Assembly (NCBI GenBank): GCA_934155625.1
Contig: CAKPHD010000001.1
Location: 932-64,931 of the forward strand
Reading direction: 5' to 3'
Length of the DNA stretch: 64,000 nucleotides
Source of the DNA: an uncultured Clostridia bacterium
GTDB lineage: Bacteria > Bacillota > Clostridia > TANB77 > CAG-508
Part shown: piece after piece, positions 1-64,000 of the stretch
Position numbering within the stretch: position 1 is the first letter of the stretch
How the letters are laid out: each line of letters opens with the position of its first letter
Position numbers and translations under genes: made by a program
Notes under the pieces: model-generated
Database searches by the model: none
What the model was told of the DNA's origin: nothing
What the model saw: only the letters and a program-made list of their open reading frames with translations

Positions 1-94
1 AGTTGTATTTGTATTCTAAATTTAATACATTAATAATATAACACACACTCCTACATTTAGCAAGAGCTTTTGAATAATTTATTATAATATATAT

Positions 95-234
95 GTCATT
101 TTTTGTCGAAATATTATTCATTAAATTTTGATAATTTTAAAAGAGCTTAATAATTTATAAGCAAAAAGCTATCACTTTAGTCAGTGATAGCTTTTCCATT
201 TGTCAATAATTTTTATTTCATTTTCTCTTTAATT
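95..234. repeat. 140-bp direct repeat, copy A. It duplicates the mutS 3' end (codons ...IKEKMK-stop) plus the mutS terminator hairpin. About 97% identical to 2329-2468.
   Basis: Aligned by eye. Differences are c/g at the 5' end, one extra t, and tagtcag versus tagccag. Confidence 0.8.
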
Positions 235-236
235 GT

Positions 237-490
237 TACAGGTTAATGGTTTTTATTAACTTTTTTATAAGAAAGACTTGAAATATAAGCTTTTCATTAC
301 ATTCCTCGGCTTATTACGAAATTTAAGAAATTCTAGCTTATTTTATGGCCCCCTTCCACTCTCGTGAACTCTTTCCATAAAATCACACAGAATTTCTAAA
401 ATTTCTTCATGCACATTCGTCATTTCATTCAAAGTTTATATTTCAAGTCTTTCTTTATATTGATTTTAAATAAACCATTAACCTGTAACC
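237..490. mobile_element. MITE-like element: a 254-bp segment bounded by about 55-bp imperfect terminal inverted repeats (ttacaggttaatggttt...gaaagacttgaaatata / tatatttcaagtctttc...aaaccattaacctgtaa).
   Basis: The reverse-complement match of the two arms is read directly from the sequence. There is no ORF inside. Confidence 0.45.
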
Positions 491-545
491 TTTAGTTTAT
501 AATTCATTTATGATAATGTCTTATAATAGTACCAAGCTTGTATAA

Positions 546-2072
546 CTAATAAAGCACAATACGAAAACCAACATAATCACCATAGTAATTAAGATTATCA
601 TTAGAACGTATACTTGCTGGAAATTCATCTCCACCAAGCATATATCTTCCTCCACGTTTACTTGTAGGGCGAACAGAATCTAAAGTATATTCAAGTGTCC
701 ACTCCCACATATTTCCTGCTAAATCATATATTCCTTGCTTTTTAAACTCTTCACTTGCTCCTGTTGATAATAATATACCTTTATTTGCGACTTTTTTTCC
801 GTATGCCCCACTTGTCCATTTTCCTAATGCTACCGTATTCCAGTCATATACTGCATATTTTGAATCTTTATTTGTTATATTCCATGCATTATTACTATAA
901 TTTCCCCATGTAGTACTATTTGAATTCAAATCTTCTTTTTTATTACCTTTCGCCTCTAAATATTTCATTACCAAATCCCATTGTATTCCAAAGATTAAGC
1001 CGCTTGTATAATTTCCTGACTCCATATTGCTTGCTAATGTCTGTGCTTGTCTACATGTTACAAAATTGTATGGATATACATTTTGTTTTATTACTGGTAT
1101 TTCGGTTGGTTCTGTATCTATTGAACCTGATGTTCTAGAAGTATCTTCTATTCCTGTTTCATACTTTCCAACATAAAATCCTTTATTAACATATATGCTT
1201 TTTAACATTCTTTTCTTTAGTTTATAATATTCTTCGCTTGTTAAGCCTGTCATTGTATCAGAATAATATTCATCTTTATAGTTTGTTCCATTTCTATAAT
1301 CATTTGTATATGTGTGTAAATCTGTTTCTATTGCTGTATATTCATTTTCTGTAAATTCTGTTATATTTAGTCCTGCTGTTGGATATACTTCATCTGTTTT
1401 TGGTACTTCTACCCATACATATTGATTTCCTGTACTATCTTCTATTGTTAGTCCATTATCTAAATTTGTTCCGTTTACTTGTTTAAATCCTTTTGGTAAA
1501 TATGTTCCTGCTGTTGTTTTATTACTTGATACTGTTGTTGAACCTCCGTTTATTTCTTCTCCTGGTTGCTTTGGCTCTGCTGTTATGCTTACACCTATAT
1601 TTGATTTTAAATCTTCTTTTGTTTCGTCTATTGGTGTTTTTAATAATTTTATTGTAATTGTTAAGGACGTTTCTTCACCAGCTTTTAATGTTGTTTTATC
1701 TAATTTACTTATTACCTCAAAATAATCACTATTTGAACTTGTAGCTTCTGCTGTTAAGTCTGATGACAAATCTTGGCTTTGATTTTTTATTGTATATGTT
1801 GCAGTTGCAATGTCTCCTTTTGCACTTAAGCCTGAAACTTCTATTGTTCCTTCTGTCTTTTTGCTTGCATTTATTGTCGCTGTTGTTGTTCCCTTTCCTC
1901 CTGTTGTTGGTGTTCCTGTAAATTCTACTACAAAATTAGCTTGACTTGCTTCTGATTTTGCTGTTCCATTTATATTTAATGTTACATTTGTTATTGCAGC
2001 ATACCCCACAGCTACAAGTATTATCGCTAGTAACACTATTCCTCCAACTACTTTGTTGTTCGCTCTTCTCAT
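546..2072 (-). CDS. Secreted FGE-sulfatase-domain protein (SUMF1/EgtB/PvdO-type C-terminal domain) fused to a TasA/camelysin-like N-terminal domain with a SipW-cognate-type signal peptide.
   Basis: C-terminal motifs GNMWEWT, RGG..., YVGFRIVLY. N-terminal hydrophobic segment followed by AAITNVTLNINGT. GGAGGG RBS upstream. The middle region is shared with ORF 30287..31927. Confidence 0.75.
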   Translation of the reverse strand: MRRANNKVVGGIVLLAIILVAVGYAAITNVTLNINGTAKSEASQANFVVEFTGTPTTGGKGTTTATINASKKTEGTIEVSGLSAKGDIATATYTIKNQSQDLSSDLTAEATSSNSDYFEVISKLDKTTLKAGEETSLTITIKLLKTPIDETKEDLKSNIGVSITAEPKQPGEEINGGSTTVSSNKTTAGTYLPKGFKQVNGTNLDNGLTIEDSTGNQYVWVEVPKTDEVYPTAGLNITEFTENEYTAIETDLHTYTNDYRNGTNYKDEYYSDTMTGLTSEEYYKLKKRMLKSIYVNKGFYVGKYETGIEDTSRTSGSIDTEPTEIPVIKQNVYPYNFVTCRQAQTLASNMESGNYTSGLIFGIQWDLVMKYLEAKGNKKEDLNSNSTTWGNYSNNAWNITNKDSKYAVYDWNTVALGKWTSGAYGKKVANKGILLSTGASEEFKKQGIYDLAGNMWEWTLEYTLDSVRPTSKRGGRYMLGGDEFPASIRSNDNLNYYGDYVGFRIVLY

Positions 2073-2090
2073 GTTTATTCTCCCTCCATT

Positions 2091-2322
2091 TTTTCTTTAA
2101 GTTATATACTTAAAGATATAAAAATCAAATTTATTATAGCAATAAAAGTAACCGTAGTCAACACTTTTTTGACATTTTAGGACAAACCTCGTTTAAGACT
2201 TAAAAAAATCAAAATTAACCAAAAGTAAAACGACGCATGAATTGTGATTAAAGGGTTATAGACATTTTGTTGATTTCTTTAAGTATATAACTTAAAGAAA
2301 TTTAAGTATATAACTTAAAGAA
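2091..2322. promoter_or_regulatory. Putative promoter/operator region of the FGE gene. It contains three copies of a near-palindromic 21-mer, CTTTAAGT(TA/AT)TATA(A/C)TTAAAG, one at 2091 and a tandem pair at 2278-2322 in inverted orientation.
   Basis: The 21-mers are reverse complements of each other. The region is intergenic, directly upstream of the 546..2072 start. Confidence 0.35.
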
Positions 2323-2328
2323 AATTTT

Positions 2329-2468
2329 GTGATTTTTTGTCGAAATATTATTCATTAAATTTTGATAATTTTTAAAGAGCTTAATAATTTATAAGCAAAA
2401 AGCTATCACTTTAGCCAGTGATAGCTTTTCCATTTGTCAATAATTTTTATTTCATTTTCTCTTTAATT
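2329..2468. repeat. 140-bp direct repeat, copy B. This is the native mutS 3' end plus terminator.
   Basis: About 97% identical to 95-234. Confidence 0.8.
2396..2431 (-). terminator. Rho-independent terminator of mutS: hairpin agctatcact...agtgatagct followed by a T-run on the minus strand.
   Basis: Perfect 10-bp inverted repeat with flanking A/T runs. A duplicate lies at 165-200. Confidence 0.6.
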
Positions 2469-5086
2469 CTAACCAAAGTATTAAGAGCATCAATAGGAGT
2501 AAGTTCATTCAAATCAACCTTATCAATCTCATGAGCAATCTCAGCCAATTTAAAATTAAACATATCAAATTGTCCCTCAACGACCTTCTTATTTTCCTTC
2601 TCTTGTTTCTTACCAGAAATCATACTTTTTCTTTCCAAGCTTGTTAAAATCTCATCCGCTCTTTTGGTAACAACCTTTGGAACACCTGCAAGACGAGCAA
2701 CGTGGATACCATAACTTTCATCTGTTCCACCTTCAACAATCTTTCTTAAAAAGATGATATCTTCGCCCTTTTCTTTTACTGCAATTGAATAATTTTTTAT
2801 ACCTTCTTGTTTATCTGCAAGTTCTATTAATTCATGATAATGTGTTGCAAATAATGTTTTAGCACCACATTTTTCTTTATTTGCAATATATTCTGCAACG
2901 GCCCATGCAATAGAAAGGCCATCATATGTTGAAGTTCCTCTTCCTATTTCATCTAATATAACTAAACTGTTTTCTGTTGCTTCTTTTAGGATAGTTGCAA
3001 CTTCCATCATTTCTACCATAAATGTACTTTGTCCCATACTTAAATCGTCAGATGCCCCAACTCTTGTAAAGATTTTGTCTACTACTCCGATTTGTGCCTC
3101 TGTTGCTGGTACAAAGCTTCCAACTTGTGCCATTAATGTAATTAGTGCTACTTGCCTCATATATGTAGATTTACCTGCCATATTAGGTCCTGTAATTATT
3201 GCTAATCTATCTCCTTCTTTGTCAAGATATGTATCATTTGGTACAAAGTTTCCGCTTCCTATCATTTTCTCAATTACTGGATGTCTGCCTTCTTTAATGT
3301 TAATAATTCCATCATCTTTTACAACAGGCATACAATAATTCATATCTTCCGCTACTTGCGCAAATGAAGCTAAAACATCTAGTGTTGATACTACATTTGC
3401 TGTTTTTTGCAATCTTTTTATATTTTTAGCAATTTCTGTTCTTATTTCTACAAATGCATTATATTCAAGGTTTACAACCTTTTCCTCAGCACCTAAAATT
3501 TGATTTTCAATTGTTTTTAATTCTTCTGTTATATATCTTTCTCCTGTTGTTAGTGTTTGCTTTCTAATAAATCTTTCAGGTACTTGTGATACAAATGATT
3601 TTGAAACTTCAATATAATATCCAAATACTTTGTTATACCCAACTTTTAAAGTTTTAATTCCAGTCTTTTCTTTTTCATCTGCTTCTAGTTTTGCAAGCCA
3701 AGTCTTTCCTTCTGTAGAAGCTCTTTTTAATGTATCTATTTCTTCGTCATATCCTAGTTTAATTATTCCACCATCTTTTATTGTCATAGGAGGATCTTCT
3801 ACAATTGATTTTTCTATTAATGCAAATACATCTTTTAATTCATCCAAGTTTTCATATAATTCTTTTAATTTATGTGATTGACACATTTCTAAAACACTTT
3901 TTACTTCTGGTAATCTTTCTAGTGAATTTTTTAGTGTTATCATATCTCTTGCATTTGCATTACCATATGTCATTTTTCCTGCAAGACGTTCTATATCATA
4001 TACTTTTTTTAGTGTATCTGTAATTTCTCCTCTAAGCATCATATTGTCTTTTAGTTCTTTTACAGCATCTAATCTTTCTTGAATGTCTTTAACTTCCAAA
4101 AGAGGATCATTTAACCATCTTCTTAACAAACGTCCTCCCATAGATGTTGATGTTTTATCTAACACCCAAAGCAATGTTCCTTTTTTGCTTTTATCTCTCA
4201 TCTTTTCTGTTATCTCTAAGTTTCTTCTTGCATTGATATCTAATGCCATATATTTTGACAAATTATAAATTGTTATTGTGTTTATATGTTCTAGACTTGT
4301 CATTTGAGTTTCATTTAAATACTCTAACAATGCATTTATTGATTTTACTGCTAATGGCTTTTCTTTTAGATTTGTTACTTCTCTTTTATTTTCAATTATA
4401 TTGTAATCTAATGATAAGTTTCCAACATCATCTGTAAAGAATTTATCACTAAATCTACTCATATACATAGAAAATCTTTCACGTATTTTATCCATTTCTT
4501 CTTGGCATTCAAACATCATTGAATTTGCTATTATTTCTGATGGTGCAAATCTTGCTATTTCATCTAATAATAGTGCAAAGTTGTTTTCACTCTTGATTTC
4601 ACTACTATAAAATTCTCCTGTTGAAATATCACATACGCTTATTCCAAAGTAAATTCCACTTTTGCAAATACTCATTATATAATTGTTTTTCTTTTCTTCT
4701 AGTAAATTGCTTTCTACTATTGTTCCAGGAGTAAGGATTCTTATTACCCCTCTTTTTACGATTCCTTTTGCTGTTTTAGGATCTTCTAATTGTTCACAAA
4801 TAGCAACTTTATATCCTTTTTCTATTAATTTTTCTGCATACACTTCTGCTGCATGATGTGGAATTCCTGCCATTGGTGCTCTTTCTGGTAATCCACAATC
4901 TTTTCCTGTTAGTGTTATTTCTAGCTCTCTTGCAGCTATTAATGCATCTTCAAAAAACATTTCGTAAAAATCACCTAATCTGTAAAATAATATGCAATCT
5001 TTATTTGCTTCTTTTGTTTCTATATATTTTTGCATCATTGGTGATATTACTGATCTATCTTCAATTTCTGCTATTGTTTGTGCCAT
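2447..5086 (-). CDS. mutS: DNA mismatch repair protein MutS
   Basis: 879 aa with an N-terminal mismatch-binding domain, Walker A GPNMAGKST, and the typical MutS C-terminus. Confidence 0.92.
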   Translation of the reverse strand: MAQTIAEIEDRSVISPMMQKYIETKEANKDCILFYRLGDFYEMFFEDALIAARELEITLTGKDCGLPERAPMAGIPHHAAEVYAEKLIEKGYKVAICEQLEDPKTAKGIVKRGVIRILTPGTIVESNLLEEKKNNYIMSICKSGIYFGISVCDISTGEFYSSEIKSENNFALLLDEIARFAPSEIIANSMMFECQEEMDKIRERFSMYMSRFSDKFFTDDVGNLSLDYNIIENKREVTNLKEKPLAVKSINALLEYLNETQMTSLEHINTITIYNLSKYMALDINARRNLEITEKMRDKSKKGTLLWVLDKTSTSMGGRLLRRWLNDPLLEVKDIQERLDAVKELKDNMMLRGEITDTLKKVYDIERLAGKMTYGNANARDMITLKNSLERLPEVKSVLEMCQSHKLKELYENLDELKDVFALIEKSIVEDPPMTIKDGGIIKLGYDEEIDTLKRASTEGKTWLAKLEADEKEKTGIKTLKVGYNKVFGYYIEVSKSFVSQVPERFIRKQTLTTGERYITEELKTIENQILGAEEKVVNLEYNAFVEIRTEIAKNIKRLQKTANVVSTLDVLASFAQVAEDMNYCMPVVKDDGIINIKEGRHPVIEKMIGSGNFVPNDTYLDKEGDRLAIITGPNMAGKSTYMRQVALITLMAQVGSFVPATEAQIGVVDKIFTRVGASDDLSMGQSTFMVEMMEVATILKEATENSLVILDEIGRGTSTYDGLSIAWAVAEYIANKEKCGAKTLFATHYHELIELADKQEGIKNYSIAVKEKGEDIIFLRKIVEGGTDESYGIHVARLAGVPKVVTKRADEILTSLERKSMISGKKQEKENKKVVEGQFDMFNFKLAEIAHEIDKVDLNELTPIDALNTLVRIKEKMK

Positions 5087-5087
5087 T

Positions 5088-6473
5088 TTATCTTTCTCCT
5101 TTTAAATACCACATATGTTCTGAAACTATTTTTAAGTCTATAATTTGATCTTTTAGTTCAGGACTTCCCTCAAAAATCACTACTTTGTTACTGTCTGTTC
5201 TTCCAGTTAATAAATCTGGATTATTTTTACTTGGCCCTTCTACTAGTACTTTTTGAATTGTTCCTATATATTTTTGATTATTTTCTGCAATTTGACTTTC
5301 TACTAATTCTTTTAGTCTATCAAATCTCTTGTGTTTGATGTCTTCTGGAATTTGATTTGTCATTTTATCTCCTGGTGTTCCAACTCTTCTTGAATATATA
5401 AACATATAAACTTGTTCAAAGCATACTTTTCTTACAACATCTAATGTATCTTCAAAGTCTTCTTCTGTTTCTCCTGCAAATCCGACTATTATATCTGTTG
5501 AAAGTGTTAGGTTTGGTATTCTTTTTTTCATTTTTTCTACTAATTCTAAATATTGTTCTTTTGTATATTTTCTGTTCATTAATTTTAATACATTTGTGCT
5601 TCCTGATTGAAGTGGTAAATGTACTAATTTGCAAACTTTTTCACAATCTGCAATCGCTTCTATTACATCATCTGTAAAGTCCTTTGGGTGTGGTGATACA
5701 AATCTTATTCTTTCTATTCCGTCGATTTTATTTATTGCTCTTAGTAATGTTGCAAATGAATTTATTCCTTCATATTCTTTGCCTTCTTCTTTCCATTTTT
5801 CTGCTCTTAAATATGAATTTACATTTTGACCTAATAGTGTAATTTCTTTATATCCTTCTTTTGCAAGTCCTTCTACTTCTGCTAATATATCTTTTGGATG
5901 TCTACTTCTTTCTCTTCCACGTACATATGGAACTATACAATATGTACAAAAGTTATTACATCCATACATTATTGTTACAGATGCTTTTATATTGCTTGTT
6001 CTTTTTATTGGAAGTCCTTCATATACTTCTCCATCTATATCTAATATGTCTTGTTGTTTCTTTTTTGTTTCTAATGTTTTATACAAATCTTCTGGAAAGT
6101 TTTGCAATGTATGTGTTCCAAATATAATGTCTGTATATGAGTAACTTTCATGTATTTTGTCTGTTATATGTTTTTCTTGCATCATACATCCACCTATTGC
6201 TATTATTGTTCCTCTTGTTTCTTTTACTTTTTTTAGTTCTCCTAATTTTCCGAATAACTTGTCTTCTGCATTTTCTCTTACACAACATGTATTAAATATT
6301 ACTAAATCCGCTTCTTTGTAGTCTTCTGTTGGTTGGTACCCCATCTCTTCTACCATTCCACATAGCTTTTCTGAATCGTTTTCGTTTAGTTGGCATCCCA
6401 TTGTTAGTATGTAATATTTTAAGTTCTTTTCTTTATTTATTTCTTTTACTTTTTCTATGTATTTTGTTTCCAT
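5088..6473 (-). CDS. miaB: tRNA methylthiotransferase MiaB (radical SAM MTTase)
   Basis: MTTase N-terminal Cys motifs, CNNFCTYC radical-SAM motif, and a C-terminal TRAM-like region. The miaB-mutS synteny fits. Confidence 0.8.
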   Translation of the reverse strand: METKYIEKVKEINKEKNLKYYILTMGCQLNENDSEKLCGMVEEMGYQPTEDYKEADLVIFNTCCVRENAEDKLFGKLGELKKVKETRGTIIAIGGCMMQEKHITDKIHESYSYTDIIFGTHTLQNFPEDLYKTLETKKKQQDILDIDGEVYEGLPIKRTSNIKASVTIMYGCNNFCTYCIVPYVRGRERSRHPKDILAEVEGLAKEGYKEITLLGQNVNSYLRAEKWKEEGKEYEGINSFATLLRAINKIDGIERIRFVSPHPKDFTDDVIEAIADCEKVCKLVHLPLQSGSTNVLKLMNRKYTKEQYLELVEKMKKRIPNLTLSTDIIVGFAGETEEDFEDTLDVVRKVCFEQVYMFIYSRRVGTPGDKMTNQIPEDIKHKRFDRLKELVESQIAENNQKYIGTIQKVLVEGPSKNNPDLLTGRTDSNKVVIFEGSPELKDQIIDLKIVSEHMWYLKGER

Positions 6474-6485
6474 TTCGTTTTATTG

Positions 6486-7370
6486 TTACCTTTCTTTTAT
6501 TTTTGTGTACGTGCTTAATAAGATTTTTTCATATCTTTCTTTTATTATTTTTTTATAAAACTCTTTTCTTATTTCAGTTATTTCAGGAGTTTGTTCAATT
6601 ATATTATTTATTTTGTTTAAATCAATTAATGGAACAATTCTCAATACTGCATTATTACAGTCTTCATTATTTAGATTATTTATATATTCAAAATAATTTA
6701 TTTTTTTTCCATTTTCTTTTAATGCTGATGTTGGAAATACATACACTCTAGCATTAATTTCATCTTCATTATTTATAATTTCTTTTATTCTTTCATCTGT
6801 TAATTGAGGATACAAACATGATGCACAATCATATATTGGTGCTATCTCAACACTTTGTTTTGCTTCATCAATTAAGAATCCCCAGTTTCCATTATGTCTA
6901 TCAAAGTTTCCTACAAGAGCATCTGCTATGAACATATTCCAGAAAAATTCTTTTAGTTCTTTTGCATCATATATTTGCTGCTCTTCTATGGTTTCTATTA
7001 CTTCATTTAATTCTGTTCCATACCCATTTTTCGAGGTTTCTATCTGGCTATTTTTCAATTCTGCAAATTGTTTAAATATTTTTCCATATCTAGTAAAATC
7101 TTTACATGCAACTACGATTTTAGTATTTTCTTGGCTAGAATAAGTTCCTAATATAGTTTCTTGCACTTCTAATCCTAATGTTCTAATAATTTCGCATGCA
7201 ATATATTCAGATATGCAACTATTTGAATATTCATGTTCTTTAACTCCATCATTTACATTTGGAAATTTAAGCATGTATTCTTCATTATTATAAATAATAC
7301 ATATCTTTCCTCCATTTTTACCTCCATAATATCTAAATTTATTAATTTTGCAATTTGTAAAATCTATCAT
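6486..7370 (-). CDS. HipA-like serine/threonine kinase domain protein (short, CtkA/HipA_C type)
   Basis: The motif LVGNFDRHNGNWGF matches the HipA catalytic loop VGNxDxHxxNxxF. About 294 aa. Confidence 0.55.
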   Translation of the reverse strand: MIDFTNCKINKFRYYGGKNGGKICIIYNNEEYMLKFPNVNDGVKEHEYSNSCISEYIACEIIRTLGLEVQETILGTYSSQENTKIVVACKDFTRYGKIFKQFAELKNSQIETSKNGYGTELNEVIETIEEQQIYDAKELKEFFWNMFIADALVGNFDRHNGNWGFLIDEAKQSVEIAPIYDCASCLYPQLTDERIKEIINNEDEINARVYVFPTSALKENGKKINYFEYINNLNNEDCNNAVLRIVPLIDLNKINNIIEQTPEITEIRKEFYKKIIKERYEKILLSTYTKIKER

Positions 7371-7585
7371 TTTCCACCTCCATGAATATATTTTCTATAT
7401 AAATAATCACATTGTTCTTCTGTTATTTCATTGTCAACATATGCACAATTAATTGATTGTTGCAATTCTCCCAACAAGCAATCTATAAGTGTTGATTTAT
7501 TTTTTAATCCTTCTTTATAATTTTTTAAGTCATCTTCTAAATATTTAGGCAAACATTTTTCTAATATCTCTTCTTTATATTCCAT
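7367..7585 (-). CDS. Small hypothetical protein (72 aa), translationally coupled (ATGA overlap) to the HipA-like gene. A possible partner or antitoxin.
   Basis: 4-nt overlap with the downstream gene. Its own promoter region lies at 7586-7670. Confidence 0.45.
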   Translation of the reverse strand: MEYKEEILEKCLPKYLEDDLKNYKEGLKNKSTLIDCLLGELQQSINCAYVDNEITEEQCDYLYRKYIHGGGK

Positions 7586-7670
7586 TTTTACTATCCTTTT
7601 TCTATCATCTTAAGTATTTTATCACATTTTATATTAAAAATAAAGATTATTAACTAATTTTAAAACATTA

Positions 7671-10600
7671 CTATGCCAAAATTTCTATTTCTTTTTCCAA
7701 ATAAGTAGAATAAATATATACCTTATCCACTTTTTTCTGTAAAGCCTCTTCCAAAGCTTTTTTATACAACTTTAATTGAACCTTATATTTTTCAATCAAA
7801 ATCTGTTCATTTCTATCCTCAACATAATCTGTTTTAAAATCCACAAGCACAAGCTCATTTTGTGCATTAATATAAAACAAATCAATTACACCTTGAACCA
7901 AAATATTCTCTTCAAGCTCCTCCTTATAAATTTCCTTAGCAGGAATACTAATATAAAAAGCTTTTTCTCTTTGAACCACATGGGCATGAGTCATTTCGTC
8001 CCAAATCTTTGATTTTGTAAATTGATATACCTTACTAATATTAATTGCCTCTGCTTGTTTTTGCGTTATTATTTTTTGCATTACTAATTTAGCAATTAGT
8101 TCTTTTATATCATCATATTTATAAATTTCTTTAGTTAAATCCAGATTTTGCATACACAAATGAATTAATGTACCCTTTTCTGCATTAGTTATGCTTATTT
8201 CTTCATCATCTGCAAGGAATTTAGGTGTTGGAACTTCTACTTTATAAAAATCATCATTACACTCTTTTATTTCATCCTGCTCACTCATCGATTTTATCTC
8301 AGTTACAGAAGTCTTTGTCGGAATAACTGTCGCCTCACTAAATTTATATTTATATTCTAACAACTCAACTATATTTTTTTCTTCTTGCTTCTCTATCTTC
8401 ACTTCTGACAACTTCTCTAGAATTTGTTCTGTAGTATTTTGAACTTTCTCTTTTTCAGTAGCACATTTTTTTATAATTTCATTTTTACTATATACATTTA
8501 TAGTAGATAATTCTTTCATAATATCCTGATTGTATTTATATACAAGTTCAATCCAGTCTAAATAAGTTTTACACTTTTTCAACAAAATTGAGTTTAGTTC
8601 ACTATATTTATCAGTCATTTCTTGCAAATCTTTTTGTTTATCTGCTGTTGAATAACCTGTAATAATAAGCTTTTCTTTTGCTCTTGTTAATGCAACATAT
8701 AGCACTCTCATCTCTTCTGACAAAGTTTCTAACATTATTTGATTTCTCATCGCTTGTTTAGATAGAGTATCATATTCAATTTGTCTGTCATAATCAATGT
8801 ATTTTACACCTATTCCAATTTCTGGATGTAGCAAAATTTTATTATTTAAGTCTTGCATATTGAATTGCTTTCCTGTTCCAGATAAAAATACAACCGGAAA
8901 TTCTAGACCTTTACTCTTGTGAATACTCATTATTCTGATTACATCATCATTTTCTCCTATTATTTTTGCAGAATCCATGTCTTTGCTACTTGTTTTTACT
9001 TTTTCTATATAATTTATGAAGTTGAATAGTCCTTTAAAGCTGATACTTTCACATTGTTTGGCTCTTTCGAATAGTATTTTTAAGTTGGCTTGTCTTAATT
9101 CTCCATTTGTCATTAATCCAACATAGTTGTAATACCCTGTGTCATTGTATATTTTCCAAATTAGTTCATCTAAGCTAAGATATTCCTGCTCTTTTCTCCA
9201 CATTTCTAAATTGTTTAAAAACGCATCAATCTTCGTACGTAACTTAGTATCTACAGTATGTTTGGCTTTTAAAATTGTATTATAAAAATTGTCGTATTTA
9301 TCACTTAGTCTAATTTCAACTAGTTCGTTATCTGTAAAGCCTCCAATCATAGACCTCATAACTGCTACTAAAGGAATTTCTTGTAATGGATTGTCTATAA
9401 TTTTTAACAAACTCATTATAGTCTGAATTTCTATACTTTCTAAGTATTCTGCTGATGAATCACTAAATACTGGCATTCCTAGATTTAATATTTCTTTTTC
9501 AAATATTGGCGCAGGTTCCTTTGTTGACCTTAATAATACCACTATATCCTTATATTTGATGTCTCTTTTTTCTTGTTTTTTTGCATCATATACTTGAAAT
9601 TTATTTTCTATTAATTGCTTGATTCTATTTGCCACAAATTTTGCTTCTAATTCGATATTTTCTACTCTTTCTTTCTCCTCTTCATCATCACTGTTGTTTT
9701 CGTCTTCACTTGTGTCTTTCCATCCATTACCTGCCATTGTAGTCACTCTAACTTTTTGCTCTGCTGCCAAATCCTCATCCTCAACAGCATCATCTGTAAG
9801 CAATATATCAATCTCCGCTTTTAAATCTTGTTTTGTGTCTTCATAATTTGCTCCTAAATTCAAATATTCCTCTTCTGTATAGTTCAATTCTCCCAATTCT
9901 TCGCTCATTATACTTGCAAATATTTGATTAGAGAAATCTAGTACTTCTTTTCTACTTCTGAAATTTTTAAACAATTGAATTTTCAAGTCATCCTCAAAAC
10001 CCTTGTTGCCTTTTGTTTGATATGTTTTGTATTTTTCTAAAAATAAATCTGGTCTTGCTTGTCTGAATTTATAAATACTTTGTTTTACATCTCCTACCAT
10101 AAAAATGTTGTTTCCTCTTGAAATTGATGTCAAAATATATTCTTGTACTAGATTACTGTCTTGATATTCGTCAATTGCAATTTCTTCATATTTTTCTTGA
10201 TATTTTTTTGCTATTTCTGATGGTTTGCCATCTTTATTTAATAATATTTTTAGTGCAAAATGTTCAACATCACTGAAATCCACAATATTTTTGTCCTTTT
10301 TTCGCTTTTCAAATTTTTGACCGAATTCTAGAATCATGTTTTCTAATTTTTTTAGAACATCATACATATCATTTATGTCTTCATTTGCTTCTTTTGAATT
10401 AAATATTAATATTTTTTCTGTTACTTTTTTTAAGTTTGCTTTTACTGTATCTCTTACTGATTTTGCAATATCCTTTGCTTCTAATGTTATTTTTTTATCT
10501 GTTGCCCAAGTTTTAAATTTTATATTTGATGCAATCTCATAAGCCTTGTCCCATGAATCTAAATTTATTTTTAGCATTTCTAATTGCTCTATATCATCAC

Positions 10601-11372
10601 TTATAATTAAGTAATATTTTTCTAATTCAGGATATTTAGCTAAATTTTGTTTTTCCGCTTCTAATTTTAATTCCGCATCTTCTACAACTTCTTTTACTTG
10701 TTTTAACAATAGTTTTCCCCAGATTGTATCAGCAAAATTTTCTTCTAGTTTATCTGATAAATTGAACATTTCTATCTTCTCATTTAGCCACTTTTCTGGA
10801 AATGGATTACTTTGAATATATGTATAGATTTTCAAAATCAATTCTTTTAGTGGGGTGTCATCTTTATAACTCGTATATGTATTTATCAATTTTGTAAAAT
10901 CTTTGTCTTCTGCTTCGTATTTTTCTTCGAATAAATCTTCTAACACATCTTGCTTTAATATTTCAATCTCTGTAGTATCACCTATTCTAAAGTTTGGAGC
11001 TATATCTATCTCGAAAAAATTATTTCTTACAACGTCTAAGCAAAAAGAATCTATTGTGCATATACTCGCTTTATTTAACAAAGTTACTTGTCTTTGCAAT
11101 TTCTCATTTTCTGGCTTTTCATCTATCTTTTTGTATATTGCATTTAATACTCTTTCTCTCATTTCTGATGCTGCTGCATTTGTAAATGTTACTACTAATA
11201 GTTTGTCTATATCTATATTTTCATTTATTATTTTGTTTATTATTCTTTCTACTAATACTGCTGTTTTTCCACTTCCGGCAGCTGCTGCAACTAATATATT
11301 ACTACCTTTTTCGTATATTGCTTGTTTTTGTTCTTCTGTCCATTTCACTTCATTTGCCATACTTTTTTTCAT
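7671..11372 (-). CDS. addA: ATP-dependent helicase/nuclease subunit A (AddA/RexA)
   Basis: 1233 aa with a UvrD-like helicase Walker A AAAGSGKT and a C-terminal RecB-type nuclease motif LVDFKTD. Confidence 0.88.
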   Translation of the reverse strand: MKKSMANEVKWTEEQKQAIYEKGSNILVAAAAGSGKTAVLVERIINKIINENIDIDKLLVVTFTNAAASEMRERVLNAIYKKIDEKPENEKLQRQVTLLNKASICTIDSFCLDVVRNNFFEIDIAPNFRIGDTTEIEILKQDVLEDLFEEKYEAEDKDFTKLINTYTSYKDDTPLKELILKIYTYIQSNPFPEKWLNEKIEMFNLSDKLEENFADTIWGKLLLKQVKEVVEDAELKLEAEKQNLAKYPELEKYYLIISDDIEQLEMLKINLDSWDKAYEIASNIKFKTWATDKKITLEAKDIAKSVRDTVKANLKKVTEKILIFNSKEANEDINDMYDVLKKLENMILEFGQKFEKRKKDKNIVDFSDVEHFALKILLNKDGKPSEIAKKYQEKYEEIAIDEYQDSNLVQEYILTSISRGNNIFMVGDVKQSIYKFRQARPDLFLEKYKTYQTKGNKGFEDDLKIQLFKNFRSRKEVLDFSNQIFASIMSEELGELNYTEEEYLNLGANYEDTKQDLKAEIDILLTDDAVEDEDLAAEQKVRVTTMAGNGWKDTSEDENNSDDEEEKERVENIELEAKFVANRIKQLIENKFQVYDAKKQEKRDIKYKDIVVLLRSTKEPAPIFEKEILNLGMPVFSDSSAEYLESIEIQTIMSLLKIIDNPLQEIPLVAVMRSMIGGFTDNELVEIRLSDKYDNFYNTILKAKHTVDTKLRTKIDAFLNNLEMWRKEQEYLSLDELIWKIYNDTGYYNYVGLMTNGELRQANLKILFERAKQCESISFKGLFNFINYIEKVKTSSKDMDSAKIIGENDDVIRIMSIHKSKGLEFPVVFLSGTGKQFNMQDLNNKILLHPEIGIGVKYIDYDRQIEYDTLSKQAMRNQIMLETLSEEMRVLYVALTRAKEKLIITGYSTADKQKDLQEMTDKYSELNSILLKKCKTYLDWIELVYKYNQDIMKELSTINVYSKNEIIKKCATEKEKVQNTTEQILEKLSEVKIEKQEEKNIVELLEYKYKFSEATVIPTKTSVTEIKSMSEQDEIKECNDDFYKVEVPTPKFLADDEEISITNAEKGTLIHLCMQNLDLTKEIYKYDDIKELIAKLVMQKIITQKQAEAINISKVYQFTKSKIWDEMTHAHVVQREKAFYISIPAKEIYKEELEENILVQGVIDLFYINAQNELVLVDFKTDYVEDRNEQILIEKYKVQLKLYKKALEEALQKKVDKVYIYSTYLEKEIEILA

Positions 11373-11571
11373 TCCTTTCCTAGGTTATGTTTTTGCTCTA
11401 CTCTAATAATTATATGCATTTTACCATAGAGGTGAAAAAAAGTACACATATTAATACAATTTTTGTCATTTTTCTTGACTTTATGTTTACTTTATGCTAA
11501 AATATTTTTGTAATTCGTTAACTTAGTTCCTTGTTTAAAGGAACTCTCTTTCAATATTGGAGGTCACATAA

Positions 11572-11883
11572 ATGGAAAAAAGACCAAAAATACGATTTGT
11601 AGATTCTTATGAAGATGCACCAGATAATGCCAGATATATTCTTAGATATCAAATCGATGGTAGTTGGCTTCTTCAAGAATATCAAGATGAAGTTCAATCA
11701 GATTTAGGCGAATTCAGAGATGTAGTTCATGAAAAATTTCATACAATCTTAGAAGAATGTCTCAAATTAATGGACACCAACTTTACATTATGGGTTGAAA
11801 AACCTGCTTGGATGTATGCAAATGCAGAATTTGACAACATGATGAATGATCTTGCAGCATCTATAAATGAAATCTACGAATAA
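11572..11883 (+). CDS. Hypothetical protein (103 aa)
   Basis: ORF with an upstream GGAGG RBS. No recognisable motifs. Confidence 0.45.
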   Translation: MEKRPKIRFVDSYEDAPDNARYILRYQIDGSWLLQEYQDEVQSDLGEFRDVVHEKFHTILEECLKLMDTNFTLWVEKPAWMYANAEFDNMMNDLAASINEIYE

Positions 11884-11916
11884 GAACAAAAAGAAGGAAC
11901 TGCTTGTTCCTTCTTT

Positions 11917-14079
11917 TTATTCTTCTTCATTTTTGTTTTCTTCTTCAACTTCCTCTTCTAAGATTTTTTCTTGACTTAAATCAACTAAATCTTTCATAGT
12001 AAGGTTAATTTTACCTTGGTCATCAATTCCAATAACTTTAACAGGAACTTTATCACCAGGTTTAACATAATCTTCAACCTTATTAACTCTTTCTTTAGCT
12101 ATCTTAGAAATATGAACCAAACCTTCTTTACCTCCACCAATATCAACAAAAGCACCAAATGAAGTAGTTCTAGTAACTGTTCCATAATAAATTTGTCCAA
12201 CTTCAAATTCTCTAACAATATCTTCTATCATATCTAATGCTTGATATGCTTTATCTTGGTCTGGAGAATAAATCATAACTTGTCCATCTTCTTCGATGTC
12301 AATTTTAACACCTGTTGCATCAATTATTTTATTAATTGTTTCTCCACCTTTACCGATTACATCTTTGATTTTTTCAACTTTAATTTGAGTTGTAACAATT
12401 TGTGGTGCATATGGAGAAAGTTCTTCTCTTGGTTCAGCAATAACTGGCTTCATAATATCATCTAAAATGTATTGTCTTGCTTTTTTAGTTCTAGCAAAAG
12501 CTTCTTCAATTATTTTATATGATAATCCATCAACTTTGATATCAACTTGGATAGCTGTAATACCTTTTTCTGTTCCACCAACTTTGAAATCCATATCTCC
12601 GAAGAAATCTTCAAGACCTTGGATATCTGTTAACATTACATAATCATCTGGATTTTCTGGGTTTGTTACTAAACCTGTAGAAATACCAGCAACTGGTCTT
12701 TTAATTGGAACACCTGCATCCATCAAAGATAATGTGCTTCCACAAATACTTGCTTGTGATGTTGAACCATTTGAAGATAATACTTCTGATACAACTCTTA
12801 TAGCATAAGGGAATTCTTCTTTTGATGGAAGTACTGGAACCAATGCTTTTTCTGCTAAAGCACCATGACCAATTTCTCTTCTTCCAGGTCCTCTTGATGG
12901 TCTAGCTTCTCCAACACTGTATGCTGGGAAGTTATATTGATGCATATATCTTTTTGATGTTTCTGTATCAATTCCATCTAAGTCTTGTTCTTCGCTTAAC
13001 ATTCCTAATGTTACTATTGACATTACTTGAGTTTGACCTCTTGTAAATATCGCACTTCCATGTGTACGAGGTAATACTCCAGCTTCGCATGATAATGGTC
13101 TTATCTCATCAATTGCTCTTCCGTCAACTCTTTTGTGCTCATAGAATATCATATCTCTTACGCATTTTTTCTCTAATTTATAAATAGCTTCTCCAATTTC
13201 TTGAGTTCTTTCTGTTGCTGCTTCTTCTCCTATTTTTTCTGTAACTGCTGCTGTTATTTCGTCTGATAATGCTGCTACATTGTTGTCTCTAGTTTCTTTA
13301 TCAACTTCTTGAACAGCAATTTTCATTTTTTCTGTGAAATTGTTTTCTAAAAATTCATATAAATCATGGTCAACTGCAAATGATTTGTATTCAAATTTTG
13401 GCTTTCCAATTTCATCTTTCATTTTTTGAATAAATTTACATATTTTTTGTATTTCTGCATGTCCTTTTTTGATTGCCTCTAACATAATATCATCTGGAAC
13501 TTCATTAGCTCCGGCTTCAATCATTGCAACTTTTTCAGCTGTTCCTGCAACTGTTAAAGTTAAATCACTTTTTTCTCTTTGAGCTTCTGTTGGGTTTATA
13601 ACGATTTCTCCATCAACTAAACCTACATTTACTGCAGCTGTTGGTCCACCAAATGGAATATCAGAAATTGATAAAGCTGCTGAAGCTCCTATCATTGCTG
13701 CTACTTCTGGTGAATTATCTTGTTCTACACATAGAACTGTCGCAACAACTACAACATCATTTCTAAAATCTTTTGGGAATAATGGTCTTAAAGGTCTGTC
13801 AATTGCTCTTGATGTTAATATTGCTTTGTCACTTGGTTTTCCTTCTCTTTTTTGATAAGAACCTGGAATTTTTCCAACTGAATATAATTTTTCTTCATAA
13901 TCTACTGATAATGGGAAGAAATCAATCCCATCTCTTGGTTCTTTTGATGCTGTAACATTTACCATTACTACAGTATCTCCATATTTTACAACTACACTTC
14001 CATTTGCTAGTCCACATAGTTTGCCTGTTTCTATTACAAGTTTTCTTCCTGCTAATTCTGTTTCATAACTTTTAAACAT
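11917..14079 (-). CDS. pnp: Polyribonucleotide nucleotidyltransferase (PNPase)
   Basis: 720 aa with two RNase PH domains plus KH and S1 domains and an acidic C-terminal tail. Confidence 0.92.
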   Translation of the reverse strand: MFKSYETELAGRKLVIETGKLCGLANGSVVVKYGDTVVMVNVTASKEPRDGIDFFPLSVDYEEKLYSVGKIPGSYQKREGKPSDKAILTSRAIDRPLRPLFPKDFRNDVVVVATVLCVEQDNSPEVAAMIGASAALSISDIPFGGPTAAVNVGLVDGEIVINPTEAQREKSDLTLTVAGTAEKVAMIEAGANEVPDDIMLEAIKKGHAEIQKICKFIQKMKDEIGKPKFEYKSFAVDHDLYEFLENNFTEKMKIAVQEVDKETRDNNVAALSDEITAAVTEKIGEEAATERTQEIGEAIYKLEKKCVRDMIFYEHKRVDGRAIDEIRPLSCEAGVLPRTHGSAIFTRGQTQVMSIVTLGMLSEEQDLDGIDTETSKRYMHQYNFPAYSVGEARPSRGPGRREIGHGALAEKALVPVLPSKEEFPYAIRVVSEVLSSNGSTSQASICGSTLSLMDAGVPIKRPVAGISTGLVTNPENPDDYVMLTDIQGLEDFFGDMDFKVGGTEKGITAIQVDIKVDGLSYKIIEEAFARTKKARQYILDDIMKPVIAEPREELSPYAPQIVTTQIKVEKIKDVIGKGGETINKIIDATGVKIDIEEDGQVMIYSPDQDKAYQALDMIEDIVREFEVGQIYYGTVTRTTSFGAFVDIGGGKEGLVHISKIAKERVNKVEDYVKPGDKVPVKVIGIDDQGKINLTMKDLVDLSQEKILEEEVEEENKNEEE

Positions 14080-14409
14080 ATTTTTCCTACCTTTCTTTTT
14101 ATGGCTAAAGAAATCCTTTATTGTAGTTATTATTCTCAGCCATCTTTTAATTTACACCTATTTTGTTTTTACAACTTATATTTACGGCAAACCAGATATA
14201 GATTGTAACCTCTATAATACTTTAAACTTTAATATTGGCTTTTATGTTATTAGCTAAAGTGATACATTTACACTATCTGCCCAAATTTAAAACATTATAC
14301 AAGCTACCATTCTACTCTTAGTTTGTCAGCATTCATTTACTACTCTTCTTTTATTCTTCTTTTTTTATAATAATTAATTTCATAAATATTAAGCAGTAAT
14401 TAACCTAAT

Positions 14410-14443
14410 AAAAGGACGTCGCATGTCGCAAACGCCCTTTTAC
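14410..14443 (-). terminator. rpsO terminator / pnp leader hairpin (aaaagggcg...cgacgtcctttt followed by a T-run)
   Basis: Roughly 10-bp stem directly after the rpsO stop, read on the minus strand. Confidence 0.5.
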
Positions 14444-14457
14444 ATACAACTTATCAA

Positions 14458-14721
14458 CTATTTTCTTAGTCCTAATTTTTTAACTAATTCTTTATATGCA
14501 TTTTCGTCTTTTTTAGCTAAGTAGTTTAATAAATTTCTTCTTTTACCAACCATTTTTAAAAGACCTCTTCTTGAATGGTTGTCTTTTTTATGAACTTTTA
14601 AATGCTCTGTTAATTCATTAATTCTTTCTGTTAAAAGAGCGATTTGAACTTCTGAAGATCCAGTATCTTTTTCATCTCTTCTATATTCATTAATGATTTG
14701 TTGTTTTCTTTCTGCTGTCAT
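14458..14721 (-). CDS. rpsO: 30S ribosomal protein S15
   Basis: 87 aa with typical S15 sequence. rpsO-pnp synteny. Confidence 0.92.
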
Positions 14722-14860
14722 AATAACACCTCCTATTTCCTTTTCTCCTTATACCGAGCCACAATAATAGGTGTTTTTTATTGCGCTAAGTTTAAGGAAC
14801 ATTTTTTTACATAACTATTGTACTATACTTTACATTAAAAATCAAGCATTTCTTGAAAAT

Positions 14861-15010
14861 TTTTGGTACTTTTGGGACCGGTTCTCTGCCGTCACATTTT
14901 TGGTACTTTTGGGACCGGTTCTCTGCCGTCACATTTTTGGTACCGTTGGGACCGGTTCTCTGCCGTCACATTTTTGGTACCGTTAGGACCGGTTCTTAAC
15001 CGTATCATTT
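14861..15010. repeat. Tandem array of 4 units of a 37-bp repeat, tttttggtac(tt/cg)t(t/g)gggaccggttct(ctgcc/taacc)gtcaca. No spacers.
   Basis: Read directly. Member of a dispersed family with 9 sites in the window. Confidence 0.85.
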
Positions 15011-15781
15011 TTACGCACCAACTATTGAAAAACCATTATCAACATGAATAATTTCACCTGTAATTCCTGATGACATATCACTAAAAAGGAAGCTTGTTGC
15101 ATCTCCAACTTGCTTAGGTGTTACATTTTGATGTAATGGAGCCTTATTCTCTACTTCATCTAATATTATGTTAAAATCTTTGATTCCTTTAGCTGATAGT
15201 GTCTTTATTGGTCCTGCAGAAATCCCGTTAATTCTAATTTTTGATTTTCCCAAATCTTTTGATAAATATCTTATATTAGCTTCTAAAGCCGCTTTTGCTG
15301 CGCCCATTACATTATATCCTTCAATAACTTTTTCTGCCCCATAATATGTATATGAAACAATGCTAGCTCCATCATTCAATACCTCTAACTCTTTAGCAAT
15401 TCTAGCCACGGCAACTAAAGAATATGCACTCACATCACAAGCATGAGCATACCCGCTTCTTGATGTCAAAATAAAATCATTCCTTAAATCTTCCGTATTT
15501 GCATGAGCAATTGCATGAAGAATTCCATCTACTTTACCATATTTTTCTTTTATTGCTTCAAAGCACTCTTGTATACTTTCATCTGAACTTGCATCACACG
15601 AAAAAACATCAGAATTCGGAATTTCATTTGTTAGCTCTTTTATTTTATTGATCTTATCTTTGGAACCACATGTAAAAATCACTTGTGCACCCTGCTCATA
15701 AGCTGATTGTGCAGCCCCCCATGCAATACTCCATTTATTTCTTATTCCCATTATTACTATTTTTTTATTTTTTAAAATCAT
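15011..15781 (-). CDS. fabI: Enoyl-[acyl-carrier-protein] reductase (NADH), FabI, an SDR-family enzyme
   Basis: 256 aa with an N-terminal Rossmann GxxxxxSIAxG motif and FabI-like catalytic Tyr/Lys spacing. Confidence 0.8.
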   Translation of the reverse strand: MILKNKKIVIMGIRNKWSIAWGAAQSAYEQGAQVIFTCGSKDKINKIKELTNEIPNSDVFSCDASSDESIQECFEAIKEKYGKVDGILHAIAHANTEDLRNDFILTSRSGYAHACDVSAYSLVAVARIAKELEVLNDGASIVSYTYYGAEKVIEGYNVMGAAKAALEANIRYLSKDLGKSKIRINGISAGPIKTLSAKGIKDFNIILDEVENKAPLHQNVTPKQVGDATSFLFSDMSSGITGEIIHVDNGFSIVGA

Positions 15782-15812
15782 TTTTCCCTCCTATTTCTTC
15801 ATTTAATTTTTA

Positions 15813-15920
15813 TTGTACTTTTGGGACCGGTTCTTAACCGTCACATTTTTGGTACCGTTGGGACCGGTTCTCTGCCGTCACATTTTTGGTACCGTTGGGA
15901 CCGGTTCTTATCGGTACACT
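15813..15920. repeat. Tandem array of 3 units of the 37-bp repeat. It overlaps the last codons of accA.
   Basis: Same unit as 14861-15010, in the same orientation. Confidence 0.85.
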
Positions 15921-16714
15921 TTTCTAAATTTTTTATATCTATTCTCCACTAAAATTTCAATATCATTTTTCGAATCAAACTTCAATTTATTAACACTCTC
16001 TATTATATATTTTTTTAAATCAGAGGCAACACTTTCAAAACCAGCTTGATGAGCTTGAACTCCATCATCAGGTTCTTCTATAATCTTGTCTATAATTCCC
16101 AGTTTCATCAAATCTTGTGCAGTTATCTTCATATTTTCAGCGGCTTCTTGTGCCCTTCCTGCATCTTTGTATAGAATACTAGCAAATCCTTCTGGAGAAA
16201 GTATTGAATATACTGCATTTTCTAACATGACTATCTTGTCTCCAACAGCAATTGCCAGAGCTCCTCCGCTTGATCCCTCTCCTATTACAACACATATTAT
16301 TGGAACTTTCAATCTTGACATTTCGAATATATTTCTAGCAATAGCTTCTCCTTGTCCTCTTTCTTCTGCTCCCATTCCAGGGTAAGCTCCCGGTGTATCT
16401 ATAAATGTTATTATTGGCCTATTGAATTTTTCGGCCTGTTTCATCAATCTTAACGCCTTCCTATATCCTTCTGGATTAGGCATTCCAAAATTCCTATCCA
16501 TATTTTCCTTTATGTTTTTTCCTTTTTGTTCTCCAATTACTGTAACTGGAATATCATCTAAAAATGCTATTCCTCCAACAATTGATTTATCATCACCAAA
16601 ATTTCTATCTCCATGTAACTCAACAAAATCTGTAAATATCTTATTTATATAATCAAGTGCCTTCGGCCTTTCTGACATTCTTGCTAAGCAAACTTTTTCC
16701 CATGCAGTTTTCAT
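15908..16714 (-). CDS. accA: Acetyl-CoA carboxylase carboxyltransferase subunit alpha
   Basis: 268 aa with typical AccA motifs (PGAYPGxGAEERGQ). Confidence 0.9.
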
Positions 16715-17716
16715 TTACGCCTCAACCCCCTTCTCCACAAAGATTTCCTCTTTATCGCGTTCGCTCTCAGTCATGTCTTTTTTTCTTGAATTTAATTTAT
16801 TTTGATTTTTATGCATTTTTAACATTTTATATAGAACTTCTTTCATCTCTTTTCTTTCTACAATCATATCAACAAATCCATGTTCAAGCAAGAATTCTGC
16901 CCTCTGAAAACCTTCTGGCAACTTCTGGCGAATTGTCTGTTCAATTACTCTAGGACCCGCAAATCCTATTAATGCATTCGGCTCTGCAATTATAATATCT
17001 CCTAGACTTGCAAAACTAGCAGTAACGCCTCCTGTTGTAGGGTCTGTAAGAACTGATATATATAACAACCCAGCATCATCATGTCTAGCTAATGCTGATG
17101 AAGTCTTCGCCATTTGCATAAGTGATACAATTCCCTCTTGCATCCTTGCACCTCCTGATACGCAAAATATTATTAACGGAAGTCTTTTTTCAATTGACGT
17201 TTCTATTGCTAATGTTATTCTTTCTCCAACAGCTTCTCCCATGCTTCCCATCATAAAATTTCCATCCATAATAGCAATTACCGCTTCTTCTCCATTGATT
17301 CTACAAATACCACATTTTACAGCTTCTTCTATCTTTGTTTTTTCTTTTAATGCTTCTACCTTTTTTAAATACCCTTCAAATTTTAATGGATCTTTGGTTA
17401 AAATATCTGCACCAATTTCTACAAAAGAATCTTCGTCTGCAATTTGTTTTATTCGTCTTCTTGCCGAAATTCTAAAGTGTTTGCCACAATTTGGACATAC
17501 ACTAAAATTATTGTGCACATCTTCTTTATATAATATTTCTTTACAATTGTCGCATTTTATCCATTTTCCAATTAACATATCTGATGCTTTTTCATTTTTT
17601 ACTCTTTTCTCAGTTTTATTTATTTTTCTGATTTTTTCAATTATCATTTTTTTCCGATGCACTTCCTCTCTACCATCATTCTTTTGTATTATATATTTCA
17701 CATTCCAAATTAGCAA
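16715..17716 (-). CDS. accD: Acetyl-CoA carboxylase carboxyltransferase subunit beta (start codon uncertain; the true start is probably internal)
   Basis: Zn-ribbon CxxC...CxxC followed by the carboxyltransferase domain. Directly upstream of accA. Confidence 0.88.
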
Positions 17717-17830
17717 TTAGACTGAATAGTCAAGTTAAAAACTCTTGACGTAGAGTCAAAAAAATATCACAATAATGATATTTCTATCAAAATTGTGATA
17801 TTTTCACATATATATCTTCCGATTTATTAA

Positions 17831-19264
17831 TTAAATTCTTACAATTCCTCCAAGAACTTTTTTATCTAAACCTTGAGAAAATGTTTGAGCTCCACCTAAA
17901 AGAACTACAACATCACCTTTTTCAAGGATTTCTTGTTCTTTTAATTTTTGAATTCCTTTTTCAACTGTTTCTTCAATTGTTTCTTCACCTTCAACAAATA
18001 CTGGAGTTACATTCCAAGCTAAAGCTAATTGGTGGAATGTTCTTCTATTATCTGTTACAGCTAAGATTGGGCATCCAGCTCCAAGTCCTGATAATGTTCT
18101 AGCAGAATCTCCTGTATGTGTATATACAACGATTGCATCTGCATTGAAGTTTTTAGCTGTTACACATGAAGAATAAGCAATTTTAGCTTCATCATCAGAT
18201 AAATCTAAATATTCATTATTGTCAAATCTCTTCCAGTAATGAATTTCTGGTTCAACTCTATTAGCTATTTTAACCATTGTTTGTACACATTCAACTGGGT
18301 AATCACCTTGAGCACATTCTCCTGAAAGCATTATTGCACTTGTTCTATCATAGATAGCATTTGCTACATCACTTGCTTCAGCTCTTGTTGGTAATGGTTG
18401 ATGTGTCATTGATTCTAACATTTGTGTAGCTGTTATAGCTGGTTTGAATAATTTGTTAGCTGTTCTAATAATTCTCTTTTGAACAACTGGTGGTTCTGTA
18501 AAGTCTGTTTCTGTAGCCATATCTCCACGAGCGATCATTTGAGCATCAGCTTCGTTAAGAATATCGTCTAAGTTTGATAAACCTTCAACATTTTCAATCT
18601 TTGTAACGATTTGGATATCTTTTCCACCATTTTCATCTAATACTTTTCTTACTTGTCTTATATCATCTAAGTTTCTTGCAAATGAAATTGCAACAAAGTC
18701 ATAATCATGTTCGCAAGCAGCTTTTAAATCTGCTATGTCTTTTTCAGCTAATCCTGGTAATCTGATAATTGTTCCAGGTAAGTTCATTGTTTTTCTGCTT
18801 CCTAAACCATTTCCATGCACAACTGTTGTAACTATATCTTTTCCAACAACTTCGTCAACTTTTAATTCAATTGCTCCATCATCTATTAAGATTTTTGTTC
18901 CTGGTTGTACATCTTTATATAATTCTTTATATGTTATAGAAACTTTTTCTTCGTCTCCTGTAATGTCTTCATTAACTAATGTGAATTTTTGTCCATCTTT
19001 TAATTGGATTTTTGTATTTTTTCCTGTATATAACATTCCTGTTCTGATTTCAGGACCTTTCATGTCTAATAGCAATGCGATTGGTAAATCTTTTTCTTCT
19101 CTTAATTTGATTATTGCTTCTGTTTTTTCTGATTGCTCATCCCAACTTCCATGTGAATAGTTGATTCTGCAAACGTTTAATCCTGCATCGAATAATTCTT
19201 CTAATTTGTTTTCACTTGCTGGACCGATTGTTCCTACAATTTTAGTTTTTCTTAAATTTTTCAC
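17831..19264 (-). CDS. pyk: Pyruvate kinase
   Basis: 477 aa, starting MKNLRKTKIVGTIGPAS. Typical PK barrel and C-terminal domain. Confidence 0.9.
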   Translation of the reverse strand: MKNLRKTKIVGTIGPASENKLEELFDAGLNVCRINYSHGSWDEQSEKTEAIIKLREEKDLPIALLLDMKGPEIRTGMLYTGKNTKIQLKDGQKFTLVNEDITGDEEKVSITYKELYKDVQPGTKILIDDGAIELKVDEVVGKDIVTTVVHGNGLGSRKTMNLPGTIIRLPGLAEKDIADLKAACEHDYDFVAISFARNLDDIRQVRKVLDENGGKDIQIVTKIENVEGLSNLDDILNEADAQMIARGDMATETDFTEPPVVQKRIIRTANKLFKPAITATQMLESMTHQPLPTRAEASDVANAIYDRTSAIMLSGECAQGDYPVECVQTMVKIANRVEPEIHYWKRFDNNEYLDLSDDEAKIAYSSCVTAKNFNADAIVVYTHTGDSARTLSGLGAGCPILAVTDNRRTFHQLALAWNVTPVFVEGEETIEETVEKGIQKLKEQEILEKGDVVVLLGGAQTFSQGLDKKVLGGIVRI

Positions 19265-19445
19265 TTTGAATTCCTCCTTAAATTTTTACAATTACTGCTA
19301 TTATACCATTTTTGTTGATGATTTATACAATTCATATCATACAATAGCTTTTTCACATTTTATAGTTTTTTGCTACTAATATAGCCATAAAGTTTCGAAT
19401 TTTAAAATTCAGCACAAAAACGCCTTAACGGCGTCTGTCATTTTA

Positions 19446-19631
19446 TTATTCTTCTACTTTTTTTGCAACTACTTCTTTTCCATCATAGTATCCACAGTTT
19501 GAACATACTCTATGTGGTAATACTGGTTCATGACAATGTGGGCAAGTAGCAAATTTTGGTTGTTCTACTTTCCATGTTGATCTTTTTGAATGTGTTCTAG
19601 CTTTTGACCATCTTCTTTTTGGTTGTGCCAT
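19446..19631 (-). CDS. rpmF: 50S ribosomal protein L32 (start placed at MAQPKRR)
   Basis: Zn-ribbon CPHC...CSNCG. L32-like length. Confidence 0.8.
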   Translation of the reverse strand: MAQPKRRWSKARTHSKRSTWKVEQPKFATCPHCHEPVLPHRVCSNCGYYDGKEVVAKKVEE

Positions 19632-19894
19632 CTTAATCCCTCCTCGCATAAGATATATGTATATATCTGTTCATTTTTTACTTATTAAAAATATTATCAT
19701 TTTCTAATATTGCTGTTTATAGCAAATTACAACTAATTTTGTCACTCTAAAATTATACAAGCATTTTTTCAATTTGTCAACAGCTTTTGGAAATTTTGTG
19801 CAATTTTTGCATAACTTTTATGTAATTTTTATAAAAACACTGAATATATTATAAAATGAGTAAATAAATTTATTTGATTGGAGGCTTTATTTAT

Positions 19895-30286: not shown

Positions 30287-31927
30287 TTAATAAAGTGAAA
30301 CCCTGAAACCGACGTAAGCTCCGCAATAGTCCGTACCTCCGTCGTAACGGTAGACTACTGAAAACGTGCTGCCATAGAGAGCGTAATCGCCACCTCGACT
30401 AACACAAGGACTGTTTGAATAAGAAGTATATTCAAGTGTCCATTCATCTACATTTCCTGCTATATCATATATTTCTTTTTTATTAAATGTTTCACTTGCT
30501 CCTGTTGATAATAATATCCTTGAATCTGAAGCTTTTGTTCCATATGCTCCATTTGTCCATCCTGAGCCATTTGGTGCATATTTAGAATTTGCATTTGTTA
30601 TATTCCATAAATTATTACTGTAATTTCCCCAATTTGTACTATTCGTCTTTAAATCTGCCTGTGCTGTTCCTTTTGTCTCTAAATATTTCAATACTAAATC
30701 CCATTGCACTCCAAACATTAAACTACTTGTATAATTTCCAGATTCCATATTACTTGCTAATGTTTGGGCTTGACTACATGTTACATTATTATATGGATAT
30801 GCATTTTGCTTTATTACTGGTATTTCTGTTGGTTTTGTTGATGATGAACCAGATGTTTTTGGTGAATTTTCTATTCCTGTTTCATATTTTCCTACATAAA
30901 ATCCTCCATTTTGATATACACTTTTTAACATCTTTTGTTTTAGCTCTGTATATTGTGTACTTGTTAATCCTGTTGTTGCATCTGAATAATATTCATCTTT
31001 GTATCCTGATTCTCTATAATCATTTGTATATGTGTGTAAATCTGTTTCTATTTTTGTATATTCATCAGCATTAAATGTTGTTATGTTTAGTCCTGCTGTT
31101 GGATATACTTCTGCTGTTTTTGGCACTTCTACCCACACATATTGATTTCCTTTACTATCTTGTATTGTTAATCCATTTTCTAATGTTGTTCCTTCTACTT
31201 GTGTAAAACCTGTTGGTAAATATGTTCCTCCTGTTGTTACATTATTCCCTTTAATCTCTTCATTTGCCTGATAAGAATCAATACTTAAAGTTATACTCAT
31301 TGCAGAAGTAGCATCTGGATTATCCATAAAATACTTGCCTACAATATATCCCCATTTCGAATCTAGCTCATCATTATCACCCGGCCAGTTAGCAGTCACC
31401 TTTAGGTATGCTCTATCTTTAGCAGCAACCTGTAAAGAATGTTCTATCTTCAAAGTAAATGGAAACTTTGTTAAATCATTTATTATTTCTCCTTTAGCTA
31501 TTTGCTCACCTGTTTCCTTATTCGTTTCAGTTGTAGGTTCAGATATATTTATATAATTTTCGGTCGATGGCTGTTTACCATCATGCACTACTTCATATGA
31601 CACTCCCGCAATCGTTATTGCTTGAATACTATAACTTAAATCAACTAATGCTTCACCATTATTTAAAATATCAACAGTTACAGTTTGCTCTTGCATCTGT
31701 GGATACAATGTTGGAAATTCAATTCCTATTGGATTTTCCTTTTTTTCATCCCCAATATAATATTCCATGTCCCATGCAGCAACATGCATATTTAAATGTG
31801 AATTTAAAACTTTGGTATATGCAAACCACGCAAATGTCGTCATTATAAACGCAAAAATGATTATTATATATTTTCGGGTTGTGTTCTTTTTATTAGCTTT
31901 TCTATACTTACGTAATAAATTTTTCAC
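30287..31927 (-). CDS. Secreted FGE-sulfatase-domain protein with a TasA-like N-terminal domain and AWF-type SipW-cognate signal peptide. GTG start. Paralogue of 546..2072; the N-terminal domain is a paralogue of 44114..44812.
   Basis: TTFAWFAYT signal. The N-terminal domain aligns with 44114..44812 (AWDMEYYIGDEK vs PWDVTYYVEDKE). C-terminal motifs RGGDYALYG...YVGFRVSLY. Confidence 0.75.
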   Translation of the reverse strand: MKNLLRKYRKANKKNTTRKYIIIIFAFIMTTFAWFAYTKVLNSHLNMHVAAWDMEYYIGDEKKENPIGIEFPTLYPQMQEQTVTVDILNNGEALVDLSYSIQAITIAGVSYEVVHDGKQPSTENYINISEPTTETNKETGEQIAKGEIINDLTKFPFTLKIEHSLQVAAKDRAYLKVTANWPGDNDELDSKWGYIVGKYFMDNPDATSAMSITLSIDSYQANEEIKGNNVTTGGTYLPTGFTQVEGTTLENGLTIQDSKGNQYVWVEVPKTAEVYPTAGLNITTFNADEYTKIETDLHTYTNDYRESGYKDEYYSDATTGLTSTQYTELKQKMLKSVYQNGGFYVGKYETGIENSPKTSGSSSTKPTEIPVIKQNAYPYNNVTCSQAQTLASNMESGNYTSSLMFGVQWDLVLKYLETKGTAQADLKTNSTNWGNYSNNLWNITNANSKYAPNGSGWTNGAYGTKASDSRILLSTGASETFNKKEIYDIAGNVDEWTLEYTSYSNSPCVSRGGDYALYGSTFSVVYRYDGGTDYCGAYVGFRVSLY

Positions 31928-32123
31928 AATTTATTTTCTGCCCCCTTCATTTGTTACTTTAGCCATTTTTCATTTGTTTATCTTTTTTGTTTTATTGCAA
32001 ATTTCTACATTTATATTTTACACTAATTTAATAATTAGCGCAATATTAAATTTAAAAGATTTGCAAATTGTCGAATTTTATAGTATAATTTAAGTATAAA
32101 AACATTTTAAGGAGGTCTTTTTT

Positions 32124-32405
32124 ATGGAGACAACAACAAAACACCCACTAGACTACTCAGTAGTAGATTTAACCTCGACCGTACTTGTAACTCGGTCTAA
32201 GAGAGGCTTTGAGGTACAGCATTTAGAATCTGGAAAAGCTGAATATATCAGTTCCACAAAATTAGAAGGTTCTTGTTTCAAGTACCCTACCGATTTTATA
32301 CGAGCATTTTCGAAATGTTTTCCAGAAGCCAAAAATATCATGTTGTCAACATCAGCAAATGACTATATGATAGAGCTACTGACATTCAATAGAATTGACA
32401 GCTAG
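32124..32405 (+). CDS. Hypothetical protein (93 aa)
   Basis: Strong AAGGAGG RBS. A terminator lies downstream. Confidence 0.5.
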   Translation: METTTKHPLDYSVVDLTSTVLVTRSKRGFEVQHLESGKAEYISSTKLEGSCFKYPTDFIRAFSKCFPEAKNIMLSTSANDYMIELLTFNRIDS

Positions 32406-32436
32406 CTAAAAAACAACAAAAAAGAATTCCTTTTAC

Positions 32437-32468
32437 TCAGGAGCTTGCCTAGCTCCTGAGTATTTTTA
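32437..32468 (+). terminator. Rho-independent terminator (ctcaggagc...gctcctgag followed by tattttt)
   Basis: Perfect 9-bp stem followed by a T-run. Confidence 0.65.
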
Positions 32469-32472
32469 TATT

Positions 32473-32506
32473 TGGTACTTTTAAGAACCGGTCCCAACGG
32501 TACCAA
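32473..32506. repeat. Single unit of the dispersed repeat (ggtacttttaagaaccggtcccaacggtacc)
   Basis: The core gaaccggtccc is flanked by GGTAC inverted repeats. Confidence 0.8.
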
Positions 32507-32513
32507 TCTTATC

Positions 32514-32779
32514 CTTATCCTCCCAACAGCAATTTAACAATAATAAGAAATATAGCACCAGGAACACCTAATATACCGTACTAAAATAGCAGTAAAAAAG
32601 TTCAATCCTATATGAAATCCCCATATCCCTCCAATCAAATTAATAATGTAAATTAATACTCCACCTAAAATAGAATTAAAAACTAATTTTAAAATTTTTT
32701 TAATAGGAATTATAAAAATCTTCCCTATAACAAATAAAATACATATACAAGATATTATTATAAGAACATTTATATTCAT
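32514..32779 (-). pseudogene. bofA: Sigma-K processing regulator BofA homologue with an apparent frameshift near 32575. The C-terminal GILGVPGAIFLIIVKLLLGG is in a different frame from the N-terminal part.
   Basis: INLIGGIWGFHIGLNFFTAI matches the BofA core. The shifted frame restores a BofA-like C-terminus. Could be a sequencing error. Confidence 0.55.
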
Positions 32780-32856
32780 AGTCTTTTCACCTCAAACAAT
32801 AAAAATAGTAGTAATAATTACTACTATTTTTATGTTCAAAACAGGACAAATATTCT

Positions 32857-33144
32857 CTATCCCGCAATATTCTTTTTATTATATAATCTTGCCTTCAATT
32901 CGTCTACCCTGCTCAATTCTATTCCTTTTGTTTTGGCAATCTTTATTAAATAATCTAATTTAGCTTGATGTGCCTTTATTTGATAAATATAATAATCTAT
33001 TAGCGAATCTTCTGCATATTCAAAGTTGCATCTGGCAACTTCTAATACTTTCTTCGTCTCAATAATTGTTTGTATAATTTCTTGTTCTAATTCTTCTTCA
33101 CTTCTTACTTTTAACATTTTTTCTATCAAATACTCTTCTTGCAC
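32857..33144 (-). CDS. YaaL-like (DUF2508) protein
   Basis: 95 aa. Size and position immediately upstream of bofA match B. subtilis yaaL-bofA synteny. Confidence 0.5.
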   Translation of the reverse strand: MQEEYLIEKMLKVRSEEELEQEIIQTIIETKKVLEVARCNFEYAEDSLIDYYIYQIKAHQAKLDYLIKIAKTKGIELSRVDELKARLYNKKNIAG

Positions 33145-33228
33145 TTTGCACTATACCTCCAAATTATAGATTTTGTATTATTATAATTATTATATGCATG
33201 TTTTTTCTAAAATATGCATTTTTTGTAA

Positions 33229-33380
33229 GGTACCGTTGGGACCGGTTCTTAAAAGTAACAAAAAAGTACCGCAGAGAACCGGTCCCAAAAGTAACAAAAA
33301 AAGGTACCGCAGAGAACCGGTCCCAAAAGTAACAAAAAGTACCGCAGAGAACCGGTCCCAAAAGTAACAAAAAAAGTACC
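33229..33380. repeat. Array of 4 units of the dispersed 37-bp repeat (one forward, three reverse)
   Basis: Read directly. Confidence 0.85.
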
Positions 33381-33381
33381 A

Positions 33382-34299
33382 CTATGATATACTTGTAAAT
33401 AAAACTATTCCTATAGACTGAATAATAAACAAATTCATCATATTAGACATAAGCAAATTATTAGTAGCTTCGATAACACCAATCATATCATTATTAGAAT
33501 TTTTATGATGGCGCTGAGCCTCAAAAAATGTTATCAGTTCTGGGATGCTTGTAACAAATCCAAGTACTATTCCAATAATTACTTCTGGTACATTAAATCT
33601 TCTACACAAAACATCTAATGTATTTCCTAATAAATCTCCTATTACAAATAAAAGTATTCCTGTTACCAACAAAATCATAATGTCTCTCACAAGCTTTAAC
33701 CTTTTATTTGAATTCACCTTTTGTTCCATATGCTTCGCAGACTTAGTCTTTCGCTTGTTTCCTCTTTTTCCAGCGTCACTGTTCACTTCTACATTTTCTT
33801 CATTTTTGTTTTCAATTGCAACTTCATCTTCGTTCAAATACAATGCATGAGCATTATTGTTGATTTTCTTGCACCCTAAATAAAGTATAATTAATAACGG
33901 AACCATTGCTAATTGAAACTCACTTTCTACTGCACTAAACATTAATGGTAAAAGAATAGTTATAACAACTAAAATTATATCAACCCTAATAGCCTGATTT
34001 TTCAACGCTTTTTGATTTTTATTTAGTGCAATTGCTCCTGCATATTGAATTAGATTTATTACATTTGAACTTAATACATTATAAATGCTTGCTCCTAGCA
34101 ATCCTTTCATGCTGGCAGCTCCTATTGTTAGTAATTCCGGAACTGATGTTGCTATTCCTGCAATATCTCCTACTGTTTTAGGTTTTAAATTCAAATTTTC
34201 TGCTAAACTTCTTAATGCTCTGACCAATATATATTTAGATATCAACACTATCAATCCTGAATAAACTACAAATTGAACTATTTCCAATAATAATTCCAT
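33382..34299 (-). CDS. CaCA-family cation/Ca2+ exchanger membrane protein with a charged central loop
   Basis: Two GIATSxPEL alpha-repeat motifs. Polytopic. Confidence 0.65.
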   Translation of the reverse strand: MELLLEIVQFVVYSGLIVLISKYILVRALRSLAENLNLKPKTVGDIAGIATSVPELLTIGAASMKGLLGASIYNVLSSNVINLIQYAGAIALNKNQKALKNQAIRVDIILVVITILLPLMFSAVESEFQLAMVPLLIILYLGCKKINNNAHALYLNEDEVAIENKNEENVEVNSDAGKRGNKRKTKSAKHMEQKVNSNKRLKLVRDIMILLVTGILLFVIGDLLGNTLDVLCRRFNVPEVIIGIVLGFVTSIPELITFFEAQRHHKNSNNDMIGVIEATNNLLMSNMMNLFIIQSIGIVLFTSIS

Positions 34300-34534
34300 A
34301 ATTTATCACCACTCCTCAAATTTTCACTTAGTTAGAATTCATAGCTTATAATAAATACATAAATACTTTTATAAATTAATAATATATTGTATAAAATCCA
34401 TATAATACTGTGATATGAATTGTAACTTCTCTTAAAGCTATTATTTACAAATTATGTGATTTTTATTGATATTTATTGATTTTTGTTATATAATAACAAC
34501 ATTAATATACACTTTTAGGAAGGAATTGAGAAAT

Positions 34535-35824
34535 ATGATAGATATTAAATTAATTAGAGAAAATCCAGAATTGGTAAAAGAAAATATTAGAAAAAAATTT
34601 CAAGATCAAAAATTAGTTCTTGTTGATGAAGTTTTAGAATTAGACACAAAAAATAGAGAAGCAAAACTAAATGGAGACAATCTTAGATCTGACAGAAAAA
34701 AGACTAGTGAACAAATAGGACAGCTTATGAAAGCTGGTCAAAAAGATGAGGCTGAAAAATTAAAACAAGAAGTTCAAAAAATAAATTCAGCACTTGAAGA
34801 AAATGAAGCACTTGAAGAAAAATATTCAAACGAAATTAAAGAAAGAATGATGAAAATTCCAAATATAATGGATGCAAGTGTTCCAATTGGAAAAGATGAC
34901 AGTGAAAATGTAGAAGTTCAAAAATTTGGAGAACCAACAAAACCAGATTATGAAATTCCTTATCATGCAGATATATTAGATACATTTAACGGTCTAGACA
35001 AAGACAGTGCTGGAAGAACTAGTGGAATGGGCTTCTATTATTTAGTTGGCGATATTGCAAGATTACACGAAGCAATGCTTGCTTATGCTAGAGATTATAT
35101 GATAAATAATGGATTCACATATTGCATTCCTCCATTCATGATTCGTTCAGACGTTGTTACAGGTGTAATGAGCTTTGAAGAAATGGATGCAATGATGTAT
35201 AAAATTGAAAATGAAGATTTATACTTAATCGGTACATCTGAACACTCAATGATAGGAAGATTCAAAGATCAAATTATCAAAAAATCTGATTTACCAATAA
35301 CAATGACATCATATTCTCCTTGTTTTAGAAAAGAAATTGGTTCTCATGGATTAGAAGAAAGAGGCTTATACCGTGTACATCAATTTGAAAAACAAGAAAT
35401 GATAGTTCTTTGTGAACCAGAAGATTCTATGAATTGGTATAATAAAATGTGGAAATTAAGTGTTGACTTATTTAGAAATTTCAATGTTCCTGTAAGACAA
35501 CTTGACTGTTGCTCTGGAGATTTAGCAGATTTAAAAGTTAAATCATGTGATATAGAAGCTTGGAGCCCACGTCAACAAAAATATTTTGAAGTTTGCAGTT
35601 GTTCTACTTTAGGAGATGCTCAAGCTAGACGTTTAGGAATTCGTGCTAAAGGTGAAAAAGGAAATTATTATGTCCATACTTTAAATAATACTGTTGTTGC
35701 TACACCTAGAGGCTTAATTGCAGTTATTGAAAATAACTATAATGAAGATGGAACTATCACTGTTCCAGAAGTTTTAAGACCTTATATGGGTGGAACAGCT
35801 AAATTAGTACCTGTAAAAAAATAA
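34535..35824 (+). CDS. serS: Serine--tRNA ligase
   Basis: N-terminal coiled-coil arm and class II motifs. RBS AGGAAGGAA. Start taken at MIDIKL. Confidence 0.85.
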   Translation: MIDIKLIRENPELVKENIRKKFQDQKLVLVDEVLELDTKNREAKLNGDNLRSDRKKTSEQIGQLMKAGQKDEAEKLKQEVQKINSALEENEALEEKYSNEIKERMMKIPNIMDASVPIGKDDSENVEVQKFGEPTKPDYEIPYHADILDTFNGLDKDSAGRTSGMGFYYLVGDIARLHEAMLAYARDYMINNGFTYCIPPFMIRSDVVTGVMSFEEMDAMMYKIENEDLYLIGTSEHSMIGRFKDQIIKKSDLPITMTSYSPCFRKEIGSHGLEERGLYRVHQFEKQEMIVLCEPEDSMNWYNKMWKLSVDLFRNFNVPVRQLDCCSGDLADLKVKSCDIEAWSPRQQKYFEVCSCSTLGDAQARRLGIRAKGEKGNYYVHTLNNTVVATPRGLIAVIENNYNEDGTITVPEVLRPYMGGTAKLVPVKK

Positions 35825-35825
35825 T

Positions 35826-35856
35826 GGTACTTTTGGGACCGGTTCTTATCGGTACC
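35826..35856. repeat. Single unit of the dispersed repeat between serS and engB
   Basis: ggtacttttgggaccggttcttatcggtacc. Confidence 0.8.
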
Positions 35857-35880
35857 TTAAATTAGAAAGGATTTATAATT

Positions 35881-36462
35881 ATGATTGTAAAAAACCCAAA
35901 ATTTGAAATCTCTGCTGTAAGAGAAAATCAATATCCTAAAAATGGACTACCAGAAGTTGTTTTAGTTGGAAAATCTAATGTTGGAAAGTCTAGTTTTATA
36001 AACACTATGATTAATAGAAAAAAGTTAGCTCGTACAAGTAGTGAGCCTGGAAAGACTCGTCAATTAAATTTTTATAATATTGATGACAATTTTTATTTTG
36101 TTGATTTGCCTGGTTATGGCTATAGCAAAATGTCTAAACAAGAACAAGTTAAAGTTGGCGAATTTATTGAACATTATTTAAAACATCGTCAAGAAATTTG
36201 TCTTATTATATTTTTAGTTGATATTAGGCATGACCCTACTTCTAATGATTTTTTAATGTATGATTATGTTATAAGAAGTGGTCTTCCTTGTATGATTTTA
36301 ACTAATAAGGCTGATAAAATTGCAAAAACTAAAGTAGATGATGCTGCTAAAAATATTCAAAAACAGCTTAATCCTATTGGAGATATTACTACTCTTCCTT
36401 TTTCTTCTGAACGAAAAGTTTATAGTGATGAGGTTTGGAAAGTTATTGAATCTTATTTGTAA
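35881..36462 (+). CDS. engB: Ribosome biogenesis GTP-binding protein YsxC/EngB
   Basis: G1 GKSNVGKSS, G3 DLPGYG, G4 TNKADK. Confidence 0.88.
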   Translation: MIVKNPKFEISAVRENQYPKNGLPEVVLVGKSNVGKSSFINTMINRKKLARTSSEPGKTRQLNFYNIDDNFYFVDLPGYGYSKMSKQEQVKVGEFIEHYLKHRQEICLIIFLVDIRHDPTSNDFLMYDYVIRSGLPCMILTNKADKIAKTKVDDAAKNIQKQLNPIGDITTLPFSSERKVYSDEVWKVIESYL

Positions 36463-36489
36463 AATATATTCACTGTAAAAGAGCAAATT

Positions 36490-36678
36490 CTATGAGTCTG
36501 CTCTTTTCTCTATTTTTGTTATGGCCTTTAATGCTTTAGGTCTCTCAAGAACTACAGTATGTCCACACCCTTGGCATTTTAGTTTAAAATCAACACCAAC
36601 TCTGGTTATTTCCCATAGTTTGCTTCCACATGGATGTGGCTTTTTAGTTCTAACTATATCTCCAATGTTGTAGTCCAT
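36490..36678 (-). CDS. DUF951-family small protein
   Basis: 62 aa with a CxxC...CxxC zinc-ribbon-like arrangement. Common next to gltX in Firmicutes. Confidence 0.5.
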   Translation of the reverse strand: MDYNIGDIVRTKKPHPCGSKLWEITRVGVDFKLKCQGCGHTVVLERPKALKAITKIEKRADS

Positions 36679-36707
36679 ATTGAATTCCTCCTTTACTACA
36701 ATTGCAT

Positions 36708-37202
36708 TTATCTTTCTTCTTCAATAACAATATTTTTAGTTCTTCCAAATCTTTCAATAATTTTATCTACATCTTTTTCTTGTAAACCTTTTCCAAATCC
36801 TCTAACTTCATTTTCTTCCATTTTTATTAAATGAGATAAAATTTCTTCATCAAAATCATCAAAAATGTCATCGTCTAATACAACATAATCTTCAATCTCT
36901 AAGCCATCATTTAACTCTTCGGAATTTTCAGCGATCCACTGTTTTATTTCTTTACCTCTTTCATTATCTAAAAAAGGTGTTTTATCAAATATAATTCCAT
37001 TTCTTAAAAGAATTTCTTGAACTTTTCCAAAACTCCTTTTATATCTAAAAGATGAAGAAACTACTACTTTTGCACCAGTTTCTTCAACAGCCTTTTTTAC
37101 TAATCTTACTGTTTTCTCATCTATATAAGAATTGTCTATATTATTATCGAAAAATTTATCAGAATTTAACACACCATCAACATCTAAGAAAATTACTTTC
37201 AT
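36708..37202 (-). CDS. HAD-superfamily hydrolase (small)
   Basis: N-terminal FLDVDGVLN motif I. Confidence 0.6.
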   Translation of the reverse strand: MKVIFLDVDGVLNSDKFFDNNIDNSYIDEKTVRLVKKAVEETGAKVVVSSSFRYKRSFGKVQEILLRNGIIFDKTPFLDNERGKEIKQWIAENSEELNDGLEIEDYVVLDDDIFDDFDEEILSHLIKMEENEVRGFGKGLQEKDVDKIIERFGRTKNIVIEEER

Positions 37203-38884
37203 TATTTCAAATTCTCCTTAGCAACATCAAAACGTTTAGCAATTCTCTCTTTTCCAAGGACTTGCATAATTTCGTACATATCAGGAGTATTAGTTCTTGC
37301 AGTTAATGCAACTCTTAAAACTGTACTAACATCTCCAACATGTGCTTTGTACATTCCTGGATTTGCTTTAAATTCTTTTACTTCTTTAGCATATCCCATT
37401 TCTCCTGCAACTTCTTTGATTTTGTTGAACCAAGTTTGTTTATCATCATTTTCATCATAGTATTTTTCAATATATAAATCTAATATTTTAGAAATATCTT
37501 CCTTATCTGAAATTGCTGGTTGATATGGATATTCTTGAGTATTGTTGTAAAATTCTGAGTCATACATATATGAAATATTTTCTTTTACATCTGACCATTT
37601 TGCAATATCTTTTCTTGGCTTTTTGTTTCCTCTTTCGATTCCGAAAACTTTTAAAGCATATTCTTTATCTTTTAATAAATCTGCAAGTTCGTTGTCATAT
37701 TCTTTTGCCCATTCTAAAGCTTTTTCGTATACATCTTCTGCTGTCATTTTAGATATTACTGTTTTACCAATATCTAATAATTTTACCATATCAAATAATG
37801 CACCACTTACACTCATTTTGTTTAATTGGAAATCAAATTCCTCCATCTTTTTGTCTGGATTTGCTCTTCTCCAATTTTCGAATGTAGAGTTTGCAATATT
37901 TAATAAATATTCTTTTACAGCGTCTGTTGGAACACCTTGTTCTTTGTAGTATGAAACAGCTGCTTCTGGATCTTTTCTCTTGCTTAATTTACGTTTTCCG
38001 CCATTATCGTTTTTCATAATTGGTGAAATATGTGCATATTTTGGTGCTTTAAATCCTAATTCATGGAATAATTGTAAATGTAATGGTACTGATGATAACC
38101 ATTCATCACTTCTTATTACATGTGTTGTATGCATTAAATGATCATCAACTGCATGTGCAAAATGATATGTTGGTAATCCATCAGATTTAATTATAATTAT
38201 ATCTTGATCATTTTCTGGGAAGTCTACATTTCCTTTTATAACATCTTTATGCTTGATTTTTCTGTCTTCTCTTCCTGGTGATTTAAATCTGATTATATAT
38301 GGTTCTCCTGCTTTGATTTTTTCTGCCATTTCTTCAACAGATAAATTTCTGCATTTTGCCCAAGCACCATAATATCCTGTTCTTAATTTTGCTGTTTCTT
38401 GTTTATTTCTTATTTCTTCTAGGTCTTCTGGTGTACAGAAACATGGATATGCTTTTCCTTGTTCTAACATATATTTAGCATATGCTTGATATATTTCTTT
38501 TCTTAAACTTTGTTTATATGGTCCGTAATTTCCTATTTCTTCTGTATCTGAAATCATTCCTTCATCTGGTGCCATATCAAAGTCTTTTAATGAATTTACT
38601 ATTCCAGTTACTCCATTTTCTACTTCTCTTTTTTGGTCTGTATCTTCAACTCTTAAAAAGAATACTCCTCCTGTCTTTTCTGCAACAGTTCTTGCTACTA
38701 ATGCTTGATATAGACCTCCTATATGTACAAACCCAGTTGGACTAGGAGCAAATCTTGTTACTATTGCTCCTTCTGGTAAGTTTCTTTCTGGGTATTTTTC
38801 TTCATAATATGATATTTCTTTCGCATCCGGAAAGATTAAATTTGCTAAATCTTTGTAATCCATTTTCTCCTCCTTGTGGGACAT
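37202..38884 (-). CDS. gltX: Glutamate--tRNA ligase (class I, HIGG/KLSKR)
   Basis: FAPSPTGFVHIGG, RVEDTD, KLSKRK. Confidence 0.85.
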   Translation of the reverse strand: MSHKEEKMDYKDLANLIFPDAKEISYYEEKYPERNLPEGAIVTRFAPSPTGFVHIGGLYQALVARTVAEKTGGVFFLRVEDTDQKREVENGVTGIVNSLKDFDMAPDEGMISDTEEIGNYGPYKQSLRKEIYQAYAKYMLEQGKAYPCFCTPEDLEEIRNKQETAKLRTGYYGAWAKCRNLSVEEMAEKIKAGEPYIIRFKSPGREDRKIKHKDVIKGNVDFPENDQDIIIIKSDGLPTYHFAHAVDDHLMHTTHVIRSDEWLSSVPLHLQLFHELGFKAPKYAHISPIMKNDNGGKRKLSKRKDPEAAVSYYKEQGVPTDAVKEYLLNIANSTFENWRRANPDKKMEEFDFQLNKMSVSGALFDMVKLLDIGKTVISKMTAEDVYEKALEWAKEYDNELADLLKDKEYALKVFGIERGNKKPRKDIAKWSDVKENISYMYDSEFYNNTQEYPYQPAISDKEDISKILDLYIEKYYDENDDKQTWFNKIKEVAGEMGYAKEVKEFKANPGMYKAHVGDVSTVLRVALTARTNTPDMYEIMQVLGKERIAKRFDVAKENLK

Positions 38885-38908
38885 TTAGTTTTAGCCCATT
38901 TTATTTTT

Positions 38909-40801
38909 CTATACTTCCATTATAATTGGTATAATCATTGGATTTCTCTTTGTTTTAATAAATAAGTAATCACGTAAATTTTCTTTAACAGTTGATTTTA
39001 TTGTTGACCAATCACGAACTCCTCTTTCTTCGCACTTAGCAACTTCGTGTCTTACAACACTCTTTACATCATCCATTAAGTTTTCTGATTCTCTAACATA
39101 TACAAATCCTCTAGAAATTACATCTGGACCTGCAACAACTTCTCCTGTTTGAGAATCCATTGTTAATACAATAACTATAAGTCCATCTTGTGCAAGATGT
39201 TGTCTATCTCTTAAAACTATGTTTCCAACATCTCCAACACCTAATCCATCTACTAATACTCTTCCACTTGGCACAGAACCATTGAATTTTGCTTCTTCTT
39301 CGTTCATTTCTAGTACTCTACCATTTGTTAGCATGAATATATTATCTTTATCTATTCCCATTAATTCCGCTGTTTCTTGATGAGCTCTTAATTGTCTGTA
39401 TTCACCATGAACCGGTATAAAATATTTTGGTTTAGCTAAAGCTAATATTAATTTTTGCTCTTCTTGGCAAGCATGTCCAGAAACGTGAACATCTGCTAAT
39501 GCACTATATACAACTTCTGCACCTAATTGCATTAAATCATCAATTACTTTAGAAACATATTTTTCGTTTCCAGGTATTGGTGTTGCTGATATTATAATTA
39601 GGTCATTTGGTGTAATTTTTACCTTTCTATGGTCTCCTGCAGCCATTCTTGTTAATGCTGACATAGGTTCACCTTGGCTTCCTGTTGTAATAATTACAAG
39701 TTGGTCATCTGTATAACTTCCAATCATATCTATATCTATAAATAAGTTTTCTGGGCAGTCTATATATCCAAGTTCAACTGCTGTTGATATCATGTTTATC
39801 ATACTTCTACCACATACAGCTATTTTTCTTCCATATTTTACTGCTGAGTTTACAATTTGTTGAATTCTGTGTACATTTGAAGCAAATGTTGCTACAACTA
39901 TTCTTTTGGTACAATTTAGAAATAGTTTTTCAAATACTTCTCCAACAGAACTTTCTGACATTGTAAATCCTCTTCTTTCAGCATTCGTGCTATCTGCCAT
40001 TAATGCTAAGACTCCTTGTTGTCCTAATTCTGCAATTCTGCCAAAGTCCATAATTTGTCCATCTATTGGTGTATAATCTACTTTAAAGTCTCCTGTGTGT
40101 AATACAGTTCCAGCTGGTGTAGTTATTGCTAACATTACTGAATCTGGAATACTGTGTGAACTTCTAATAAATTCTACTTTAAAGTTTTTACCAAGTTTTA
40201 TTGTATCTCCTTGATTTACTATGTGCATTTCTGTACTTCTTAATAATTTATGTTCTTCTAATTTATTGCTAATTAACCCTGCAGTTAATCTAGTTGCATA
40301 TATTGGTACATTTATTTGTTTTAAGAAATATGGAATTCCTCCTATATGATCCTCATGCCCATGTGTTATAACCATTCCTTTTATTTTCTCTTGATTTTTT
40401 ACTAAGTATGTTACATCTGGTATTACTAAGTCTACTCCTAGCATATCATCTTCTGGGAATGAAATACCACAATCTACTATTATTATTTCGTCTTCATATT
40501 CAAATACTGTTATATTTTTTCCGATTTCATGTAATCCTCCTAATGGGATTATTTTTAGTTTTGATTTTTTGAATATGTCTTGTTTTTTGGTTCTTCTTGT
40601 ACTTCTTGTTTTTGTTTCTTTTTTCTTTTCTGTTTTTTCTTCGATTTTTACTTCTTTTAAATCTTTTTCTTCTTTCTTATTATAATTCTTTCTTGCTGTG
40701 TTTTTTCTAGTTGTGCTTTTTCTTTTTTCTGATGTTTTTGAAACATTTTTTGCTTTTTTTACTTGCTCTTTCTCTTTTAAAGCATTGTTTTCCTCTGTCA
40801 T
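38909..40801 (-). CDS. rnj: Ribonuclease J with a Lys-rich N-terminal extension
   Basis: Beta-lactamase HxHxDH motif ITHGHEDHIGG. Beta-CASP plus C-terminal domain. Confidence 0.88.
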   Translation of the reverse strand: MTEENNALKEKEQVKKAKNVSKTSEKRKSTTRKNTARKNYNKKEEKDLKEVKIEEKTEKKKETKTRSTRRTKKQDIFKKSKLKIIPLGGLHEIGKNITVFEYEDEIIIVDCGISFPEDDMLGVDLVIPDVTYLVKNQEKIKGMVITHGHEDHIGGIPYFLKQINVPIYATRLTAGLISNKLEEHKLLRSTEMHIVNQGDTIKLGKNFKVEFIRSSHSIPDSVMLAITTPAGTVLHTGDFKVDYTPIDGQIMDFGRIAELGQQGVLALMADSTNAERRGFTMSESSVGEVFEKLFLNCTKRIVVATFASNVHRIQQIVNSAVKYGRKIAVCGRSMINMISTAVELGYIDCPENLFIDIDMIGSYTDDQLVIITTGSQGEPMSALTRMAAGDHRKVKITPNDLIIISATPIPGNEKYVSKVIDDLMQLGAEVVYSALADVHVSGHACQEEQKLILALAKPKYFIPVHGEYRQLRAHQETAELMGIDKDNIFMLTNGRVLEMNEEEAKFNGSVPSGRVLVDGLGVGDVGNIVLRDRQHLAQDGLIVIVLTMDSQTGEVVAGPDVISRGFVYVRESENLMDDVKSVVRHEVAKCEERGVRDWSTIKSTVKENLRDYLFIKTKRNPMIIPIIMEV

Positions 40802-41032
40802 AATCTAAATTTTCTCCTTTCTATATCTTATAAGTTTATTAAATTTCATTTTACGTACATCACTAATAGAAAGTCCACTAATACACATGAACTTTTTTAT
40901 ATTCATGCAATTTAAACTTTTTCTATTTTCCGCTCTTTTAATTATTCGCTTTTTCTCTCTCTTTAATACATTAAAATAAAATCTCTTCTTTGCCCTTTTG
41001 GCAACCTGATATAGATTATAACAGATTCTAAA

Positions 41033-41057
41033 AATGTTGTCAAGTTGACAACATTAT
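41033..41057 (-). terminator. Perfect 11-bp-arm palindrome, aatgttgtcaa-g-ttgacaacatt, followed by a T-run on the minus strand. Either a terminator for 41059..41514 or an operator.
   Basis: Read directly. Confidence 0.5.
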
Positions 41058-41058
41058 G

Positions 41059-41514
41059 TTATCTTTTTATCTTTGATATATCAATTATATTTTGCATTTT
41101 TCCTACATTTGGATCTCCTAATTTTTTAGATATTGTAAGATCAAATTGTGTTAATATATCAAGTAGTTCATTATGGTCATTTTTTCTATCTTTTTCGTAT
41201 TTTTCCCAGCACTTTTCGTTTCGTTCCCAACGTTTGTCATTTTCCTCCCAACGTTTGTCGTTCTCCTCCCAACGTTTGTCATTTTCCTCCCAACGTTTGT
41301 TGTTCTCCTCCCAACGCTTGGTATTCTCTGCCCATAGTCTTTTGTTTTCCTCCCAATGAGCATTCTCAATTTCTCTACTCTTTTGTATTTCTCTCTTATT
41401 TTCTTTTATCTCAGCTCTTAACTCATTAAAAGAAGCTGTTGTTTGTAATTGAAATGTATTTAATGCTTGTCCTAGTTGTAATACTTGTTCTAGTATTTGA
41501 TCATTGTCAACCAT
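41059..41514 (-). CDS. Hypothetical coiled-coil protein with 7 tandem 8-aa repeats (N/D)xKRWEEN encoded by 24-bp DNA repeats
   Basis: AAGGAGG RBS 8 nt before the ATG at 41514. Repeat DNA at about 41212-41360. Confidence 0.6.
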   Translation of the reverse strand: MVDNDQILEQVLQLGQALNTFQLQTTASFNELRAEIKENKREIQKSREIENAHWEENKRLWAENTKRWEENNKRWEENDKRWEENDKRWEENDKRWERNEKCWEKYEKDRKNDHNELLDILTQFDLTISKKLGDPNVGKMQNIIDISKIKR

Positions 41515-41726
41515 ATTATTAACCTCCTTAAAATTTTGATTCAATCTAAAAATAGATTTAATTATTATGATGTAAAACCTCATATTGAAAAAACAATAAA
41601 TATTTGAATATAAAATAAAAATATCATAAAAAATCTGTCTACATTATACATTCTCATTTAGCTATTGTCAAGAAAATTTTTTCGACAAATTTTGACTTTT
41701 TTATACAGATAAAAAACTTTCCAAAA

Positions 41727-41756
41727 AGGTACCGCAAAGAACCGGTCCCAAAAATC
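41727..41756. repeat. Single unit of the dispersed repeat
   Basis: ggtaccgcaaagaaccggtcccaaaaa. Confidence 0.75.
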
Positions 41757-41769
41757 CCTCATTATACTA

Positions 41770-41805
41770 TAAAAAAACCGGCAAATAAATTTGTCGGTTT
41801 TTTAT
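41770..41805. terminator. Bidirectional rho-independent terminator closing the minus-strand surface locus (aaaaaaaccggcaaataaatttgtcggtttttt)
   Basis: 9-bp stem with a flanking A-run and T-run. Confidence 0.65.
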
Positions 41806-41811
41806 ATCTAA

Positions 41812-43089
41812 TTAATTATTATCAGTACCAGCTTTGCTTAGTCCTACGTTAATTGTCATACCTCCACCAAGTGAAGCGTAGTTAATACAGTCAACGTCTT
41901 GTCCTTCTAGCCATACATACATTCTCATTTTTACATATTTACCAGGTGCTATAGAGAAATTAGAAGTACCATCTTTAGCACTTTTTAAATCAGTTACATT
42001 TTCAACTCCTGCATTAGTTGTTTGAACTGTATTTTGTTTTGTTAATCCATTTACAGTTGTTGTTGCTGATTTACAATCATAAATATCTTTGATACTTCCT
42101 ACTAAATCAGTTCTTCCATCTGTATCTTTTAGTTCTTTTGCAGTAAGTGATTTTGATGTTAAAGCATATGTTGGTAATGCTGTATCAGCAGCAAATTTTC
42201 CATTTGTAATTCCTGTTGGAGCTGTATTTCCTGTTGCAGCATCAAATGATAATCTGTTATTATTTGTTACTATGTAATCAACGTGTGCAGCATATTTTGT
42301 TACAGTTTGCTCTGTTTTTTCTTCTGCACCACTAGCATTTGGCTCCCATATAGTAGCATCTGTTATGTTCTTTCCTGATACTGCATTTAAAATTGCTTGT
42401 TGGCTTGAATCTGTAGCACCAACATCTACTGCTGAAGTATCATCAAATAATGCAAAAGCTACTCTGAATGAGTTTTGAACACCTGTTGATTCTTTTGATT
42501 TTGTTTTTAAATCAATACTTGAATTGGGTTCTAGTCTAAGATTGTCTCTAGTTCCTGCTGTAATAGCTGATGCAGCTGTAGAGTTCATTAAGAATAAATC
42601 AATAGCGAAATATCCTTTATCATTTATTGTTATATCTGCATCTGTAGCAATATTCTTAATACCAGTTAATTTTATACCTGATGTGTTTGTTCCTCTGTAC
42701 ATATTAAAGTCTTGTAATCCTATACCTTCTGTCTCTTGTGCTGTTGTTGAAACTGGTAATAATTCACTTGGAACTGCATTTTCACGTCCAGCATATGGTT
42801 TCTTTAAAGATAATTTGTCAGCATCTTGTTTTCCAACATTTTCTGTTGCAAAATATGATTCCATTCCTGTGTCTGACAAATCAATTTCGTTTGCCCAGTT
42901 CTTTCCGTCTAATGATACTTGTAGACCTTCTGCTACATTTACTTTACCATCTAGTCCACTTAATGTTACGTTTTTCTGCGTAGAGAACCACGCATATGTT
43001 GATACTATCAATAAGATAGCTGTGAATGCTACTAATAAAATTAGAGCATTTAATCTTTTTCTTGAGTCTTTTTGATTTTTTTCTCTCAT
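41812..43089 (-). CDS. TasA/camelysin-superfamily secreted protein with SipW-cognate signal peptide (STYAWFS), 425 aa
   Basis: N-terminal TM followed by the AWF motif. The C-terminal strand YVWLEGQD resembles TasA FEATQWNG. Confidence 0.65.
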   Translation of the reverse strand: MREKNQKDSRKRLNALILLVAFTAILLIVSTYAWFSTQKNVTLSGLDGKVNVAEGLQVSLDGKNWANEIDLSDTGMESYFATENVGKQDADKLSLKKPYAGRENAVPSELLPVSTTAQETEGIGLQDFNMYRGTNTSGIKLTGIKNIATDADITINDKGYFAIDLFLMNSTAASAITAGTRDNLRLEPNSSIDLKTKSKESTGVQNSFRVAFALFDDTSAVDVGATDSSQQAILNAVSGKNITDATIWEPNASGAEEKTEQTVTKYAAHVDYIVTNNNRLSFDAATGNTAPTGITNGKFAADTALPTYALTSKSLTAKELKDTDGRTDLVGSIKDIYDCKSATTTVNGLTKQNTVQTTNAGVENVTDLKSAKDGTSNFSIAPGKYVKMRMYVWLEGQDVDCINYASLGGGMTINVGLSKAGTDNN

Positions 43090-43182
43090 TTTTTTCTTCC
43101 TTCCTTTTCTTTTATTTTCTTTATATTTGTAAATTTTATAAACATATTTAATCTTTCGTGCCTATTCTAATTGCACATAATT

Positions 43183-43968
43183 TTATCTTCTGTTTTGTGA
43201 AGTATCATTTTCTTGTAATATATGTTCTTCAGTAAGAGTCATATGCATTTTTATTTCTCCACCAATCAAATCATCTTTGCATTCTGGATCATCTCCCTCT
43301 ATCCAAACAACAACAGTCCATTTATCAATGTCACCTACTTTAAAGTTTTCTGAGAAGTCTAGCATAACAGTATCATCATCCTTGAATGACACTGTATCTG
43401 GCTCAGGCTGTCCTGTTTCTCTGTTGTTTTTTGCATAAATAACTTTTTCACCATTTTTAAAGACCATAACTCTAATTGCTTCATCTACATTTTTTACTAC
43501 ATCATCTATCTTTATGGTTGTCCAATAATTTATAGTATCTTGTCCCATATTTTCTGCATAGAATGTATAAGCTATGTAGTTTCTGCCATTATGTGAACCA
43601 TCACCTTCATTGTCAATATTTTCTGGTAACCAGTTAACAGATATATCAGTAAAAAAGTCTATATCTTTTGATCTTAGGAATGTTCTAGTATATTTATTAG
43701 CTTGATCTTCATATATTACCAATCCACTCTCTCGTCCATATTCACTGTCAAGTGTTACTGTAAAATTTTCGCCTCTATAGAACATTGATAAAATAATATA
43801 TATATTTATCATAAATAATACTATTATTCCAAGCAATACTCTAAAAACTACTTGCCTAGTCTTTTTTCGTTTTTCTTTTTTTGCCTTTTCTTCTAGTTTT
43901 TGACCGGCTGTTGTTGCATCAATTTGTTCTTCAAGTGTTGGTTCGTTTTTTGTTGTATCATTCGCCAT
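43183..43968 (-). CDS. Single-pass membrane protein with a TasA-like C-terminal domain (VVVWIEGDD)
   Basis: Cytoplasmic K/E-rich N-terminus, one TM segment. The C-terminus is homologous to 41812..43089. Confidence 0.5.
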   Translation of the reverse strand: MANDTTKNEPTLEEQIDATTAGQKLEEKAKKEKRKKTRQVVFRVLLGIIVLFMINIYIILSMFYRGENFTVTLDSEYGRESGLVIYEDQANKYTRTFLRSKDIDFFTDISVNWLPENIDNEGDGSHNGRNYIAYTFYAENMGQDTINYWTTIKIDDVVKNVDEAIRVMVFKNGEKVIYAKNNRETGQPEPDTVSFKDDDTVMLDFSENFKVGDIDKWTVVVWIEGDDPECKDDLIGGEIKMHMTLTEEHILQENDTSQNRR

Positions 43969-44113
43969 AATCTCACCTGGTCCTTCAAAAAAAATTTTTT
44001 TTCAACAATTTCTATTATTAGTATACTCAATCTCCATTTCAAAGTCAATAAAATTTATATTACATTTATATTACATTTTTATTACAATTCTTCTAGTTCT
44101 ATTTTTTCAATAT

Positions 44114-44812
44114 TTACTTATTTTTTCGTATTATTGAACTTGTTATTTTTACAACAATTTCTATTGCTTTAGAAGAATCATTTTCTTCATCTTTATAAAA
44201 TTGGTAAGCATCTTTACCAAATTTTGTATCTAATATATCTTTAGCTAGATTTTCGTCATCATTTCCTGTTCCTTGATATTTCCAGCTTACATTAAATTTA
44301 ACAGTAGCTAAAGCATCTGGAGTTGTTGTATCATCTACATATTCCCCATCAATTCTTGTTTTATCGTATGTATAACTAACATTAAATGGATAAACAGTAT
44401 CATCTGCAAACAAATTAACTGTGTTACCATTAGTTTGGATTCCTCCGTCTTCTTTTAACTGATCTAACACTTCTTTTCCAAATACTTTAACAGAAGTTAT
44501 TTCACACTCAATTTTTGAACTTGTTGTGCTTAAATTACGTATGTGTACTGTATCTTCTCTATTTGGCATTCCTGGGTATAATTCATCAATTGTAAAAGTG
44601 TAATCTTCATCTAAAACTTCTTTATCCTCAACATAATATGTAACATCCCACGGTGTTATATCAGCTTCTAAGCCATTTAATTTTACTGCTTCGTTTATAT
44701 TAAACCATGCATAGGTATTTACTATTAATATTACAGAAAATATCATTACTAATCTAACCCTAGACGCAACACTTCGCTTTTTCGCTCGTCTGAATTCACG
44801 TAATATATTCAT
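44114..44812 (-). CDS. TasA/camelysin-like secreted protein with SipW-cognate signal (NTYAWFN)
   Basis: FNVSWKYQGTGND C-terminal motif. Paralogue of the N-terminal domain of 30287..31927. Confidence 0.65.
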   Translation of the reverse strand: MNILREFRRAKKRSVASRVRLVMIFSVILIVNTYAWFNINEAVKLNGLEADITPWDVTYYVEDKEVLDEDYTFTIDELYPGMPNREDTVHIRNLSTTSSKIECEITSVKVFGKEVLDQLKEDGGIQTNGNTVNLFADDTVYPFNVSYTYDKTRIDGEYVDDTTTPDALATVKFNVSWKYQGTGNDDENLAKDILDTKFGKDAYQFYKDEENDSSKAIEIVVKITSSIIRKNK

Positions 44813-44846
44813 AAACCCTCCATTCTATCTTTTGTCAATAATAATC

Positions 44847-45569
44847 TTATTCTTCCTCTGTATCATCATCGTCTTCTATTTCTTCGTCTTCTTCGTATTC
44901 GTATTCGTCATCATCATCTTCTTCATCATCATTATCTTCATCTTCGGCTTCAATCTCATCTTCGTCCTCATCATAATCTATATACTTACTAGCTTCATTC
45001 AATTTTTGAATTTTCTTCTTTTTTCTTGGACTTCTAAATGCAATAAACACATTTAAAGATAATACAATAATGATAACAAATACAGAATATATATTAGTTG
45101 CTAATTTATATAAAATAGTTAAAATATCTGATTGATACTTTACAACACCATATATTTGGTCTGCCTTAATTTGAGGATCTTCTACACTACTGCTATGCAA
45201 ACCTTTGGCATGAAAATTCAAATTTCCATTTGCATCAGTATCAATTCCAACAACACTATGCATGATTATCTTTCCATTATAATCACCATATTTTCCAAGA
45301 TATACTATATCATCTCCAACTTTTATTTTTTTAGGATCAGTCTCTTTACTAATAACAACTTCTCCAACATCATATTCCGGCTCCATACTTCCTGTAATTA
45401 CCCTGAACATCCTATATCCGGCAATTGATTTATTATTAGCTGTAACTTTTTGCATTATTATTACTGCAGCAACTATCAAGCACAATATAACAAGTATTTG
45501 ATATAATATCTTGAGTATTATTTTTATTATTCCTTTTTTATTACTCTTTGGCTTAATATTCCCCCACAT
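44847..45569 (-). CDS. sipW: Signal peptidase I, SipW/S26B type, with a 45-aa poly-acidic C-terminal tail
   Basis: ITGSMEP Ser motif. MHSVVGI His region. C-terminal TM, then a D/E-rich tail. Confidence 0.75.
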   Translation of the reverse strand: MWGNIKPKSNKKGIIKIILKILYQILVILCLIVAAVIIMQKVTANNKSIAGYRMFRVITGSMEPEYDVGEVVISKETDPKKIKVGDDIVYLGKYGDYNGKIIMHSVVGIDTDANGNLNFHAKGLHSSSVEDPQIKADQIYGVVKYQSDILTILYKLATNIYSVFVIIIVLSLNVFIAFRSPRKKKKIQKLNEASKYIDYDEDEDEIEAEDEDNDDEEDDDDEYEYEEDEEIEDDDDTEEE

Positions 45570-45584
45570 AATCTTTTCCCTCTT

Positions 45585-46193
45585 CTACACATTGTAATTA
45601 TCTCTCAGTTTCTTTAGCTCATATTTTTTTCTTTTTATTTTTCTAGTATTTTTCTGTTTATCTTTTAGACTAACTAATACATATAAAATTATTACAAAAA
45701 TCAATATATTTATAAATCCTCTTAAATTCTGTATATAATGCACTACTTTTCCGAGTTTTGGAATTGTAAATAAGACTTTTCCATAGACATTTTTAAATTC
45801 TACAGGATCTTTATCTTGTACATCATTATTATCTCCTTTTGTAATAAATTTCAAATTTTCATTTTCTTTAGTAATTTCAAATATTCTATGAGAAATTACT
45901 CTATCACCTTGTTTAAAAGTTATAATTTCGCCCTTTTTCAATTCGTCTAATTTACTTTTTTGAACAATTGCTAAATCATCTTTATAAAATGTTGGCTCCA
46001 TACTTTCTGAAACTATATTAAACATATAAATTCCTAAAACATGAGTATCTTCTTCAAAAGATAATATTAGATTAATTATAAAAAGTATTATTAAACTAAC
46101 CAGTATTATACACTTAAAAACTTTTTTTGTCATCTTTTTATTTTTTATTTTATTAGAAATTTTATCTACATCATATTCCAATTTTGCTCTCAC
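45585..46193 (-). CDS. Signal peptidase I, SipW/S26B type (second copy)
   Basis: VSESMEP, VISHRIF, C-terminal TM. Confidence 0.7.
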   Translation of the reverse strand: MRAKLEYDVDKISNKIKNKKMTKKVFKCIILVSLIILFIINLILSFEEDTHVLGIYMFNIVSESMEPTFYKDDLAIVQKSKLDELKKGEIITFKQGDRVISHRIFEITKENENLKFITKGDNNDVQDKDPVEFKNVYGKVLFTIPKLGKVVHYIQNLRGFINILIFVIILYVLVSLKDKQKNTRKIKRKKYELKKLRDNYNV

Positions 46194-46214
46194 CTTATAC
46201 TATTTTCTTTTGCA

Positions 46215-47834
46215 TTATTTTTTTAGCATCTCTTTTACAGATGTAATATATTCTAAATCTTCTATAGAAAATTTGCTTTTTTGAATATTGTTGTAATTAT
46301 TAACAATTTTAACCTTTTTTATCAAATCTTCTATATTATCCTCTTGAAAATTCTCTTTTGAAACTTGCATTCCAAACAATTTATATTTGTCTTTTATTAT
46401 AACTGCCAATTCTTTGGTATCACTTATTTTTATATAATTGATTACTGTAAAATCAGAAAAATTAATAAAATCTCTAATTTTCTTAGCAGTTTCTCCAATT
46501 TCTTTATCTGTAATTTCTTCATTCTTTTTAATCATAGCTTTTGCCATAAACCAATAATGATTACTTGCTAGTTTTAATACATCTAATAAAGAGGATGTAT
46601 CATCTATATTTTTAACAATTCTTTGTCTTAAAATTTCATCATCTAATTGCATATATGCTTTTTTCAACTCTAAAATTAAATTATTTCTTTGTAATATAGT
46701 TGCAGTATCTTTCTTTATATTTGAATTTTTTCTACCAAATAATCCTTTTTTAGGTTTGTTAATTTTTGCATTTAATTTAAATATATCAGATTTCAATTTT
46801 TTAATATTTTCTTTAGTTAAATCATAATCTGTTTTTTTCACTTTTTTACTTTTATTTTCTTCAATCTTTTTAAGTTCTTCTTCTTTTATTTGCAATATTT
46901 CTTCAACTAGAAATCTATATTCAGAATATGTTGAATATTCATCTAAATTATCATTTAATTTTCTAATATTTTCGTCCATTTCTGCCTTTTCAGATTCTGA
47001 TAAATCAGAAATGTTTTTAGAAATTAATTCAAAATACATTTTCTGATAATTATCGCCTTTATAATCATTTATATTAAAAGCACCTGTATAAAATTTATCA
47101 AGAATGATTTTATTATCTGTAGCTTCAATAGAATTTTTCTTTTTAATTAATTCAGATTTCTTTTCTTCAACTCCCTCTGAAGTTGACTTAAATTCTTTTA
47201 ATATTTCCTCTGATTTACTTTCATAAAATTTATCAATTTCGCTTTCATATTTATCATAAATATATCTGATATTTGCATATAAATGAGCAACTACATCTGA
47301 ACATTCCCAATATACTTTTTCAAATGTGTTTTTTATTAACTCTGAATTTATGTTTCCATTTTGTGCTTCTTGTAATAAAATAACCATATATTTTTTTGAA
47401 TATTCACTTATATTAAAATCCTCTTCTGATAATCTAATTCCCACAGCCTCAAACTTTTTAACACATTCTATTAATTCAGTATTTAATCTTTCCAAATTAC
47501 TTTTATAATATCCATTTACATTGTAGATTATTTTATCAAGTCCCATTTTCTCAAATGAAGAACGAGTATCTGTATTTTTTACAGCAACATCATATTTTAA
47601 AATTTCTGTCTCTATTTGAGGAATTTCTTTGTTTTCTTCAACTGCAGTAAGTTCGTCATATCTAGTTTCAATTTCTTTTAATAAAGCTGTATTTGCTGCT
47701 TCATATTTATCTGTCATATCTTTTATAGTTTCTAATAAAGATTTTATTGCTTTTATTCCATTCCTTGGTAGAACTGAAATAACTTCTTTATCTGTTGCTA
47801 TTTGTTTTTCTACATTTTCTACTAATTCTTTCAT
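46215..47834 (-). CDS. Hypothetical cytoplasmic coiled-coil protein (539 aa)
   Basis: No TM segment or signal peptide. K/E-rich heptads. Confidence 0.5.
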   Translation of the reverse strand: MKELVENVEKQIATDKEVISVLPRNGIKAIKSLLETIKDMTDKYEAANTALLKEIETRYDELTAVEENKEIPQIETEILKYDVAVKNTDTRSSFEKMGLDKIIYNVNGYYKSNLERLNTELIECVKKFEAVGIRLSEEDFNISEYSKKYMVILLQEAQNGNINSELIKNTFEKVYWECSDVVAHLYANIRYIYDKYESEIDKFYESKSEEILKEFKSTSEGVEEKKSELIKKKNSIEATDNKIILDKFYTGAFNINDYKGDNYQKMYFELISKNISDLSESEKAEMDENIRKLNDNLDEYSTYSEYRFLVEEILQIKEEELKKIEENKSKKVKKTDYDLTKENIKKLKSDIFKLNAKINKPKKGLFGRKNSNIKKDTATILQRNNLILELKKAYMQLDDEILRQRIVKNIDDTSSLLDVLKLASNHYWFMAKAMIKKNEEITDKEIGETAKKIRDFINFSDFTVINYIKISDTKELAVIIKDKYKLFGMQVSKENFQEDNIEDLIKKVKIVNNYNNIQKSKFSIEDLEYITSVKEMLKK

Positions 47835-47968
47835 GAATTTTCCTCCTCTAATTTTTTGACAGTATCATATTCAGTATTTAAAAATTTTAGAAAACTTTCT
47901 ATTTGTTTTTGTACATCAAGTAATTCTTTATTTTCTAATTTTGATGTTTTAATATTTTTTATTTCCAA
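47831..47968 (-). CDS. Possible small ORF (45 aa, TTG or GTG start) translationally coupled (ATGA) to 46215..47834
   Basis: GAGGGGTGAG RBS. Its stop overlaps the downstream start. Confidence 0.3.
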   Translation of the reverse strand: MEIKNIKTSKLENKELLDVQKQIESFLKFLNTEYDTVKKLEEENS

Positions 47969-47985
47969 AAAACTCACCCCTCATT

Positions 47986-48624
47986 TTATTGATTTATATA
48001 TTGTTTAAAGTTTAAAGTTGCCCTGTAATTTAAAAGTGTATGCAACTCTTTTTCGTCTGTACTAGCTTCACCTTTGAACTCTGTATCAGCCTTATTGTTC
48101 ATAGTGCTACCTTCACCATCATTCCATCTAAATAGAACTTTTACTTCACGCTTTTTTTCACCTGAACTATTTAGTTCTGTTGTTGGATCTATTACTCCTT
48201 TAATTTCTTTAGTTTCTGTTACTGTAGATTTATCGCCATCCACAATTTCATATCCATATACCTCAAAATCTGCCAATTTAGTATTATTTAATTGTTCTAT
48301 AGAAAAGTCATATTCAAATGCTAAATCTACATATGTATAATCAATTACTAAGTCAAAATATCCAGTTCTGCCTGGAACTAAAGTATTGTTGTTGTTCATA
48401 TTTTCATCTTCAACAATAACTGGTTGAACAACTTCACTAAGTGTTGATTCCTCATGTATTACATGGTCATTTACTTTAATTAACCATCTTTTAATATGTG
48501 TATCATAAGTTGTATCAACTTTTTCAAAATATCTCGCATATGTTCTTTGTATTGATATAAATGTAATCAATAATGAGATAATACATAAAACTTGTAAAAT
48601 TCTCAACTTATTCTTTTTCTTCAT
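47986..48624 (-). CDS. TasA/camelysin-like secreted protein (212 aa), paralogue of 54112..54753
   Basis: Signal peptide followed by TYARYF. VLFRWNDGEGS resembles TasA FEATQWNG. Confidence 0.65.
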   Translation of the reverse strand: MKKKNKLRILQVLCIISLLITFISIQRTYARYFEKVDTTYDTHIKRWLIKVNDHVIHEESTLSEVVQPVIVEDENMNNNNTLVPGRTGYFDLVIDYTYVDLAFEYDFSIEQLNNTKLADFEVYGYEIVDGDKSTVTETKEIKGVIDPTTELNSSGEKKREVKVLFRWNDGEGSTMNNKADTEFKGEASTDEKELHTLLNYRATLNFKQYINQ

Positions 48625-49198
48625 TCATATGTCTCCCTTTAAATATTCTAAATCCTAGGTATATAGTTAATGGCAATATTCCACAAAAGTAAAATACATA
48701 TTTATTATTTAGTAGCATACAAATTAAAGATAAAATATATAATTTGGTTTGAACTACACCATTAATTTGACCTCCATATACAACAGGGTCTTCCAAATTA
48801 TTCGCAATACCTTTTGTATGGAATGCTTTTTGACCATCTATTTCTTCAATATCAATGACTCTGTGGGTTATAAGTAAACCTTTTACAGAACTAGCCTCAC
48901 CATGATATGTTACATCATCTCCAACTTTTATTTGGTTAATATCTTTTTCTTTTACTAAGATAACATCTCCAACATTATATTTGGGAATCATACTTCCTGT
49001 TTGAACTCTGAATATTCTATATCCAAAAAATGATTCTTTATTATTTGTTACTTTTTGTACAACTATTATTATACAAATCAAAATTATTATAATTGTTATT
49101 ATTCTTGATATAATACTTTTAATTATGTGTAATGAACGATTTTTTTTTAACGTACTTTTTGCTTCTTTTTGCTCGTTTTCTTCTCTTTTGTTTTCCAT
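48608..49198 (-). CDS. Signal peptidase I, SipW/S26B type (third copy)
   Basis: QTGSMIP, ITHRVIDI. Confidence 0.7.
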   Translation of the reverse strand: MENKREENEQKEAKSTLKKNRSLHIIKSIISRIITIIIILICIIIVVQKVTNNKESFFGYRIFRVQTGSMIPKYNVGDVILVKEKDINQIKVGDDVTYHGEASSVKGLLITHRVIDIEEIDGQKAFHTKGIANNLEDPVVYGGQINGVVQTKLYILSLICMLLNNKYVFYFCGILPLTIYLGFRIFKGRHMNEEKE

Positions 49199-49200
49199 TT

Positions 49201-50325
49201 TTATTTTAACCTCACTTCTTTTGCCTGTAACATATATTTATCAATTCTATCTTTAAATCTATCTTCTATTGGTTTTAAAGATATTAATTTTCTAGTTTTC
49301 ATAACTATAAGCTTATCTGCTATCATCTGTTTTAAATCTTTATCAGATAAATCTGGATTAAGCTCAATTATTTTTTCTATTAAATTATCTGTTAATTCTT
49401 TCCTTGCTTTATTATCTTCTACCGCACTTTTTCTTTGTCCTTTTAACTTTTCTGCAACATTATTATTCTTAAATATTAAGTGCATTAAATAGATATTTTC
49501 ATCAACTAGTTTTTTTGCAATTCCTTTTTCTTCATATTCTTTATTTGCTTTTACAGCTTTATCTTTAATTTCCATCTGGTCACTTAAATAATTCCACAAT
49601 TTAAGTGCATATTGAAAATGTACGTTTTTAAGTAATACATTTGTCATTTTTATTGGAGATTTTACAAGTGTAACCCTTTTTGAATCGAGTAATTGATATA
49701 CTGGAGTTGTTTTTAAATCTTTTAATTTCTTTTTAATATCTTGAATTCTTTGTGCTGTTCCTACTGATTTTCTAACACTTGTAGGCATCTCTGCATCATA
49801 ATTAAAATTAACTTTAATTTTTTCTTTTTTATATTTTATTTCAGCCTGATAATTAGCTTTTTGTTGATTTTTTCCTTTATAATCTGTTTGTTGACCTTTT
49901 TCACGTAAATACATATAGTCTTCTATTAATTTTATAAGACTGTATAAAAAACGGTTCTCATATGTAATAAAAGTTTCTTCTTTATACGCATTTAATATTT
50001 TTTTAGGTATTACCTCACCTGTTTGTTGGTTAAATCTATCAACATAGTTTACATTTTTAGATAAATTTTTTACACTTTCTACTGTTACTTTTTTAATTAA
50101 CTCAATTTTTATTATTTCTTCTTCTGTAATAATGTTTTTTATCTCTTTTGTTAGAGCTTTCTCTATATGAGGAAGTGAAAACTCAACCATCTCTATCCAT
50201 TCATCATTCTCTACTATTTGATTTTTATTAACATCCACCATTAACTTTGAATCAACTTTATTAAGAAATTCCTGTGATGATTGTCCAGTTTCCATATTCG
50301 CAAGTTTTATTACATCTAAGTCCAT
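49201..50325 (-). CDS. Hypothetical protein (374 aa) immediately downstream of the AAA_5 ATPase. Putative partner subunit.
   Basis: No TM segment. K/E-rich. Gene order resembles ATPase-plus-partner pairs. Confidence 0.45.
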   Translation of the reverse strand: MDLDVIKLANMETGQSSQEFLNKVDSKLMVDVNKNQIVENDEWIEMVEFSLPHIEKALTKEIKNIITEEEIIKIELIKKVTVESVKNLSKNVNYVDRFNQQTGEVIPKKILNAYKEETFITYENRFLYSLIKLIEDYMYLREKGQQTDYKGKNQQKANYQAEIKYKKEKIKVNFNYDAEMPTSVRKSVGTAQRIQDIKKKLKDLKTTPVYQLLDSKRVTLVKSPIKMTNVLLKNVHFQYALKLWNYLSDQMEIKDKAVKANKEYEEKGIAKKLVDENIYLMHLIFKNNNVAEKLKGQRKSAVEDNKARKELTDNLIEKIIELNPDLSDKDLKQMIADKLIVMKTRKLISLKPIEDRFKDRIDKYMLQAKEVRLK

Positions 50326-50354
50326 TTTTTATATCCTTTCTACAAGCTTTTATT

Positions 50355-51908
50355 TTATGACATTTTTTTCAATCTTAATAAAAATTCTATACATTCTGCC
50401 ATTTTGCCTTTTCCAAAGTTTTTATCCAAGAAGTCTATGTATCCATCAATTTCATCTCTAATTAAAGCTAAGTTTAATCCTTCAAATTTTCTTAAAACTT
50501 TTTTAGCCATGAAATAATCTACAGCTTCTGTTTCGTCTCCACCACAAGCTACATAAACAGGTACGAATTTTCTCATATGTTTTACAATACGGTTACCAAA
50601 AGCAACTCTGAAGTGCTTAATTGTATAGTTATCCATGTCATCAATTTTCTTTAAAGTAGCTGGTGAAATTGCATAATCTACCATAGCTTTTTCGAATAAT
50701 CCATTTAAGTATGAATAATTTACATCAAGTGCATCAACATCATCTGGCTCAAATGCAATACCCTTTTCGTTGATATCTATAGGCATAGCTCTATCGTATA
50801 CCTTATCTGTTACCATGAATGTAGAGTCGTCGTTGTTGATTGTTCCGATATACCAAGCATTTGGTGGAATTTGTAATTTTCCTCTTATTAATTTTTTGGG
50901 GTCTGTTGGCCATGAGCTTTGTACAACTTCAATCTTCCAATCCTTTGTGCTGTGCATTTCTAGGATTGATAACATTTCTGCAAAATAGTACTCAACACGC
51001 GCTAAGTTCATCTCGTCTAGGATTACTGTAAATATTTCATCCGTATATCCAGCTTCATATAAATATGCTAAGAAGTCTGTCTCGTTAAACTTTTTAGTGA
51101 ATTCGTTTAAGTACCCAAATATATCTGTTCTATCTCTCCAAGAGGGCTGTACTGAAGCTACACAAGATGGGTGTTTTACAAAGTTACCCCAAGCAAGTGA
51201 TATAGAGGTCTTACCTGTACCAGAGATACCCTGTAGGATAACTAGCTTTGTTGAAGCTATAGCTGATACGAATAATCTTATCATCTTTTCACTATAATAC
51301 AATTTTAATTTACTTGCAGCAAAATTTCTGAATTTATAACAAAATTCTGGTAAAGTAAATGAATTGTGATAATCTTTTTGCTTATATTTTGCATATTCTT
51401 GATCTATTAATGTTAATTTAGAGAATCTGCTTTGGCTATTAGGGTCAATTTGTTCTTCATTATTTTCTTGTGATTGAGCAGCAGCATATGCAGCTCTATC
51501 AGCACCTGTACTTATTCCATTTGGATTAACACCTAATTCTGGAGTCTTCATAGATAATAATTTTAATTTTTCATCTACAAGCTCTTCCACTTGATCATTT
51601 AAAGTATCAATTTGTTTTAATAATTCTTCTTGGTCAATAATTTTCTTTCTCCATTTCATATGTTTCTTTAAGAAAAATACAATTATTCCAACTATACTTC
51701 CAATAACTACAAGCATACAAATAATAGCCAATCCTGTCAAAAACCATTCTGACATCTTAAAATCATTTGCATAATTTTGAATTATCAAATAATATTCTGG
51801 TACATTAAATATATTTAAAATACCTTTCCATAGTCCTCCAAATATCTCTCCAAAACCTGAAAAGAATTGGTGTAAAAACTCAAATAAAAATCTTCCGTAT
51901 GTTTCCAT
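50355..51908 (-). CDS. Membrane-anchored AAA_5 (MoxR/McrB-like) ATPase: N-terminal TM helices, coiled coil, Walker A GISGTGKTS, Walker B/sensor ILDEMNLA
   Basis: Motifs read directly. DEMNLA...YFAEM matches the McrB/MoxR DEINRA...FGEL pattern. Confidence 0.65.
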   Translation of the reverse strand: METYGRFLFEFLHQFFSGFGEIFGGLWKGILNIFNVPEYYLIIQNYANDFKMSEWFLTGLAIICMLVVIGSIVGIIVFFLKKHMKWRKKIIDQEELLKQIDTLNDQVEELVDEKLKLLSMKTPELGVNPNGISTGADRAAYAAAQSQENNEEQIDPNSQSRFSKLTLIDQEYAKYKQKDYHNSFTLPEFCYKFRNFAASKLKLYYSEKMIRLFVSAIASTKLVILQGISGTGKTSISLAWGNFVKHPSCVASVQPSWRDRTDIFGYLNEFTKKFNETDFLAYLYEAGYTDEIFTVILDEMNLARVEYYFAEMLSILEMHSTKDWKIEVVQSSWPTDPKKLIRGKLQIPPNAWYIGTINNDDSTFMVTDKVYDRAMPIDINEKGIAFEPDDVDALDVNYSYLNGLFEKAMVDYAISPATLKKIDDMDNYTIKHFRVAFGNRIVKHMRKFVPVYVACGGDETEAVDYFMAKKVLRKFEGLNLALIRDEIDGYIDFLDKNFGKGKMAECIEFLLRLKKMS

Positions 51909-51911
51909 ATT

Positions 51912-52952
51912 TTATTTCATCCTTTCGACAATTACATCATCACGTTTGATTTCTTTGTACAATTTTAAATCATTTGGTACAATAACTAATTTAAACATCC
52001 TTAATTTTTCTACATCATCTGCACTCTTTAAAGTGTCATCTAATGTAATTACAAAATTATAACCTTTTTTTATGTATTCAAGCACACTTTTTTGATTTTT
52101 TATATAATCTGCATATGTAATATTTAAAATAATTTTTTCTTGTAAAGCTTGATTTCCAATTAAAGATAAAATTCCATTTAATTTCTGTTTCTTTTTAAAT
52201 AAAGAACTTTCAAATTCAGCTATATAAGTATCTTTAAAATTCCCATTAATAATATCTCTAATTGCAACTGTACTTAATAATATATATTCAATTTGCAATT
52301 TATCTTCTGCAATTATTCCTTCAGTAAAAACCTTTTCTATTGCAGAATCACTGTATTGCATTGGCATTTTTATATTATGATTTAAATAAACATAATACAT
52401 TTCTTCGTTAAACTCGGTATTTTCAAACTCTAATGAAAATTCATCTGTATCAAATTTATCTAAATACACATCTTTTTCAATCATATCATTTTTTACTTCT
52501 TTATAAAGCTGTTCTTCTATGTCTTTTGGCTTTTTTACTTCATAATATGATTCTATTAATTCTAAGATTTTTTTGATAATTTCATGTAAACTATCAATTG
52601 TCTTAAAATTTTCAATATTTCTTACATTGTCAAAAAATAACACATATCCAAAAACTTCTTTAATAATGTGAATTAAATTCAATTTAGCTTGCTTTTCATC
52701 TAAAGTCTCAGACTCTTCTTCACATTTTTCCATTAAAATATCTTCTTTATATTCTAATTCATCTAATATTCTCAAATAAAACGCCCTAGCTGGCTTGTCT
52801 GTATTTCTTATATTATAATATCTAGCATTTATATATGTTTTTAAATATTCATTAACTAATTCTTCATTATAATTTGTGTTAAATATAATTTTCATATATT
52901 TTTTTATTTTTTTCTCTGTAAAATTCAAATATGTATCCATTAAATTGTTCAT
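51912..52952 (-). CDS. Hypothetical cytoplasmic protein (346 aa), first gene of the AAA_5 trio
   Basis: ORF 4 nt from the ATPase gene. Confidence 0.45.
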   Translation of the reverse strand: MNNLMDTYLNFTEKKIKKYMKIIFNTNYNEELVNEYLKTYINARYYNIRNTDKPARAFYLRILDELEYKEDILMEKCEEESETLDEKQAKLNLIHIIKEVFGYVLFFDNVRNIENFKTIDSLHEIIKKILELIESYYEVKKPKDIEEQLYKEVKNDMIEKDVYLDKFDTDEFSLEFENTEFNEEMYYVYLNHNIKMPMQYSDSAIEKVFTEGIIAEDKLQIEYILLSTVAIRDIINGNFKDTYIAEFESSLFKKKQKLNGILSLIGNQALQEKIILNITYADYIKNQKSVLEYIKKGYNFVITLDDTLKSADDVEKLRMFKLVIVPNDLKLYKEIKRDDVIVERMK

Positions 52953-52968
52953 TTTCTGCCCCTTTCGA

Positions 52969-53036
52969 TGGGACCGCTGGGACCGGTTCTTTGCGGTACC
53001 TTTTTGGTACTTTGGGGACCGGTTCTTTGCGGTACC
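52969..53036. repeat. Two units of the dispersed repeat
   Basis: gggaccggttctttgcggtacc, twice. Confidence 0.8.
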
Positions 53037-53620
53037 TATTCTACAATTTGTTTTGCATTTATGTCTAATTTTATATATTCCATTATATCTGCATATTCTT
53101 CATATAAATAATTTTCTTTTGGAAATTTTACTTTTATAACAAAGCTATCAGTTTCATCTACTCCTTGTTTCATTTGGTTCTCATCTAATGATATCTTTTT
53201 ATAATATGTTCCATCATCATCTGTAATTATTTCTTGTTGAGCATTTAAAATTTGGCCATTTTTTACAATTTGATATTCTAATGGTAAATTAGTTGTCATT
53301 GTAAGTGTAATTCCATATTCTAAATCAGTTTCTGCTCTTTTACTAATATTTCCATCTTCTTCTTTTTTAAAATTTGATACAGAAAATGTATAATCAAATG
53401 AATTATCTGATGGATATACATCTTTTATTACAATTTTTCCTGTTTTAAAGTCATCATTTACTATCCAAAACGCAACATCTAGGTCTTTATCTGATGTTGC
53501 TGTTGTTTCATATTTAGCTAATGTTCTTCTTATAAGAATTATTGCTATTATTATTATCGCTATTAATAAAAGTACTAAAAGACTTTTTTTAACTTTCTTT
53601 TTATCAAACATTTTCATCAC
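53036..53620 (-). CDS. TasA/camelysin-like secreted protein (194 aa)
   Basis: Signal peptide followed by TLAKYET. Confidence 0.6.
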   Translation of the reverse strand: MMKMFDKKKVKKSLLVLLLIAIIIIAIILIRRTLAKYETTATSDKDLDVAFWIVNDDFKTGKIVIKDVYPSDNSFDYTFSVSNFKKEEDGNISKRAETDLEYGITLTMTTNLPLEYQIVKNGQILNAQQEIITDDDGTYYKKISLDENQMKQGVDETDSFVIKVKFPKENYLYEEYADIMEYIKLDINAKQIVE

Positions 53621-54128
53621 CTGTTTTCTCTTTGTATGAAACCAGTAATATAAATAAAATAACTGTTATACTAATTGGTATTATTACATGTACATCTGAA
53701 AATACTTTTTTCCATATTTCAACATTATTCACAATAAAAACGGTTCTACCAATAACTTCATCTTTTTTTATAGGCTCATCATATGTATTATTAAAGTCAC
53801 CTTTTGCGATTATGGTATCTCCATTTATATTTACTATTCTATGTGTAACTAACACATTTTCTTTTTGGTATGTTATAATATCATTTTCCTTTATTTCATC
53901 ACCTATTTTGATTATTACAATATCACCTTTTTCGATTGTTGGTGACATACTTCCAGTTTCTGTGCTAAGTACTGAATAGCCGAATATATCAATATATTGC
54001 TTGTGTTGTACATTTAATTGAATAAATCCCCAAATAGCAATAATGGCAATGATTCCTAATATAAATATTATTAAATTTACTATAATTTTTTTTATAACTT
54101 CAAATACTTTATTATGCTTCATTGCCAA
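53604..54128 (-). CDS. Signal peptidase I, SipW/S26B type (fourth copy)
   Basis: ETGSMSP, VTHRIVNI, C-terminal TM. Confidence 0.7.
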   Translation of the reverse strand: MAMKHNKVFEVIKKIIVNLIIFILGIIAIIAIWGFIQLNVQHKQYIDIFGYSVLSTETGSMSPTIEKGDIVIIKIGDEIKENDIITYQKENVLVTHRIVNINGDTIIAKGDFNNTYDEPIKKDEVIGRTVFIVNNVEIWKKVFSDVHVIIPISITVILFILLVSYKEKTGDENV

Positions 54129-54753
54129 TCCTTTCTCCTGTATATTGCTTAAAGTTTATCTCTAGAGGTATAGATATTTTTGCATTTTCAGTTTGTCCCA
54201 ATTCTGAATCTGTTGCATTATTTTCTTCAACATTTGCCCACTCAAAATATAATCTGACATAATTTAGATATTTGTCATTTATTTTTGATATTGGAATTAC
54301 TGCTTGATGTTGGTGTTCAGCCAATACAGTATTAATTTCTGTATTAGTAATTTGCTCTGTTCCTCCATCTTTTTTGAAATAATTTTCTACTTTAACTAAA
54401 TTCATTTTTGCAGTTTTGACATCATCTAATTTTAGATTAAGTGTATATAGAATAGACACATCTGTATTTGTTGGATCTATTAGTATATCAAAATATGCTT
54501 GTGTTCCAGGTGCTACTTTTTGACTTTTTACACGGGCAGAATCAATGTATGTTAAATTGTCTTCTGTCATTGTAAAAGTTGCATTTTCTCCACCATTAGA
54601 TATATCTACTCCATTTACTTTTATAGCCCATACACCTAATAAATTGGTATAATCTCCTTGTAGTTGGTCTTTGTATAATGCATACATATTTGCTATTTGG
54701 AACAAAGATATAATTAACATTATTAATACTAAAACTGTTAATAATTTCTTCAT
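54112..54753 (-). CDS. TasA/camelysin-like secreted protein (213 aa), paralogue of 47986..48624
   Basis: WAIKVNG, YFDILID, LYFEWANVEEN, INFKQY. Confidence 0.65.
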   Translation of the reverse strand: MKKLLTVLVLIMLIISLFQIANMYALYKDQLQGDYTNLLGVWAIKVNGVDISNGGENATFTMTEDNLTYIDSARVKSQKVAPGTQAYFDILIDPTNTDVSILYTLNLKLDDVKTAKMNLVKVENYFKKDGGTEQITNTEINTVLAEHQHQAVIPISKINDKYLNYVRLYFEWANVEENNATDSELGQTENAKISIPLEINFKQYTGERIGNEA

Positions 54754-55581
54754 TTATTTTTCCTCTTTTGCAGATTTTGTTGTTTTGGTTGTTTTTGTTG
54801 TAGCCTTTTTAGGCTTTGCTGTAGTTGCTGATTTTGTAGTTGTTGTCTTTTTTGCAGTTGTCTTTTTTGCTGATGTTTTTGAAGTTGTACTTGCTTTTTT
54901 TGTAGTTGCTGTTTTTGATGTAGGAGCTTTCTTTGTTGTAGTTTTCTTTGCTGGAGCTTTTTTTACAACTTTTACTTCTTGAACCTCTTCTTCATCTTCT
55001 GTTTCTTCGTCTTCAGAATCATCTTCATATTCTACTTCTACAGCTTCTTTTTCACGTTTCTTTTTCTTATCTCCAAGATATTTAATTTCCATTACTAAAT
55101 CAAATACTTCTTGTAAGAATAGTAATAAAGAAACAATTACTACGCAGAACAAGTATCCCCATTTAGATTCTAATAAGTTTAAAATATATCCCCATCCTTC
55201 TATAACTACTGTATCACTTGTTTTTCCTATAAAATAGTCATTTGCATAACTTTCTTCATTTTCAACAGCATAAATTATATGGCTTCCTTGTTGTGTTTTT
55301 TCTTGTAAAGTTCTACTTACAACTTCATATTGTTGGCTATTAATTACTTTATATAGTAATATTTCATCTCCACTTTTAACATTTCTGTCATTTGTTTTTT
55401 TGATTAATAATATAGATCCTTGTTTATATTCAGGTTCTAATGAATCATCTTTTACTATATAAACAGTATATCCTCCTAATTCACTATTATTATAGTCATT
55501 ATATGACAATAACAATACTGTAACTGTAATTGCAATTATGGCATATAACACAAATAATATACTACCTAATGCTTTTTTCAT
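54754..55581 (-). CDS. SipW-like S26B paralogue lacking the catalytic His (VVSRT in place of VTHRV), with acidic and K/T-rich C-terminal tails. Probable pseudo-peptidase.
   Basis: DDSLEP Ser box present, His box substituted, C-terminal low-complexity KKTT repeats. Confidence 0.55.
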   Translation of the reverse strand: MKKALGSILFVLYAIIAITVTVLLLSYNDYNNSELGGYTVYIVKDDSLEPEYKQGSILLIKKTNDRNVKSGDEILLYKVINSQQYEVVSRTLQEKTQQGSHIIYAVENEESYANDYFIGKTSDTVVIEGWGYILNLLESKWGYLFCVVIVSLLLFLQEVFDLVMEIKYLGDKKKKREKEAVEVEYEDDSEDEETEDEEEVQEVKVVKKAPAKKTTTKKAPTSKTATTKKASTTSKTSAKKTTAKKTTTTKSATTAKPKKATTKTTKTTKSAKEEK

Positions 55582-55618
55582 ATTTATTCTCCCTTTCTTT
55601 TGTCTATTATGTTTTTTA

Positions 55619-56080
55619 CTACTCTTGTCCTTGATCTTGTTCTTGTATTGGTTCTAATTTTATTCTTTGTGTAGCTGTCATATTTCCTTTGTAGATTACA
55701 CTAATTTCACATTCTTCTCCAACGTCTAAATCTGTATTTGTTCCTGTTCTCATTTGTCCTAATACATTTTCGTCACCATCAATTAATATAGCATTAAATT
55801 CTTCATCTGCAACTTTTTTAGAAGTATTATTAATTATTCTCATTGTTACCATTGTTCTGTCTTGATCTTTTAAATATTCCATATATATTTTTTGTGCATC
55901 CATTCCACTTTCTGTAGTTGTTTCTGGTAATGGAACCACTTGTTCTTCCTCTTGAGTAGAATCTTCTGTTTTGCCTTTTTTATTTTTATTTACTACAACA
56001 ATAGTAATAATAACAACAATTGCTATAATTATTGCAATAAATGTAATTAACATTTTTTTACCTTTTCTTACCTTTTTCAT
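55619..56080 (-). CDS. Small N-terminally anchored membrane protein (153 aa)
   Basis: Single N-terminal TM segment. Confidence 0.45.
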   Translation of the reverse strand: MKKVRKGKKMLITFIAIIIAIVVIITIVVVNKNKKGKTEDSTQEEEQVVPLPETTTESGMDAQKIYMEYLKDQDRTMVTMRIINNTSKKVADEEFNAILIDGDENVLGQMRTGTNTDLDVGEECEISVIYKGNMTATQRIKLEPIQEQDQGQE

Positions 56081-56261
56081 CTTTTTCCTCCTTTTTATCT
56101 AATATATTTTATACCATAACTTGTTTTAAAAGTCTATAGTTTTTATATAGTTTTTAACAAGAAATTTTTTTACATTTTTACTATTTATTGGAACCCTCAA
56201 AACACAAGTTATTTCTTGCATAAATTAGGTTCCATAAATATTTTTTATATTTAACTAGTAG

Positions 56262-57129
56262 TTATTTGTTTGTCACATTAACAACCGCATTCGCATCTCC
56301 GGAAGGATAAGTATAATCTTTGGACATATCAACTTTATAAAATTTAATATACTGTGTAGACTCTTTATTCATATTAAAAGTATATTTTTTTACATACCCT
56401 TTCGAATCTGTTACTTCACTTCCTGCAACCCTGTTCACATAAGAATCATCTGCTAAATCAACTCTTACTACATCAGAATCAAACTCTATAGTTACAGGAT
56501 TTCCACTATCTTGTGCATTTACAACTTTTAGCACAGCATAATTTCTATTTGCAACATCATCTATAGTATAAGTATTAACAGTCTCCTGTTGCACCCTTAA
56601 AACAACCTCACAAGAAATCTCTTTTTGATAAGGAACCTTAGTGCTAGCCTTAATCTTTACTCTAATAGTCTGATTTTTCTCAATTGGGCTTTTTGGAGTA
56701 ACCATTACCATAACTTTACTAAGATTATTTACAACATCTCCTATTTTAGCATATATAACTCCAGTTGTAGAAGTAAGTCCATCAGCTGCATTAATACCGT
56801 AGAGTTACTTTATCAGCATCAGGAGTTTCGCAAGAAACTGAATAATCCAAATCATACTCCATTCTGCTTAAAGTATTAGCATAACTATATAAATCAAAGC
56901 TTATATTATATGTATCAACACCTCCCCAATCCTCATATTGATATGTTGGATTGTTAAGTGTCAATAAATTACTGGTAAAATAAAACTTTCTTGAAGTAAA
57001 ATAAGCTTCTCTTATTCCATTATAAACATATCTTCCAAAAACTGATAATGTCACTATTATAATTAAAATAAATATTACTATAGCAATTTTAAATTTATTT
57101 AATTTTCTATGTCTTTTTGTTTTATTCAT
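56262..57129 (-). pseudogene. TasA/camelysin-like gene split by an apparent frameshift at about 56790 (ORFs 56791..57129 and 56262..56711). The N-terminal part carries a signal peptide and REAYF motif.
   Basis: The downstream frame is open right up to the upstream stop. There is no RBS or start for the second part. Confidence 0.5.
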
Positions 57130-57148
57130 TAGTTAATTAATCCTTTCT

Positions 57149-57228
57149 GGTACCGTTGGTGGTACCGTTGGGACCGGTTCTTTGCGGTACCAAAAATATG
57201 GTACCGTTGGGACCGGTTCTCATCGGTT
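57149..57228. repeat. Two to three units of the dispersed repeat between the giant gene and the next gene
   Basis: ggtaccgttgggaccggttct, twice. Confidence 0.8.
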
Positions 57229-57231
57229 CCA

Positions 57232-64000: not shown

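What the first reader, a model, noticed from the sequence alone, without database searches (positions are those of the whole stretch)
95..2468. FGE cassette bracketed by a 140-bp direct duplication of the mutS 3' end and terminator
Positions 95-234 and 2329-2468 are about 97% identical. Each contains the last mutS codons plus the terminator hairpin. The 2.1 kb between them holds only a MITE-like palindromic element and the FGE fusion gene. This is the signature of an insertion or duplicative recombination event at the mutS 3' end. mutL, which normally follows mutS in Firmicutes, is not next to mutS here.
Basis: seen in the sequence. Interest (0 to 1): 0.65.

Follow-up and report, generated by a model that had tools for sequence, protein, structure and literature searches.

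The report
Cassette insertion duplicating the mutS terminator
A 2.2-kb piece of DNA carrying a switchable surface-protein gene sits just after the mutS repair gene of an uncultured human-gut bacterium, flanked by two copies of the mutS gene end, and closely related strains lack it, so it is a real but fairly ordinary strain-level insertion in a highly variable spot of the genome.

Summary
Window 94-234 and 2328-2468 are direct repeats of 141 nt (138/141 identical). Each holds the last six mutS codons, the stop codon and a 14-bp terminator hairpin.

Three independent metagenome assemblies reproduce the structure at 99.8% identity. Four other contigs of the same lineage show the empty site: one repeat copy, with both flanks 99-100% identical to the window. 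The window therefore equals the empty site plus 2,234 bp (a 2,093-bp cassette plus one extra repeat).

The cassette holds three parts:
- a gene of a very large multi-copy surface-protein family, with only a weak FGE-like tail
- a dispersed 255-nt palindromic element

It has no recombinase gene, no terminal inverted repeats and no shared att core. The mutS 3' flank is hypervariable in this species complex, with at least six alleles. One allele carries an independent insertion with a 17-nt mutS-end relic.

The best reading is duplicative recombination that placed two alleles of this spacer in tandem, reversible through the repeats. The mechanism is inferred, not shown.

The mutL remark is irrelevant: mutL lies elsewhere in this lineage. 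Interest is modest.

The parts
2447..5086 (-). mutS (879 aa), intact; its last 22 nt lie inside repeat copy B
   Evidence: ORF list. Pfam MutS_I-V, E-values 1e-20 to 6e-87.
2328..2468 (-). Repeat copy B (next to mutS): last six mutS codons, stop codon, terminator hairpin and about 70 nt ending in TTTCGACAAAAAATCACA
2397..2430 (-). Terminator-type hairpin of copy B (14-bp stem, 6-nt loop, followed by a U run)
   Evidence: Fold -19.2 kcal/mol, z -5.3.
2277..2320 (.). Distal inverted repeat of the promoter switch, present as two tandem 23-nt copies (cores 2277-2297 and 2300-2320)
   Evidence: (D10, I5).
2116..2276 (-). Invertible segment carrying a strong sigma-70-type promoter (TTGACT, 17 nt, TG-TATAAT; -35 at 2161-2156, -10 ending at 2133). 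In the window it points at the cassette gene (ON).
   Evidence: Promoter scan 11/12 with extended -10. Same architecture in L084. At homologous loci the segment is inverted between L131 (ON) and L191/L109 (OFF).
2095..2115 (.). Proximal inverted repeat of the switch, 22 nt upstream of the start codon and just before the GGAGGGAG ribosome-binding site
546..2072 (-). Cassette gene (508 aa): N-terminal membrane anchor, confident beta-sandwich (about residues 45-168), and a conserved C-terminal region of about 330 aa with a remote FGE-sulfatase-like tail. Member of a very large multi-copy family.
   Evidence: (more than 2,300 homologues, several per contig).
236..490 (.). 255-nt imperfect palindrome (dispersed palindromic repeat element), flanked by AACTAAAG and AATTAAAG
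   Evidence: Inverted repeats I1/I2. Fold -91 kcal/mol, z -13. No Rfam family. Copies at rimP-nusA, truB-tRNA synthetase and after several FGE-family genes; presence/absence flanked by a ~13-bp direct repeat.
94..234 (-). Repeat copy A (distal): non-functional relic of the last six mutS codons plus stop (213-234), second terminator hairpin (163-196) and TTTCGACAAAAAATGACA
1..93 (-). Start of the right-hand flank, shared with the empty-site strains: the -10 box of a TCGACA-17-TATAAT promoter whose -35 box lies in copy A, and the leader of a decayed Rpn/YhgA-like gene that continues beyond the window towards ymdB

Best explanation
SHOWN. The window carries a strain-polymorphic 2,234-bp insertion in the hypervariable spacer just downstream of mutS in an uncultured human-gut Clostridia species. 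The insertion is a 2,093-bp cassette plus one extra 141-bp copy of the mutS end and terminator. The cassette contains an inverted-repeat-flanked promoter (ON here), a gene of a large multi-copy surface-protein family with a weak FGE-like C-terminus, and a dispersed palindromic element.

SHOWN. In effect the window holds two alternative alleles of the mutS-downstream spacer in tandem. One is the cassette-bearing allele: repeat, switch, gene, palindrome. The other is the empty allele seen in L094-L097: repeat, decayed Rpn-like gene, ymdB. They are joined at a new junction between the outer end of the palindrome and the base 22 nt before the end of mutS.

INFERRED MECHANISM. A duplicative recombination produced this, not a transposase or a dedicated integrase. 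Either a cassette copy that already carried the mutS-terminator segment recombined by a single crossover within that segment (Campbell-type, for example from a looped-out or circularised fragment), or an equivalent unequal or illegitimate exchange occurred between two non-identical copies of the locus. Such a cassette copy is plausible because the mutS flank is a habitual home of these cassettes.

INFERRED CONSEQUENCES.
- mutS keeps an intact reading frame and its own terminator, which also insulates the switch from mutS read-through.
- The relic and second terminator close the cassette transcript and supply the -35 box of the promoter for the downstream genes.
- The 141-bp direct repeats make the cassette precisely deletable by homologous recombination, so filled and empty alleles can interconvert.
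- Only events that left short duplications survive long enough to be sampled. This would explain why both insertions seen at this site have very short mutS relics.
For: - Repeat and anatomy.
- Reproducibility: three independent assemblies at 99.8% identity.
- Empty site: four contigs have exactly one repeat copy.
- Flanks of the insert match the empty-site strain: window 3000-2447 is 99-100% identical and the right flank about 99%. This fits an insertion into, or a deletion from, the same backbone, rather than import of a long mutS-anchored tract.
- SNP pattern: the single copy in the empty strains has the copy-B state at the loop site and the copy-A state at the two distal sites, as expected for one crossover inside the repeat in either direction.
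- Homogenisation: L083 carries the copy-A state at one distinguishing site of copy B, which points to exchange between the copies.
- No mobile-element hallmarks: the only long ORF in 235-2327 is the cassette gene, the ends of the inserted unit are not inverted repeats, and the 17-nt mutS-stop core is not found beside family members at other loci.
- Hypervariable locus: at least six alleles exist downstream of mutS.
- Second case: L099 equals L100 plus a 4-kb insertion (family gene plus IS256-type transposase genes) bounded by a perfect 17-nt repeat that contains the mutS stop codon.
- Family genes also sit directly after mutS in L103-L108.
Against: - No circular form, donor allele (repeat, this cassette, palindrome, followed by something other than the relic) or intermediate was found. 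The nearest relative of the cassette protein is only 78% identical and sits at other loci.
- Polarity is unresolved: the empty allele could be ancestral or a deletion product.
- The origin of the first duplication is not explained by Campbell recombination alone.
- In L099 the repeat is only 17 nt, too short for RecA-type crossover. At least that event needs an illegitimate join, and the window event may too.
- Both right-hand junctions fall within 7 nt of each other at the mutS end. This could instead mean a preferred site.
- The two copies differ at 3 of 141 positions, somewhat more than the flanks differ between filled and empty strains. The numbers are too small to interpret.
Confidence: 0.5

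Rival explanations
1. Replication template switching (microhomology-mediated, break-induced). A nascent strand leaves the mutS terminator region after GACAAAAAAT and copies a cassette from another locus or another DNA molecule up to the end of the long palindrome. It then re-anneals 141 nt behind its point of departure at AATTAAAG, which creates an insertion flanked by a target duplication.
For: - One junction lies exactly at the outer end of a 255-nt palindrome with a very stable hairpin. Such structures are known, from general knowledge, to stall forks.
- There are short similarities at both junctions: AA(C/T)TAAAG on the two sides of the palindrome, and ACAAAA(A)T at the other junction.
- Both flanks are of the empty-strain type.
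- Copies A and B share two states that differ from the empty strains' copy.
Against: - No source copy of this cassette was found. All three contigs that encode the identical protein are the mutS-linked locus.
- Three mismatches between copies is more than expected for a recent duplication within a 99-100% identical backbone.
- These data give nothing that separates this model from Campbell-type recombination.
Confidence: 0.2
2. Two ordinary steps. First, the palindromic element transposed into AATTAAAG in the last codons of mutS of an empty-type strain. Then a double homologous crossover (left arm in mutS or the repeat, right arm in the palindromic element) with DNA from a strain carrying mutS, repeat, switch, gene and palindrome restored mutS and left the old mutS end as a relic.
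For: - The palindrome is inserted between rimP and nusA in some strains and absent in others, flanked there by a ~13-bp direct repeat (AAAATTAAATTTT) that contains AATTAAA.
- In the window it is flanked by AACTAAAG and AATTAAAG.
- A family gene followed by this element occurs in other strains, including directly downstream of mutS (L103) and in L189, L136 and L158.
Against: - No mutS::palindrome intermediate was found. All 120 closest MutS proteins are full length at 879 aa.
- The last 600 nt of mutS are 99-100% identical to the empty strain, so the left crossover would have to be very close or the donor nearly identical.
- The outer arms of the element differ strongly between copies, which leaves a poor homology arm.
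Confidence: 0.15
3. attL/attR of a site-specifically integrated element that targets the mutS 3' end and carries a replacement gene end. The element is now decayed, or is a small integrase-less element mobilised in trans.
For: - Direct repeats that include the 3' end of a conserved gene, together with an empty site in relatives, are the classic signature.
- A second insertion at the same place in another lineage shares the 17-nt core GAGAAAATGAAATAAAA.
Against: - There is no integrase or other recombinase ORF in the insert, and none among the window ORFs scanned.
- The right ends of the two inserts are unrelated: the palindrome versus rimP-upstream-like sequence.
- The core is not associated with family cassettes at other loci.
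- Cassettes of this family sit at many loci without such repeats.
Confidence: 0.08
4. Target-site duplication made by a transposase that cuts the target with a very long stagger, as described for IS1634 and IS1549 (own knowledge), acting on the 2.1-kb unit.
For: - The repeats directly abut the inserted unit.
- The lengths of the direct repeats flanking the palindromic element differ between its copies (~13 bp versus 8 bp).
Against: - The unit has no terminal inverted repeats and no transposase.
- No other family locus among more than 100 contigs shows long flanking duplications.
Confidence: 0.04
5. Assembly artefact or chimera of two strains.
For: Short-read contigs of this locus often break near the repeat and near the family gene.
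Against: - Four assemblies from different studies give the same two junctions at 99.8% identity.
- The copies are marked by their own SNPs.
Confidence: 0.02

Closest known systems
Campbell-type (single-crossover) integration and loop-out between direct repeats
   Same: The product has the same form: the homologous segment is duplicated on both sides of the inserted DNA, the empty allele holds one copy, and the repeats allow precise loss. The SNP mosaic fits one crossover inside the repeat.
   Different: No circular partner or vector-like molecule is known. The homology is only 141 bp. The origin of the copy carried by the cassette is unexplained.
Integrative elements and genomic islands inserted at the 3' end of conserved genes (attL/attR carrying a replacement gene end)
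   Same: Direct repeats include the gene's last codons, the target gene stays intact, and relatives have an empty site.
   Different: There is no integrase, the insert is tiny (2.1 kb, one gene), no conserved att arms are shared with the second insertion at the site, and the identity block extends 119 nt past the gene.
Invertons: invertible promoters controlling surface structures in gut bacteria. Examples from own knowledge are the Bacteroides fragilis capsule promoters with Mpi and Clostridioides difficile cwpV with RecV. For surveys see PMC11892184 and PMC10939037, found (titles and abstracts only).
   Same: Inverted repeats of 21-23 bp flank about 160-185 bp that carry a strong promoter next to a surface-protein gene. 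Both orientations are seen at homologous loci. The asymmetric 5-nt centre of each repeat pair is always an exact reverse complement.
   Different: The invertase is not identified. The window's own switch was seen only in the ON state (4 of 4 assemblies). The distal repeat is tandemly duplicated here.
Dispersed palindromic repeat elements and MITEs (for example Correia elements of Neisseria, and RUP/BOX of Streptococcus pneumoniae; own knowledge)
   Same: It is a non-coding palindrome of about 200-255 nt found in intergenic spots after gene ends, in many copies. Its presence or absence differs between strains, with a short direct repeat at the flanks where it is present.
   Different: The conserved part is the centre while the outer arms vary. 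The centre can be flipped between strains (L092 versus L098). No partner transposase is known and there is no Rfam match.
Hypervariable spacers beside mutS (the mutS-rpoS region of enteric bacteria; own knowledge)
   Same: A conserved repair gene borders a strain-variable segment with many alternative contents.
   Different: The phylum, the neighbouring genes and the contents all differ. Here the contents are phase-variable surface-protein cassettes, Rpn-like remnants and palindromic elements.

Membership tests
Site-specific integrative element (attL/attR) | Direct repeats at both ends, and a single copy at the empty site of relatives | tested here: met
Site-specific integrative element (attL/attR) | Integrase or recombinase gene inside or beside the element | tested here: not met
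   The only long ORF in 235-2327 is the cassette gene. No recombinase domain was found in the window ORFs scanned.
Site-specific integrative element (attL/attR) | The same att core and arms recur on related elements | tested here: not met
   The 17-nt mutS-stop core occurs only at mutS and its relics. The right ends of the two inserts are unrelated.
Transposon, IS or MITE (the whole 2.1-kb unit) | Terminal inverted repeats at the ends of the inserted unit, and a short fixed target duplication | tested here: not met
   The ends CACAAAATTTTC... and ...CCATTAACCTGTAAC are unrelated. The duplication is 141 bp. No long flanking duplications occur at other family loci.
MITE-like palindromic element (window 236-490 only) | Multiple dispersed copies, presence/absence between strains, and flanking direct repeats | tested here: met
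   Copies occur at five or more kinds of locus. It is inserted at rimP-nusA in L092/L088 and absent in L098/L084, flanked there by a ~13-bp direct repeat. In the window it is flanked by an imperfect 8-bp repeat, which is suggestive only.
MITE-like palindromic element (window 236-490 only) | A related autonomous element with a transposase that shares its ends | tested here: inconclusive
   The IS256-type genes in L099 have different ends. No systematic search was possible.
Inverton (invertible promoter) | An inverted-repeat pair enclosing a promoter next to the regulated gene | tested here: met
Inverton (invertible promoter) | Both orientations exist in nature | tested here: met
   At homologous loci the flanks align forward and the middle segment is reversed: L131 versus L191/L109. 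For the window's own locus only ON was seen, in the window and L081-L083.
Inverton (invertible promoter) | A cognate invertase | not testable with these tools
   None lies adjacent in the window, L084 or L191. A trans-acting enzyme would need complete genomes.
FGE-sulfatase (PF03781) proteins | Pfam gathering score reached | tested here: not met
   21.7 bits against a cut-off of 23.3, over residues 402-506 only. Of 22 family members, 18 match at E <= 0.01, best 5.6e-7. The profile hits SUMF2 (1y4j) at E 0.0026 and PorK weakly. There is no NCBIfam model.
FGE-sulfatase (PF03781) proteins | Catalytic cysteine pair or active-site geometry of formylglycine-generating enzymes | not tested
   The AlphaFold model was too poor in the C-terminal half (pLDDT below 50). 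No fold search was run.
Intrinsic terminator | A stable GC-containing hairpin followed by a U run directly after the gene | tested here: met
   14-bp stem, -19.2 kcal/mol, then UUUUUGCUU, in both copies. The simple scanner missed it because the A/U extension of the stem uses up the U run.

The most novel reading that the evidence does not exclude
The mutS stop-codon and terminator region may be a preferred docking site for an integrase-free way of moving phase-variable surface-protein cassettes between strains. This could be driven by the Rpn/YhgA-like recombination-promoting nucleases that so often neighbour these cassettes, or by the long palindromic element. The process would leave variable-length duplications of the gene end (141 nt here, 17 nt in L099).
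Probability: 0.08. Interest if true: 0.7.

Novelty: new member of a known kind. Interest (0 to 1): 0.33.

Why it matters
As a structural variant it is ordinary: an insertion bounded by direct repeats, with an empty site in sister strains.

Its value lies in the context it exposes. An abundant but uncultured human-gut Clostridia lineage carries a very large, multi-copy family of membrane-anchored proteins with a lectin-like or FGE-like tail. Many of these genes sit behind invertible promoters. They lie in recombination hot spots next to core genes (mutS, rimP, mutL, greA), together with palindromic elements and Rpn-like remnants.

That is the architecture expected for phase-variable and strain-variable surface antigens or phage receptors. 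The repeat-bounded cassette at mutS gives a simple, testable example of how such a gene is gained and lost.

Tried and rejected
- Exact look-ups of the window's own FGE-like and MutS proteins found nothing. Close variants had to be reached through homologue searches.
- The GTDB species representatives were too distant for DNA comparison (best MutS 79% aa; only the mutS end matched).
- A metagenome scan for the exact terminator hairpin found nothing.
- Rfam gave no family for the palindrome or the repeat. The one sub-threshold hit (25 bits against a gathering score of 114) was dismissed.
- A census of long flanking duplications at more than 100 family loci found none. The two short hits are the starts of tandem paralogues. 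The duplication is therefore not a property of the family.
- The 17-nt mutS-stop core is not an att-like site on other cassettes.
- The right junction of the L099 insertion is not an IS256 end.
- The idea that the cassette arrived with a long mutS tract was rejected. The last 600 nt of mutS are 99-100% identical to the empty strain, and the divergent tract at 6000-3000 is separate.
- The structure prediction was of low confidence (pLDDT 48), so no fold search was run.
- The cassette protein has no match in the phage or plasmid collections and no NCBIfam model.
- A literature search for islands at mutS found nothing pertinent. One search failed on syntax.
Full report
OBSERVATION

The repeat exists at the stated coordinates. 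The repeat finder gives 94-239 and 2328-2473 (146 nt, 97%), spaced 2,234 nt apart. Alignments place the homologous block at 94-234 and 2328-2468, which is 141 nt with three mismatches.

mutS is the minus-strand ORF 2447-5086, with all five MutS domains. Read in the direction of mutS, each copy holds:
- A ATT AAA GAG AAA ATG AAA TAA, that is, the last six codons and the stop
- a hairpin with a 14-bp stem followed by UUUUUGCUU (-19.2 kcal/mol, z about -5 to -6 against shuffles)
- about 70 more bases ending in TTTCGACAAAAAAT(G/C)ACA

In the whole 64-kb window no other long, near-identical, non-coding direct repeat exists.

The structure is not an assembly artefact. Contigs L081, L082 and L083, from three different studies, match window 1-2842 at 99.8%. 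They carry the same junctions and the same copy-specific SNPs, and they run about 360-390 nt past the start of the window.

WHAT LIES BETWEEN THE COPIES

Reading in the mutS direction, positions 2327 down to 235 hold three things.

1. A promoter switch.
   - Two tandem 23-nt copies of TTTCTTTAAGTTATATACTTAAA (2277-2320) lie opposite one inverted copy (2095-2115).
   - They enclose about 160 bp with a strong promoter (TTGACT, 17 nt, TG-TATAAT, 11 of 12 matches) that points at the gene.
   - The same architecture precedes family members in other contigs. The asymmetric 5-nt centre differs between loci (TATAT, TGCAT, TGTAT, ACTAT), but the partner repeat always carries its exact reverse complement.
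   - At homologous loci the flanks align forward while the enclosed segment is reversed. L131 is ON; L191 and L109 are OFF.
- This is an inverton.

2. A 508-aa gene (546-2072).
   - It encodes an N-terminal membrane anchor, a confidently predicted beta-sandwich (about residues 45-168) and a conserved C-terminal region of about 330 residues.
   - The FGE label is weak. PF03781 scores 21.7 bits against a cut-off of 23.3, over residues 402-506 only.
   - Eighteen of 22 family members match at E <= 0.01. A family profile touches SUMF2 (E 0.0026) and PorK-type lipoproteins.
   - The family is very large: more than 2,300 hits, mostly about 70% identical, with several per contig.
   - Tandem arrays of two or four genes occur, and a second paralogue lies in the window at 30287-31927.
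   - It has no match in the phage or plasmid collections.

3. A 255-nt imperfect palindrome (236-490).
   - It folds at -91 kcal/mol, z -13, and has no Rfam match.
   - Related copies lie between rimP and nusA, between truB and a tRNA synthetase gene, and directly after several family genes.
   - Between rimP and nusA it is present in L092/L088 and absent in L098/L084, flanked where present by a ~13-bp direct repeat, AAAATTAAATTTT.
   - In the window it is flanked by AACTAAAG and AATTAAAG.

THE EMPTY SITE AND THE LOCUS

The nearest GTDB species are too distant for DNA comparison (MutS 79% aa or less). None shows a MutL-like ORF after mutS; this was judged by eye on ORF N-termini.

Near-identical MutS proteins (97-100%) are common in human-gut assemblies. 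Their contigs show at least six alleles downstream of mutS:
- The window type.
- L094-L097: mutS, one repeat copy, then directly window 93-1 and its extension (99.2% identical), then ymdB, spoVS, recA. This is the empty site.
- L092, L093, L098 and L100: mutS followed by rimP-nusA-infB, with or without the hairpin.
- L088-L091 and L196: a 6-kb island running from VanW to TraX.
- L099 and L103-L108: a family gene 149 nt after the mutS stop.
- L101 and L102: a 604-aa membrane protein followed by a family gene.

mutL exists, but elsewhere, behind a four-gene array of the family (L191).

Window versus L094 identity along the region:
- 15000 to 8700: about 99-100%
- 6000 to 3000: 94-97%, an unrelated recombination tract
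- 3000 to 2447: 99-100%
- right of copy A: about 99%

The immediate flanks of the insert are therefore both of the empty-strain type.

The sequence to the right of copy A is the leader and a remnant of an Rpn/YhgA-like gene. More complete versions of this gene follow family genes in many other contigs.

A SECOND CASE

L099 equals L100 plus about 4 kb: a family gene and two IS256-type transposase genes. The insertion is bounded by a perfect 17-nt repeat, GAGAAAATGAAATAAAA, which contains the mutS stop codon. The insert's right end resembles the sequence that normally precedes the rimP promoter.

Here too, two alleles of the mutS-downstream spacer lie in tandem, and the second starts with a short mutS relic. 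That 17-mer does not accompany cassettes at other loci. Long flanking duplications are not a feature of the family.

HOW IT MOST LIKELY AROSE AND WORKS

Shown:
- The insertion/empty polymorphism.
- The composition of the insert.
- The absence of a recombinase gene, terminal inverted repeats and a shared att core.

Inferred:
- A duplicative recombination placed the cassette-bearing allele and the empty allele in tandem. This was either a single crossover within the 141-bp segment with a cassette copy that already carried that segment, or an equivalent unequal or illegitimate exchange.
- The single copy in the empty strains has the copy-B state at the loop site and the copy-A state at the distal sites. 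That fits one crossover inside the repeat in either direction.
- L083 shows one site homogenised between the copies.

Functionally:
- Copy B keeps mutS intact and terminated, and shields the switch from mutS read-through.
- Copy A terminates the cassette transcript and supplies the -35 box of a TCGACA-17-TATAAT promoter for the downstream genes.
- The repeats permit precise loss of the cassette.
- Short relics in both cases can be explained by survivorship, because long duplications would be deleted quickly.

I cannot separate this model from template switching at the palindrome, or from a two-step route (palindrome insertion into the mutS end, then a double crossover). A decayed integrase-type island and a long-stagger transposition are less likely. 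An artefact is excluded in practice.

COMPARISON AND VERDICT

The repeat-bounded insertion works like a Campbell-type integration and looks like attL/attR of an island at a gene's 3' end. It fails the membership tests for an integrative element (no integrase, no conserved att) and for a transposon.

The switch is a new member of the inverton class. The palindrome is a new member of the dispersed palindromic-element class.

The finding is real and correctly read in outline, but it is a common kind of strain variation. The more interesting content is the phase-variable, recombination-prone surface-protein family that it reveals in an uncultured gut lineage.

Noticed in passing
window 2095-2320 (also L084 9774-9980, L109 1278-1485, L131 4398-4605, L191 6773-6980 and 11904-12105): An invertible promoter (inverton) sits upstream of the cassette gene. 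Four variants of the repeat centre occur, and each pair is an exact reverse complement. Both orientations are seen at homologous loci. In the window the distal repeat is tandemly duplicated with a 23-nt period.
   Followed up: yes
window 236-490; L092 13262-13522 and 20243-20408; L098 20289-20454; L103, L136, L143, L158, L189: This is a dispersed palindromic element of about 200-255 nt with a conserved centre and variable outer arms. It is present or absent between strains, flanked where present by a ~13-bp direct repeat. Its asymmetric centre is flipped between L092 and L098 at the same locus. It often lies directly after FGE-family genes.
   Followed up: partly
window 1-93 and beyond (L081 2843-3232); L118, L131, L152, L168: The leader plus the start and C-terminal end of a decayed Rpn/YhgA-like (recombination-promoting nuclease) gene lie right of the distal repeat. 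More complete copies follow FGE-family genes in many contigs, and another remnant sits before rimP in L088.
   Followed up: partly
window 6486-7585: A HipA_C-domain gene and a 72-aa partner lie between addA and miaB. They are present in the window, L092 and L098 but absent in the otherwise 99-100% identical L094-L097. The 3' end of addA (about 8700-7600) is also highly divergent between strains.
   Followed up: partly
window 3000-6000: The 5' two-thirds of mutS and the 3' end of miaB are only 94-97% identical to the L094 lineage, while the DNA on both sides is 99-100% identical. In places this tract is closer to L092 or L088. This indicates a separate homologous-recombination tract.
   Followed up: partly
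L099 8626-8642 and 12668-12684, compared with L100: An independent 4-kb insertion (an FGE-family gene plus two IS256-type transposase genes) lies at the mutS stop codon. It is bounded by a perfect 17-nt direct repeat that contains the stop codon.
   Followed up: yes
L191 7001-13659 and 13882 onward; L189 versus L190 upstream of 7001: Four tandem FGE-family genes lie directly upstream of mutL. The same family gene (P0008) has different left-hand neighbours in two contigs (a CDP-alcohol phosphatidyltransferase gene versus Tex), diverging right at its promoter. These cassettes therefore mark rearrangement breakpoints.
   Followed up: partly
window 30287-31927: This is a second FGE-family paralogue (546 aa). 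It is 64% identical over residues 154-509 and has a different N-terminal half. It has no switch repeats and no palindromic element.
   Followed up: partly
window 14823-15048, 15772-15960, 20106-20216, 33266-33411 (and about 32490-32520): This is a dispersed intergenic family of 37-nt tandem repeats (GTACGGCAGAGAACCGGTCCCAAAAGTACCAAAAAAT), found in both orientations.
   Followed up: no
window 41812-63888: About 22 kb of minus-strand genes have no Pfam match, apart from two signal-peptidase-like (Peptidase_S24) proteins and one DUF2357 protein. The block includes a 2,218-aa ORF (57232-63888).
   Followed up: no
window 94-111 and 2328-2345; L092 12645-12665; L098 12914-12931: The motif TTTCGACAAAAAA(T/C)(G/C)ACA marks the point where three different right-hand contexts diverge: the ymdB side, the rimP side and the cassette. 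Similar TCGACA-A-run motifs occur inside the invertible segments and upstream of Rpn-like genes. Its meaning is unknown.
   Followed up: partly

What the first reader, a model, noticed from the sequence alone, without database searches (positions are those of the whole stretch)
546..2072. FGE-sulfatase domain fused to a TasA-like SipW-signal domain (first of two paralogues)
The C-terminal 300 aa carry the FGE/SUMF1-type fold motifs (WEWT, RGG..., GFR[IV]). The N-terminal 150 aa look like a TasA N-terminus with a SipW-cognate-type signal. Directing a formylglycine-generating-enzyme-like (or EgtB/PvdO-like non-haem iron) domain to the TasA/SipW export route is an unusual architecture. It could be an extracellular modifying enzyme or a binding domain that decorates the fibres encoded at 41.8-64 kb.
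Basis: partly seen in the sequence, partly recalled or inferred. Interest (0 to 1): 0.75.

Follow-up and report, generated by a model that had tools for sequence, protein, structure and literature searches.

The report
Fibre-subunit module fused to variable lectin
This gene encodes a secreted surface protein from an uncultured gut Clostridium: a small fibre-subunit-like module carrying a sugar-binding-type "lectin" head, not a sulfatase-maturing enzyme, and it belongs to a very large family whose binding tips are rewritten by a targeted hypermutation system, although this copy appears frozen.

Summary
The ORF (546-2072, minus strand, 508 aa) is real and has its own strong promoter.

**C-terminal domain.** Residues 189-508 model confidently (pLDDT 94.7) as an FGE-subtype C-type-lectin fold. 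The best structural matches are DGR variable proteins (TaqVP, TvpA), then FGE and PorK. The FGE catalytic cysteine pair is absent, so a binding role fits better than an enzymatic one.

A relative (L015) has a textbook template repeat 300 nt downstream of its gene. Mismatches fall at 24/50 template adenines against 2/87 other bases. Its 16 Asn codons coincide with the family's hypervariable columns.

**This copy looks static.** It has no template repeat or reverse transcriptase within reach and lacks the conserved 3' element. Its codons have drifted to AT-rich NNT, and its alleles share the same tip. The paralogue at 30287-31927 keeps the "live" features.

**N-terminal module.** It is not detectably TasA-like; it is a generic Ig-like sandwich. 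It belongs to a widespread family of ~170-aa secreted subunits with a conserved GxGYA|AI signal. Stand-alone copies sit in operons with a SipW/archaeal-type signal peptidase and DUF5305, the layout of donor-strand fibre loci.

The parts
546..2072 (-). Complete ORF, 508 aa plus stop: signal, Ig-like subunit module, linker, and lectin-fold head.
   Evidence: ORF list. More than 2,300 full-length homologues at about 70% identity.
1998..2072 (-). Signal peptide, residues 1-25 (MRRANNKVVGGIVLLAIILVAVGYA). The predicted signal peptidase I cleavage is after the invariant Ala of the G-x-G-Y-A|A-I motif.
   Evidence: Motif statistics over 126 cluster representatives: G 86%, Y 96%, A 100%, A 80%, I 86%. 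The -3/-1 rule is established knowledge; cleavage itself is inferred, not shown.
1959..1997 (-). Conserved amphipathic segment after the predicted cleavage site, residues 26-38 (AITNVTLNINGTA). It is a candidate donor strand.
   Evidence: L 91%, I 83% and G 94% conserved across the subunit family. pLDDT is below 50 and the segment is not packed against the domain in the monomer model. The donor-strand role is inferred.
1563..1940 (-). Ig-like beta-sandwich 'subunit' module, residues about 45-170.
1509..1562 (-). Linker, residues 171-188 (GEEINGGSTTVSSNKTTA).
   Evidence: Absent from stand-alone subunits. Variable and of lower confidence.
549..1508 (-). FGE-subtype C-type-lectin-fold head domain, residues 189-508.
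   Evidence: AF2 pLDDT 94.7, pTM 0.93. Foldseek against PDB: TaqVP 5vf4 at E 3e-5, then TvpA, human FGE, PorK, OvoA/EgtB, PvdO and Mtd. Sub-threshold PF03781 hit. SUMF2 at E 2.5e-4.
552..668 (-). Variable-region equivalent, residues 469-507. It has the same length and frame as the DGR template repeat of relative L015. In this copy it looks decayed or static.
   Evidence: Ungapped match to the TR-encoded peptide; entropy is 3.14 bits at the 16 TR-Asn positions against 0.83 elsewhere. The target has GC 0.36, with 2 NNC, 28 NNT and 12 NNR codons, and no 3' element. It shows no A-bias against the TR (p 0.56). Alleles share the same tip.
2133..2161 (-). Promoter-like site: TTGACT, 17 nt, TG-n-TATAAT.
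   Evidence: Promoter scan, 11 of 12 matches with an extended -10.
2095..2114 (.). Palindromic 20-nt box (CTTTAAGTTATATACTTAAA) in the 5' leader. It is one of three copies.
   Evidence: Three exact copies in the window against 0.1 expected. Function unknown.
2278..2320 (.). Two tandem copies of the same palindromic box, upstream of the promoter.
30287..31927 (-). Paralogue (546 aa): a TasA/SipW-type N-module (TFAWFAYTK) joined to the same lectin head, with a 'live-type' variable region.
   Evidence: 64% identity over the head. Its N-module aligns with window ORF 44114-44812. It has the E1 element, VR GC 0.49 and 15 NNC codons. Relatives are 82-93% identical in the body but 40-50% in the VR.
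30227..30286 (-). Conserved ~60-nt element immediately 3' of the paralogue's stop codon (GGTAGCCCTGAGTCCTGTATAGCGATAAACTAAAAGGAGCTCAAAC...). It is a candidate DGR target-recognition element and is absent from the target.
   Evidence: Shared by 20 family genes, including the VR/TR-proven L015 gene. The predicted stem is weak. The function is inferred.

Best explanation
The gene encodes a secreted, surface- or fibre-displayed lectin-like adhesin, not an FGE-type enzyme.

Shown:
- It is a two-module protein.
- Residues 189-508 adopt the FGE-subtype C-type-lectin fold used by DGR variable proteins and lack the FGE catalytic cysteines.
- The family's 16 hypervariable positions coincide with the Asn (AAY) codons of a bona fide template repeat found next to a relative's gene.
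- The same head is joined in relatives to at least four N-terminal modules.
- Residues 1-170 are homologous to a widespread family of ~170-aa secreted proteins with an invariant GYA|AI signal motif. Stand-alone members are encoded in operons with a multi-TM SipW/archaeal-type signal peptidase, a DUF5305 accessory protein and a large tip-like protein.

Inferred:
- The signal is cut after GYA by such a peptidase.
- The Ig-like module is incorporated into, or caps, a fibre built of the stand-alone subunits. It would do this through its conserved N-terminal strand, by analogy with TasA, AbpX and Tafi donor-strand fibres and with Bacteroides type V pilus tip adhesins.
- The C-terminal loops (residues 469-500) form the ligand-binding face.

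This copy is a static descendant of a DGR target. Its variable region has the template's exact length and frame but has lost the 3' recognition element, has drifted to the genome's AT-rich codons, and is invariant among sampled alleles. The paralogue at 30287-31927 keeps the hallmarks of an actively diversified copy.
For: - Fold: AF2 pLDDT 94.7. All Foldseek hits with E < 1e-3 are FGE/CLec-fold proteins, led by the DGR variable proteins TaqVP and TvpA.
- No catalytic cysteines: Cys frequency is below 5% at positions 479 and 484 family-wide. The best sequence matches are non-catalytic SUMF2 and PorK.
- DGR link: the L015 VR/TR alignment has mismatches at 24/50 TR adenines against 2/87 other bases, Fisher p 6.6e-11. 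Entropy is 3.14 against 0.83 bits, and K/E/Q/M/W make up only 2.7% of residues at the variable positions. Pairs of proteins about 100% identical in the body have VR identity down to 52%.
- Static copy. No RT or TR was found in the 64-kb window or in the 10 kb beyond its left edge in a near-identical strain.
- Modularity.
- N-module family and motif. Stand-alone proteins end at the linker.
- Operon with TIGR02228 peptidase (83 bits), about 8-9 hydrophobic segments, and DUF5305. This matches the locus layout described in bioRxiv 10.64898/2026.01.04.697558 and PMC12337348.
- Cargo diversity on the same module (BspA-type LRR, DUF6273, the domain of window ORF 41812-43089).
- Closest precedent for diversified tip adhesins: 10.1101/2024.11.15.621889.
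Against: - No reverse transcriptase was found anywhere, including next to the L015 template repeat. The DGR is therefore documented only by its VR/TR signature.
- The role of the conserved 3' element is inferred, and its predicted stem is not unusually stable.
- The multi-TM peptidase/DUF5305 operon is not in this window. Its presence in this genome is unknown.
- 'Static' rests on three near-identical alleles and on codon drift. A divergent template elsewhere in the genome is not excluded.
Confidence: 0.6

Rival explanations
1. It is an exported enzyme of the FGE/EgtB/PvdO type that chemically modifies extracellular substrates or the fibres.
For: The FGE-sulfatase superfamily fold. The YDxxGNxWEW motif is conserved, and from knowledge of human FGE it forms a structural Ca2+ site.
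Against: - The positions equivalent to the Cu-binding Cys pair are L479 and F484, and they are hypervariable family-wide.
- There is no DinB-like iron domain; the N-terminus is an Ig-like sandwich.
- The closest sequence matches are the inactive SUMF2 and the structural PorK.
- Hypervariable residues sit where a catalytic site would be.
Confidence: 0.04
2. This copy is still an active DGR target, diversified in trans by a template repeat and reverse transcriptase elsewhere in the genome.
For: The VR-equivalent has exactly the template's length and frame. The family is DGR-diversified. DGRs with several remote targets are known (PMC11661182).
Against: - It lacks the 3' element that VR/TR-proven and other GC-rich copies share.
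- Only 2 of 42 VR codons are NNC, and 3 of 16 variable positions hold K, M or E, which NNY codons cannot encode.
- There is no adenine bias against the known TR (p 0.56).
- The VR is identical in P0001 and differs by one residue in P0121.
- Its nearest sub-lineage (P0002, P0123, P0124) also has static VRs and has lost the conserved Cys470.
Confidence: 0.12
3. It is a membrane-anchored surface lectin. The N-terminal hydrophobic stretch would be an uncleaved signal anchor and the Ig-like module a stalk, with no fibre involved.
For: The hydrophobic region is long, about 18 residues. The target is monocistronic and far from any signal peptidase gene. The N-module looks like a complete generic Ig sandwich.
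Against: - The GYA|AI motif and the following strand are invariant across 126 clusters, which is more than a membrane anchor needs.
- Stand-alone 170-aa homologues are encoded next to a dedicated signal peptidase and its DUF5305 accessory.
- The motif aligns with the TYAWF SipW-type signal of window ORF 41812-43089 (second HSP, weak).
Confidence: 0.22
4. It is a prophage or phage receptor-binding protein.
For: DGR variable proteins with this fold include phage tail-fibre tips such as Mtd.
Against: - No PHROG hit.
- Only 3 weak viral-contig relatives at 24-28% identity.
- The neighbours are housekeeping genes: mutS, miaB, ymdB, recA.
- It has a bacterial secretion signal.
Confidence: 0.02

Closest known systems
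DGR variable proteins with the FGE-subtype C-type-lectin fold (TvpA of Treponema denticola, TaqVP of Thermus aquaticus)
   Same: These are the best structural matches. The variable region lies at the extreme C-terminus between RGG and GFR. The family's variable positions equal the template Asn codons, and a VR/TR pair with adenine-specific mismatches exists in relative L015.
   Different: This copy has no detectable template, reverse transcriptase or 3' recognition element, and it looks frozen. The family is far more expanded, with at least 11-15 copies per ~1.5-Mb genome, and it is fused to filament-type N-modules.
Bacteroides type V pilus tip adhesins diversified by DGRs (10.1101/2024.11.15.621889)
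   Same: Both have a pilin- or subunit-type N-terminal module plus a C-terminal variant C-type-lectin head carrying the variable region. Both occur in gut bacteria, and static and diversified versions coexist.
   Different: The host is Gram-positive. The N-modules are unrelated to type V pilins: a GYAAI Ig-like subunit, a TasA/SipW type, and type IV prepilin-like forms. Processing would be by a SipW/archaeal-type signal peptidase rather than lipoprotein maturation plus gingipain-type cleavage.
TasA-superfamily donor-strand fibre loci (B. subtilis TasA/SipW/TapA; archaeal and bacterial AbpX; haloarchaeal Tafi)
   Same: Stand-alone homologues of the N-module sit in loci made up of small subunits, a dedicated signal peptidase I with many TM helices, a DUF5305 accessory and a large tip-like protein. 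This matches the layout in bioRxiv 10.64898/2026.01.04.697558 and PMC12337348. The cleavage-site layout is similar (aromatic at -2, Ala at -1).
   Different: There is no sequence or significant structural similarity to TasA, AbpA, AbpX or TafE. The mature N-terminus (A-I-T-N) lacks the aromatic-2/acidic-4 signature described for AbpX and present in TasA (A-F-N-D). There is no TIGR04088 hit.
Formylglycine-generating enzyme (SUMF1) and its non-catalytic relatives SUMF2, PorK/GldK and PvdO
   Same: The same fold and the C-terminal YDxxGNxWEW...RGG...GFR motifs.
   Different: There is no catalytic Cys pair. About 200 residues of the domain are not recognised by PF03781. The context is an extracellular adhesin.

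Membership tests
FGE-sulfatase (PF03781) / formylglycine-generating enzyme | Pfam PF03781 match above the gathering score | tested here: not met
   21.7 bits against a 23.3 cut-off, covering residues 402-506 only. The paralogue scores 17.9 bits. Some homologues do pass, according to precomputed Pfam.
FGE-sulfatase (PF03781) / formylglycine-generating enzyme | FGE-subtype C-type-lectin fold | tested here: met
   Foldseek probability 1.00 to human FGE (E 2e-4), TaqVP (E 3e-5), PorK and PvdO. TM-scores are only 0.3-0.44, so the domain is divergent.
FGE-sulfatase (PF03781) / formylglycine-generating enzyme | Catalytic Cu-binding cysteine pair (human C336/C341, 4th and 9th residues after the GG of RGG) | tested here: not met
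   The target has L479 and F484. No family column in that stretch has more than 16% Cys, and both positions are DGR-variable. The register to human FGE comes from my recollection of its sequence.
EgtB/OvoA sulfoxide synthases | N-terminal DinB-like domain with an iron-binding His triad | tested here: not met
   The N-terminus is a signal peptide plus an Ig-like sandwich. There is no NCBIfam or Pfam hit.
DGR variable protein (target of a diversity-generating retroelement) | C-type-lectin fold with the variable region at the C-terminus | tested here: met
DGR variable protein (target of a diversity-generating retroelement) | A cognate template repeat whose mismatches to the VR fall at template adenines | tested here: not met
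   This feature is met for relative L015 (24/50 against 2/87, p 6.6e-11). For the target, no TR lies in the window or in the 10 kb beyond it, and there is no adenine bias against the L015 TR (p 0.56).
DGR variable protein (target of a diversity-generating retroelement) | A DGR-type reverse transcriptase in the genome | tested here: inconclusive
   None was found in the window (Pfam on ORFs; motif scan), in 71+ loci or next to the L015/L072 TR. Whole genomes could not be scanned.
DGR variable protein (target of a diversity-generating retroelement) | A conserved recognition sequence or structure at the 3' end of the VR | tested here: not met
   The target lacks elements E1 and E2, which 27 of 73 family 3' ends carry. 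The paralogue has E1. That these elements are the IMH/hairpin is inferred.
TasA / camelysin superfamily, SipW-dependent | Sequence-profile membership (Peptidase_M73/TasA; TIGR04088 SipW-cognate signal) | tested here: not met
   No hit at E <= 1. hhalign against the paralogue's TasA-like module gives probability 1.8. No PDB profile hit to TasA, AbpA or TafE.
TasA / camelysin superfamily, SipW-dependent | TasA-type jelly-roll fold | tested here: inconclusive
TasA / camelysin superfamily, SipW-dependent | Genetic linkage to a dedicated SipW/archaeal-type signal peptidase | tested here: inconclusive
   This is met for stand-alone homologues in L022, L025, L026 and L036 (TIGR02228 at 83 bits plus DUF5305). 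The target itself is monocistronic, and the nearest SipW-type genes are more than 42 kb away.
TasA / camelysin superfamily, SipW-dependent | Polymerisation by donor-strand complementation | not testable with these tools
   Only single-chain prediction was available. The conserved post-cleavage strand is unpacked in the monomer model.

The most novel reading that the evidence does not exclude
Small-genome gut Clostridia may have built a large repertoire of variable adhesins, with a dozen or more genes per ~1.5-Mb genome. They would do so by joining one DGR-diversified lectin head to several unrelated filament-assembly modules: TasA/SipW-type subunits, a new GYAAI-signal Ig-like subunit served by a multi-TM signal peptidase plus DUF5305, and type IV prepilin-like N-termini. 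This would be a Gram-positive counterpart of DGR-diversified type V pilus tips, with 'live' and 'frozen' copies side by side, as in this window.
Probability: 0.45. Interest if true: 0.7.

Novelty: new variant of a known kind. Interest (0 to 1): 0.55.

Why it matters
If correct, the protein is not an exported FGE-type enzyme. It is one member of one of the largest adhesin repertoires seen in reduced gut Clostridia, with targeted hypermutation supplying the binding diversity.

It would connect two fields that the searched literature does not link: DGR variable proteins and SipW/TasA-type donor-strand fibres.

It also gives a natural experiment. A 'live' copy and a 'frozen' copy of the same head sit in one genome, which could show how DGR targets are recruited and retired.

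Finally, it defines a conserved secretion and assembly signal (GxGYA|AIxNxTLNIxG) for about 680 protein clusters that currently have no annotation.

Tried and rejected
- Pfam and NCBIfam on the target gave only a sub-threshold partial FGE hit and nothing for the N-terminus. PHROGs gave nothing.
- The full-length AF2 model gave a poor head domain (pLDDT 50-75), so Foldseek saw only the Ig-like module. This was solved by adding distant relatives to the alignment.
- Cluster look-ups gave no names.
- A TR in the window: none. An RT by motif in the window and loci: none. An RT by Pfam among window ORFs: none.
- A metagenome scan with a TR fragment found only one short contig without an RT. A viral scan with a degenerate TR found nothing. 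Viral relatives of the head were three weak hits.
- Exact-sequence look-up of the target and of P0122 failed. P0121 worked.
- Rfam on 1-2600 gave nothing credible.
- Differences within 90% clusters are often block-wise, or mosaic, rather than VR-only. Gene conversion among paralogues therefore also contributes to variation.
- Folding of the 3' element gave a weak, non-significant stem.
- The palindromic boxes upstream of the target were not found in other loci.
Full report
**1. The object**

Window 546-2072 (minus strand) is an intact 508-aa ORF in a 29% G+C genome. It has an 11/12 sigma-70-type promoter with an extended -10 at 2161-2133 and a GGAGGG ribosome-binding site. It lies downstream of mutS, miaB and addA.

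Identical or near-identical proteins occur in human-gut metagenomes. Relatives come from uncultured Clostridia MAGs with ~1.5-Mb genomes, such as OV788638.1 and 'Clostridium sp. 28_12'. The only source names seen among the listed proteins are 'hypothetical protein'.

**2. The C-terminal domain**

Sequence evidence alone is thin:
- Pfam PF03781 matches only residues 402-506, at 21.7 bits against a 23.3 cut-off.
- A family profile finds SUMF2 (E 2.5e-4), PorK and CarF in the PDB, over the YDxxGNxWEW...RGG...GFR stretch.

The structure settles the fold. A first full-length AF2 model was poor in this domain. After distant relatives were added to the alignment, the model of residues 181-508 reached pLDDT 94.7 and pTM 0.93. 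All 17 Foldseek hits with E < 1e-3 are FGE-type C-type-lectin folds. The list is led by the DGR variable proteins TaqVP and TvpA, followed by human FGE, PorK, OvoA/EgtB, PvdO, CarF, ToxD and Mtd. TM-scores are modest (0.3-0.44), so this is a divergent member.

The enzyme reading fails:
- The positions equivalent to the FGE copper-binding cysteines are L479 and F484 (register from my recollection of human FGE).
- No family column in that stretch is Cys-rich.
- There is no DinB-like domain as in EgtB.

**3. The DGR connection**

The last ~40 residues are hypervariable in the family. I searched every family 3' end against all fetched DNA. This found a non-coding copy in L015, 300 nt downstream of that locus's gene.

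The alignment is a textbook VR/TR pair. Mismatches occur at 24 of 50 template adenines and at 2 of 87 other bases, Fisher p 6.6e-11. The template encodes PCVNRGGNYNNNGSNNPAANRNNNNTTNYNNNIGFRASL.

In 254 family proteins with the same frame:
- The 16 Asn positions have a mean entropy of 3.14 bits, against 0.83 elsewhere.
- Residues that NNY codons cannot encode (K, E, Q, M, W) make up only 2.7% at those positions.
- Proteins about 100% identical in the body can be as little as 52% identical in the VR.

No reverse transcriptase was found next to the template or anywhere else I could look. That is the main gap.

**4. This copy compared with the paralogue**

Of 73 family 3' ends, 27 carry one of two conserved elements directly after the stop codon. 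Their VRs have G+C of about 0.50 and about 16 NNC codons out of 42. The rest average 0.40 and 7.

| Feature | Target (546-2072) | Paralogue (30287-31927) |
|---|---|---|
| 3' element | none | E1 |
| VR G+C | 0.36 | 0.49 |
| NNC / NNT / NNR codons | 2 / 28 / 12 | 15 / 18 / 9 |
| Mismatches to the L015 TR, at A vs non-A | 24/44 vs 33/69 (p 0.56) | 29/50 vs 18/87 (p 1.4e-5) |

Further points on the target:
- It holds K, M and E at three of the 16 variable positions.
- It has lost the conserved Cys470.
- Its alleles keep the same VR.
- No TR or RT lies in the 64-kb window or in the 10 kb beyond its left edge in a near-identical strain.

The paralogue's relatives are 82-93% identical in the body but only 40-50% in the VR.

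I conclude that the target is a frozen descendant of a DGR target and that the paralogue still looks 'live'. The reasoning that live VRs keep the template's NNC codons while retired ones drift to the genome's AT-rich usage is my inference.

**5. The N-terminal module**

It has no TasA, camelysin or TIGR04088 hit. It has no profile similarity to the paralogue's genuine TasA-like module and no PDB profile hit.

An exhaustive search finds 680 clusters at 50% identity. Most are stand-alone proteins of 160-185 aa. They share a conserved N-terminus: a K/R-rich start, a hydrophobic stretch, then G-x-G-Y-A-A-I-x-N-x-T-L-N-I-x-G, with Y at 96% and A at 100%. Stand-alone proteins end exactly where the target's linker begins.

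In four loci (L022, L025, L026, L036) these subunits precede three further genes:
- a 377-aa signal peptidase I of the SipW/archaeal type (TIGR02228, 83 bits) with about 8-9 hydrophobic segments;
- a DUF5305 protein;
- a large protein with a related GIGYAAINSITGEI start, which often ends in the same lectin head.

That layout matches what recent papers describe for TasA-superfamily donor-strand fibres: subunits, a many-TM peptidase, a DUF5305 accessory and tip proteins.

Other proteins join the same module to different cargo:
- BspA-type LRR repeats;
- DUF6273;
- a homologue of window ORF 41812-43089 (36% identity, E 1e-50).

Cleavage after GYA and strand-mediated incorporation into a fibre are inferences.

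**6. Modularity of the head**

In the fetched loci the head is joined to several different N-terminal contexts:
- the target-type module;
- the TasA/SipW-type module, as in the paralogue;
- type IV prepilin-like N-termini (KGITLVALVVTIVVLLILAG), often in tandem genes;
- the GIGYAAINSITGEI module.

It also occurs two to four times in giant proteins. One MAG has at least 11 loci.

**7. Comparison with known systems and novelty**

DGR variable proteins of this fold are well known. DGR-diversified pilus tip adhesins are known in Bacteroides. No paper in the searched library links DGRs with TasA, SipW or donor-strand fibres. The GYAAI subunit family is unannotated in every library searched here.

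I therefore rate the finding a new variant of a known kind. The target gene itself is an ordinary, probably static, member.

Noticed in passing
window 94-239 and 2328-2473: A 146-nt direct repeat (97% identical) brackets the target gene. The upstream copy contains the last codons of mutS and its terminator hairpin. In relative L012 the same duplicated mutS 3' end brackets two tandem family genes. The site downstream of mutS is therefore a conserved landing pad for these cassettes.
   Followed up: partly
window 230-494: A ~265-nt palindromic element lies just downstream of the target. It folds to -91 kcal/mol (z -13). It recurs near family genes in L003 (86% identical), L012, L006 (a centre-deleted variant), L013 and L017. 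It has no Rfam match and could be MITE-like or a structured RNA.
   Followed up: partly
window 2095-2114, 2278-2297, 2301-2320: Three exact copies of a 20-nt palindromic box (TTTAAGTATATAACTTAAAG): one in the 5' leader and two in tandem upstream of the promoter. Only 0.1 copies are expected by chance. The box was not found in the other loci and looks like an operator.
   Followed up: partly
L015 1642-1778 (also L072 about 275-415): A DGR template repeat with 16 AAY codons lies 300 nt downstream of a family gene. It is followed by a 77-aa OB-fold-like ORF and spoIIE, with no adjacent reverse transcriptase.
   Followed up: partly
L022, L025, L026, L036 (for example L026 680-6948): A conserved operon: one or two ~170-aa GYAAI subunits, a 377-aa multi-TM SipW/archaeal-type signal peptidase, a DUF5305 protein, and a large PARCEL/DUF285-repeat protein ending in the lectin head.
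   Followed up: partly
L031 79-11745: A 3,888-aa ORF that contains four copies of the lectin head domain. L036 has a 1,477-aa protein with two copies.
   Followed up: no
window 41812-56080: A cluster with five SipW-type signal peptidase genes: 44847-45569, 45585-46193, 48608-49198, 53604-54128 and 54754-55581. They are interleaved with small proteins that carry TYAWF- or YARYF-type signals. None of these small proteins hits Pfam TasA models.
   Followed up: partly
window 41059-41583: A 174-aa ORF with a run of (K/R)RWEEN(D/N)K repeats.
   Followed up: no
L037-L062 3' ends: A second conserved post-stop element (GAAAATCTGAACGATTCAGG...) follows the prepilin-type family genes of other MAGs. This suggests a second DGR lineage serving the same head domain.
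   Followed up: no
family clusters P0024/P0126-P0130 and P0067/P0131: Within 90%-identity clusters, differences fall in long blocks (for example residues 182-355 or 375-503). This points to mosaic recombination or gene conversion among paralogues, in addition to VR mutagenesis.
   Followed up: no

What the first reader, a model, noticed from the sequence alone, without database searches (positions are those of the whole stretch)
14861..57228. Dispersed 37-bp GGTACC-flanked repeat family, often tandemly amplified, at nine sites
The unit is roughly GGTAC(TT/CG)TTGGGACCGGTTCT(CTGCC)GTCACATTTTT. It occurs as 1-4 tandem copies in both orientations at 14861, 15813, 20089, 32473, 33229, 35826, 41727, 52969 and 57149. 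Each copy has short GGTACC-type terminal inverted repeats around a GACCGGTTC palindrome.

The copies lie almost exclusively at gene 3' ends or operon junctions. They flank fabI on both sides and mark boundaries of the accessory modules. There are no spacers, so this is not CRISPR. It behaves like a REP/MITE-type element, or a binding-site array for a DNA-binding protein.
Basis: seen in the sequence. Interest (0 to 1): 0.6.

Follow-up and report, generated by a model that had tools for sequence, protein, structure and literature searches.

The report
New hairpin repeat family in gut Clostridia
The window carries 21 copies, at nine places, of a 31-base GC-rich hairpin-forming repeat that is a previously undescribed relative of the REP/BOX-type "junk" repeats of other bacteria. 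One array sits inside a gene that is nevertheless still kept intact by selection.

Summary
A covariance model finds exactly 21 units (35-47 bits; next best 14) at the nine stated sites, where chance expects none.

- **Unit:** 31 bp. A 9-nt left arm, an invariant asymmetric core GGGACCGGTTCT and a 10-nt right arm complementary to the left. Units stand alone or in head-to-tail arrays of 2-4 with 0-8 bp A/T spacers.
- **Distribution:** the family occurs in several uncultured, 29% GC gut Clostridia genomes. Related families there keep a GGGAC(N)GGTYTY core. Their arms differ completely between species yet stay complementary, so this is a hairpin with a conserved loop.
- **Dynamics:** unit number differs between near-identical strains. 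Occupied sites are shared only among close relatives. All copies in a genome share that genome's arms.
- **Position:** seven of nine arrays end within 13 nt of a stop codon, next to unrelated housekeeping genes.

My best reading is a selfish REP/BOX-like element moved by an unidentified protein and amplified by slippage. No transposase, Rfam family or paper matches it.

Two further points stand out. Array S3 interrupts an asnB-like gene with three stop codons, yet both halves evolve under strong purifying selection (omega about 0.03). In a sister species, three in-frame units fuse accD to accA.

The parts
14865..15006 (+). Array S1: 4 head-to-tail units (period 37) between the fabI stop (4 nt away) and the rpsO promoter region
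   Evidence: Other strains with 100% identical flanks carry 4, 3 or 1 units.
15814..15918 (+). Array S2: 3 units between accA and fabI. The accA stop codon (15908-15910) lies inside the last unit, and the fabI RBS follows 32 nt from the other end.
   Evidence: The accA tail reads RYKKFRK|VYR* here and RYKKFRK|IGQSELV* in L034, where the site is empty.
20086..20215 (-). Array S3: 3 units plus a degenerate fourth (GGCACGGAAAAGGACCAGTCTTGGTAC). This 132-nt block replaces a 12-13 codon loop of the asnB-like gene. It keeps the frame but carries TAA, TGA and TAG.
   Evidence: The same structure is seen in 5 strains.
19895..20134 (+). asnB-like N-terminal fragment (MCGIVGF...GGKQPM plus a unit-encoded tail), with its own GGAGG ribosome-binding site
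   Evidence: Omega is 0.032 against L037.
20216..21847 (+). asnB-like C-terminal part (IIVYNGQIYN... to the stop). There is no ATG, GTG or TTG between the last stop of S3 and 20312.
   Evidence: Omega is 0.027 against L037, and codons 20216-20311 show 7 synonymous to 1 nonsynonymous difference.
32474..32504 (-). S4: single unit between convergent genes (a 93-aa ORF with its terminator hairpin, and bofA)
33229..33368 (.). Array S5: one + unit followed by three - units (periods 35-38, A5-A7 spacers), between the DUF2508 gene start and the Na/Ca-exchanger stop (13 nt away)
35826..35856 (+). S6: single unit 1 nt after the serS stop and 24 nt before the engB start. Seven contigs of another strain group carry 2 units here.
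41728..41758 (-). S7: single unit lacking a recognisable left arm, 53 nt after the stop of ORF 41812-43089
52970..53036 (+). Array S8: 2 units that fill exactly the gap between the stop of ORF 53036-53620 and the RBS of ORF 51912-52952
   Evidence: It is identical in 7 strain contigs.
57161..57230 (+). Array S9: 2 units, preceded by an extra TGGTACCGTTGG arm copy at 57148-57159, between the stop of the giant ORF (1 nt away) and the RBS of ORF 56791-57129
   Evidence: It is identical in 5-7 strain contigs.

Best explanation
**What it is.** These are copies of a lineage-specific, non-autonomous, selfish DNA element of the REP/BIME/BOX kind. Each unit is a 31-nt hairpin: a 7-10 bp stem of free sequence closed by a conserved GGGA-CNGG-UYUY inner stem and loop.

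**How it most likely works (inferred).**
- The unit folds when the GGGACCGGTTCT strand is single-stranded, for example at replication forks.
- A trans-acting, co-evolving protein reads the conserved loop. An HUH/RAYT-like enzyme is the most likely candidate, but none has been identified.
- That protein copies or moves units to new sites, or next to existing units.

**What is shown.**
- Arrays grow and shrink by whole units between strains.
- All copies within one genome share that genome's arm sequence.
- Occupied sites are inherited only among close relatives.
- Insertions survive where they do little harm: directly after stop codons, between a stop and the next ribosome-binding site, in gene tails and in a variable surface loop.
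- Inside transcription units they sit in the orientation that gives the weaker fold and no U-tract in the mRNA.

Effects on neighbouring genes would be by-products.
For: - **Reality and anatomy:**
- **Hairpin with a conserved loop:**
  - Across 60 distinct units from 6 genomes, 76.9% of cells pair against 69.0% in shuffles (0 of 500 reach the observed value), and 37-54% when the partner column is slid.
  - Related families have quite different but complementary arms: TGGGAAAAT/ATTTTCCCA, TCGGGATTG/CAATCCCGA, TGTCCCAAAA/TTTTGGGACA, TGTTCATTT/AAATGAACA and GGTACCG/CGGTACC. All surround GGGAC(N)GGTYTY.
  - Arm mismatches are G.T in 50 cases and A.C in 11, which points to the GGGACC strand as the folding one.
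- **Dynamics:**
  - S1 has 4, 3 or 1 units and S6 has 1 or 2, with near-identical flanks.
  - The sister species shows 2-5 units at the same spacer.
- **Patchy, non-conserved sites:** only 1 of 80 FabI-locus relatives carries this core. The fabI-rpsO spacer holds a diverged homologous family in L034 and yet another family in L044.
- **Concerted change of arms at shared sites:** L037 has TGCAC arms at the equivalents of S1, S2 and S3, where the window has GGTAC arms.
- **Insertions into coding sequence:** the asnB loop, the accA tail and the accD/accA junction.
- **Unrelated housekeeping neighbours:** seven of nine arrays lie within 13 nt of a stop codon.
- **Not terminators for the resident genes:** the terminator-like matches inside arrays lie on the strand antisense to those genes.
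Against: - No mobilising protein was found. tblastn with IS200 TnpA and E. coli RAYT sequences, recalled from memory, hit nothing in 1.33 Mb of fetched DNA. That DNA is a small, biased sample of these genomes.
- No empty-versus-filled site pair within one species was found, so insertion boundaries and target duplications are unknown.
- Single-unit hairpins are only modestly stable (-2.8 to -6.9 kcal/mol as DNA; z from -0.4 to -4.0). The S1-S3 subfamily folds poorly.
- Direct head-to-tail arrays are not the classical inverted REP arrangement.
- Copy-number differences in short-read assemblies can partly be collapse artefacts. S6, at 71 bp, is short enough to be safe.
- Covariation among units that share ancestry inflates the shuffle test.
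Confidence: 0.55

Rival explanations
1. **Host-selected binding-site arrays.** The conserved core would be the operator or landing site of a host DNA-binding protein, such as a global regulator or a nucleoid or segregation protein. Tandem units would then give cooperative binding.
For: - The core is invariant across species.
- Sub-repeats of GGNACCGNT lie about 9-12 bp apart, roughly one helical turn, at S8 and S9 and in L020.
- Many arrays lie just upstream of a ribosome-binding site.
Against: - The neighbouring genes have no common function.
- The arrays hug stop codons rather than promoters.
- Sites are not conserved beyond close relatives, and 79 of 80 FabI-locus relatives lack the core.
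- A dimeric protein on double-stranded DNA does not explain arms that vary freely but stay complementary around an asymmetric centre.
- Arrays also occur inside coding sequence.
Confidence: 0.15
2. **RNA-level element.** The hairpins would act in transcripts as stabilisers, processing sites, attenuators or terminators, or as small RNAs, as shown for some REP and BOX elements.
For: - The stem covaries around a conserved loop, and G.U-compatible mismatches are enriched on one strand.
- Arrays lie inside operons between a stop codon and the next RBS.
- At S5 and S7 the hairpin plus T-run reads in the sense direction after a gene end.
Against: - At 5 of 9 sites (S1, S2, S3, S8, S9) the better-folding strand is antisense to the resident genes.
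- Sense-strand folds across S3 are no better than shuffles, with z of -0.64 and -1.13.
- There is no Rfam match.
- Terminator-like matches are not enriched, 8 found against 6.4 expected.
Confidence: 0.12
3. **No dedicated machinery.** The units would be minisatellite-like sequences. They would spread and homogenise only through homologous recombination or gene conversion between copies, replication slippage and horizontal exchange between relatives.
For: - Unit number varies between strains.
- Arms change in concert within each genome.
- No transposase was found.
- The same spacers are re-used in different species.
Against: - Recombination alone does not explain colonisation of unrelated sites, including a loop codon block in asnB.
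- It also does not explain a loop sequence kept constant across species while the stems change.
Confidence: 0.13

Closest known systems
REP / BIME elements and REPINs with their RAYT transposases (Enterobacteria, Pseudomonas; PMC3116915, PMC3337134, PMC5581495, PMC3479197)
   Same: - Short (20-40 bp) imperfect palindromes, many per genome and extragenic.
- Often sit right after stop codons and inside operons.
- The sequence class is species-specific and evolves as a population within the genome.
- Some relatives show inverted doublets with a spacer (S2 equivalent in L037, L052, L100), which resemble REPINs.
   Different: - In the window the units are mostly direct head-to-tail arrays, not alternating or inverted pairs.
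- The conserved element is the loop and inner stem (GGGACCGGTTCT), not a 5' GTAG head.
- No RAYT gene was found.
- The host is a low-GC Firmicute, whereas REPIN-RAYT systems are described mainly in Proteobacteria (my own knowledge, and PMC5581495).
Pneumococcal BOX elements (boxA-boxB(n)-boxC; PMC3049150)
   Same: - A Firmicute small interspersed repeat with a tandemly repeated internal module whose number varies between strains.
- Intergenic, hairpin-forming, with no known transposase.
- Can disrupt or modify genes.
   Different: - BOX modules are 45-59 bp and the element has distinct boxA and boxC ends.
- Here there is one 31-bp unit type. A variant end unit (AAGACTGGTMC) appears only at S3 and in some CAKOYU arrays.
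- There is no sequence similarity.
Rickettsia palindromic elements (RPEs; reviewed in PMC10969869)
   Same: - Palindromic repeats found inside protein-coding genes without destroying them.
- In the sister species, three 33-bp units are read in frame and link AccD to AccA.
   Different: - RPEs are about 100-150 bp and are typically in frame and translated.
- The window's asnB insertion carries three stop codons.
- Most copies here are intergenic.
Mycobacterial MIRU-VNTR loci (own knowledge)
   Same: Dispersed tandem arrays of short units in the intergenic spacers of operons. Unit number differs between strains, and units overlap neighbouring stop and start codons.
   Different: MIRU units are 46-100 bp and not palindromic. 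They have no conserved hairpin loop.

Membership tests
REP/REPIN-RAYT | Short imperfect palindrome able to form a stem-loop | tested here: met
   - Single units fold at -2.8 to -6.9 kcal/mol as DNA.
- 76.9% of cells pair, against 69.0% in shuffles and 37-54% in slid controls.
- The arms are complementary in every related family.
REP/REPIN-RAYT | Many copies per genome, essentially extragenic | tested here: met
   - 21 units at 9 sites in 64 kb.
- 8 sites are extragenic or overlap only a stop codon.
- Several sites occur per 8-kb locus in relatives.
- A whole-genome count was not possible.
REP/REPIN-RAYT | Basic mobile unit is an inverted doublet of two REPs with a short spacer (REPIN) | tested here: not met
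   - In the window, 20 of 21 units are singletons or lie in direct head-to-tail arrays. Only S5 has an inverted junction.
- Inverted doublets do occur in L037, L052 and L100.
REP/REPIN-RAYT | Conserved GTAG-type head at the 5' foot of the hairpin | tested here: not met
   The invariant columns are 11-20 (the loop and inner stem) plus G27. The feet of the stem differ between species.
REP/REPIN-RAYT | Single-copy RAYT (Y1/HUH transposase) gene flanked by the repeats | tested here: inconclusive
   tblastn found no hit at E < 0.03 in 1.33 Mb of window plus loci. The queries were recalled from memory, and less than one genome equivalent of biased sampling was searched. Whole genomes could not be fetched.
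MITE | Terminal inverted repeats matching a resident IS, with target-site duplications | tested here: inconclusive
   - Inverted arms are present.
- No IS lies in the window.
- No clean empty/filled pair was found from which to read duplications.
- The 31-bp size and 48-68% GC are atypical.
BOX-type composite repeat | Distinct end modules (boxA, boxC) around a variable tandem module (boxB) | tested here: not met
   - The tandem module varies in number.
- Array ends are ordinary units. A variant end unit appears only at S3 and in CAKOYU loci.
CRISPR array | Repeats separated by unique spacers of similar length | tested here: not met
   Units are separated by 0-8 bp of A/T. The window has nine dispersed loci.
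Intrinsic terminator | GC-rich hairpin followed by a U-tract in the direction of the upstream gene | tested here: not met
   - Terminator-like matches in S1 and S2 lie on the + strand, whereas the genes are on the - strand.
- At 5 of 9 sites the T-run is on the antisense strand.
Type III toxin-antitoxin RNA array (ToxI-like) | A single tandem array of about 36-nt repeats directly upstream of a toxN/abiQ-type toxin gene | tested here: not met
   There are nine dispersed loci, and the neighbours are rpsO, fabI, accA, serS, engB and similar genes.
Rickettsia palindromic element-like in-frame insert | Inserted in a coding sequence in frame, without stops, and translated | tested here: inconclusive
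   - Met at the accD/accA junction of the L034 group, where 3 x 33 bp read as one 593-codon ORF in 6 contigs.
- Not met in the window, where S3 is in frame (132 nt) but has 3 stops.
- L037 is one A short of an open frame.

The most novel reading that the evidence does not exclude
Units lying inside genes may be neutralised when the gene is expressed. The asnB-like gene has carried the array since before the window species and the L037 species split (dS about 0.85). The array holds three stop codons in one species and a frameshift in the other.

Even so, both halves, including the codons directly after the array that have no start codon, evolve at omega about 0.03. This would follow if the array were skipped by the ribosome, as with T4 gene 60 or the mitochondrial 'byp' elements, or were removed from the mRNA or from the DNA of expressing cells. 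That would make it a bacterial mobile element that can sit in coding sequence without killing the gene.

The plainer alternative is a split enzyme whose C-terminal piece starts at AUU or AUA, or by re-initiation.
Probability: 0.07. Interest if true: 0.9.

Novelty: new variant of a known kind. Interest (0 to 1): 0.55.

Why it matters
- **A gap in what is described.** Small interspersed hairpin repeats are well studied in Proteobacteria (REP/REPIN-RAYT) and pneumococci (BOX, RUP, SPRITE). None is described for the small-genome, low-GC uncultured Clostridia of the human and animal gut.
- **An evolving family.** A conserved loop on a freely covarying stem, direct tandem amplification and genome-wide concerted change of the stems are what an active, co-evolving protein partner would produce. 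That partner could be found by phylogenetic profiling across MAGs.
- **Practical effects.** These arrays break short-read assemblies: the Logan contig L024 ends in S1 and S2. They also provide strain-typing VNTR loci, and they mislead gene callers into calling asnB as two genes.
- **Direct effects on protein genes.** The selected-but-interrupted asnB and the repeat-mediated accD-accA fusion show that such elements can remodel coding sequence. The asnB case poses a concrete, testable question about how an interrupted gene is expressed.

Tried and rejected
- **Literature:** a full-text search for the core 10-mer gave only unrelated primers and guide sequences.
- **Rfam:** nothing at gathering score on the whole window. 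With permissive E-values on S1, S2 and S9 there were only weak generic miRNA-hairpin matches far below threshold.
- **tRNA or rRNA flanks:** there are none in the window.
- **Viral, plasmid and phage origin:** the 8 viral hits are single chance matches in 44-70% GC coding DNA. The plasmid and phage collections gave no match.
- **High-GC genome hits** (L005, L007, L009, L010, L011, L014) are chance single matches.
- **IS200/RAYT search:** tblastn found nothing.
- **Protein search with a joined AsnB N-terminal region:** it returned only 130-229 aa fragments at 57-79% identity and did not help.
- **mRNA structure joining the two ends of S3** (BHB- or IRE1-like): the folds are no better than shuffles.
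- **Take-off and landing codon pairs, or a single slippage, to read through S3:** nothing consistent was found in the window. In L037 alone, loss of one A would open the frame.
- **Alternative genetic code:** rejected, because all three stop codons occur in S3.
- **lox/FRT-like recombinase sites, parS/NBS sites and uptake sequences:** considered and rejected on anatomy. The core is conserved while the arms vary, the units form tandem direct copies, and they are excluded from coding DNA.
- **Empty-site search within the L034 group:** L035 differs by whole-gene content, so it is not a clean empty site.

Full report
**1. The observation**

The window is 29.4% GC. None of 100 dinucleotide-preserving shuffles gave any match.

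Tandem Repeats Finder reports arrays with these periods:

| Array | Coordinates | Period | Copies |
|---|---|---|---|
| S1 | 14859-14996 | 37 | 3.7 |
| S2 | 15821-15910 | 37 | 2.4 |
| S3 | 20108-20216 | 38 | 2.9 |
| S5 | 33251-33380 | 35 | 3.6 |

I built a covariance model from 60 distinct units and ran it over the window with filters off. It finds exactly these 21 units at 35.5-47.5 bits. The next best match scores 14.4 bits. There are therefore no decayed copies elsewhere in the window, and none before 14.8 kb or after 57.3 kb.

**2. Anatomy**

Oriented on the core, every unit is 31 nt:
- a left arm of 9 nt (GGTACCGTT or GGTACTTTT);
- the core GGGACCGGTTCT, where columns 11-20 are invariant in all 60 units;
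- a right arm of 10 nt.

The right arm is TTGCGGTACC in the single and double copies. It is CTGCCGTCAC in the 37-38 bp arrays S1-S3, and CTGCGGTAC in S5.

Units are joined head to tail by 0-8 bp of A/T. Only S5 contains a change of orientation, with one + unit followed by three - units. S9 is preceded by an extra copy of the left arm.

The units are 48-68% GC in a 29% GC genome. The core itself is not a palindrome. Only ACCGGT is.

**3. Where the arrays sit**

Gene identities come from the precomputed Pfam hits of strain contigs and from one Pfam scan.

| Site | Position relative to genes |
|---|---|
| S1 | 4 nt after the fabI stop, about 140 nt upstream of rpsO |
| S2 | Contains the accA stop codon; ends 32 nt before the fabI start |
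| S4 | Between convergent genes, after a canonical terminator |
| S5 | 13 nt after the stop of a Na/Ca-exchanger gene |
| S6 | 1 nt after the serS stop, 24 nt before engB |
| S7 | 53 nt after a stop codon |
| S8, S9 | Fill exactly the space between a stop codon and the next ribosome-binding site, inside an operon of unannotated genes |

Seven of the nine arrays end within 13 nt of a stop codon. The neighbouring genes share no function. S3 is the exception and is treated in section 7.

**4. The family outside the window**

An exact-pattern scan of one genome per species found the family in four low-GC 'uncultured Clostridia' gut MAGs. These are CAKOYU01 and CAKPDZ01 (Hadza), CANRQH01 (rabbit) and OV788638.1 (a complete 1.55 Mb chromosome). 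Six hits in high-GC genomes are chance.

In these relatives the geometry stays at 9 + 12 + 10 nt and the core is the same. The arms are different and species-specific: TGCGCA, TGTACAA/TTGTACA, TGTCCAA/TTGGACA and TGTTCATTT/AAATGAACA. Periods are 31-33 bp.

**5. Strains and close relatives**

Contigs that encode identical proteins come from the same species in other samples, at 97.5-100% identity. They give these comparisons:
- S1 has 4, 3 or 1 units with identical flanks.
- S6 has 1 unit in window-type strains and 2 units in seven other contigs.
- S5 differs in poly-A length.
- S2, S3, S4, S7, S8 and S9 keep the same unit number (S3 and S4 differ by one base each).

The S1 differences could partly be assembly collapse. 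The S6 difference, at 71 bp, cannot.

A metagenome scan with FabI returned 80 loci with FabI at 64-90% identity. Only one of them has the core. That locus is L037 (90%), and there every arm is TGCACCG/CGGTGCA. L037 is occupied at the equivalents of S1, S2 and S3, but with different unit numbers and orientations.

Other relatives differ at the same places:
- **L034 group (FabI 89%).** The fabI-rpsO spacer holds 2-5 units of a diverged homologue, TGCACACGT-GAGATCGCTTTT-TTTCGGTGCA. It has the same 31-nt geometry and 8 of 12 core positions identical. A second sub-family is also present. The S2 and S3 sites are empty.
- **L044 (83%).** This spacer holds yet another family (GGGACACCC) as a large inverted duplication.
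- **More distant loci.** These hold single or inverted-pair units, listed below.

| Locus | Left arm | Core | Right arm |
|---|---|---|---|
| L052 | TGTCCTTTT | GGGGACGGTTCT | TTTTGGGACA |
| L053 | TGTCCCAAAA | GGGACGGTTCT | TTTTGGGACA |
| L100 | TGGGAAAATA | GGGACAGGTCTC | ATTTTCCCA |
| L103 | TGTCGCCATA | GGGACAGGTCTC | ACGCCGACA |
| L050 | TCGGGATTG | GGGGACGGGTCTT | CAATCCCGA |

What is conserved across the clade is a core GGGAC(N)GGTYTY flanked by arms of arbitrary but mutually complementary sequence.

**6. Hairpin or double-stranded site?**

Several results point to a hairpin:
- Across the 60 units, 76.9% of cells in a 13-pair hairpin form standard pairs. Shuffles give 69.0% (0 of 500 reach the observed value), and sliding the partner column gives 37-54%.
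- The cross-species arm replacements in section 5 are fully compensatory.
- The core changes from GGGACCGGTTCT to GGGACAGGTCTC turn two G.T pairs of the inner stem into G-C pairs.
- In the arms, G.T mismatches outnumber A.C by 50 to 11. The GGGACC strand is therefore the one that folds.

A dimeric protein on duplex DNA would not explain free variation of complementary arms around an asymmetric conserved centre.

There are caveats:
- Single-unit folding energies are modest, and the S1-S3 sub-family folds poorly.
- Units within a genome share ancestry, which inflates the shuffle test.
- Base composition favours T.G.

**7. Units inside genes**

*The asnB-like gene.* It starts at 19895 (MCGIVGF..., with a GGAGG site) and runs in one frame to 21847. 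Between GGKQPM and IIVYNGQIYN lies a 132-nt block made of S3 plus a degenerate fourth unit. The block carries TAA, TGA and TAG in frame.

Intact orthologues in L034 and L044 have a variable loop of 12-13 codons at that place. L037 has two units at exactly the same boundaries. Its block is 79 nt, has no stop in the upstream frame, and is one base out of frame. The degenerate unit in the window still has a GCACGG arm of the L037 type. Together these argue for a single ancestral insertion.

The gene has nevertheless stayed under selection.

| Comparison (Nei-Gojobori) | dS | dN | omega |
|---|---|---|---|
| asnB C-terminal part, 543 codons, window vs L037 | 0.85 | 0.023 | 0.027 |
| asnB N-terminal part, 63 codons, window vs L037 | 0.95 | 0.031 | 0.032 |
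| fabI control, window vs L037 | 1.12 | 0.054 | 0.048 |

- Neither species has any other stop or frameshift in the gene.
- Within the window species, two haplotypes that both carry S3 differ by five synonymous changes and one changed codon.
- The 32 codons directly after the array show 7 synonymous and 1 nonsynonymous difference.
- The first in-frame GTG codons, at 20312 and 20348, are GTT and GTA in L037.

The gene is therefore still used, and translation of the second part must begin at or before 20216. No ATG, GTG or TTG is available there.

The simplest reading is a split enzyme whose second piece starts at AUU or AUA, or by re-initiation. Phase variation is unlikely, because five strains share the same stops. 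I found no consistent signal for bypass or splicing. This remains unexplained.

*accA and accD.* In the window the last three codons of accA and its stop are supplied by S2. In six contigs of the L034 group, three 33-bp units replace the accD tail, the accD stop and the accA start. They are read in frame, giving one 593-codon accD-accA ORF with the linker NCTEKKRSQVC NCTEKKRSQVC NAPKKSDLKCA.

**8. What it is not**

- **CRISPR:** there are no spacers.
- **A known RNA family or tRNA flank:** there are no matches.
- **Terminators for the resident genes:** terminator-like matches in S1 and S2 are on the antisense strand, and terminator-like sites are not enriched, 8 found against 6.4 expected.
- **A ToxI-like antitoxin array:** the neighbours are housekeeping genes.
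- **Of viral, plasmid or phage origin:** no real matches.
- **Described in the literature:** no paper in the library contains the motif in a relevant context.

**9. Most likely mechanism**

*Shown:*
- a hairpin-shaped unit with a conserved loop and free stem;
- gain and loss of whole units between strains;
- sites shared only among close relatives;
- re-use of the same spacers by different family variants;
- uniform arms within a genome even at inherited sites, which is concerted evolution;
- survival at positions and in orientations that interfere least with expression.

*Inferred:* a trans-acting protein that reads the loop on single-stranded DNA and copies or replaces units, with slippage or unequal exchange changing array length.

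This is how REP/REPIN-RAYT systems are thought to work (PMC3116915, PMC3479197, PMC5581495). It also resembles the variable boxB arrays of pneumococcal BOX elements (PMC3049150). Membership in either family is not established:
- there is no GTAG head;
- the window shows mostly direct arrays rather than inverted doublets;
- there are no boxA or boxC ends;
- no RAYT or IS200 gene was found in the 1.33 Mb I could search, using queries recalled from memory.

In-frame copies recall the Rickettsia palindromic elements (PMC10969869).

**10. Verdict**

This is a real, clean and previously undescribed family, or superfamily, of small interspersed hairpin repeats in uncultured gut Clostridia. It is a new variant of the REP/BOX kind. 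The partner protein is unknown, and one puzzling case shows an interrupted gene still under selection.

Its REP-type reading is the best supported. Its MITE/IS200 and 'module boundary' suggestions are not.

Noticed in passing
window 19895-21847 (+), array at 20086-20215: An asnB-like amidotransferase gene is interrupted by repeat array S3, which carries three in-frame stops. Both halves still evolve under strong purifying selection (omega 0.03 against L037, which has the insertion at the same boundaries). No canonical start codon is available for the second half.
   Followed up: partly
L034 5163-6944 (array at 6057-6155); the same in L035, L036, L039, L041 and L105: In the sister species, three 33-bp units of the related family are read in frame and fuse accD and accA into one 593-codon ORF. 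In the window, accD (16715-17716) and accA (15908-16714) are separate, abutting genes.
   Followed up: yes
L034 about 1306-1394 (and L035, L036, L041, L105): The otherwise intact asnB orthologue of the L034 group changes frame 29 codons before its end in all five contigs. This may be a real frameshift or a truncated C-terminus.
   Followed up: no
L044 7770-8040: The fabI-rpsO spacer of this relative holds a different repeat (GTTACCAGTAGGGACACCC...). It appears as two copies in inverted orientation about 100 bp apart, forming a large potential cruciform.
   Followed up: no
window 19264-19874, compared with L022 and L025: Gene order changes next to the rpmF-pyk pair. L022 has secY-rpmF-pyk-accD-accA-fabI. 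L025, from the same sample, has asnB-rpmF-pyk-der-plsY-gpsA. The window has asnB-rpmF-pyk-accD. This suggests rearrangement, or two copies of rpmF-pyk.
   Followed up: no
window 41225-41356, inside ORF 41059-41583 (-): A separate 21-bp coding tandem repeat gives WEENDKR-type heptad repeats in a small protein with no Pfam match.
   Followed up: no
window 41812-63888 (-): A long co-directional block of genes has almost no Pfam matches. It includes two S24/S26 peptidase-like genes, a DUF2357 gene and a giant ORF. The giant ORF is over 2200 aa here and is called at up to 7227 aa, with DUF285, in other strains. S8 and S9 lie inside this block.
   Followed up: no
window 546-2072 (-) and 30287-31927 (-): These two ORFs are paralogues with a near-identical C-terminal region of about 300 aa (GTYLP.GF.QV.GT.L.NGLTI.DS.GNQYVWVEVPKT...). 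Locus L013 of a related MAG aligns to both.
   Followed up: no
L024 (Logan contig, 913 bp) = window 14955-15867: A short-read contig holding only fabI ends inside S1 and S2. The arrays break assemblies of this organism.
   Followed up: yes

What the first reader, a model, noticed from the sequence alone, without database searches (positions are those of the whole stretch)
30287..31927. Second FGE fusion next to uvrA; its N-terminal domain is a paralogue of a fibre-locus subunit
Residues about 30-230 align with the protein at 44114..44812 (TFAWFAYT/NTYAWFNI; AWDMEYYIGDEK/PWDVTYYVEDKE; KVTANWPGDNDELD/KFNVSWKYQGTGNDDE). This ties the FGE fusions to the TasA/SipW system. uvrB is absent next to uvrA. 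Both FGE genes sit beside DNA-repair genes (mutS, uvrA), which suggests recurrent insertion at the ends of conserved operons.
Basis: seen in the sequence. Interest (0 to 1): 0.65.

Follow-up and report, generated by a model that had tools for sequence, protein, structure and literature searches.

The report
Hypervariable adhesin head on fibre-subunit stalk
This gene does not look like a formylglycine-generating enzyme; it looks like a surface protein whose stalk is a copy of a subunit from the neighbouring SipW-peptidase fibre locus and whose ligand-binding head ends in a hypervariable stretch of the kind rewritten by a diversity-generating retroelement (DGR), so this gut Clostridia bacterium may mount reprogrammable binding tips on its surface filaments.

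Summary
Residues 3-218 of the 546-aa protein (30287..31927, -) align with the 232-aa protein (44114..44812, -) at BLASTP E=1e-11. Family profiles without the signal peptide still match (hhalign 97.5%, E=7e-12).

The interpretation needs revision:
- **Not an enzyme.** The "FGE" domain is below the Pfam threshold. The stretch that carries the FGE catalytic cysteines is a hypervariable C-terminal region (R511-R542).
- **DGR signature.** That region has 47-52% GC against 29% for the window, and NNC codons. It is followed by a conserved ~56-nt element seen after 31 of 55 GC-rich variable regions.
- **DGR cassettes in relatives.** Related gut Clostridia carry bAvd, reverse transcriptase, an Asn-rich template repeat and an OB-fold gene. 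Variable regions differ from these templates mainly at adenines.
- **Not shown in this genome.** No template or reverse transcriptase lies in the window. This strain's variable region is identical in eight assemblies, so current activity is unproven.
- **The fibre link holds for this gene only.** In several relatives its orthologue directly follows the sipW-232-261-425 genes.
- **The other fusion differs.** The mutS-adjacent gene has a different N-domain and no DGR signature.
- **No recurrent insertion at repair operons** is supported for this gene.

The parts
30287..31927 (-). Whole gene ('FGE2', 546 aa): signal anchor, then a fibre-subunit-like N-domain, then an FGE-like C-type-lectin (CLec) head with a C-terminal variable region
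   Evidence: ORF. The exact protein is found on metagenome contigs with the same neighbours. More than 5000 homologues exist, including full-length orthologues at 60-98% identity.
31820..31927 (-). N-terminal signal anchor (residues 1-36): basic stretch, hydrophobic helix and the motif TTFAWFAY. The same pattern occurs in the 232-aa (NTYAWFNI) and 425-aa (STYAWFST) proteins of the SipW locus. The presumed SipW cleavage site is inferred, not tested.
   Evidence: Alignments. The AF2 model has a helix at residues 4-44. TIGR04088 (SipW-cognate signal) gives only a sub-threshold hit, and only on the 425-aa protein.
31232..31819 (-). N-domain (residues 37-232): beta-sandwich with one helix, a paralogue of the 232-aa fibre-locus protein
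   Evidence: BLASTP E=1e-11. hhalign 97.5%, E=6.7e-12 without the signal peptide. AF2 mean pLDDT 79.8. No significant PDB fold match.
30290..31231 (-). C-terminal head (residues 233-546): FGE-sulfatase-like domain, inferred CLec fold, shared at 64% identity with the gene at 546..2072
   Evidence: Pfam PF03781 at 17.9 bits, below the 23.3 cut-off. A profile of the domain hits SUMF2 1y4j at E=1.6e-4, and PorK/GldK and FGE more weakly. Paralogue alignment. The AF2 model of this domain failed (pLDDT 42.6).
30295..30424 (-). DGR-type variable region. The stretch is homologous to template repeats found in relatives. The hypervariable core is 30302..30397 (R511-R542).
   Evidence: GC is 0.47-0.52 against 0.29 for the window, and 15 of the last 46 codons end in C against about 14 of the first 500. 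The ortholog alignment shows the scaffold RGGxYxxxGSxxPAxxRxxxxTTxYxxxxGFR with variable positions. Differences from TR112 and TR178 are concentrated at adenines, Fisher p=1e-4 and 4e-5.
30230..30286 (-). Conserved ~56-nt element immediately after the stop codon (GTAGnCCTGAGTCCTGTryAGCGATnnACTAGAAnGrGCTCAAaCAAAGAATTAAA). It is a candidate DGR target-recognition element.
   Evidence: Present after 31 of 55 GC-rich variable regions and 1 of 32 low-GC ones, p=1.5e-7. No convincing hairpin: alifold gives a 5-bp stem without covariation, and DNA folds have z-scores of -0.5 to -1.7.
44114..44812 (-). 232-aa paralogue of the N-domain, a subunit gene of the SipW locus
   Evidence: A conserved family of 268 homologues with no Pfam domain and no source name.
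44847..46193 (-). Two adjacent archaeal-type/SipW signal peptidase I genes (44847..45569 and 45585..46193), directly upstream of the 232-aa gene
   Evidence: TIGR02228 scores of 64.0 and 108.7 bits against a cut-off of 51.85.
41812..43968 (-). 261-aa (43183..43968) and 425-aa (41812..43089) genes that follow the 232-aa gene. The 425-aa protein shares the signal/YAWF segment. In relatives the orthologue of the finding comes next.
   Evidence: hhalign of the N-terminal segment, E=5.5e-8. Gene order in L145, L153, L158 and L166.
47986..49198 (-). A third sipW gene (48608..49198) with a 212-aa secreted protein (47986..48624). Two further sipW-like genes lie at 53604..54128 and 54754..55581, with 194-aa and 213-aa partners.
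   Evidence: TIGR02228 at 84.8 bits. Peptidase_S24/S26 hits. ORFs.
546..2072 (-). 'FGE1' (508 aa): same head domain on a different N-domain (VAVGYAAITNV type). It has no GC-rich variable region and no post-stop element. The DGR-adjacent targets in L183/L184 and L187/L188 have this N-domain type.
   Evidence: No adenine bias, p=0.3 and 0.8. Ordinary downstream sequence. DGR-adjacent targets in L183/L184/L187 have this N-domain type.

Best explanation
The gene encodes a three-part surface protein.

1. **Signal anchor.** It carries the (F/Y)AWF motif shared with substrates encoded in the SipW-peptidase locus. One of the five SipW-type signal peptidases in the window presumably cleaves it. This step is inferred.
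2. **N-domain.** A ~190-residue beta-sandwich that is a paralogue of the 232-aa subunit of that locus. It most likely lets the protein join or dock onto the SipW-dependent filament in place of, or next to, that subunit. This is inferred from paralogy and conserved gene neighbourhood.
3. **Head.** An FGE-like C-type-lectin-fold domain that is a ligand-binding module, not an enzyme.

The last ~35 codons of the head are a variable region of a diversity-generating retroelement. In relatives, a cassette of bAvd, reverse transcriptase, template repeat (encoding ...RGGNYNNNGSNNPAANRNNNNTTNYNNNIGFR...) and a small OB-fold protein lies elsewhere in the chromosome. In a working DGR the cassette makes adenine-mutagenised cDNA that overwrites matching variable regions in many dispersed paralogues. 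The conserved element after the stop codon may mark those targets (inferred). This would give up to about 15^15 possible binding surfaces (my arithmetic from the ~15 AAY codons of the relatives' template cores).

What is shown and what is not:
- Shown in the window: the variable-region signature and the element.
- Shown only in related genomes: the template and the reverse transcriptase.
- Not shown: that diversification still runs in this strain.
For: **Paralogy with the 232-aa protein:**

**SipW peptidases:** five genes, three of them above the TIGR02228 cut-off.

**Conserved neighbourhood:** the orthologue directly follows sipW-sipW-232-261-425 in L145, L153, L158 and L166. It lies ~10 kb away in the window, L004 and L170.

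**Head domain:** FGE-sulfatase-like matches.

**Variable region in the window:**
- GC of 0.47-0.52 in the last 120 nt, and 15 of 46 codons ending in C.
- Orthologues are conserved except at fixed positions of the last 35 residues.

**DGR machinery in relatives:**
- True TR/VR pair in L112: over the full 135 nt, 24 adenine-site differences and 2 non-adenine ones at the extreme 3' end. In the core, 19 adenine-site differences and 1 non-adenine one.
- Full cassette in L178: bAvd E=1e-17, RVT_1 E=3e-19 with IGNYTSQ...YMDD, template repeat, OB-fold ORF.
- Further cassettes in L185-L190.

**Adenine bias:**
- The window region differs from TR112/TR178 at 25 of 38-39 adenine sites against 12-14 of 57-58 other sites, p=1e-4 and 4e-5.
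- Across 33 paralogues, entropy is 1.59 bits at template-adenine sites against 0.77 bits elsewhere, p=1e-11.

**Post-stop element:** associated with GC-rich variable regions, p=1.5e-7.

**Diversification between strains:** L183 vs L184 and L187 vs L188 carry the same gene with different variable regions.
Against: - No template repeat, reverse transcriptase or Avd is in the 64-kb window (Pfam scans).
- No template allele recovered so far matches the window's variable region at all non-adenine sites. The best leaves 10 non-adenine differences in the core, including C-to-T changes that turn PAA into SVV.
- The variable region is identical in all 8 members of this strain's 90% cluster, which come from several samples. 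It may be frozen.
- Dead DGRs exist in relatives: L183 and L184 have a truncated reverse transcriptase and a deleted template.
- Recombination between paralogues also shuffles the 3' half of the gene. L099 is 100% identical over the first 780 nt and then mosaic.
- Fibre incorporation is untested. The N-domain model has no significant structural match to TasA or any pilin, and TIGR04088 does not hit this protein.
- The CLec fold rests on weak HMM matches, because the AF2 model of the head failed.
- The post-stop element has no supported hairpin.
Confidence: 0.6

Rival explanations
1. Fossil target. The C-terminus was once written by a DGR, but in this lineage the retroelement is lost or inactive. 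The region is now an ordinary, fixed binding site that evolves by point mutation and by recombination among paralogues.
For: - The variable region is invariant across 8 cluster members from several samples, while other parts of the protein vary.
- P0003, only 83% identical overall, carries almost the same variable region with 4 substitutions.
- There are 8-10 non-adenine differences from every template recovered.
- Deleted DGR cassettes are common in a related species.
- Mosaic recombination is visible in L099.
Against: - The GC-rich, NNC-codon composition has not decayed towards the 29% GC of the genome.
- The post-stop element is intact.
- Template alleles differ among relatives at exactly some of the 'non-adenine' positions (PAA, PVA, PAS). 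An unsampled cognate template could therefore explain them.
- Identical variable regions across samples could reflect one circulating strain or selection.
Confidence: 0.3
2. Stand-alone receptor. The protein stays anchored in the membrane or cell surface by its N-terminal helix. The N-domain acts only as a stalk, and the protein is not built into the SipW-dependent filament. The similarity to the 232-aa protein reflects shared ancestry only.
For: - In the AF2 model residues 4-44 form one long helix.
- The SipW-cognate HMM does not hit this protein.
- The same head is fused to several unrelated N-terminal modules, including very long proteins, so the head rather than the filament may be the functional unit.
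- In the window the gene lies 10 kb from the locus.
Against: - The signal/(F/Y)AWF segment is the best-conserved part shared with the 232-aa and 425-aa proteins.
- The orthologue is the next gene after the 425-aa subunit gene in four relatives.
- Five SipW paralogues imply many dedicated substrates.
- N-domain-only alleles (229 aa) are widespread, which suggests the N-domain has a role of its own.
Confidence: 0.3
3. Enzyme fusion, as the label 'FGE fusion' implies. The C-terminal domain is a formylglycine-generating or related SUMF1/EgtB-type enzyme that modifies fibre subunits or other secreted proteins.
For: Weak PF03781 hits on both paralogues. Precomputed PF03781 hits on many homologues. 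Profile hits to SUMF2 and FGE chains.
Against: - Scores are below the Pfam gathering threshold (17.9 and 21.7 against 23.3).
- Only the last ~60-110 residues match.
- That matched stretch is hypervariable among orthologues and is templated by an Asn-rich repeat that encodes no cysteine pair.
- None of the ORFs scanned against Pfam or NCBIfam matched a sulfatase.
Confidence: 0.03
4. No DGR was ever involved. The hypervariable tail results from ordinary diversifying selection plus gene conversion within a large paralogous family.
For: No template or reverse transcriptase in the window. Mosaic structure in L099. At least 13 paralogues per genome provide donors for conversion.
Against: - Adenine-specific pattern against templates from relatives.
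- Compositional anomaly confined to ~120 nt.
- NNC codon signature.
- Complete DGR cassettes whose templates encode exactly this scaffold.
- A recognition-type element restricted almost entirely (31 of 32 occurrences) to GC-rich variable regions.
Confidence: 0.05

Closest known systems
DGR variable proteins with an FGE-type C-type-lectin fold (Treponema denticola TvpA and Thermus TaqVP are named from my own knowledge; the fold class is described in PMC5006420 and PMC6328139)
   Same: C-terminal variable region inside an FGE-sulfatase-like CLec domain. Asn (AAY)-rich template repeat. Adenine-specific differences between template and variable region. bAvd plus a reverse transcriptase with the IGxxxSQ/YMDD motifs. 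Multiple dispersed targets served by one cassette.
   Different: Here the head sits on a domain paralogous to a SipW-locus subunit. The cassette carries a conserved small OB-fold/SSB-like gene after the template. The target-side element after the variable region is a conserved ~56-nt sequence without a supported GC-rich hairpin. The cassette is not in the window.
Bacteroides DGR-diversified Type V pilus tip adhesins (bioRxiv 10.1101/2024.11.15.621889)
   Same: A gut commensal uses a DGR to vary the CLec-type C-terminus of a protein that shares a fold with filament subunits and is encoded next to anchor and stalk subunit genes. Some elements are active and others silent.
   Different: A different phylum and a different filament system. 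Type V pili use lipoprotein precursors and outer-membrane assembly. Here the bacterium is a Gram-positive Clostridia relative with archaeal-type SipW signal peptidases. Sister proteins carry the same head on type IV pilin-like N-termini. Nothing here has been tested experimentally.
TasA/TapA/SipW of Bacillus subtilis and BsaA/BsaB/SipW of Clostridium perfringens (PMC9674648, PMC10151520, bioRxiv 10.1101/2024.11.04.621531)
   Same: Operons that pair SipW-type signal peptidases with small secreted beta-sandwich proteins. These proteins polymerise by donor-strand exchange after cleavage of a signal peptide with a G-T-(F/Y/W)-A-x-F-like motif.
   Different: No sequence or fold match between the window's subunits and TasA/camelysin. 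The window has five sipW paralogues and at least seven putative substrates. No known TasA-type system has a CLec or DGR-diversified subunit.
Formylglycine-generating enzyme / SUMF1 family (PF03781)
   Same: Distant similarity over the last ~110 residues (GNVxEWT...RGG...GFR).
   Different: Below the family threshold. The segment that holds the catalytic cysteines in FGE is the hypervariable region. No sulfatase context.
Bordetella phage BPP-1 Mtd and its DGR (PMC2408619)
   Same: The same mechanism class: a template-derived, adenine-mutagenised cDNA replaces a C-terminal variable region in a CLec-fold receptor-binding protein.
   Different: A chromosomal, multi-target system that diversifies cellular surface proteins, not a phage tail fibre.

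Membership tests
DGR variable (target) protein | The variable region lies at the C-terminus of a CLec-fold (often FGE-sulfatase-like) domain | tested here: inconclusive
   The hypervariable stretch R511-R542 lies at the extreme C-terminus. The domain matches PF03781 only below threshold. A profile hits SUMF2 at E=1.6e-4. The AF2 model of the domain failed (pLDDT 42.6), so the fold itself was not verified.
DGR variable (target) protein | A cognate template repeat that differs from the variable region only at template adenines | tested here: inconclusive
   No template in the window. Against templates from relatives the differences are adenine-biased (p=1e-4 and 4e-5), but 10-19 non-adenine differences remain in the core. 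For a paralogue in L112 the criterion is met: over 135 nt, 24 adenine-site and 2 terminal non-adenine differences; in the core, 19 adenine-site and 1 non-adenine difference.
DGR variable (target) protein | A DGR reverse transcriptase (with Avd) in the same genome | not testable with these tools
   Only 64 kb of this genome is available, and no reverse transcriptase was found in its scanned ORFs. Related genomes carry bAvd plus RT cassettes. RT hit P0329 and FGE2 orthologue P0028 both list a longest contig of 1,657,324 bp; that it is the same contig is my inference, not shown.
DGR variable (target) protein | A target-side recognition sequence (IMH and a downstream structure) at the 3' end of the variable region | tested here: inconclusive
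   A conserved ~56-nt element follows the stop codon and is associated with GC-rich variable regions. The expected hairpin or cruciform is not supported.
Formylglycine-generating enzyme (PF03781, functional FGE) | A Pfam score above the gathering threshold over the whole domain | tested here: not met
   17.9 bits against 23.3, covering only residues 431-542 and profile positions 131-252 of 255.
Formylglycine-generating enzyme (PF03781, functional FGE) | A conserved catalytic cysteine pair in the C-terminal segment (position known from the human and bacterial FGE literature, my own knowledge) | tested here: not met
   The corresponding segment is hypervariable among orthologues. The templates encode Asn-rich sequence with no Cys pair.
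TasA/camelysin (Peptidase_M73) fibre subunits | Sequence or fold similarity to TasA, CalY or BsaA | tested here: not met
SipW-cognate substrates (TIGR04088 signal peptide) | An N-terminal signal peptide matching the SipW-dependent class | tested here: inconclusive
   No TIGR04088 hit for this protein at E up to 0.1. The neighbouring 425-aa protein scores 13.9 bits against a cut-off of 19. The (T)(F/Y)AWF motif after the hydrophobic segment resembles the class (my own knowledge of GT(F/Y/W)AxF) and is shared by three proteins.
Archaeal-type/SipW signal peptidase I (TIGR02228), for the neighbouring genes | An HMM score above the curated cut-off | tested here: met
   45585..46193 scores 108.7 bits, 48608..49198 scores 84.8 and 44847..45569 scores 64.0, against a cut-off of 51.85. 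53604..54128 and 54754..55581 have Peptidase_S24/S26 hits only.

The most novel reading that the evidence does not exclude
Uncultured gut Clostridia run a chromosomal, trans-acting DGR (bAvd, reverse transcriptase, template repeat and an OB-fold protein) that reprograms a whole family of CLec 'heads', with 13 or more copies per genome. These heads sit on at least three kinds of filament-subunit-type N-terminal modules: a SipW-fibre subunit paralogue (this gene), a 'GYAAITN' module, and type IV pilin-like N-termini. The bacterium would thereby carry hypervariable adhesive tips on several Gram-positive surface filaments.
Probability: 0.4. Interest if true: 0.8.

Novelty: new variant of a known kind. 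Interest (0 to 1): 0.66.

Why it matters
DGR targets in gut commensals are numerous, but their cellular roles are mostly unknown. The only worked example I found in the searched library is the Type V pilus tip adhesin of Bacteroides.

If this reading is right, a second, unrelated filament system also carries DGR-diversified heads. That system is the SipW-dependent fibres of Gram-positive Clostridia, and type IV pilin-like proteins in sister genes carry the same head. This would point to a general strategy of putting a reprogrammable lectin head on a filament subunit.

The case is concrete and testable:
- The stalk paralogue is defined.
- The putative cleavage motif is defined.
- The variable positions are defined.
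- Natural N-domain-only alleles exist.

The result also corrects an annotation trap. Weak 'FGE-sulfatase' hits on proteins like this one do not indicate an enzyme.

Tried and rejected
- **Template search, first attempt.** A degenerate pattern in which every variable-region base could also be A matched only poly-A runs in viral contigs, and that scan was wasted.
- **Template search, anchored pattern.** It found nothing in genome contigs, not even the variable region itself, so this strain is not a species representative there.
- **Family template pattern.** It found nothing in viral contigs, so there is no sign that the cassette is phage-borne. It found two hits in metagenome contigs.
- **Motif screen for DGR reverse transcriptases.** All 84 loci fetched up to that point were negative.
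- **Further template alleles.** Four more reverse-transcriptase look-ups recovered further template alleles, none of which is the exact cognate of the window's variable region.
- **Structure of the head domain.** The model failed at pLDDT 42.6, so no fold search was run on it.
- **Hairpin in the post-stop element.** Not supported by alifold or DNA folding.
- **Relation of the FGE1 N-domain to the 212/213/194-aa subunits.** None was found by hhalign.
- **Tad-type pilin cluster of the TANB77 clade (PMC11680825).** Considered and rejected as the same system. That cluster has a TadA/CpaF ATPase and TadB/C platform proteins, none of which matched any ORF scanned here.
Full report
**1. Observation**

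The window encodes a 546-aa protein at 30287..31927 (-), here called FGE2, and a 232-aa protein at 44114..44812 (-).
- BLASTP aligns FGE2 residues 3-218 with residues 2-225 of the 232-aa protein: 25% identity, E=1e-11.
- Against all 222 window ORFs of at least 60 aa, this is the only hit besides self (E=1.8e-10; next best 0.47).
- Part of the score comes from the N-terminal basic/TM/(F/Y)AWF segment. Without residues 1-48 the pairwise E-value is 0.019.
- Profiles of the two families with signal peptides removed still match at 97.5% probability, E=6.7e-12, over 147 columns.

The paralogy is real and covers the globular domain.

**2. Surroundings in the window**

The 232-aa gene lies directly downstream of two archaeal-type/SipW signal peptidase I genes (44847..45569 and 45585..46193).
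- It is followed by 261-aa and 425-aa genes.
- A third sipW gene (48608..49198) is paired with a 212-aa protein.
- Two more S24/S26-type peptidases (53604..54128, 54754..55581) are paired with 194-aa and 213-aa proteins.
- The 425-aa protein shares the signal/YAWF segment with the 232-aa family (hhalign E=5.5e-8).
- None of these small proteins matches Pfam, NCBIfam or any PDB sequence, TasA included.

FGE2 lies ~10 kb further along the same strand. After the fibre locus come a 174-aa ORF, RNase J, GltX, a HAD protein, an EngB-like GTPase and SerRS on the opposite strand, a Na/Ca exchanger and DUF2508. uvrA (27328..30159) is immediately downstream of FGE2. None of the scanned ORFs matched uvrB.

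**3. The second 'FGE' gene**

The gene at 546..2072 (FGE1, next to mutS) shares only the C-terminal ~340 residues with FGE2, at 64% identity.
- Its N-terminal 185 residues (VAVGYAAITNVTLNINGT...) do not match the 232-aa protein.
- They also do not match the 212/213/194-aa proteins by hhalign.

The fibre-locus link therefore applies to FGE2 only.

**4. What the C-terminal domain is**

Pfam FGE-sulfatase hits are below threshold (17.9 and 21.7 bits against 23.3) and cover only the last ~110 residues. A profile of the domain finds SUMF2, PorK/GldK and FGE chains, but only over the last ~60 residues.

The nucleotide alignment of the two paralogues showed that the last ~120 nt of FGE2 are anomalous.
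- GC is 0.47-0.52 there, against ~0.30 in the rest of the gene and 0.29 in the window.
- 15 of the last 46 codons end in C, against about 14 of the first 500.

An alignment of 26 full-length orthologues (62-98% identity) is well conserved except in the last ~35 residues. There, fixed scaffold positions (RGGxYxxxGSxxPAxxRxxxxTTxYxxxxGFRVxLY) alternate with hypervariable ones. This is the pattern of a DGR variable region in an FGE-type C-type-lectin fold. That fold class is known from the literature (PMC5006420, PMC6328139).

**5. Finding the retroelement**

No third copy of the region and no reverse transcriptase is in the window (Pfam scans).

A scan of species-representative genomes with the head domain returned 371 loci in MAGs labelled uncultured Clostridia, Clostridium sp. 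28_12 and similar.
- Many copies occur per genome: at least 13 in CAKPLQ01, at least 4 in the complete 1.55-Mb chromosome OV788638.1, and at least 6 in MNRR01.

In L112 the 3' end of one paralogue is followed, 300 nt later, by a repeat encoding SNSSNPCVNRGGNYNNNGSNNPAANRNNNNTTNYNNNIGFRASL*.
- Over the full 135 nt it differs from the gene's own 3' end at 24 positions that are A in the repeat, and at 2 non-A positions at the extreme end.
- In the core there are 19 adenine-site differences and 1 non-adenine difference.

A back-translated template pattern then found a human-gut contig, L178, with the full cassette:
- bAvd (Pfam E=1e-17);
- reverse transcriptase (RVT_1 E=3e-19; IGNYTSQ...YMDD);
- template repeat;
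- a 78-aa OB-fold/SSB-like ORF.

The reverse transcriptase has thousands of close homologues. Further cassettes carry slightly different template alleles (PAA, PVA, PAS). The fullest loci (L187/L188) read target (FGE1-type N-domain) - orf142 - bAvd - RT - TR - OB. In L183 and L184 the reverse transcriptase is truncated and the template deleted, so that DGR is dead.

**6. Is FGE2 a target?**

Evidence for:
- Over the core R511-R542, FGE2 differs from TR112/TR178 at 25 of 38-39 template-adenine sites but at only 12-14 of 57-58 other sites (Fisher p=1e-4 and 4e-5). FGE1 shows no bias (p=0.3 and 0.8).
- Across 33 independent paralogues, positional entropy is 1.59 bits at template-adenine sites against 0.77 bits elsewhere (p=1e-11).
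- GC-rich variable regions, including FGE2's, are often followed immediately after the stop codon by a conserved ~56-nt element: 31 of 55, against 1 of 32 low-GC family members (p=1.5e-7). FGE1 lacks it.
- The element is conserved even where the downstream gene differs (uvrA, rpsB, spoIIE). Its predicted structure is weak, so I call it a candidate recognition element only.

Evidence against current activity:
- No recovered template matches FGE2's region at all non-adenine sites. The best leaves 10 such differences.
- The region is identical in all 8 members of this strain's 90% cluster.
- P0003, at 83% identity overall, has nearly the same variable region.

Diversification does occur elsewhere in the family. 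L183 vs L184 and L187 vs L188 carry the same gene with different variable regions, N/Y swaps at AAY codons among them.

**7. Link to the fibre locus**

In L145, L153, L158 and L166 the FGE2 orthologue lies on the same strand directly after sipW-212-539-sipW-sipW-232-261-425.
- It is separated from them only by inserted selfish-looking genes or by a second 425-like gene.
- In L166 it is followed by uvrA.
- In the window, L004 and L170 the ~10-kb housekeeping block is interposed.

The gene is therefore an ancestral neighbour of the locus, not an insertion next to uvrA. Synteny around it is conserved in all close relatives examined.

In one related species many assemblies carry a 229-aa N-domain-only allele at the same position. 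It was produced by an internal deletion that left the gene's last ~25 nt. This shows that the N-domain can stand alone and that the head is dispensable.

**8. Modularity**

Among 66 full-length family members recovered, the same head is fused to four kinds of N-terminus:
- the FGE2-type N-domain (24 members);
- the FGE1-type N-domain (24 members);
- a related 'GIGYSAINSITGEI' type on long proteins;
- N-termini with the type IV pilin-like signature (KGITLVALVVTIVVL...).

L099 is 100% identical to the window over the first 780 nt of the gene and then becomes mosaic. Recombination therefore also shuffles heads.

**9. Structure**

**10. Comparison with known systems**

- The mechanism class is the classical DGR (PMC2408619, PMC5758913).
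- SipW-dependent fibres are known from Bacillus TasA and C. perfringens BsaA (PMC9674648; bioRxiv 10.1101/2024.11.04.621531), but without any DGR or CLec subunit.
- In a library search for DGR together with SipW, TasA or camelysin, none of the 10 listed papers mentioned DGR.
- The Tad-type 'pilin' cluster of the TANB77 clade (PMC11680825) is a different system.

**11. Verdict**

- It is partly wrong on three counts: the protein is not an FGE enzyme, TasA homology cannot be shown, and there is no recurrent insertion at repair operons.
- The main result is that the gene is a modular, probably filament-associated adhesin. Its head ends in a DGR-type variable region served in trans by a cassette seen in relatives.
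- Whether diversification still runs in this strain is open.

Noticed in passing
window 94-239 and 2328-2473: A 146-nt direct repeat (97% identical) flanks the FGE1 gene. The repeat consists of the last 26 nt of mutS, its terminator hairpin and ~80 nt downstream. In relative L122 the same mutS locus carries two tandem FGE1-type genes with GC-rich variable regions and the post-stop element. The repeat may mark cassette insertion or collapse of a tandem array.
   Followed up: partly
window 14823-15048, 15772-15960, 20106-20216, 33266-33411, 35818-35872, 52962-53052, 57153-57246: A ~37-nt intergenic repeat (core GGGACCGGTTCT) occurs in short tandem runs at seven intergenic sites on both strands. 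It looks like a REP/MITE-like element of this genome.
   Followed up: no
window 49201-52952 (-): Three genes sit inside the SipW locus: a DUF2357 protein (374 aa), a 517-aa protein with a P-loop-like ILQGISGTGKTS stretch and no Pfam hit, and a 346-aa protein with no Pfam hit. They could be a McrBC-like defence module (my guess from the DUF2357/P-loop pairing) or an assembly ATPase for the fibre.
   Followed up: no
window 57232-63888 (-): A 2218-aa ORF with many degenerate ~25-residue repeats of the 'xxIYGGxxxG' type and no Pfam hit lies next to the SipW locus. It is possibly a giant beta-helical surface protein.
   Followed up: no
L180-L182 (6001-6690) and cluster members P0249-P0257: N-domain-only alleles (229 aa) of the FGE2 orthologue are very common in one related species. 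An internal deletion removed the whole head and left only the last ~25 nt of the gene before uvrA.
   Followed up: partly
L183/L184 5001-5990: A dead DGR. The reverse transcriptase is truncated to 295 aa and fused to the last codons of the OB-fold gene, and the template repeat is deleted. This allele is found on many contigs.
   Followed up: partly
L178 5634-5870; L112 1957-2190; L185 5026-5268; L187 5348-5581: A conserved 77-80-aa ORF with weak OB-fold/SSB similarity follows the template repeat in each intact cassette examined (L178, L185/L186, L187-L190) and after the L112 and L179 templates. It may be an additional accessory factor of this DGR lineage.
   Followed up: partly
L173, L162, L157, L151, L143, L167 (N-termini of family members): The same CLec head with a GC-rich variable region is fused to N-termini that carry a type IV pilin/pseudopilin-like signature (KGITLVALVVTIVVLLILAG). 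This suggests DGR-diversified pilin-like proteins in the same group of bacteria.
   Followed up: no
L099 7895-8497 compared with L187 5581-5762: In L099 the gene is identical to the window's over its first 780 nt but is followed by rpsB-tsf instead of uvrA. In L187/L188 the DGR cassette sits directly upstream of rpsB-tsf. This could be a real rearrangement through the shared repeat or an assembly chimera.
   Followed up: no
window 32124-32405 (+): A 93-aa ORF without any family match is conserved divergently upstream of the FGE2 gene in every relative examined.
   Followed up: no

What the first reader, a model, noticed from the sequence alone, without database searches (positions are those of the whole stretch)
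44847..55581. SipW paralogues carry unusual tails, and one is a likely pseudo-peptidase
- SipW copy 1 (44847..45569) ends in a roughly 45-residue tail that is almost pure Asp/Glu (DEDEDEIEAEDEDNDDEEDDDDEYEYEEDEE...).
- Copy 5 (54754..55581) keeps the Ser box (DDSLEP) but replaces the His-box consensus (VTHRV in the other four) with VVSRT. It adds an acidic stretch followed by a Lys/Thr-rich repeat tail (KKTTAKKTTTTK...).

A catalytically dead S26 paralogue may act as a scaffold or substrate receptor. Oppositely charged tails suggest electrostatic partnering, possibly with the Lys-rich N-termini of the substrates.
Basis: partly seen in the sequence, partly recalled or inferred. Interest (0 to 1): 0.6.

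Follow-up and report, generated by a model that had tools for sequence, protein, structure and literature searches.

The report
Dead SipW-type signal peptidase family
One of five neighbouring SipW-like signal-peptidase genes has lost its catalytic histidine and belongs to a large family of such inactive enzymes that I found neither modelled in the family libraries nor described in the papers searched, and that always sits next to a fibre-subunit-like gene in uncultured gut bacteria, much as streptococcal pilus loci carry the inactive peptidase SipA.

Summary
Copy 1 (44847..45569, -) ends in a 43-residue run with 35 Asp/Glu. Copy 5 (54754..55581, -) keeps the Ser box (DDSLEP, Ser47) but has Ser89 where the catalytic His should be.

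A conserved downstream His101 is not in register with the catalytic His. It aligns with non-catalytic His108 of human SEC11A.

Copy 5 is not a one-off. It belongs to a large family of SipW/Sec11-fold proteins in which Ser, His and Asp are all unconserved: 0 of 82 genomic members have the His, and among 129 diverse representatives the His column is Gly/Ala/Ser in 81%.

The family is under purifying selection (dN/dS 0.17 against 0.22 for active copy 4). Its gene lies directly upstream of a beta-sandwich, TasA/CanA-like subunit gene in 73 of 78 loci, followed by an active SipW and a second subunit gene.

Both tails are predicted cytoplasmic, are repeat-encoded and vary in length, but keep their composition across orthologues. 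In five genomes an active SipW tail is fused to the cytoplasmic protein g346.

My best reading is a non-cleaving signal-peptide receptor or anchor, analogous to S. pyogenes SipA. Electrostatic pairing of the copy 1 and copy 5 tails is not supported.

The parts
54754..55581 (-). copy 5 (c5): 275-aa catalytically dead SipW/Sec11-type signal-peptidase homologue
   Evidence: ORF. TIGR02228 score 37.1, below the cutoff of 51.85. hhalign to the active family gives probability 98.8%. AF2 pLDDT 90.8. Foldseek top hits are SEC11C, SEC11A and SipA.
55441..55443 (-). c5 Ser47 codon (Ser box DDSLEP)
   Evidence: Aligns with the catalytic Ser of SEC11A and c4. Invariant in the 120 closest homologues. Replaced by A/D/E/N or a gap in most of the family.
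55315..55317 (-). c5 Ser89 codon, at the position of the catalytic His
   Evidence: Aligns with SEC11A His96 and c4 His96. The column is S/D/E/N/T/V/R among close orthologues and G/A/S in 81% of diverse representatives.
55279..55281 (-). c5 His101 codon: clade-conserved, non-catalytic His
   Evidence: Part of the QQGxH motif. Aligns with SEC11A His108. Lies in a hairpin insertion relative to the active family, directly after the turn between strands 85-98 and 101-106.
54976..55053 (-). c5 tail, acidic block (aa 177-202)
   Evidence: Present in 110 of 120 close homologues.
54757..54975 (-). c5 tail, K/T/S/A-rich block ending in the conserved C-terminal [SA]KEE[EK]
   Evidence: Encoded by imperfect tandem repeats of period 15-66. 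Length polymorphism of 275/284/288 aa among near-identical strains. 112 of 120 homologues end in KEE[EKT].
54112..54753 (-). t213: fibre-subunit-like secreted protein with a 'MYA|LY' SipW-type signal peptide; its start abuts the c5 stop
   Evidence: The TAA stop and ATG start are adjacent. It is the gene after the c5 homologue in 73 of 78 loci, with a median gap of 0 nt. The AF2 model is a beta-sandwich with weak CanA, TasA and pilin hits.
53604..54128 (-). copy 4 (c4): predicted active SipW (Ser60, His96, GD, distal Asp)
   Evidence: TIGR02228 score 63.8. 68 of 69 orthologues are SHDD.
53036..53620 (-). t194: second subunit-like protein ('TLA|KY'); overlaps the end of c4
48608..49198 (-). copy 3 (c3): predicted active SipW (Ser69, His112, KGI, distal Asp)
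45585..46193 (-). copy 2 (c2): predicted active SipW (Ser64, His102, GDNN, distal Asp) with a basic 25-aa tail
   Evidence: TIGR02228 score 108.7. SEC11C E-value 2.7e-14. 28 of 30 orthologues are SHDD.
44847..45569 (-). copy 1 (c1): predicted active SipW (Ser61, His104, Asp131) with an acidic tail
   Evidence: TIGR02228 score 64. All 16 orthologues have S, H and the distal D. GSMxP in 120 of 120 homologues.
44850..44978 (-). c1 acidic tail run (43 aa, 35 D/E)
   Evidence: GAT/GAA-type tandem repeats. An acidic tail is present in all 120 closest homologues, median 54 aa and 57% D+E, with strain-level length variation of 238-246 aa.
44114..44812 (-). t232: subunit-like protein downstream of c1, with a strongly basic N-region and 'TYA|WF'
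51912..52952 (-). g346: cytoplasmic protein that is fused to the tail of the active c4-type SipW in five genomes
49201..51908 (-). g517 (membrane-anchored AAA+ ATPase) and g374 (DUF2357): conserved core of the same cluster

Best explanation
[quoted passage not shown] It has lost the Ser-His-Asp catalytic machinery but is kept under purifying selection.

Its predicted topology is N-in, with an extracytoplasmic beta-domain, a second membrane helix and a cytoplasmic tail.

It is one member of a large family of such pseudo-peptidases for which I found no model in NCBIfam or Pfam and no description in the papers searched. The family is found in uncultured, low-GC gut Bacillota.

Its gene is translationally coupled to a fibre-subunit-like gene (t213). 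That protein carries the same 'x-Y-A | x-[YF]' SipW-type signal peptide as the other subunit-like proteins of the cluster. An active SipW (c4) and a second subunit gene (t194) follow.

Most likely mechanism (inferred, not shown): the dead peptidase domain still binds the signal peptide and cleavage region of t213 at the outer face of the membrane, but cannot cut it. It would then act as a chaperone, placeholder or membrane anchor for that subunit, while the active paralogues process the subunits that polymerise. This is how the inactive P-type peptidase SipA is thought to act in S. pyogenes pilus assembly.

The long tails of copies 1 and 5 are cytoplasmic, low-complexity, repeat-encoded segments. 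Their composition is conserved but their sequence is not. They probably act as flexible tethers or docking segments towards cytoplasmic parts of the same apparatus (g346, the AAA+ ATPase g517, and g374).
For: Shown here:
- Homology to active SipW/Sec11: hhalign probability 98.8%; SEC11A/C are the only PDB sequence hits; Foldseek top three are SEC11C, SEC11A and SipA; AF2 pLDDT 90.8.
- The catalytic His is absent in the window and in 0 of 82 genomic homologues, while c1-c4 orthologues keep Ser/His/Asp in 168 of 171 cases.
- The His column varies even among orthologues of at least 77% identity. Ser is lost at 70% identity (P0122) and in most of 129 diverse representatives. The distal Asp is not conserved and is deleted in the profile alignment.
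- The gene is not decaying. It is an intact ORF in 82 loci. dN/dS is 0.17, against 0.22 for c4, 0.23 for t213 and 0.31 for t194. Identity to the window is similar to that of its neighbours. It has family-specific conserved motifs, LLSYNxY after TM1 and LESKWGFLF...EIKY around TM2.
- Synteny: the order c5-like, t213-like, c4-like, t194-like holds across 80 species-level genomes down to 30% identity. The median c5-t213 gap is 0 nt.
- All subunit-like groups keep the x-[YFL]-[AS]-x-[YF] motif.
- Topology: two hydrophobic helices flanked by K/R and AF2 helices 2-25 and 140-184.
- Tail link to the cytoplasm: five genomes encode c4-type SipW fused through its tail to g346.

From the literature:
- SipA replaces Ser/Lys with Asp/Gly, keeps the peptide-binding cleft and is essential for pilus polymerisation (PMC4049620).
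- The cytoplasmic C-terminal 20 residues of B. subtilis SipW have a separate signalling role (PMC8767453).
- A C. perfringens preprint proposes that uncleaved BsaA keeps oligomers membrane-anchored until SipW cuts (PMC11580942).
Against: - No binding or processing data exist, and no multimer model could be run.
- Ser47 and the DDSLEP box are invariant in the window's own clade. Some residual or altered chemistry there cannot be excluded.
- t213 keeps a cleavable-looking motif (MYA|LY), so it may simply be cut by c4.
- The t213 signal peptide is only modestly more conserved than its mature part (88% against 71%), and not distinctly so in distant loci.
- The 'TasA-like' nature of t213 rests on weak fold matches (TM 0.3-0.4, pLDDT 74.8) and on the signal-peptide motif. 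There is no sequence match to TasA, Pfam or PDB.
- Foldseek scores for c5 are modest (TM 0.44-0.52).
- The long K/T tail is restricted to one clade. The median tail in the family is 19 aa, so it cannot be essential to the family's core function.
Confidence: 0.5

Rival explanations
1. Copy 5 is a non-catalytic partner of the active paralogue c4, a dead/live heteromer. It would tune c4's activity or specificity rather than hold t213 itself.
For: c5-like and c4-like genes are always two genes apart in one tightly packed, overlapping gene string. Pairing of a pseudoenzyme with its active paralogue is a common theme; that is general knowledge, not tested here.
Against: No interaction evidence exists. 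The gene immediately coupled to c5 is t213, not c4. Multimer modelling was not available.
Confidence: 0.2
2. The copy 5 tail, and perhaps the whole protein, is mainly a signalling or anchoring module. The K/T/A/P-rich, histone-H1-like segment would bind DNA, anionic lipid or another polyanion. This resembles the separate regulatory role of the cytoplasmic C-terminus of B. subtilis SipW.
For: The tail is predicted cytoplasmic. Its three-part architecture and C-terminal KEE[EK] motif are conserved in 110-112 of 120 close homologues. There is a precedent in B. subtilis SipW. The only family hits are low-complexity ones to RodZ and the ValS C-terminus.
Against: Most family members lack a long tail; the median is 19 aa. 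Tail length varies between near-identical strains. The most conserved parts of the family are the beta-domain and the membrane-proximal motifs.
Confidence: 0.15
3. One reading: the acidic tail of copy 1 and the basic tail of copy 5 bind each other electrostatically and bring the two proteins together.
For: Both tails are on the cytoplasmic side. Both are conserved in the window's clade.
Against: Copy 5 carries its own acidic block next to its basic block. Acidic c1/c3-type tails occur in 8 loci where the c5 homologue has a short tail, and the correlation is not positive (rho -0.23, p 0.08, biased by truncated loci). c1 lies 9 kb away in a different sub-module, next to t232.
Confidence: 0.08
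4. Copy 5 is still a protease that uses Ser47 with an unconventional general base or acid, for example the neighbouring Asp45/Asp46 or Glu109.
For: DDSLEP is invariant in 120 of 120 close homologues. Acidic residues flank the Ser position across the family.
Against: The residue at the His position varies freely (S/D/E/N/T/V/R) within the clade that keeps Ser. Ser is Ala in a 70%-identical homologue and D/E/N or a gap in most of the family. No Lys replaces the His, so there is no P-type Ser-Lys dyad.
Confidence: 0.05
5. Copy 5 is a functionless relic of a duplicated sipW gene.
For: The catalytic residues are lost.
Against: It is an intact ORF in 82 loci across genomes down to 30% identity, with fixed position and orientation. 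dN/dS is 0.17. The family has its own conserved motifs.
Confidence: 0.02

Closest known systems
S. pyogenes SipA (LepA), the signal-peptidase-like protein of FCT pilus islands (PDB 4n31)
   Same: It has a signal-peptidase fold without catalytic residues; Ser/Lys become Asp/Gly in SipA. Many c5-family members likewise have D/E/N at the Ser column and G/A at the His column. It is encoded inside a surface-fibre gene cluster next to the subunit genes. It is the third-best structural match to the c5 model. SipA is essential for polymerisation and is thought to bind a peptide segment of a pilin (PMC4049620).
   Different: SipA derives from the bacterial P-type (Ser-Lys) lineage. Copy 5 derives from the ER/archaeal-type (Ser-His-Asp) SipW/Sec11 lineage, so the loss of catalysis is independent. 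SipA works with sortase-linked pilins, and no cluster protein scanned here hit a sortase family. Copy 5 has a second membrane helix and a cytoplasmic tail.
B. subtilis SipW (tapA-sipW-tasA operon) and C. perfringens SipW (sipW-bsaA-bsaB-bsaC)
   Same: Same protein family, with the same two-helix topology and a cytoplasmic C-terminus. Each is a dedicated peptidase encoded next to its fibre-subunit substrates, which carry a 'T-x-A | x-F'-type signal peptide. The C-terminal tail of SipW has a function of its own.
   Different: Those enzymes are active (Ser47/His87/Asp106). Copy 5 lacks the His and scores below the family cutoffs: 37.1 against 51.85 for TIGR02228 and 54.6 against 190 for NF046067. 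Here there are five paralogues in one cluster, four of them predicted active. The tails are far longer than the 20-residue SipW tail. No sequence similarity between the tails was tested.
Human SEC11A/SEC11C, catalytic subunits of the ER signal peptidase complex (PDB 7p2p, 7p2q)
   Same: They are the best sequence and fold matches in the PDB. The gapless alignment lets each catalytic position be assigned.
   Different: SEC11 is active and works with non-homologous accessory subunits. Copy 5 is itself a dead paralogue.

Membership tests
ER-type signal peptidase I (SipW/Sec11; MEROPS S26B; NCBIfam TIGR02228) | Homology and fold of the S26 peptidase domain | tested here: met
   hhalign probability 98.8%, E 6e-17 against the active c4/c2 family. 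The PDB sequence hits are SEC11A and SEC11C only. The Foldseek top hits are SEC11C and SEC11A.
ER-type signal peptidase I (SipW/Sec11; MEROPS S26B; NCBIfam TIGR02228) | Score above the curated family cutoff | tested here: not met
   c5 scores 37.1 against 51.85 for TIGR02228 and 54.6 against 190 for NF046067. c1-c4 pass TIGR02228 with 64, 108.7, 84.8 and 63.8.
ER-type signal peptidase I (SipW/Sec11; MEROPS S26B; NCBIfam TIGR02228) | Catalytic Ser (SEC11A Ser56, SipW Ser47) | tested here: inconclusive
   Present in the window (Ser47) and in 120 of 120 close homologues. Not conserved in the wider family, where the column is A/D/E/N or a gap.
ER-type signal peptidase I (SipW/Sec11; MEROPS S26B; NCBIfam TIGR02228) | Catalytic His (SEC11A His96, SipW His87) | tested here: not met
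   Ser89 occupies that position. 0 of 82 genomic homologues have a His there. His101 is out of register.
ER-type signal peptidase I (SipW/Sec11; MEROPS S26B; NCBIfam TIGR02228) | Catalytic Asp (SEC11A Asp122, SipW Asp106) | tested here: inconclusive
   phmmer aligns Asp115 with SEC11A Asp122. hhalign instead deletes that segment, and the column is not conserved in the family.
ER-type signal peptidase I (SipW/Sec11; MEROPS S26B; NCBIfam TIGR02228) | N-terminal membrane anchor, extracytoplasmic domain and C-terminal membrane helix | tested here: met
   Hydropathy with K/R flanks and AF2 helices 2-25 and 140-184. This is a prediction only.
Pilus-locus pseudo-signal-peptidases (SipA/LepA type) | Signal-peptidase fold with the catalytic residues replaced | tested here: met
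Pilus-locus pseudo-signal-peptidases (SipA/LepA type) | Descent from the P-type (Ser-Lys) signal peptidase lineage | tested here: not met
   c5 scores much better against the SipW and archaeal-type models than against the bacterial type (TIGR02227 E 0.012). Its best PDB matches are SEC11.
Pilus-locus pseudo-signal-peptidases (SipA/LepA type) | Encoded within a surface-fibre cluster beside the subunit genes | tested here: met
   Adjacent to t213 in 73 of 78 loci. The fibre nature of t213 is only weakly supported.
Pilus-locus pseudo-signal-peptidases (SipA/LepA type) | Required for subunit polymerisation | not testable with these tools
   This needs genetics or reconstitution.
Bifunctional SipW (B. 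subtilis type, regulatory C-terminal tail) | Cytoplasmic C-terminal segment with a function separate from proteolysis | not testable with these tools
   The tails are predicted cytoplasmic and conserved in composition, and one is fused to g346 in five genomes. Function was not tested.

The most novel reading that the evidence does not exclude
The copy 5 family is the non-cleaving, signal-peptide-holding subunit of a previously undescribed fibre-assembly machine in uncultured gut Bacillota. In this reading several dedicated SipW-type peptidases, live and dead, each handle their own TasA/CanA-like subunit. Their cytoplasmic tails couple them to a membrane-anchored McrB-like AAA+ ATPase (g517), a DUF2357 protein (g374) and g346. 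Subunit release and donor-strand polymerisation outside the cell would then be gated by an ATP-driven complex inside.
Probability: 0.15. Interest if true: 0.85.

Novelty: new variant of a known kind. Interest (0 to 1): 0.62.

Why it matters
Inactive signal-peptidase homologues that help build surface fibres are known from one lineage, P-type SipA/LepA in streptococcal sortase pili. How they work is still unresolved.

This finding shows an independent loss of catalysis in the ER/archaeal-type SipW lineage. The loss is fixed in a large, conserved family that I did not find in NCBIfam, Pfam or the papers searched, and the gene is always paired with a fibre-subunit-like gene and an active paralogue.

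That gives a second, natural live/dead pair in one operon. It could be used to test how a dead signal peptidase recognises a signal peptide, and whether uncleaved subunits anchor or prime TasA-type fibres.

It also flags a ~25-kb, almost entirely unannotated gene cluster that is widespread in small-genome gut Clostridia-like bacteria of humans and animals.

The fusion of a SipW tail to a cytoplasmic protein in some genomes gives a concrete handle on what SipW C-terminal tails do. That question has been open since the bifunctional B. subtilis SipW was described.

Tried and rejected
- Genome scan with the 38-sequence alignment A2 failed because no stretch was conserved enough. I redid it with 8 closer sequences.
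I redid it with database homologues, which gave a shallower alignment and pLDDT 74.8.
- Profile searches of t213, g346 and g517 against PDB sequences found nothing. Pfam and NCBIfam gave no hits for nearly all cluster proteins.
- The EAL-like look of the g346 C-terminus was not confirmed: 1 of 26 members hit at E 0.023.
- Source names for close homologues: none were given.
- Literature searches for a SipW-type inactive peptidase found nothing.
- The promoter and terminator scan was uninformative in this AT-rich DNA: 114 promoter-like sites against 110 expected, and no terminator inside the cluster.
- The test of c1/c3 acidic tails against the c5 basic tail showed no positive association, though it is biased by loci that cut off c1.
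- The test of tail charge against the substrate N-region was significant only between gene classes, not within a class.
- The test of whether the t213 signal peptide is unusually conserved, as expected for a retained anchor, gave only a modest excess that is not decisive.
- The 'decaying pseudogene' reading was rejected.

Full report
**What is in the window.** Between 41.8 and 63.9 kb every gene lies on the minus strand. There are five SipW-like ORFs:
- c1, 44847..45569, 240 aa
- c2, 45585..46193, 202 aa
- c3, 48608..49198, 196 aa
- c4, 53604..54128, 174 aa
- c5, 54754..55581, 275 aa

They are interleaved with small secreted proteins (t232, t212, t194, t213, t425). After a hydrophobic helix, the N-termini of these proteins carry x-Y/L-A|x-Y/F, for example NMYA|LY, RTLA|KY, RTYA|RY and NTYA|WF. 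From my own knowledge, this matches the TWA|AF cleavage site of B. subtilis TasA.

The cluster also holds larger proteins: g346, g517 (Walker A motif plus an N-terminal membrane helix), g374 (DUF2357), g539, g153 and a 2218-aa giant. Almost none of the cluster proteins hit Pfam or NCBIfam.

**Checking the observation.**
- c1-c4 pass the curated cutoff of TIGR02228, the archaeal/ER-type signal peptidase I model. c5 does not, scoring 37.1 against 51.85.
- c1 ends in 43 residues with 35 D/E (p 5e-23).
- c5's tail has an acidic block (aa 177-202) followed by 73 residues with 24 K and 24 T (p 1e-19).
- The His boxes are IMHSV, ISHRI, ITHRV and VTHRI in c1-c4, and VVSRT in c5.

**Is the His really gone?** Three independent alignments put c5 Ser89 on the catalytic His:
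- MAFFT of the five paralogues.
- phmmer against human SEC11A. EVVSRTLQEKTQQGSHIIYAVENEESYANDYF aligns without gaps to [32 protein letters not shown].
- Profile-profile hhalign between a 38-member c5-family alignment and a 41-member alignment of active c4/c2 orthologues (probability 98.8%, E 6e-17).

A larger MAFFT run of 134 sequences slips by one residue and puts Arg90 in that column. No alignment puts a His there.

The closest relatives of c5 do share a His (QQGxH, His101).
- It aligns with SEC11A His108, which is not catalytic and is Asp in SEC11C.
- It falls in a hairpin insertion relative to active SipWs.
- In the AF2 model it sits just after the turn between strands 85-98 and 101-106, about nine residues along the hairpin from position 89.
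- It is not conserved in the wider family.

It is therefore not in register, and the pseudo-peptidase reading survives.

**c5 is one member of a big family of dead SipW-like proteins.**
- A word-indexed search found 608 homologues. The top 120 are at least 77% identical. All have DDSLEP, but the 'His' position is S, D, E, N, T, V or R.
- An exhaustive HMMER scan of 1.84 billion cluster representatives gave 926 hits at E<=1e-3 and 168 at E<=1e-10.
- Of the 129 full-length representatives in the top 150, only two (P0240, P0244) have a canonical Ser/His pair. The His column is G (59), A (30) or S (16). The Ser column is a gap, E, N, S, D and so on. A homologue 70% identical to c5 already has Ala for Ser47 (P0122).
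- The distal Asp is not conserved either.
- The family has its own conserved motifs, LLSYN(D/E)Y just outside TM1 and LESKWGFLF...EIKY around TM2.
- The AF2 model is confident (pLDDT 90.8). Its best PDB matches are SEC11C, SEC11A and then S. pyogenes SipA. TM-scores are modest (0.34-0.52).

**Genomic context.** A scan of one genome per species returned 80 loci at 30-86% identity. All come from uncultured gut Bacillota MAGs of human, chicken, rabbit and sheep origin. Examples are 'Clostridium sp. CAG:780', 'Ca. Scatovivens' and a closed 1.55-Mb chromosome, OV788638.

Gene order is strikingly conserved. The core is c5-like, t213-like, c4-like, t194-like, (g112/g149), g346, g517, g374, c3/c1-like, t232-like, g261, t425.
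- The gene after the c5 homologue is t213-like in 73 of 78 cases, with a median gap of 0 nt. t213 to c4 and c4 to t194 also abut or overlap.
- In the window the c5 stop and the t213 start are adjacent (TAA ATG).
- In many distant loci the c5 homologue is the first gene of the cluster.

Catalytic census across loci, written as Ser, His, first Asp, distal Asp:

| Group | Result |
|---|---|
| c1-like | 16 of 16 have S, H, (L/I/T), D |
| c2-like | 28 of 30 are SHDD |
| c3-like | 56 of 56 have S, H, x, D |
| c4-like | 68 of 69 are SHDD |
| c5-like | 0 of 82 have His |

**Selection.** Against 21 close orthologues, the c5 domain has a median dN/dS of 0.17. The values are 0.22 for c4, 0.23 for t213 and 0.31 for t194. 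Its amino-acid identity tracks that of its neighbours in both close and distant genomes. It is a maintained protein, not a relic.

**The partner t213.** An AF2 model (pLDDT 74.8) is a beta-sandwich behind an N-terminal helix.
- Foldseek gives weak matches (TM 0.3-0.4) to archaeal cannula protein CanA, the TasA fibre, Gram-positive pilins and adhesins, and FimG.
- There is no sequence-level match to PDB or Pfam.
- 'TasA-like fibre subunit' is therefore a reasonable but weakly supported label.
- The t213 signal peptide is somewhat more conserved than its mature part (88% against 71% in the close clade). The excess is not decisive.

**The tails.**
- All five paralogues have two hydrophobic helices with K/R-rich flanks on the N-terminal side and just after TM2. 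The tails are therefore predicted cytoplasmic, as in B. subtilis SipW.
- Both long tails are encoded by imperfect tandem repeats. They vary in length among near-identical strains: c5 is 275, 284 or 288 aa, and c1 is 238-246 aa.
- Composition is nevertheless conserved. All 120 closest c1 homologues have an acidic tail, median 54 aa and 57% D+E.
- 110 of 120 close c5 homologues keep the order juxtamembrane EIKY, acidic block, then K/R/S/T/A-rich block. 112 of 120 end in [SAP]KEE[EKT].
- Outside that clade c5-family tails are short (median 19 aa) or of other charged types, such as poly-K or 'KSMTEEEKRALIEAK' repeats.
- Acidic tails recur on c1/c3-type SipWs in distant genomes. In L066 the tail has 45 D/E in 58 residues.

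**What the tails touch.**
- In five genomes (L045, L073, L076, L078, L082) the active c4-type SipW is one ORF of 644-709 aa. TM2 is followed by a long charged linker and a g346-like domain. This fusion argues that SipW tails reach cytoplasmic components of the same cluster.
- g346 sits next to g517, the most conserved protein of the cluster (92% and 62% identity). The g517 AAA+ core matches PADLOC PDC-M26A at E 2.5e-35. DUF2357 protein g374 follows.
- c1-c5 tail pairing is not supported.
- The charge of a SipW tail correlates negatively with the N-region charge of the substrate encoded next to it (rho -0.31, p 1.5e-5, n=192). This reflects differences between gene classes. Within the t232 class it is not significant (p 0.21), and the loci are not phylogenetically independent.

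**Interpretation.**
- Shown: c5 is a conserved, catalytically disabled SipW/Sec11 homologue, fixed next to t213 and an active paralogue.
- Inferred: it binds but does not cut a SipW-type signal peptide, and so acts as receptor, chaperone or anchor for t213. A variant of this reading is that it partners with c4.

The closest precedent is SipA/LepA of S. pyogenes. It is a P-type signal-peptidase homologue with Asp/Gly in place of Ser/Lys and a conserved peptide cleft, and it is essential for pilus polymerisation (PMC4049620). The c5 family lost its triad independently in the ER-type lineage.

A C. perfringens preprint proposes that BsaA oligomers stay membrane-anchored through an uncleaved signal peptide until SipW cuts (PMC11580942). 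A dead SipW would make such anchoring permanent for one dedicated subunit.

**Novelty.** No NCBIfam or Pfam model covers the family. Sources give no names for close homologues. Three literature searches found no description of a SipW-type pseudo-peptidase. I rate it a new variant of a known kind.

The surrounding cluster has four live SipWs, one dead SipW, at least six substrates, a membrane AAA+ ATPase and a giant protein. It may be a new kind of apparatus, but that goes beyond what was tested here.

Noticed in passing
window 56262..57129 (-): g112 (56791..57129) and g149 (56262..56711) are two ORFs separated by about 80 nt in the window and its close relatives. In more distant genomes they form one ORF of about 283-316 aa. 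The N-terminus has a SipW-type 'VFGRY' motif. This could be a split gene, a frameshift or recoding.
   Followed up: partly
L045:11685-13619, L073:14075-16198, L076:11146-13275, L078:10583-12676, L082:10571-12577: A catalytically intact c4-type SipW is fused through a long charged linker after TM2 to a g346-like domain (644-709 aa). This is a Rosetta-stone link between SipW tails and the cytoplasmic protein g346.
   Followed up: partly
window 49201..51908 (-): g517 is an AAA+ ATPase with an N-terminal membrane helix (GISGTGKTS; ILDEMNLARVEYYF). It is the most conserved protein of the cluster and hits PADLOC candidate-defence model PDC-M26A (E 2.5e-35). It is followed by g374, which has DUF2357, a domain I recall as the N-terminal domain of McrC. 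An McrBC-like pair inside a surface-protein cluster is unexpected.
   Followed up: partly
window 51912..52952 (-): The C-terminal half of g346 looks EAL-like by eye (GYNFVITLDD). Only 1 of 26 family members hit Pfam EAL, at E 0.023, and there was no PDB hit. This is an unconfirmed lead.
   Followed up: partly
window 57232..63888 (-): A giant 2218-aa protein (2200-2850 aa in orthologues) is rich in Gly/Asn/Thr 'xxYGG' repeats and has no Pfam hit. It lies upstream of the SipW modules in the window's clade.
   Followed up: no
window 41059..41583 (-): A 174-aa ORF contains tandem 'WEEN[DN]KR' repeats. The repeats also create long spurious ORFs on the opposite strand.
   Followed up: no
window 44847..45569 and 48608..49198 (-): c1 and c3, and all their orthologues, lack the first Asp of the GDN box (KGL, KGI) but keep Ser, His and the distal Asp. 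c2 and c4 keep both Asp residues. These are two sub-types of presumably active SipW in one cluster.
   Followed up: partly
L039 / L017 / L027 (MAG CAKPGU01): One MAG carries two or more copies of the whole cluster type, a close-clade one and a distant-type one side by side on contig CAKPGU010000009.
   Followed up: no
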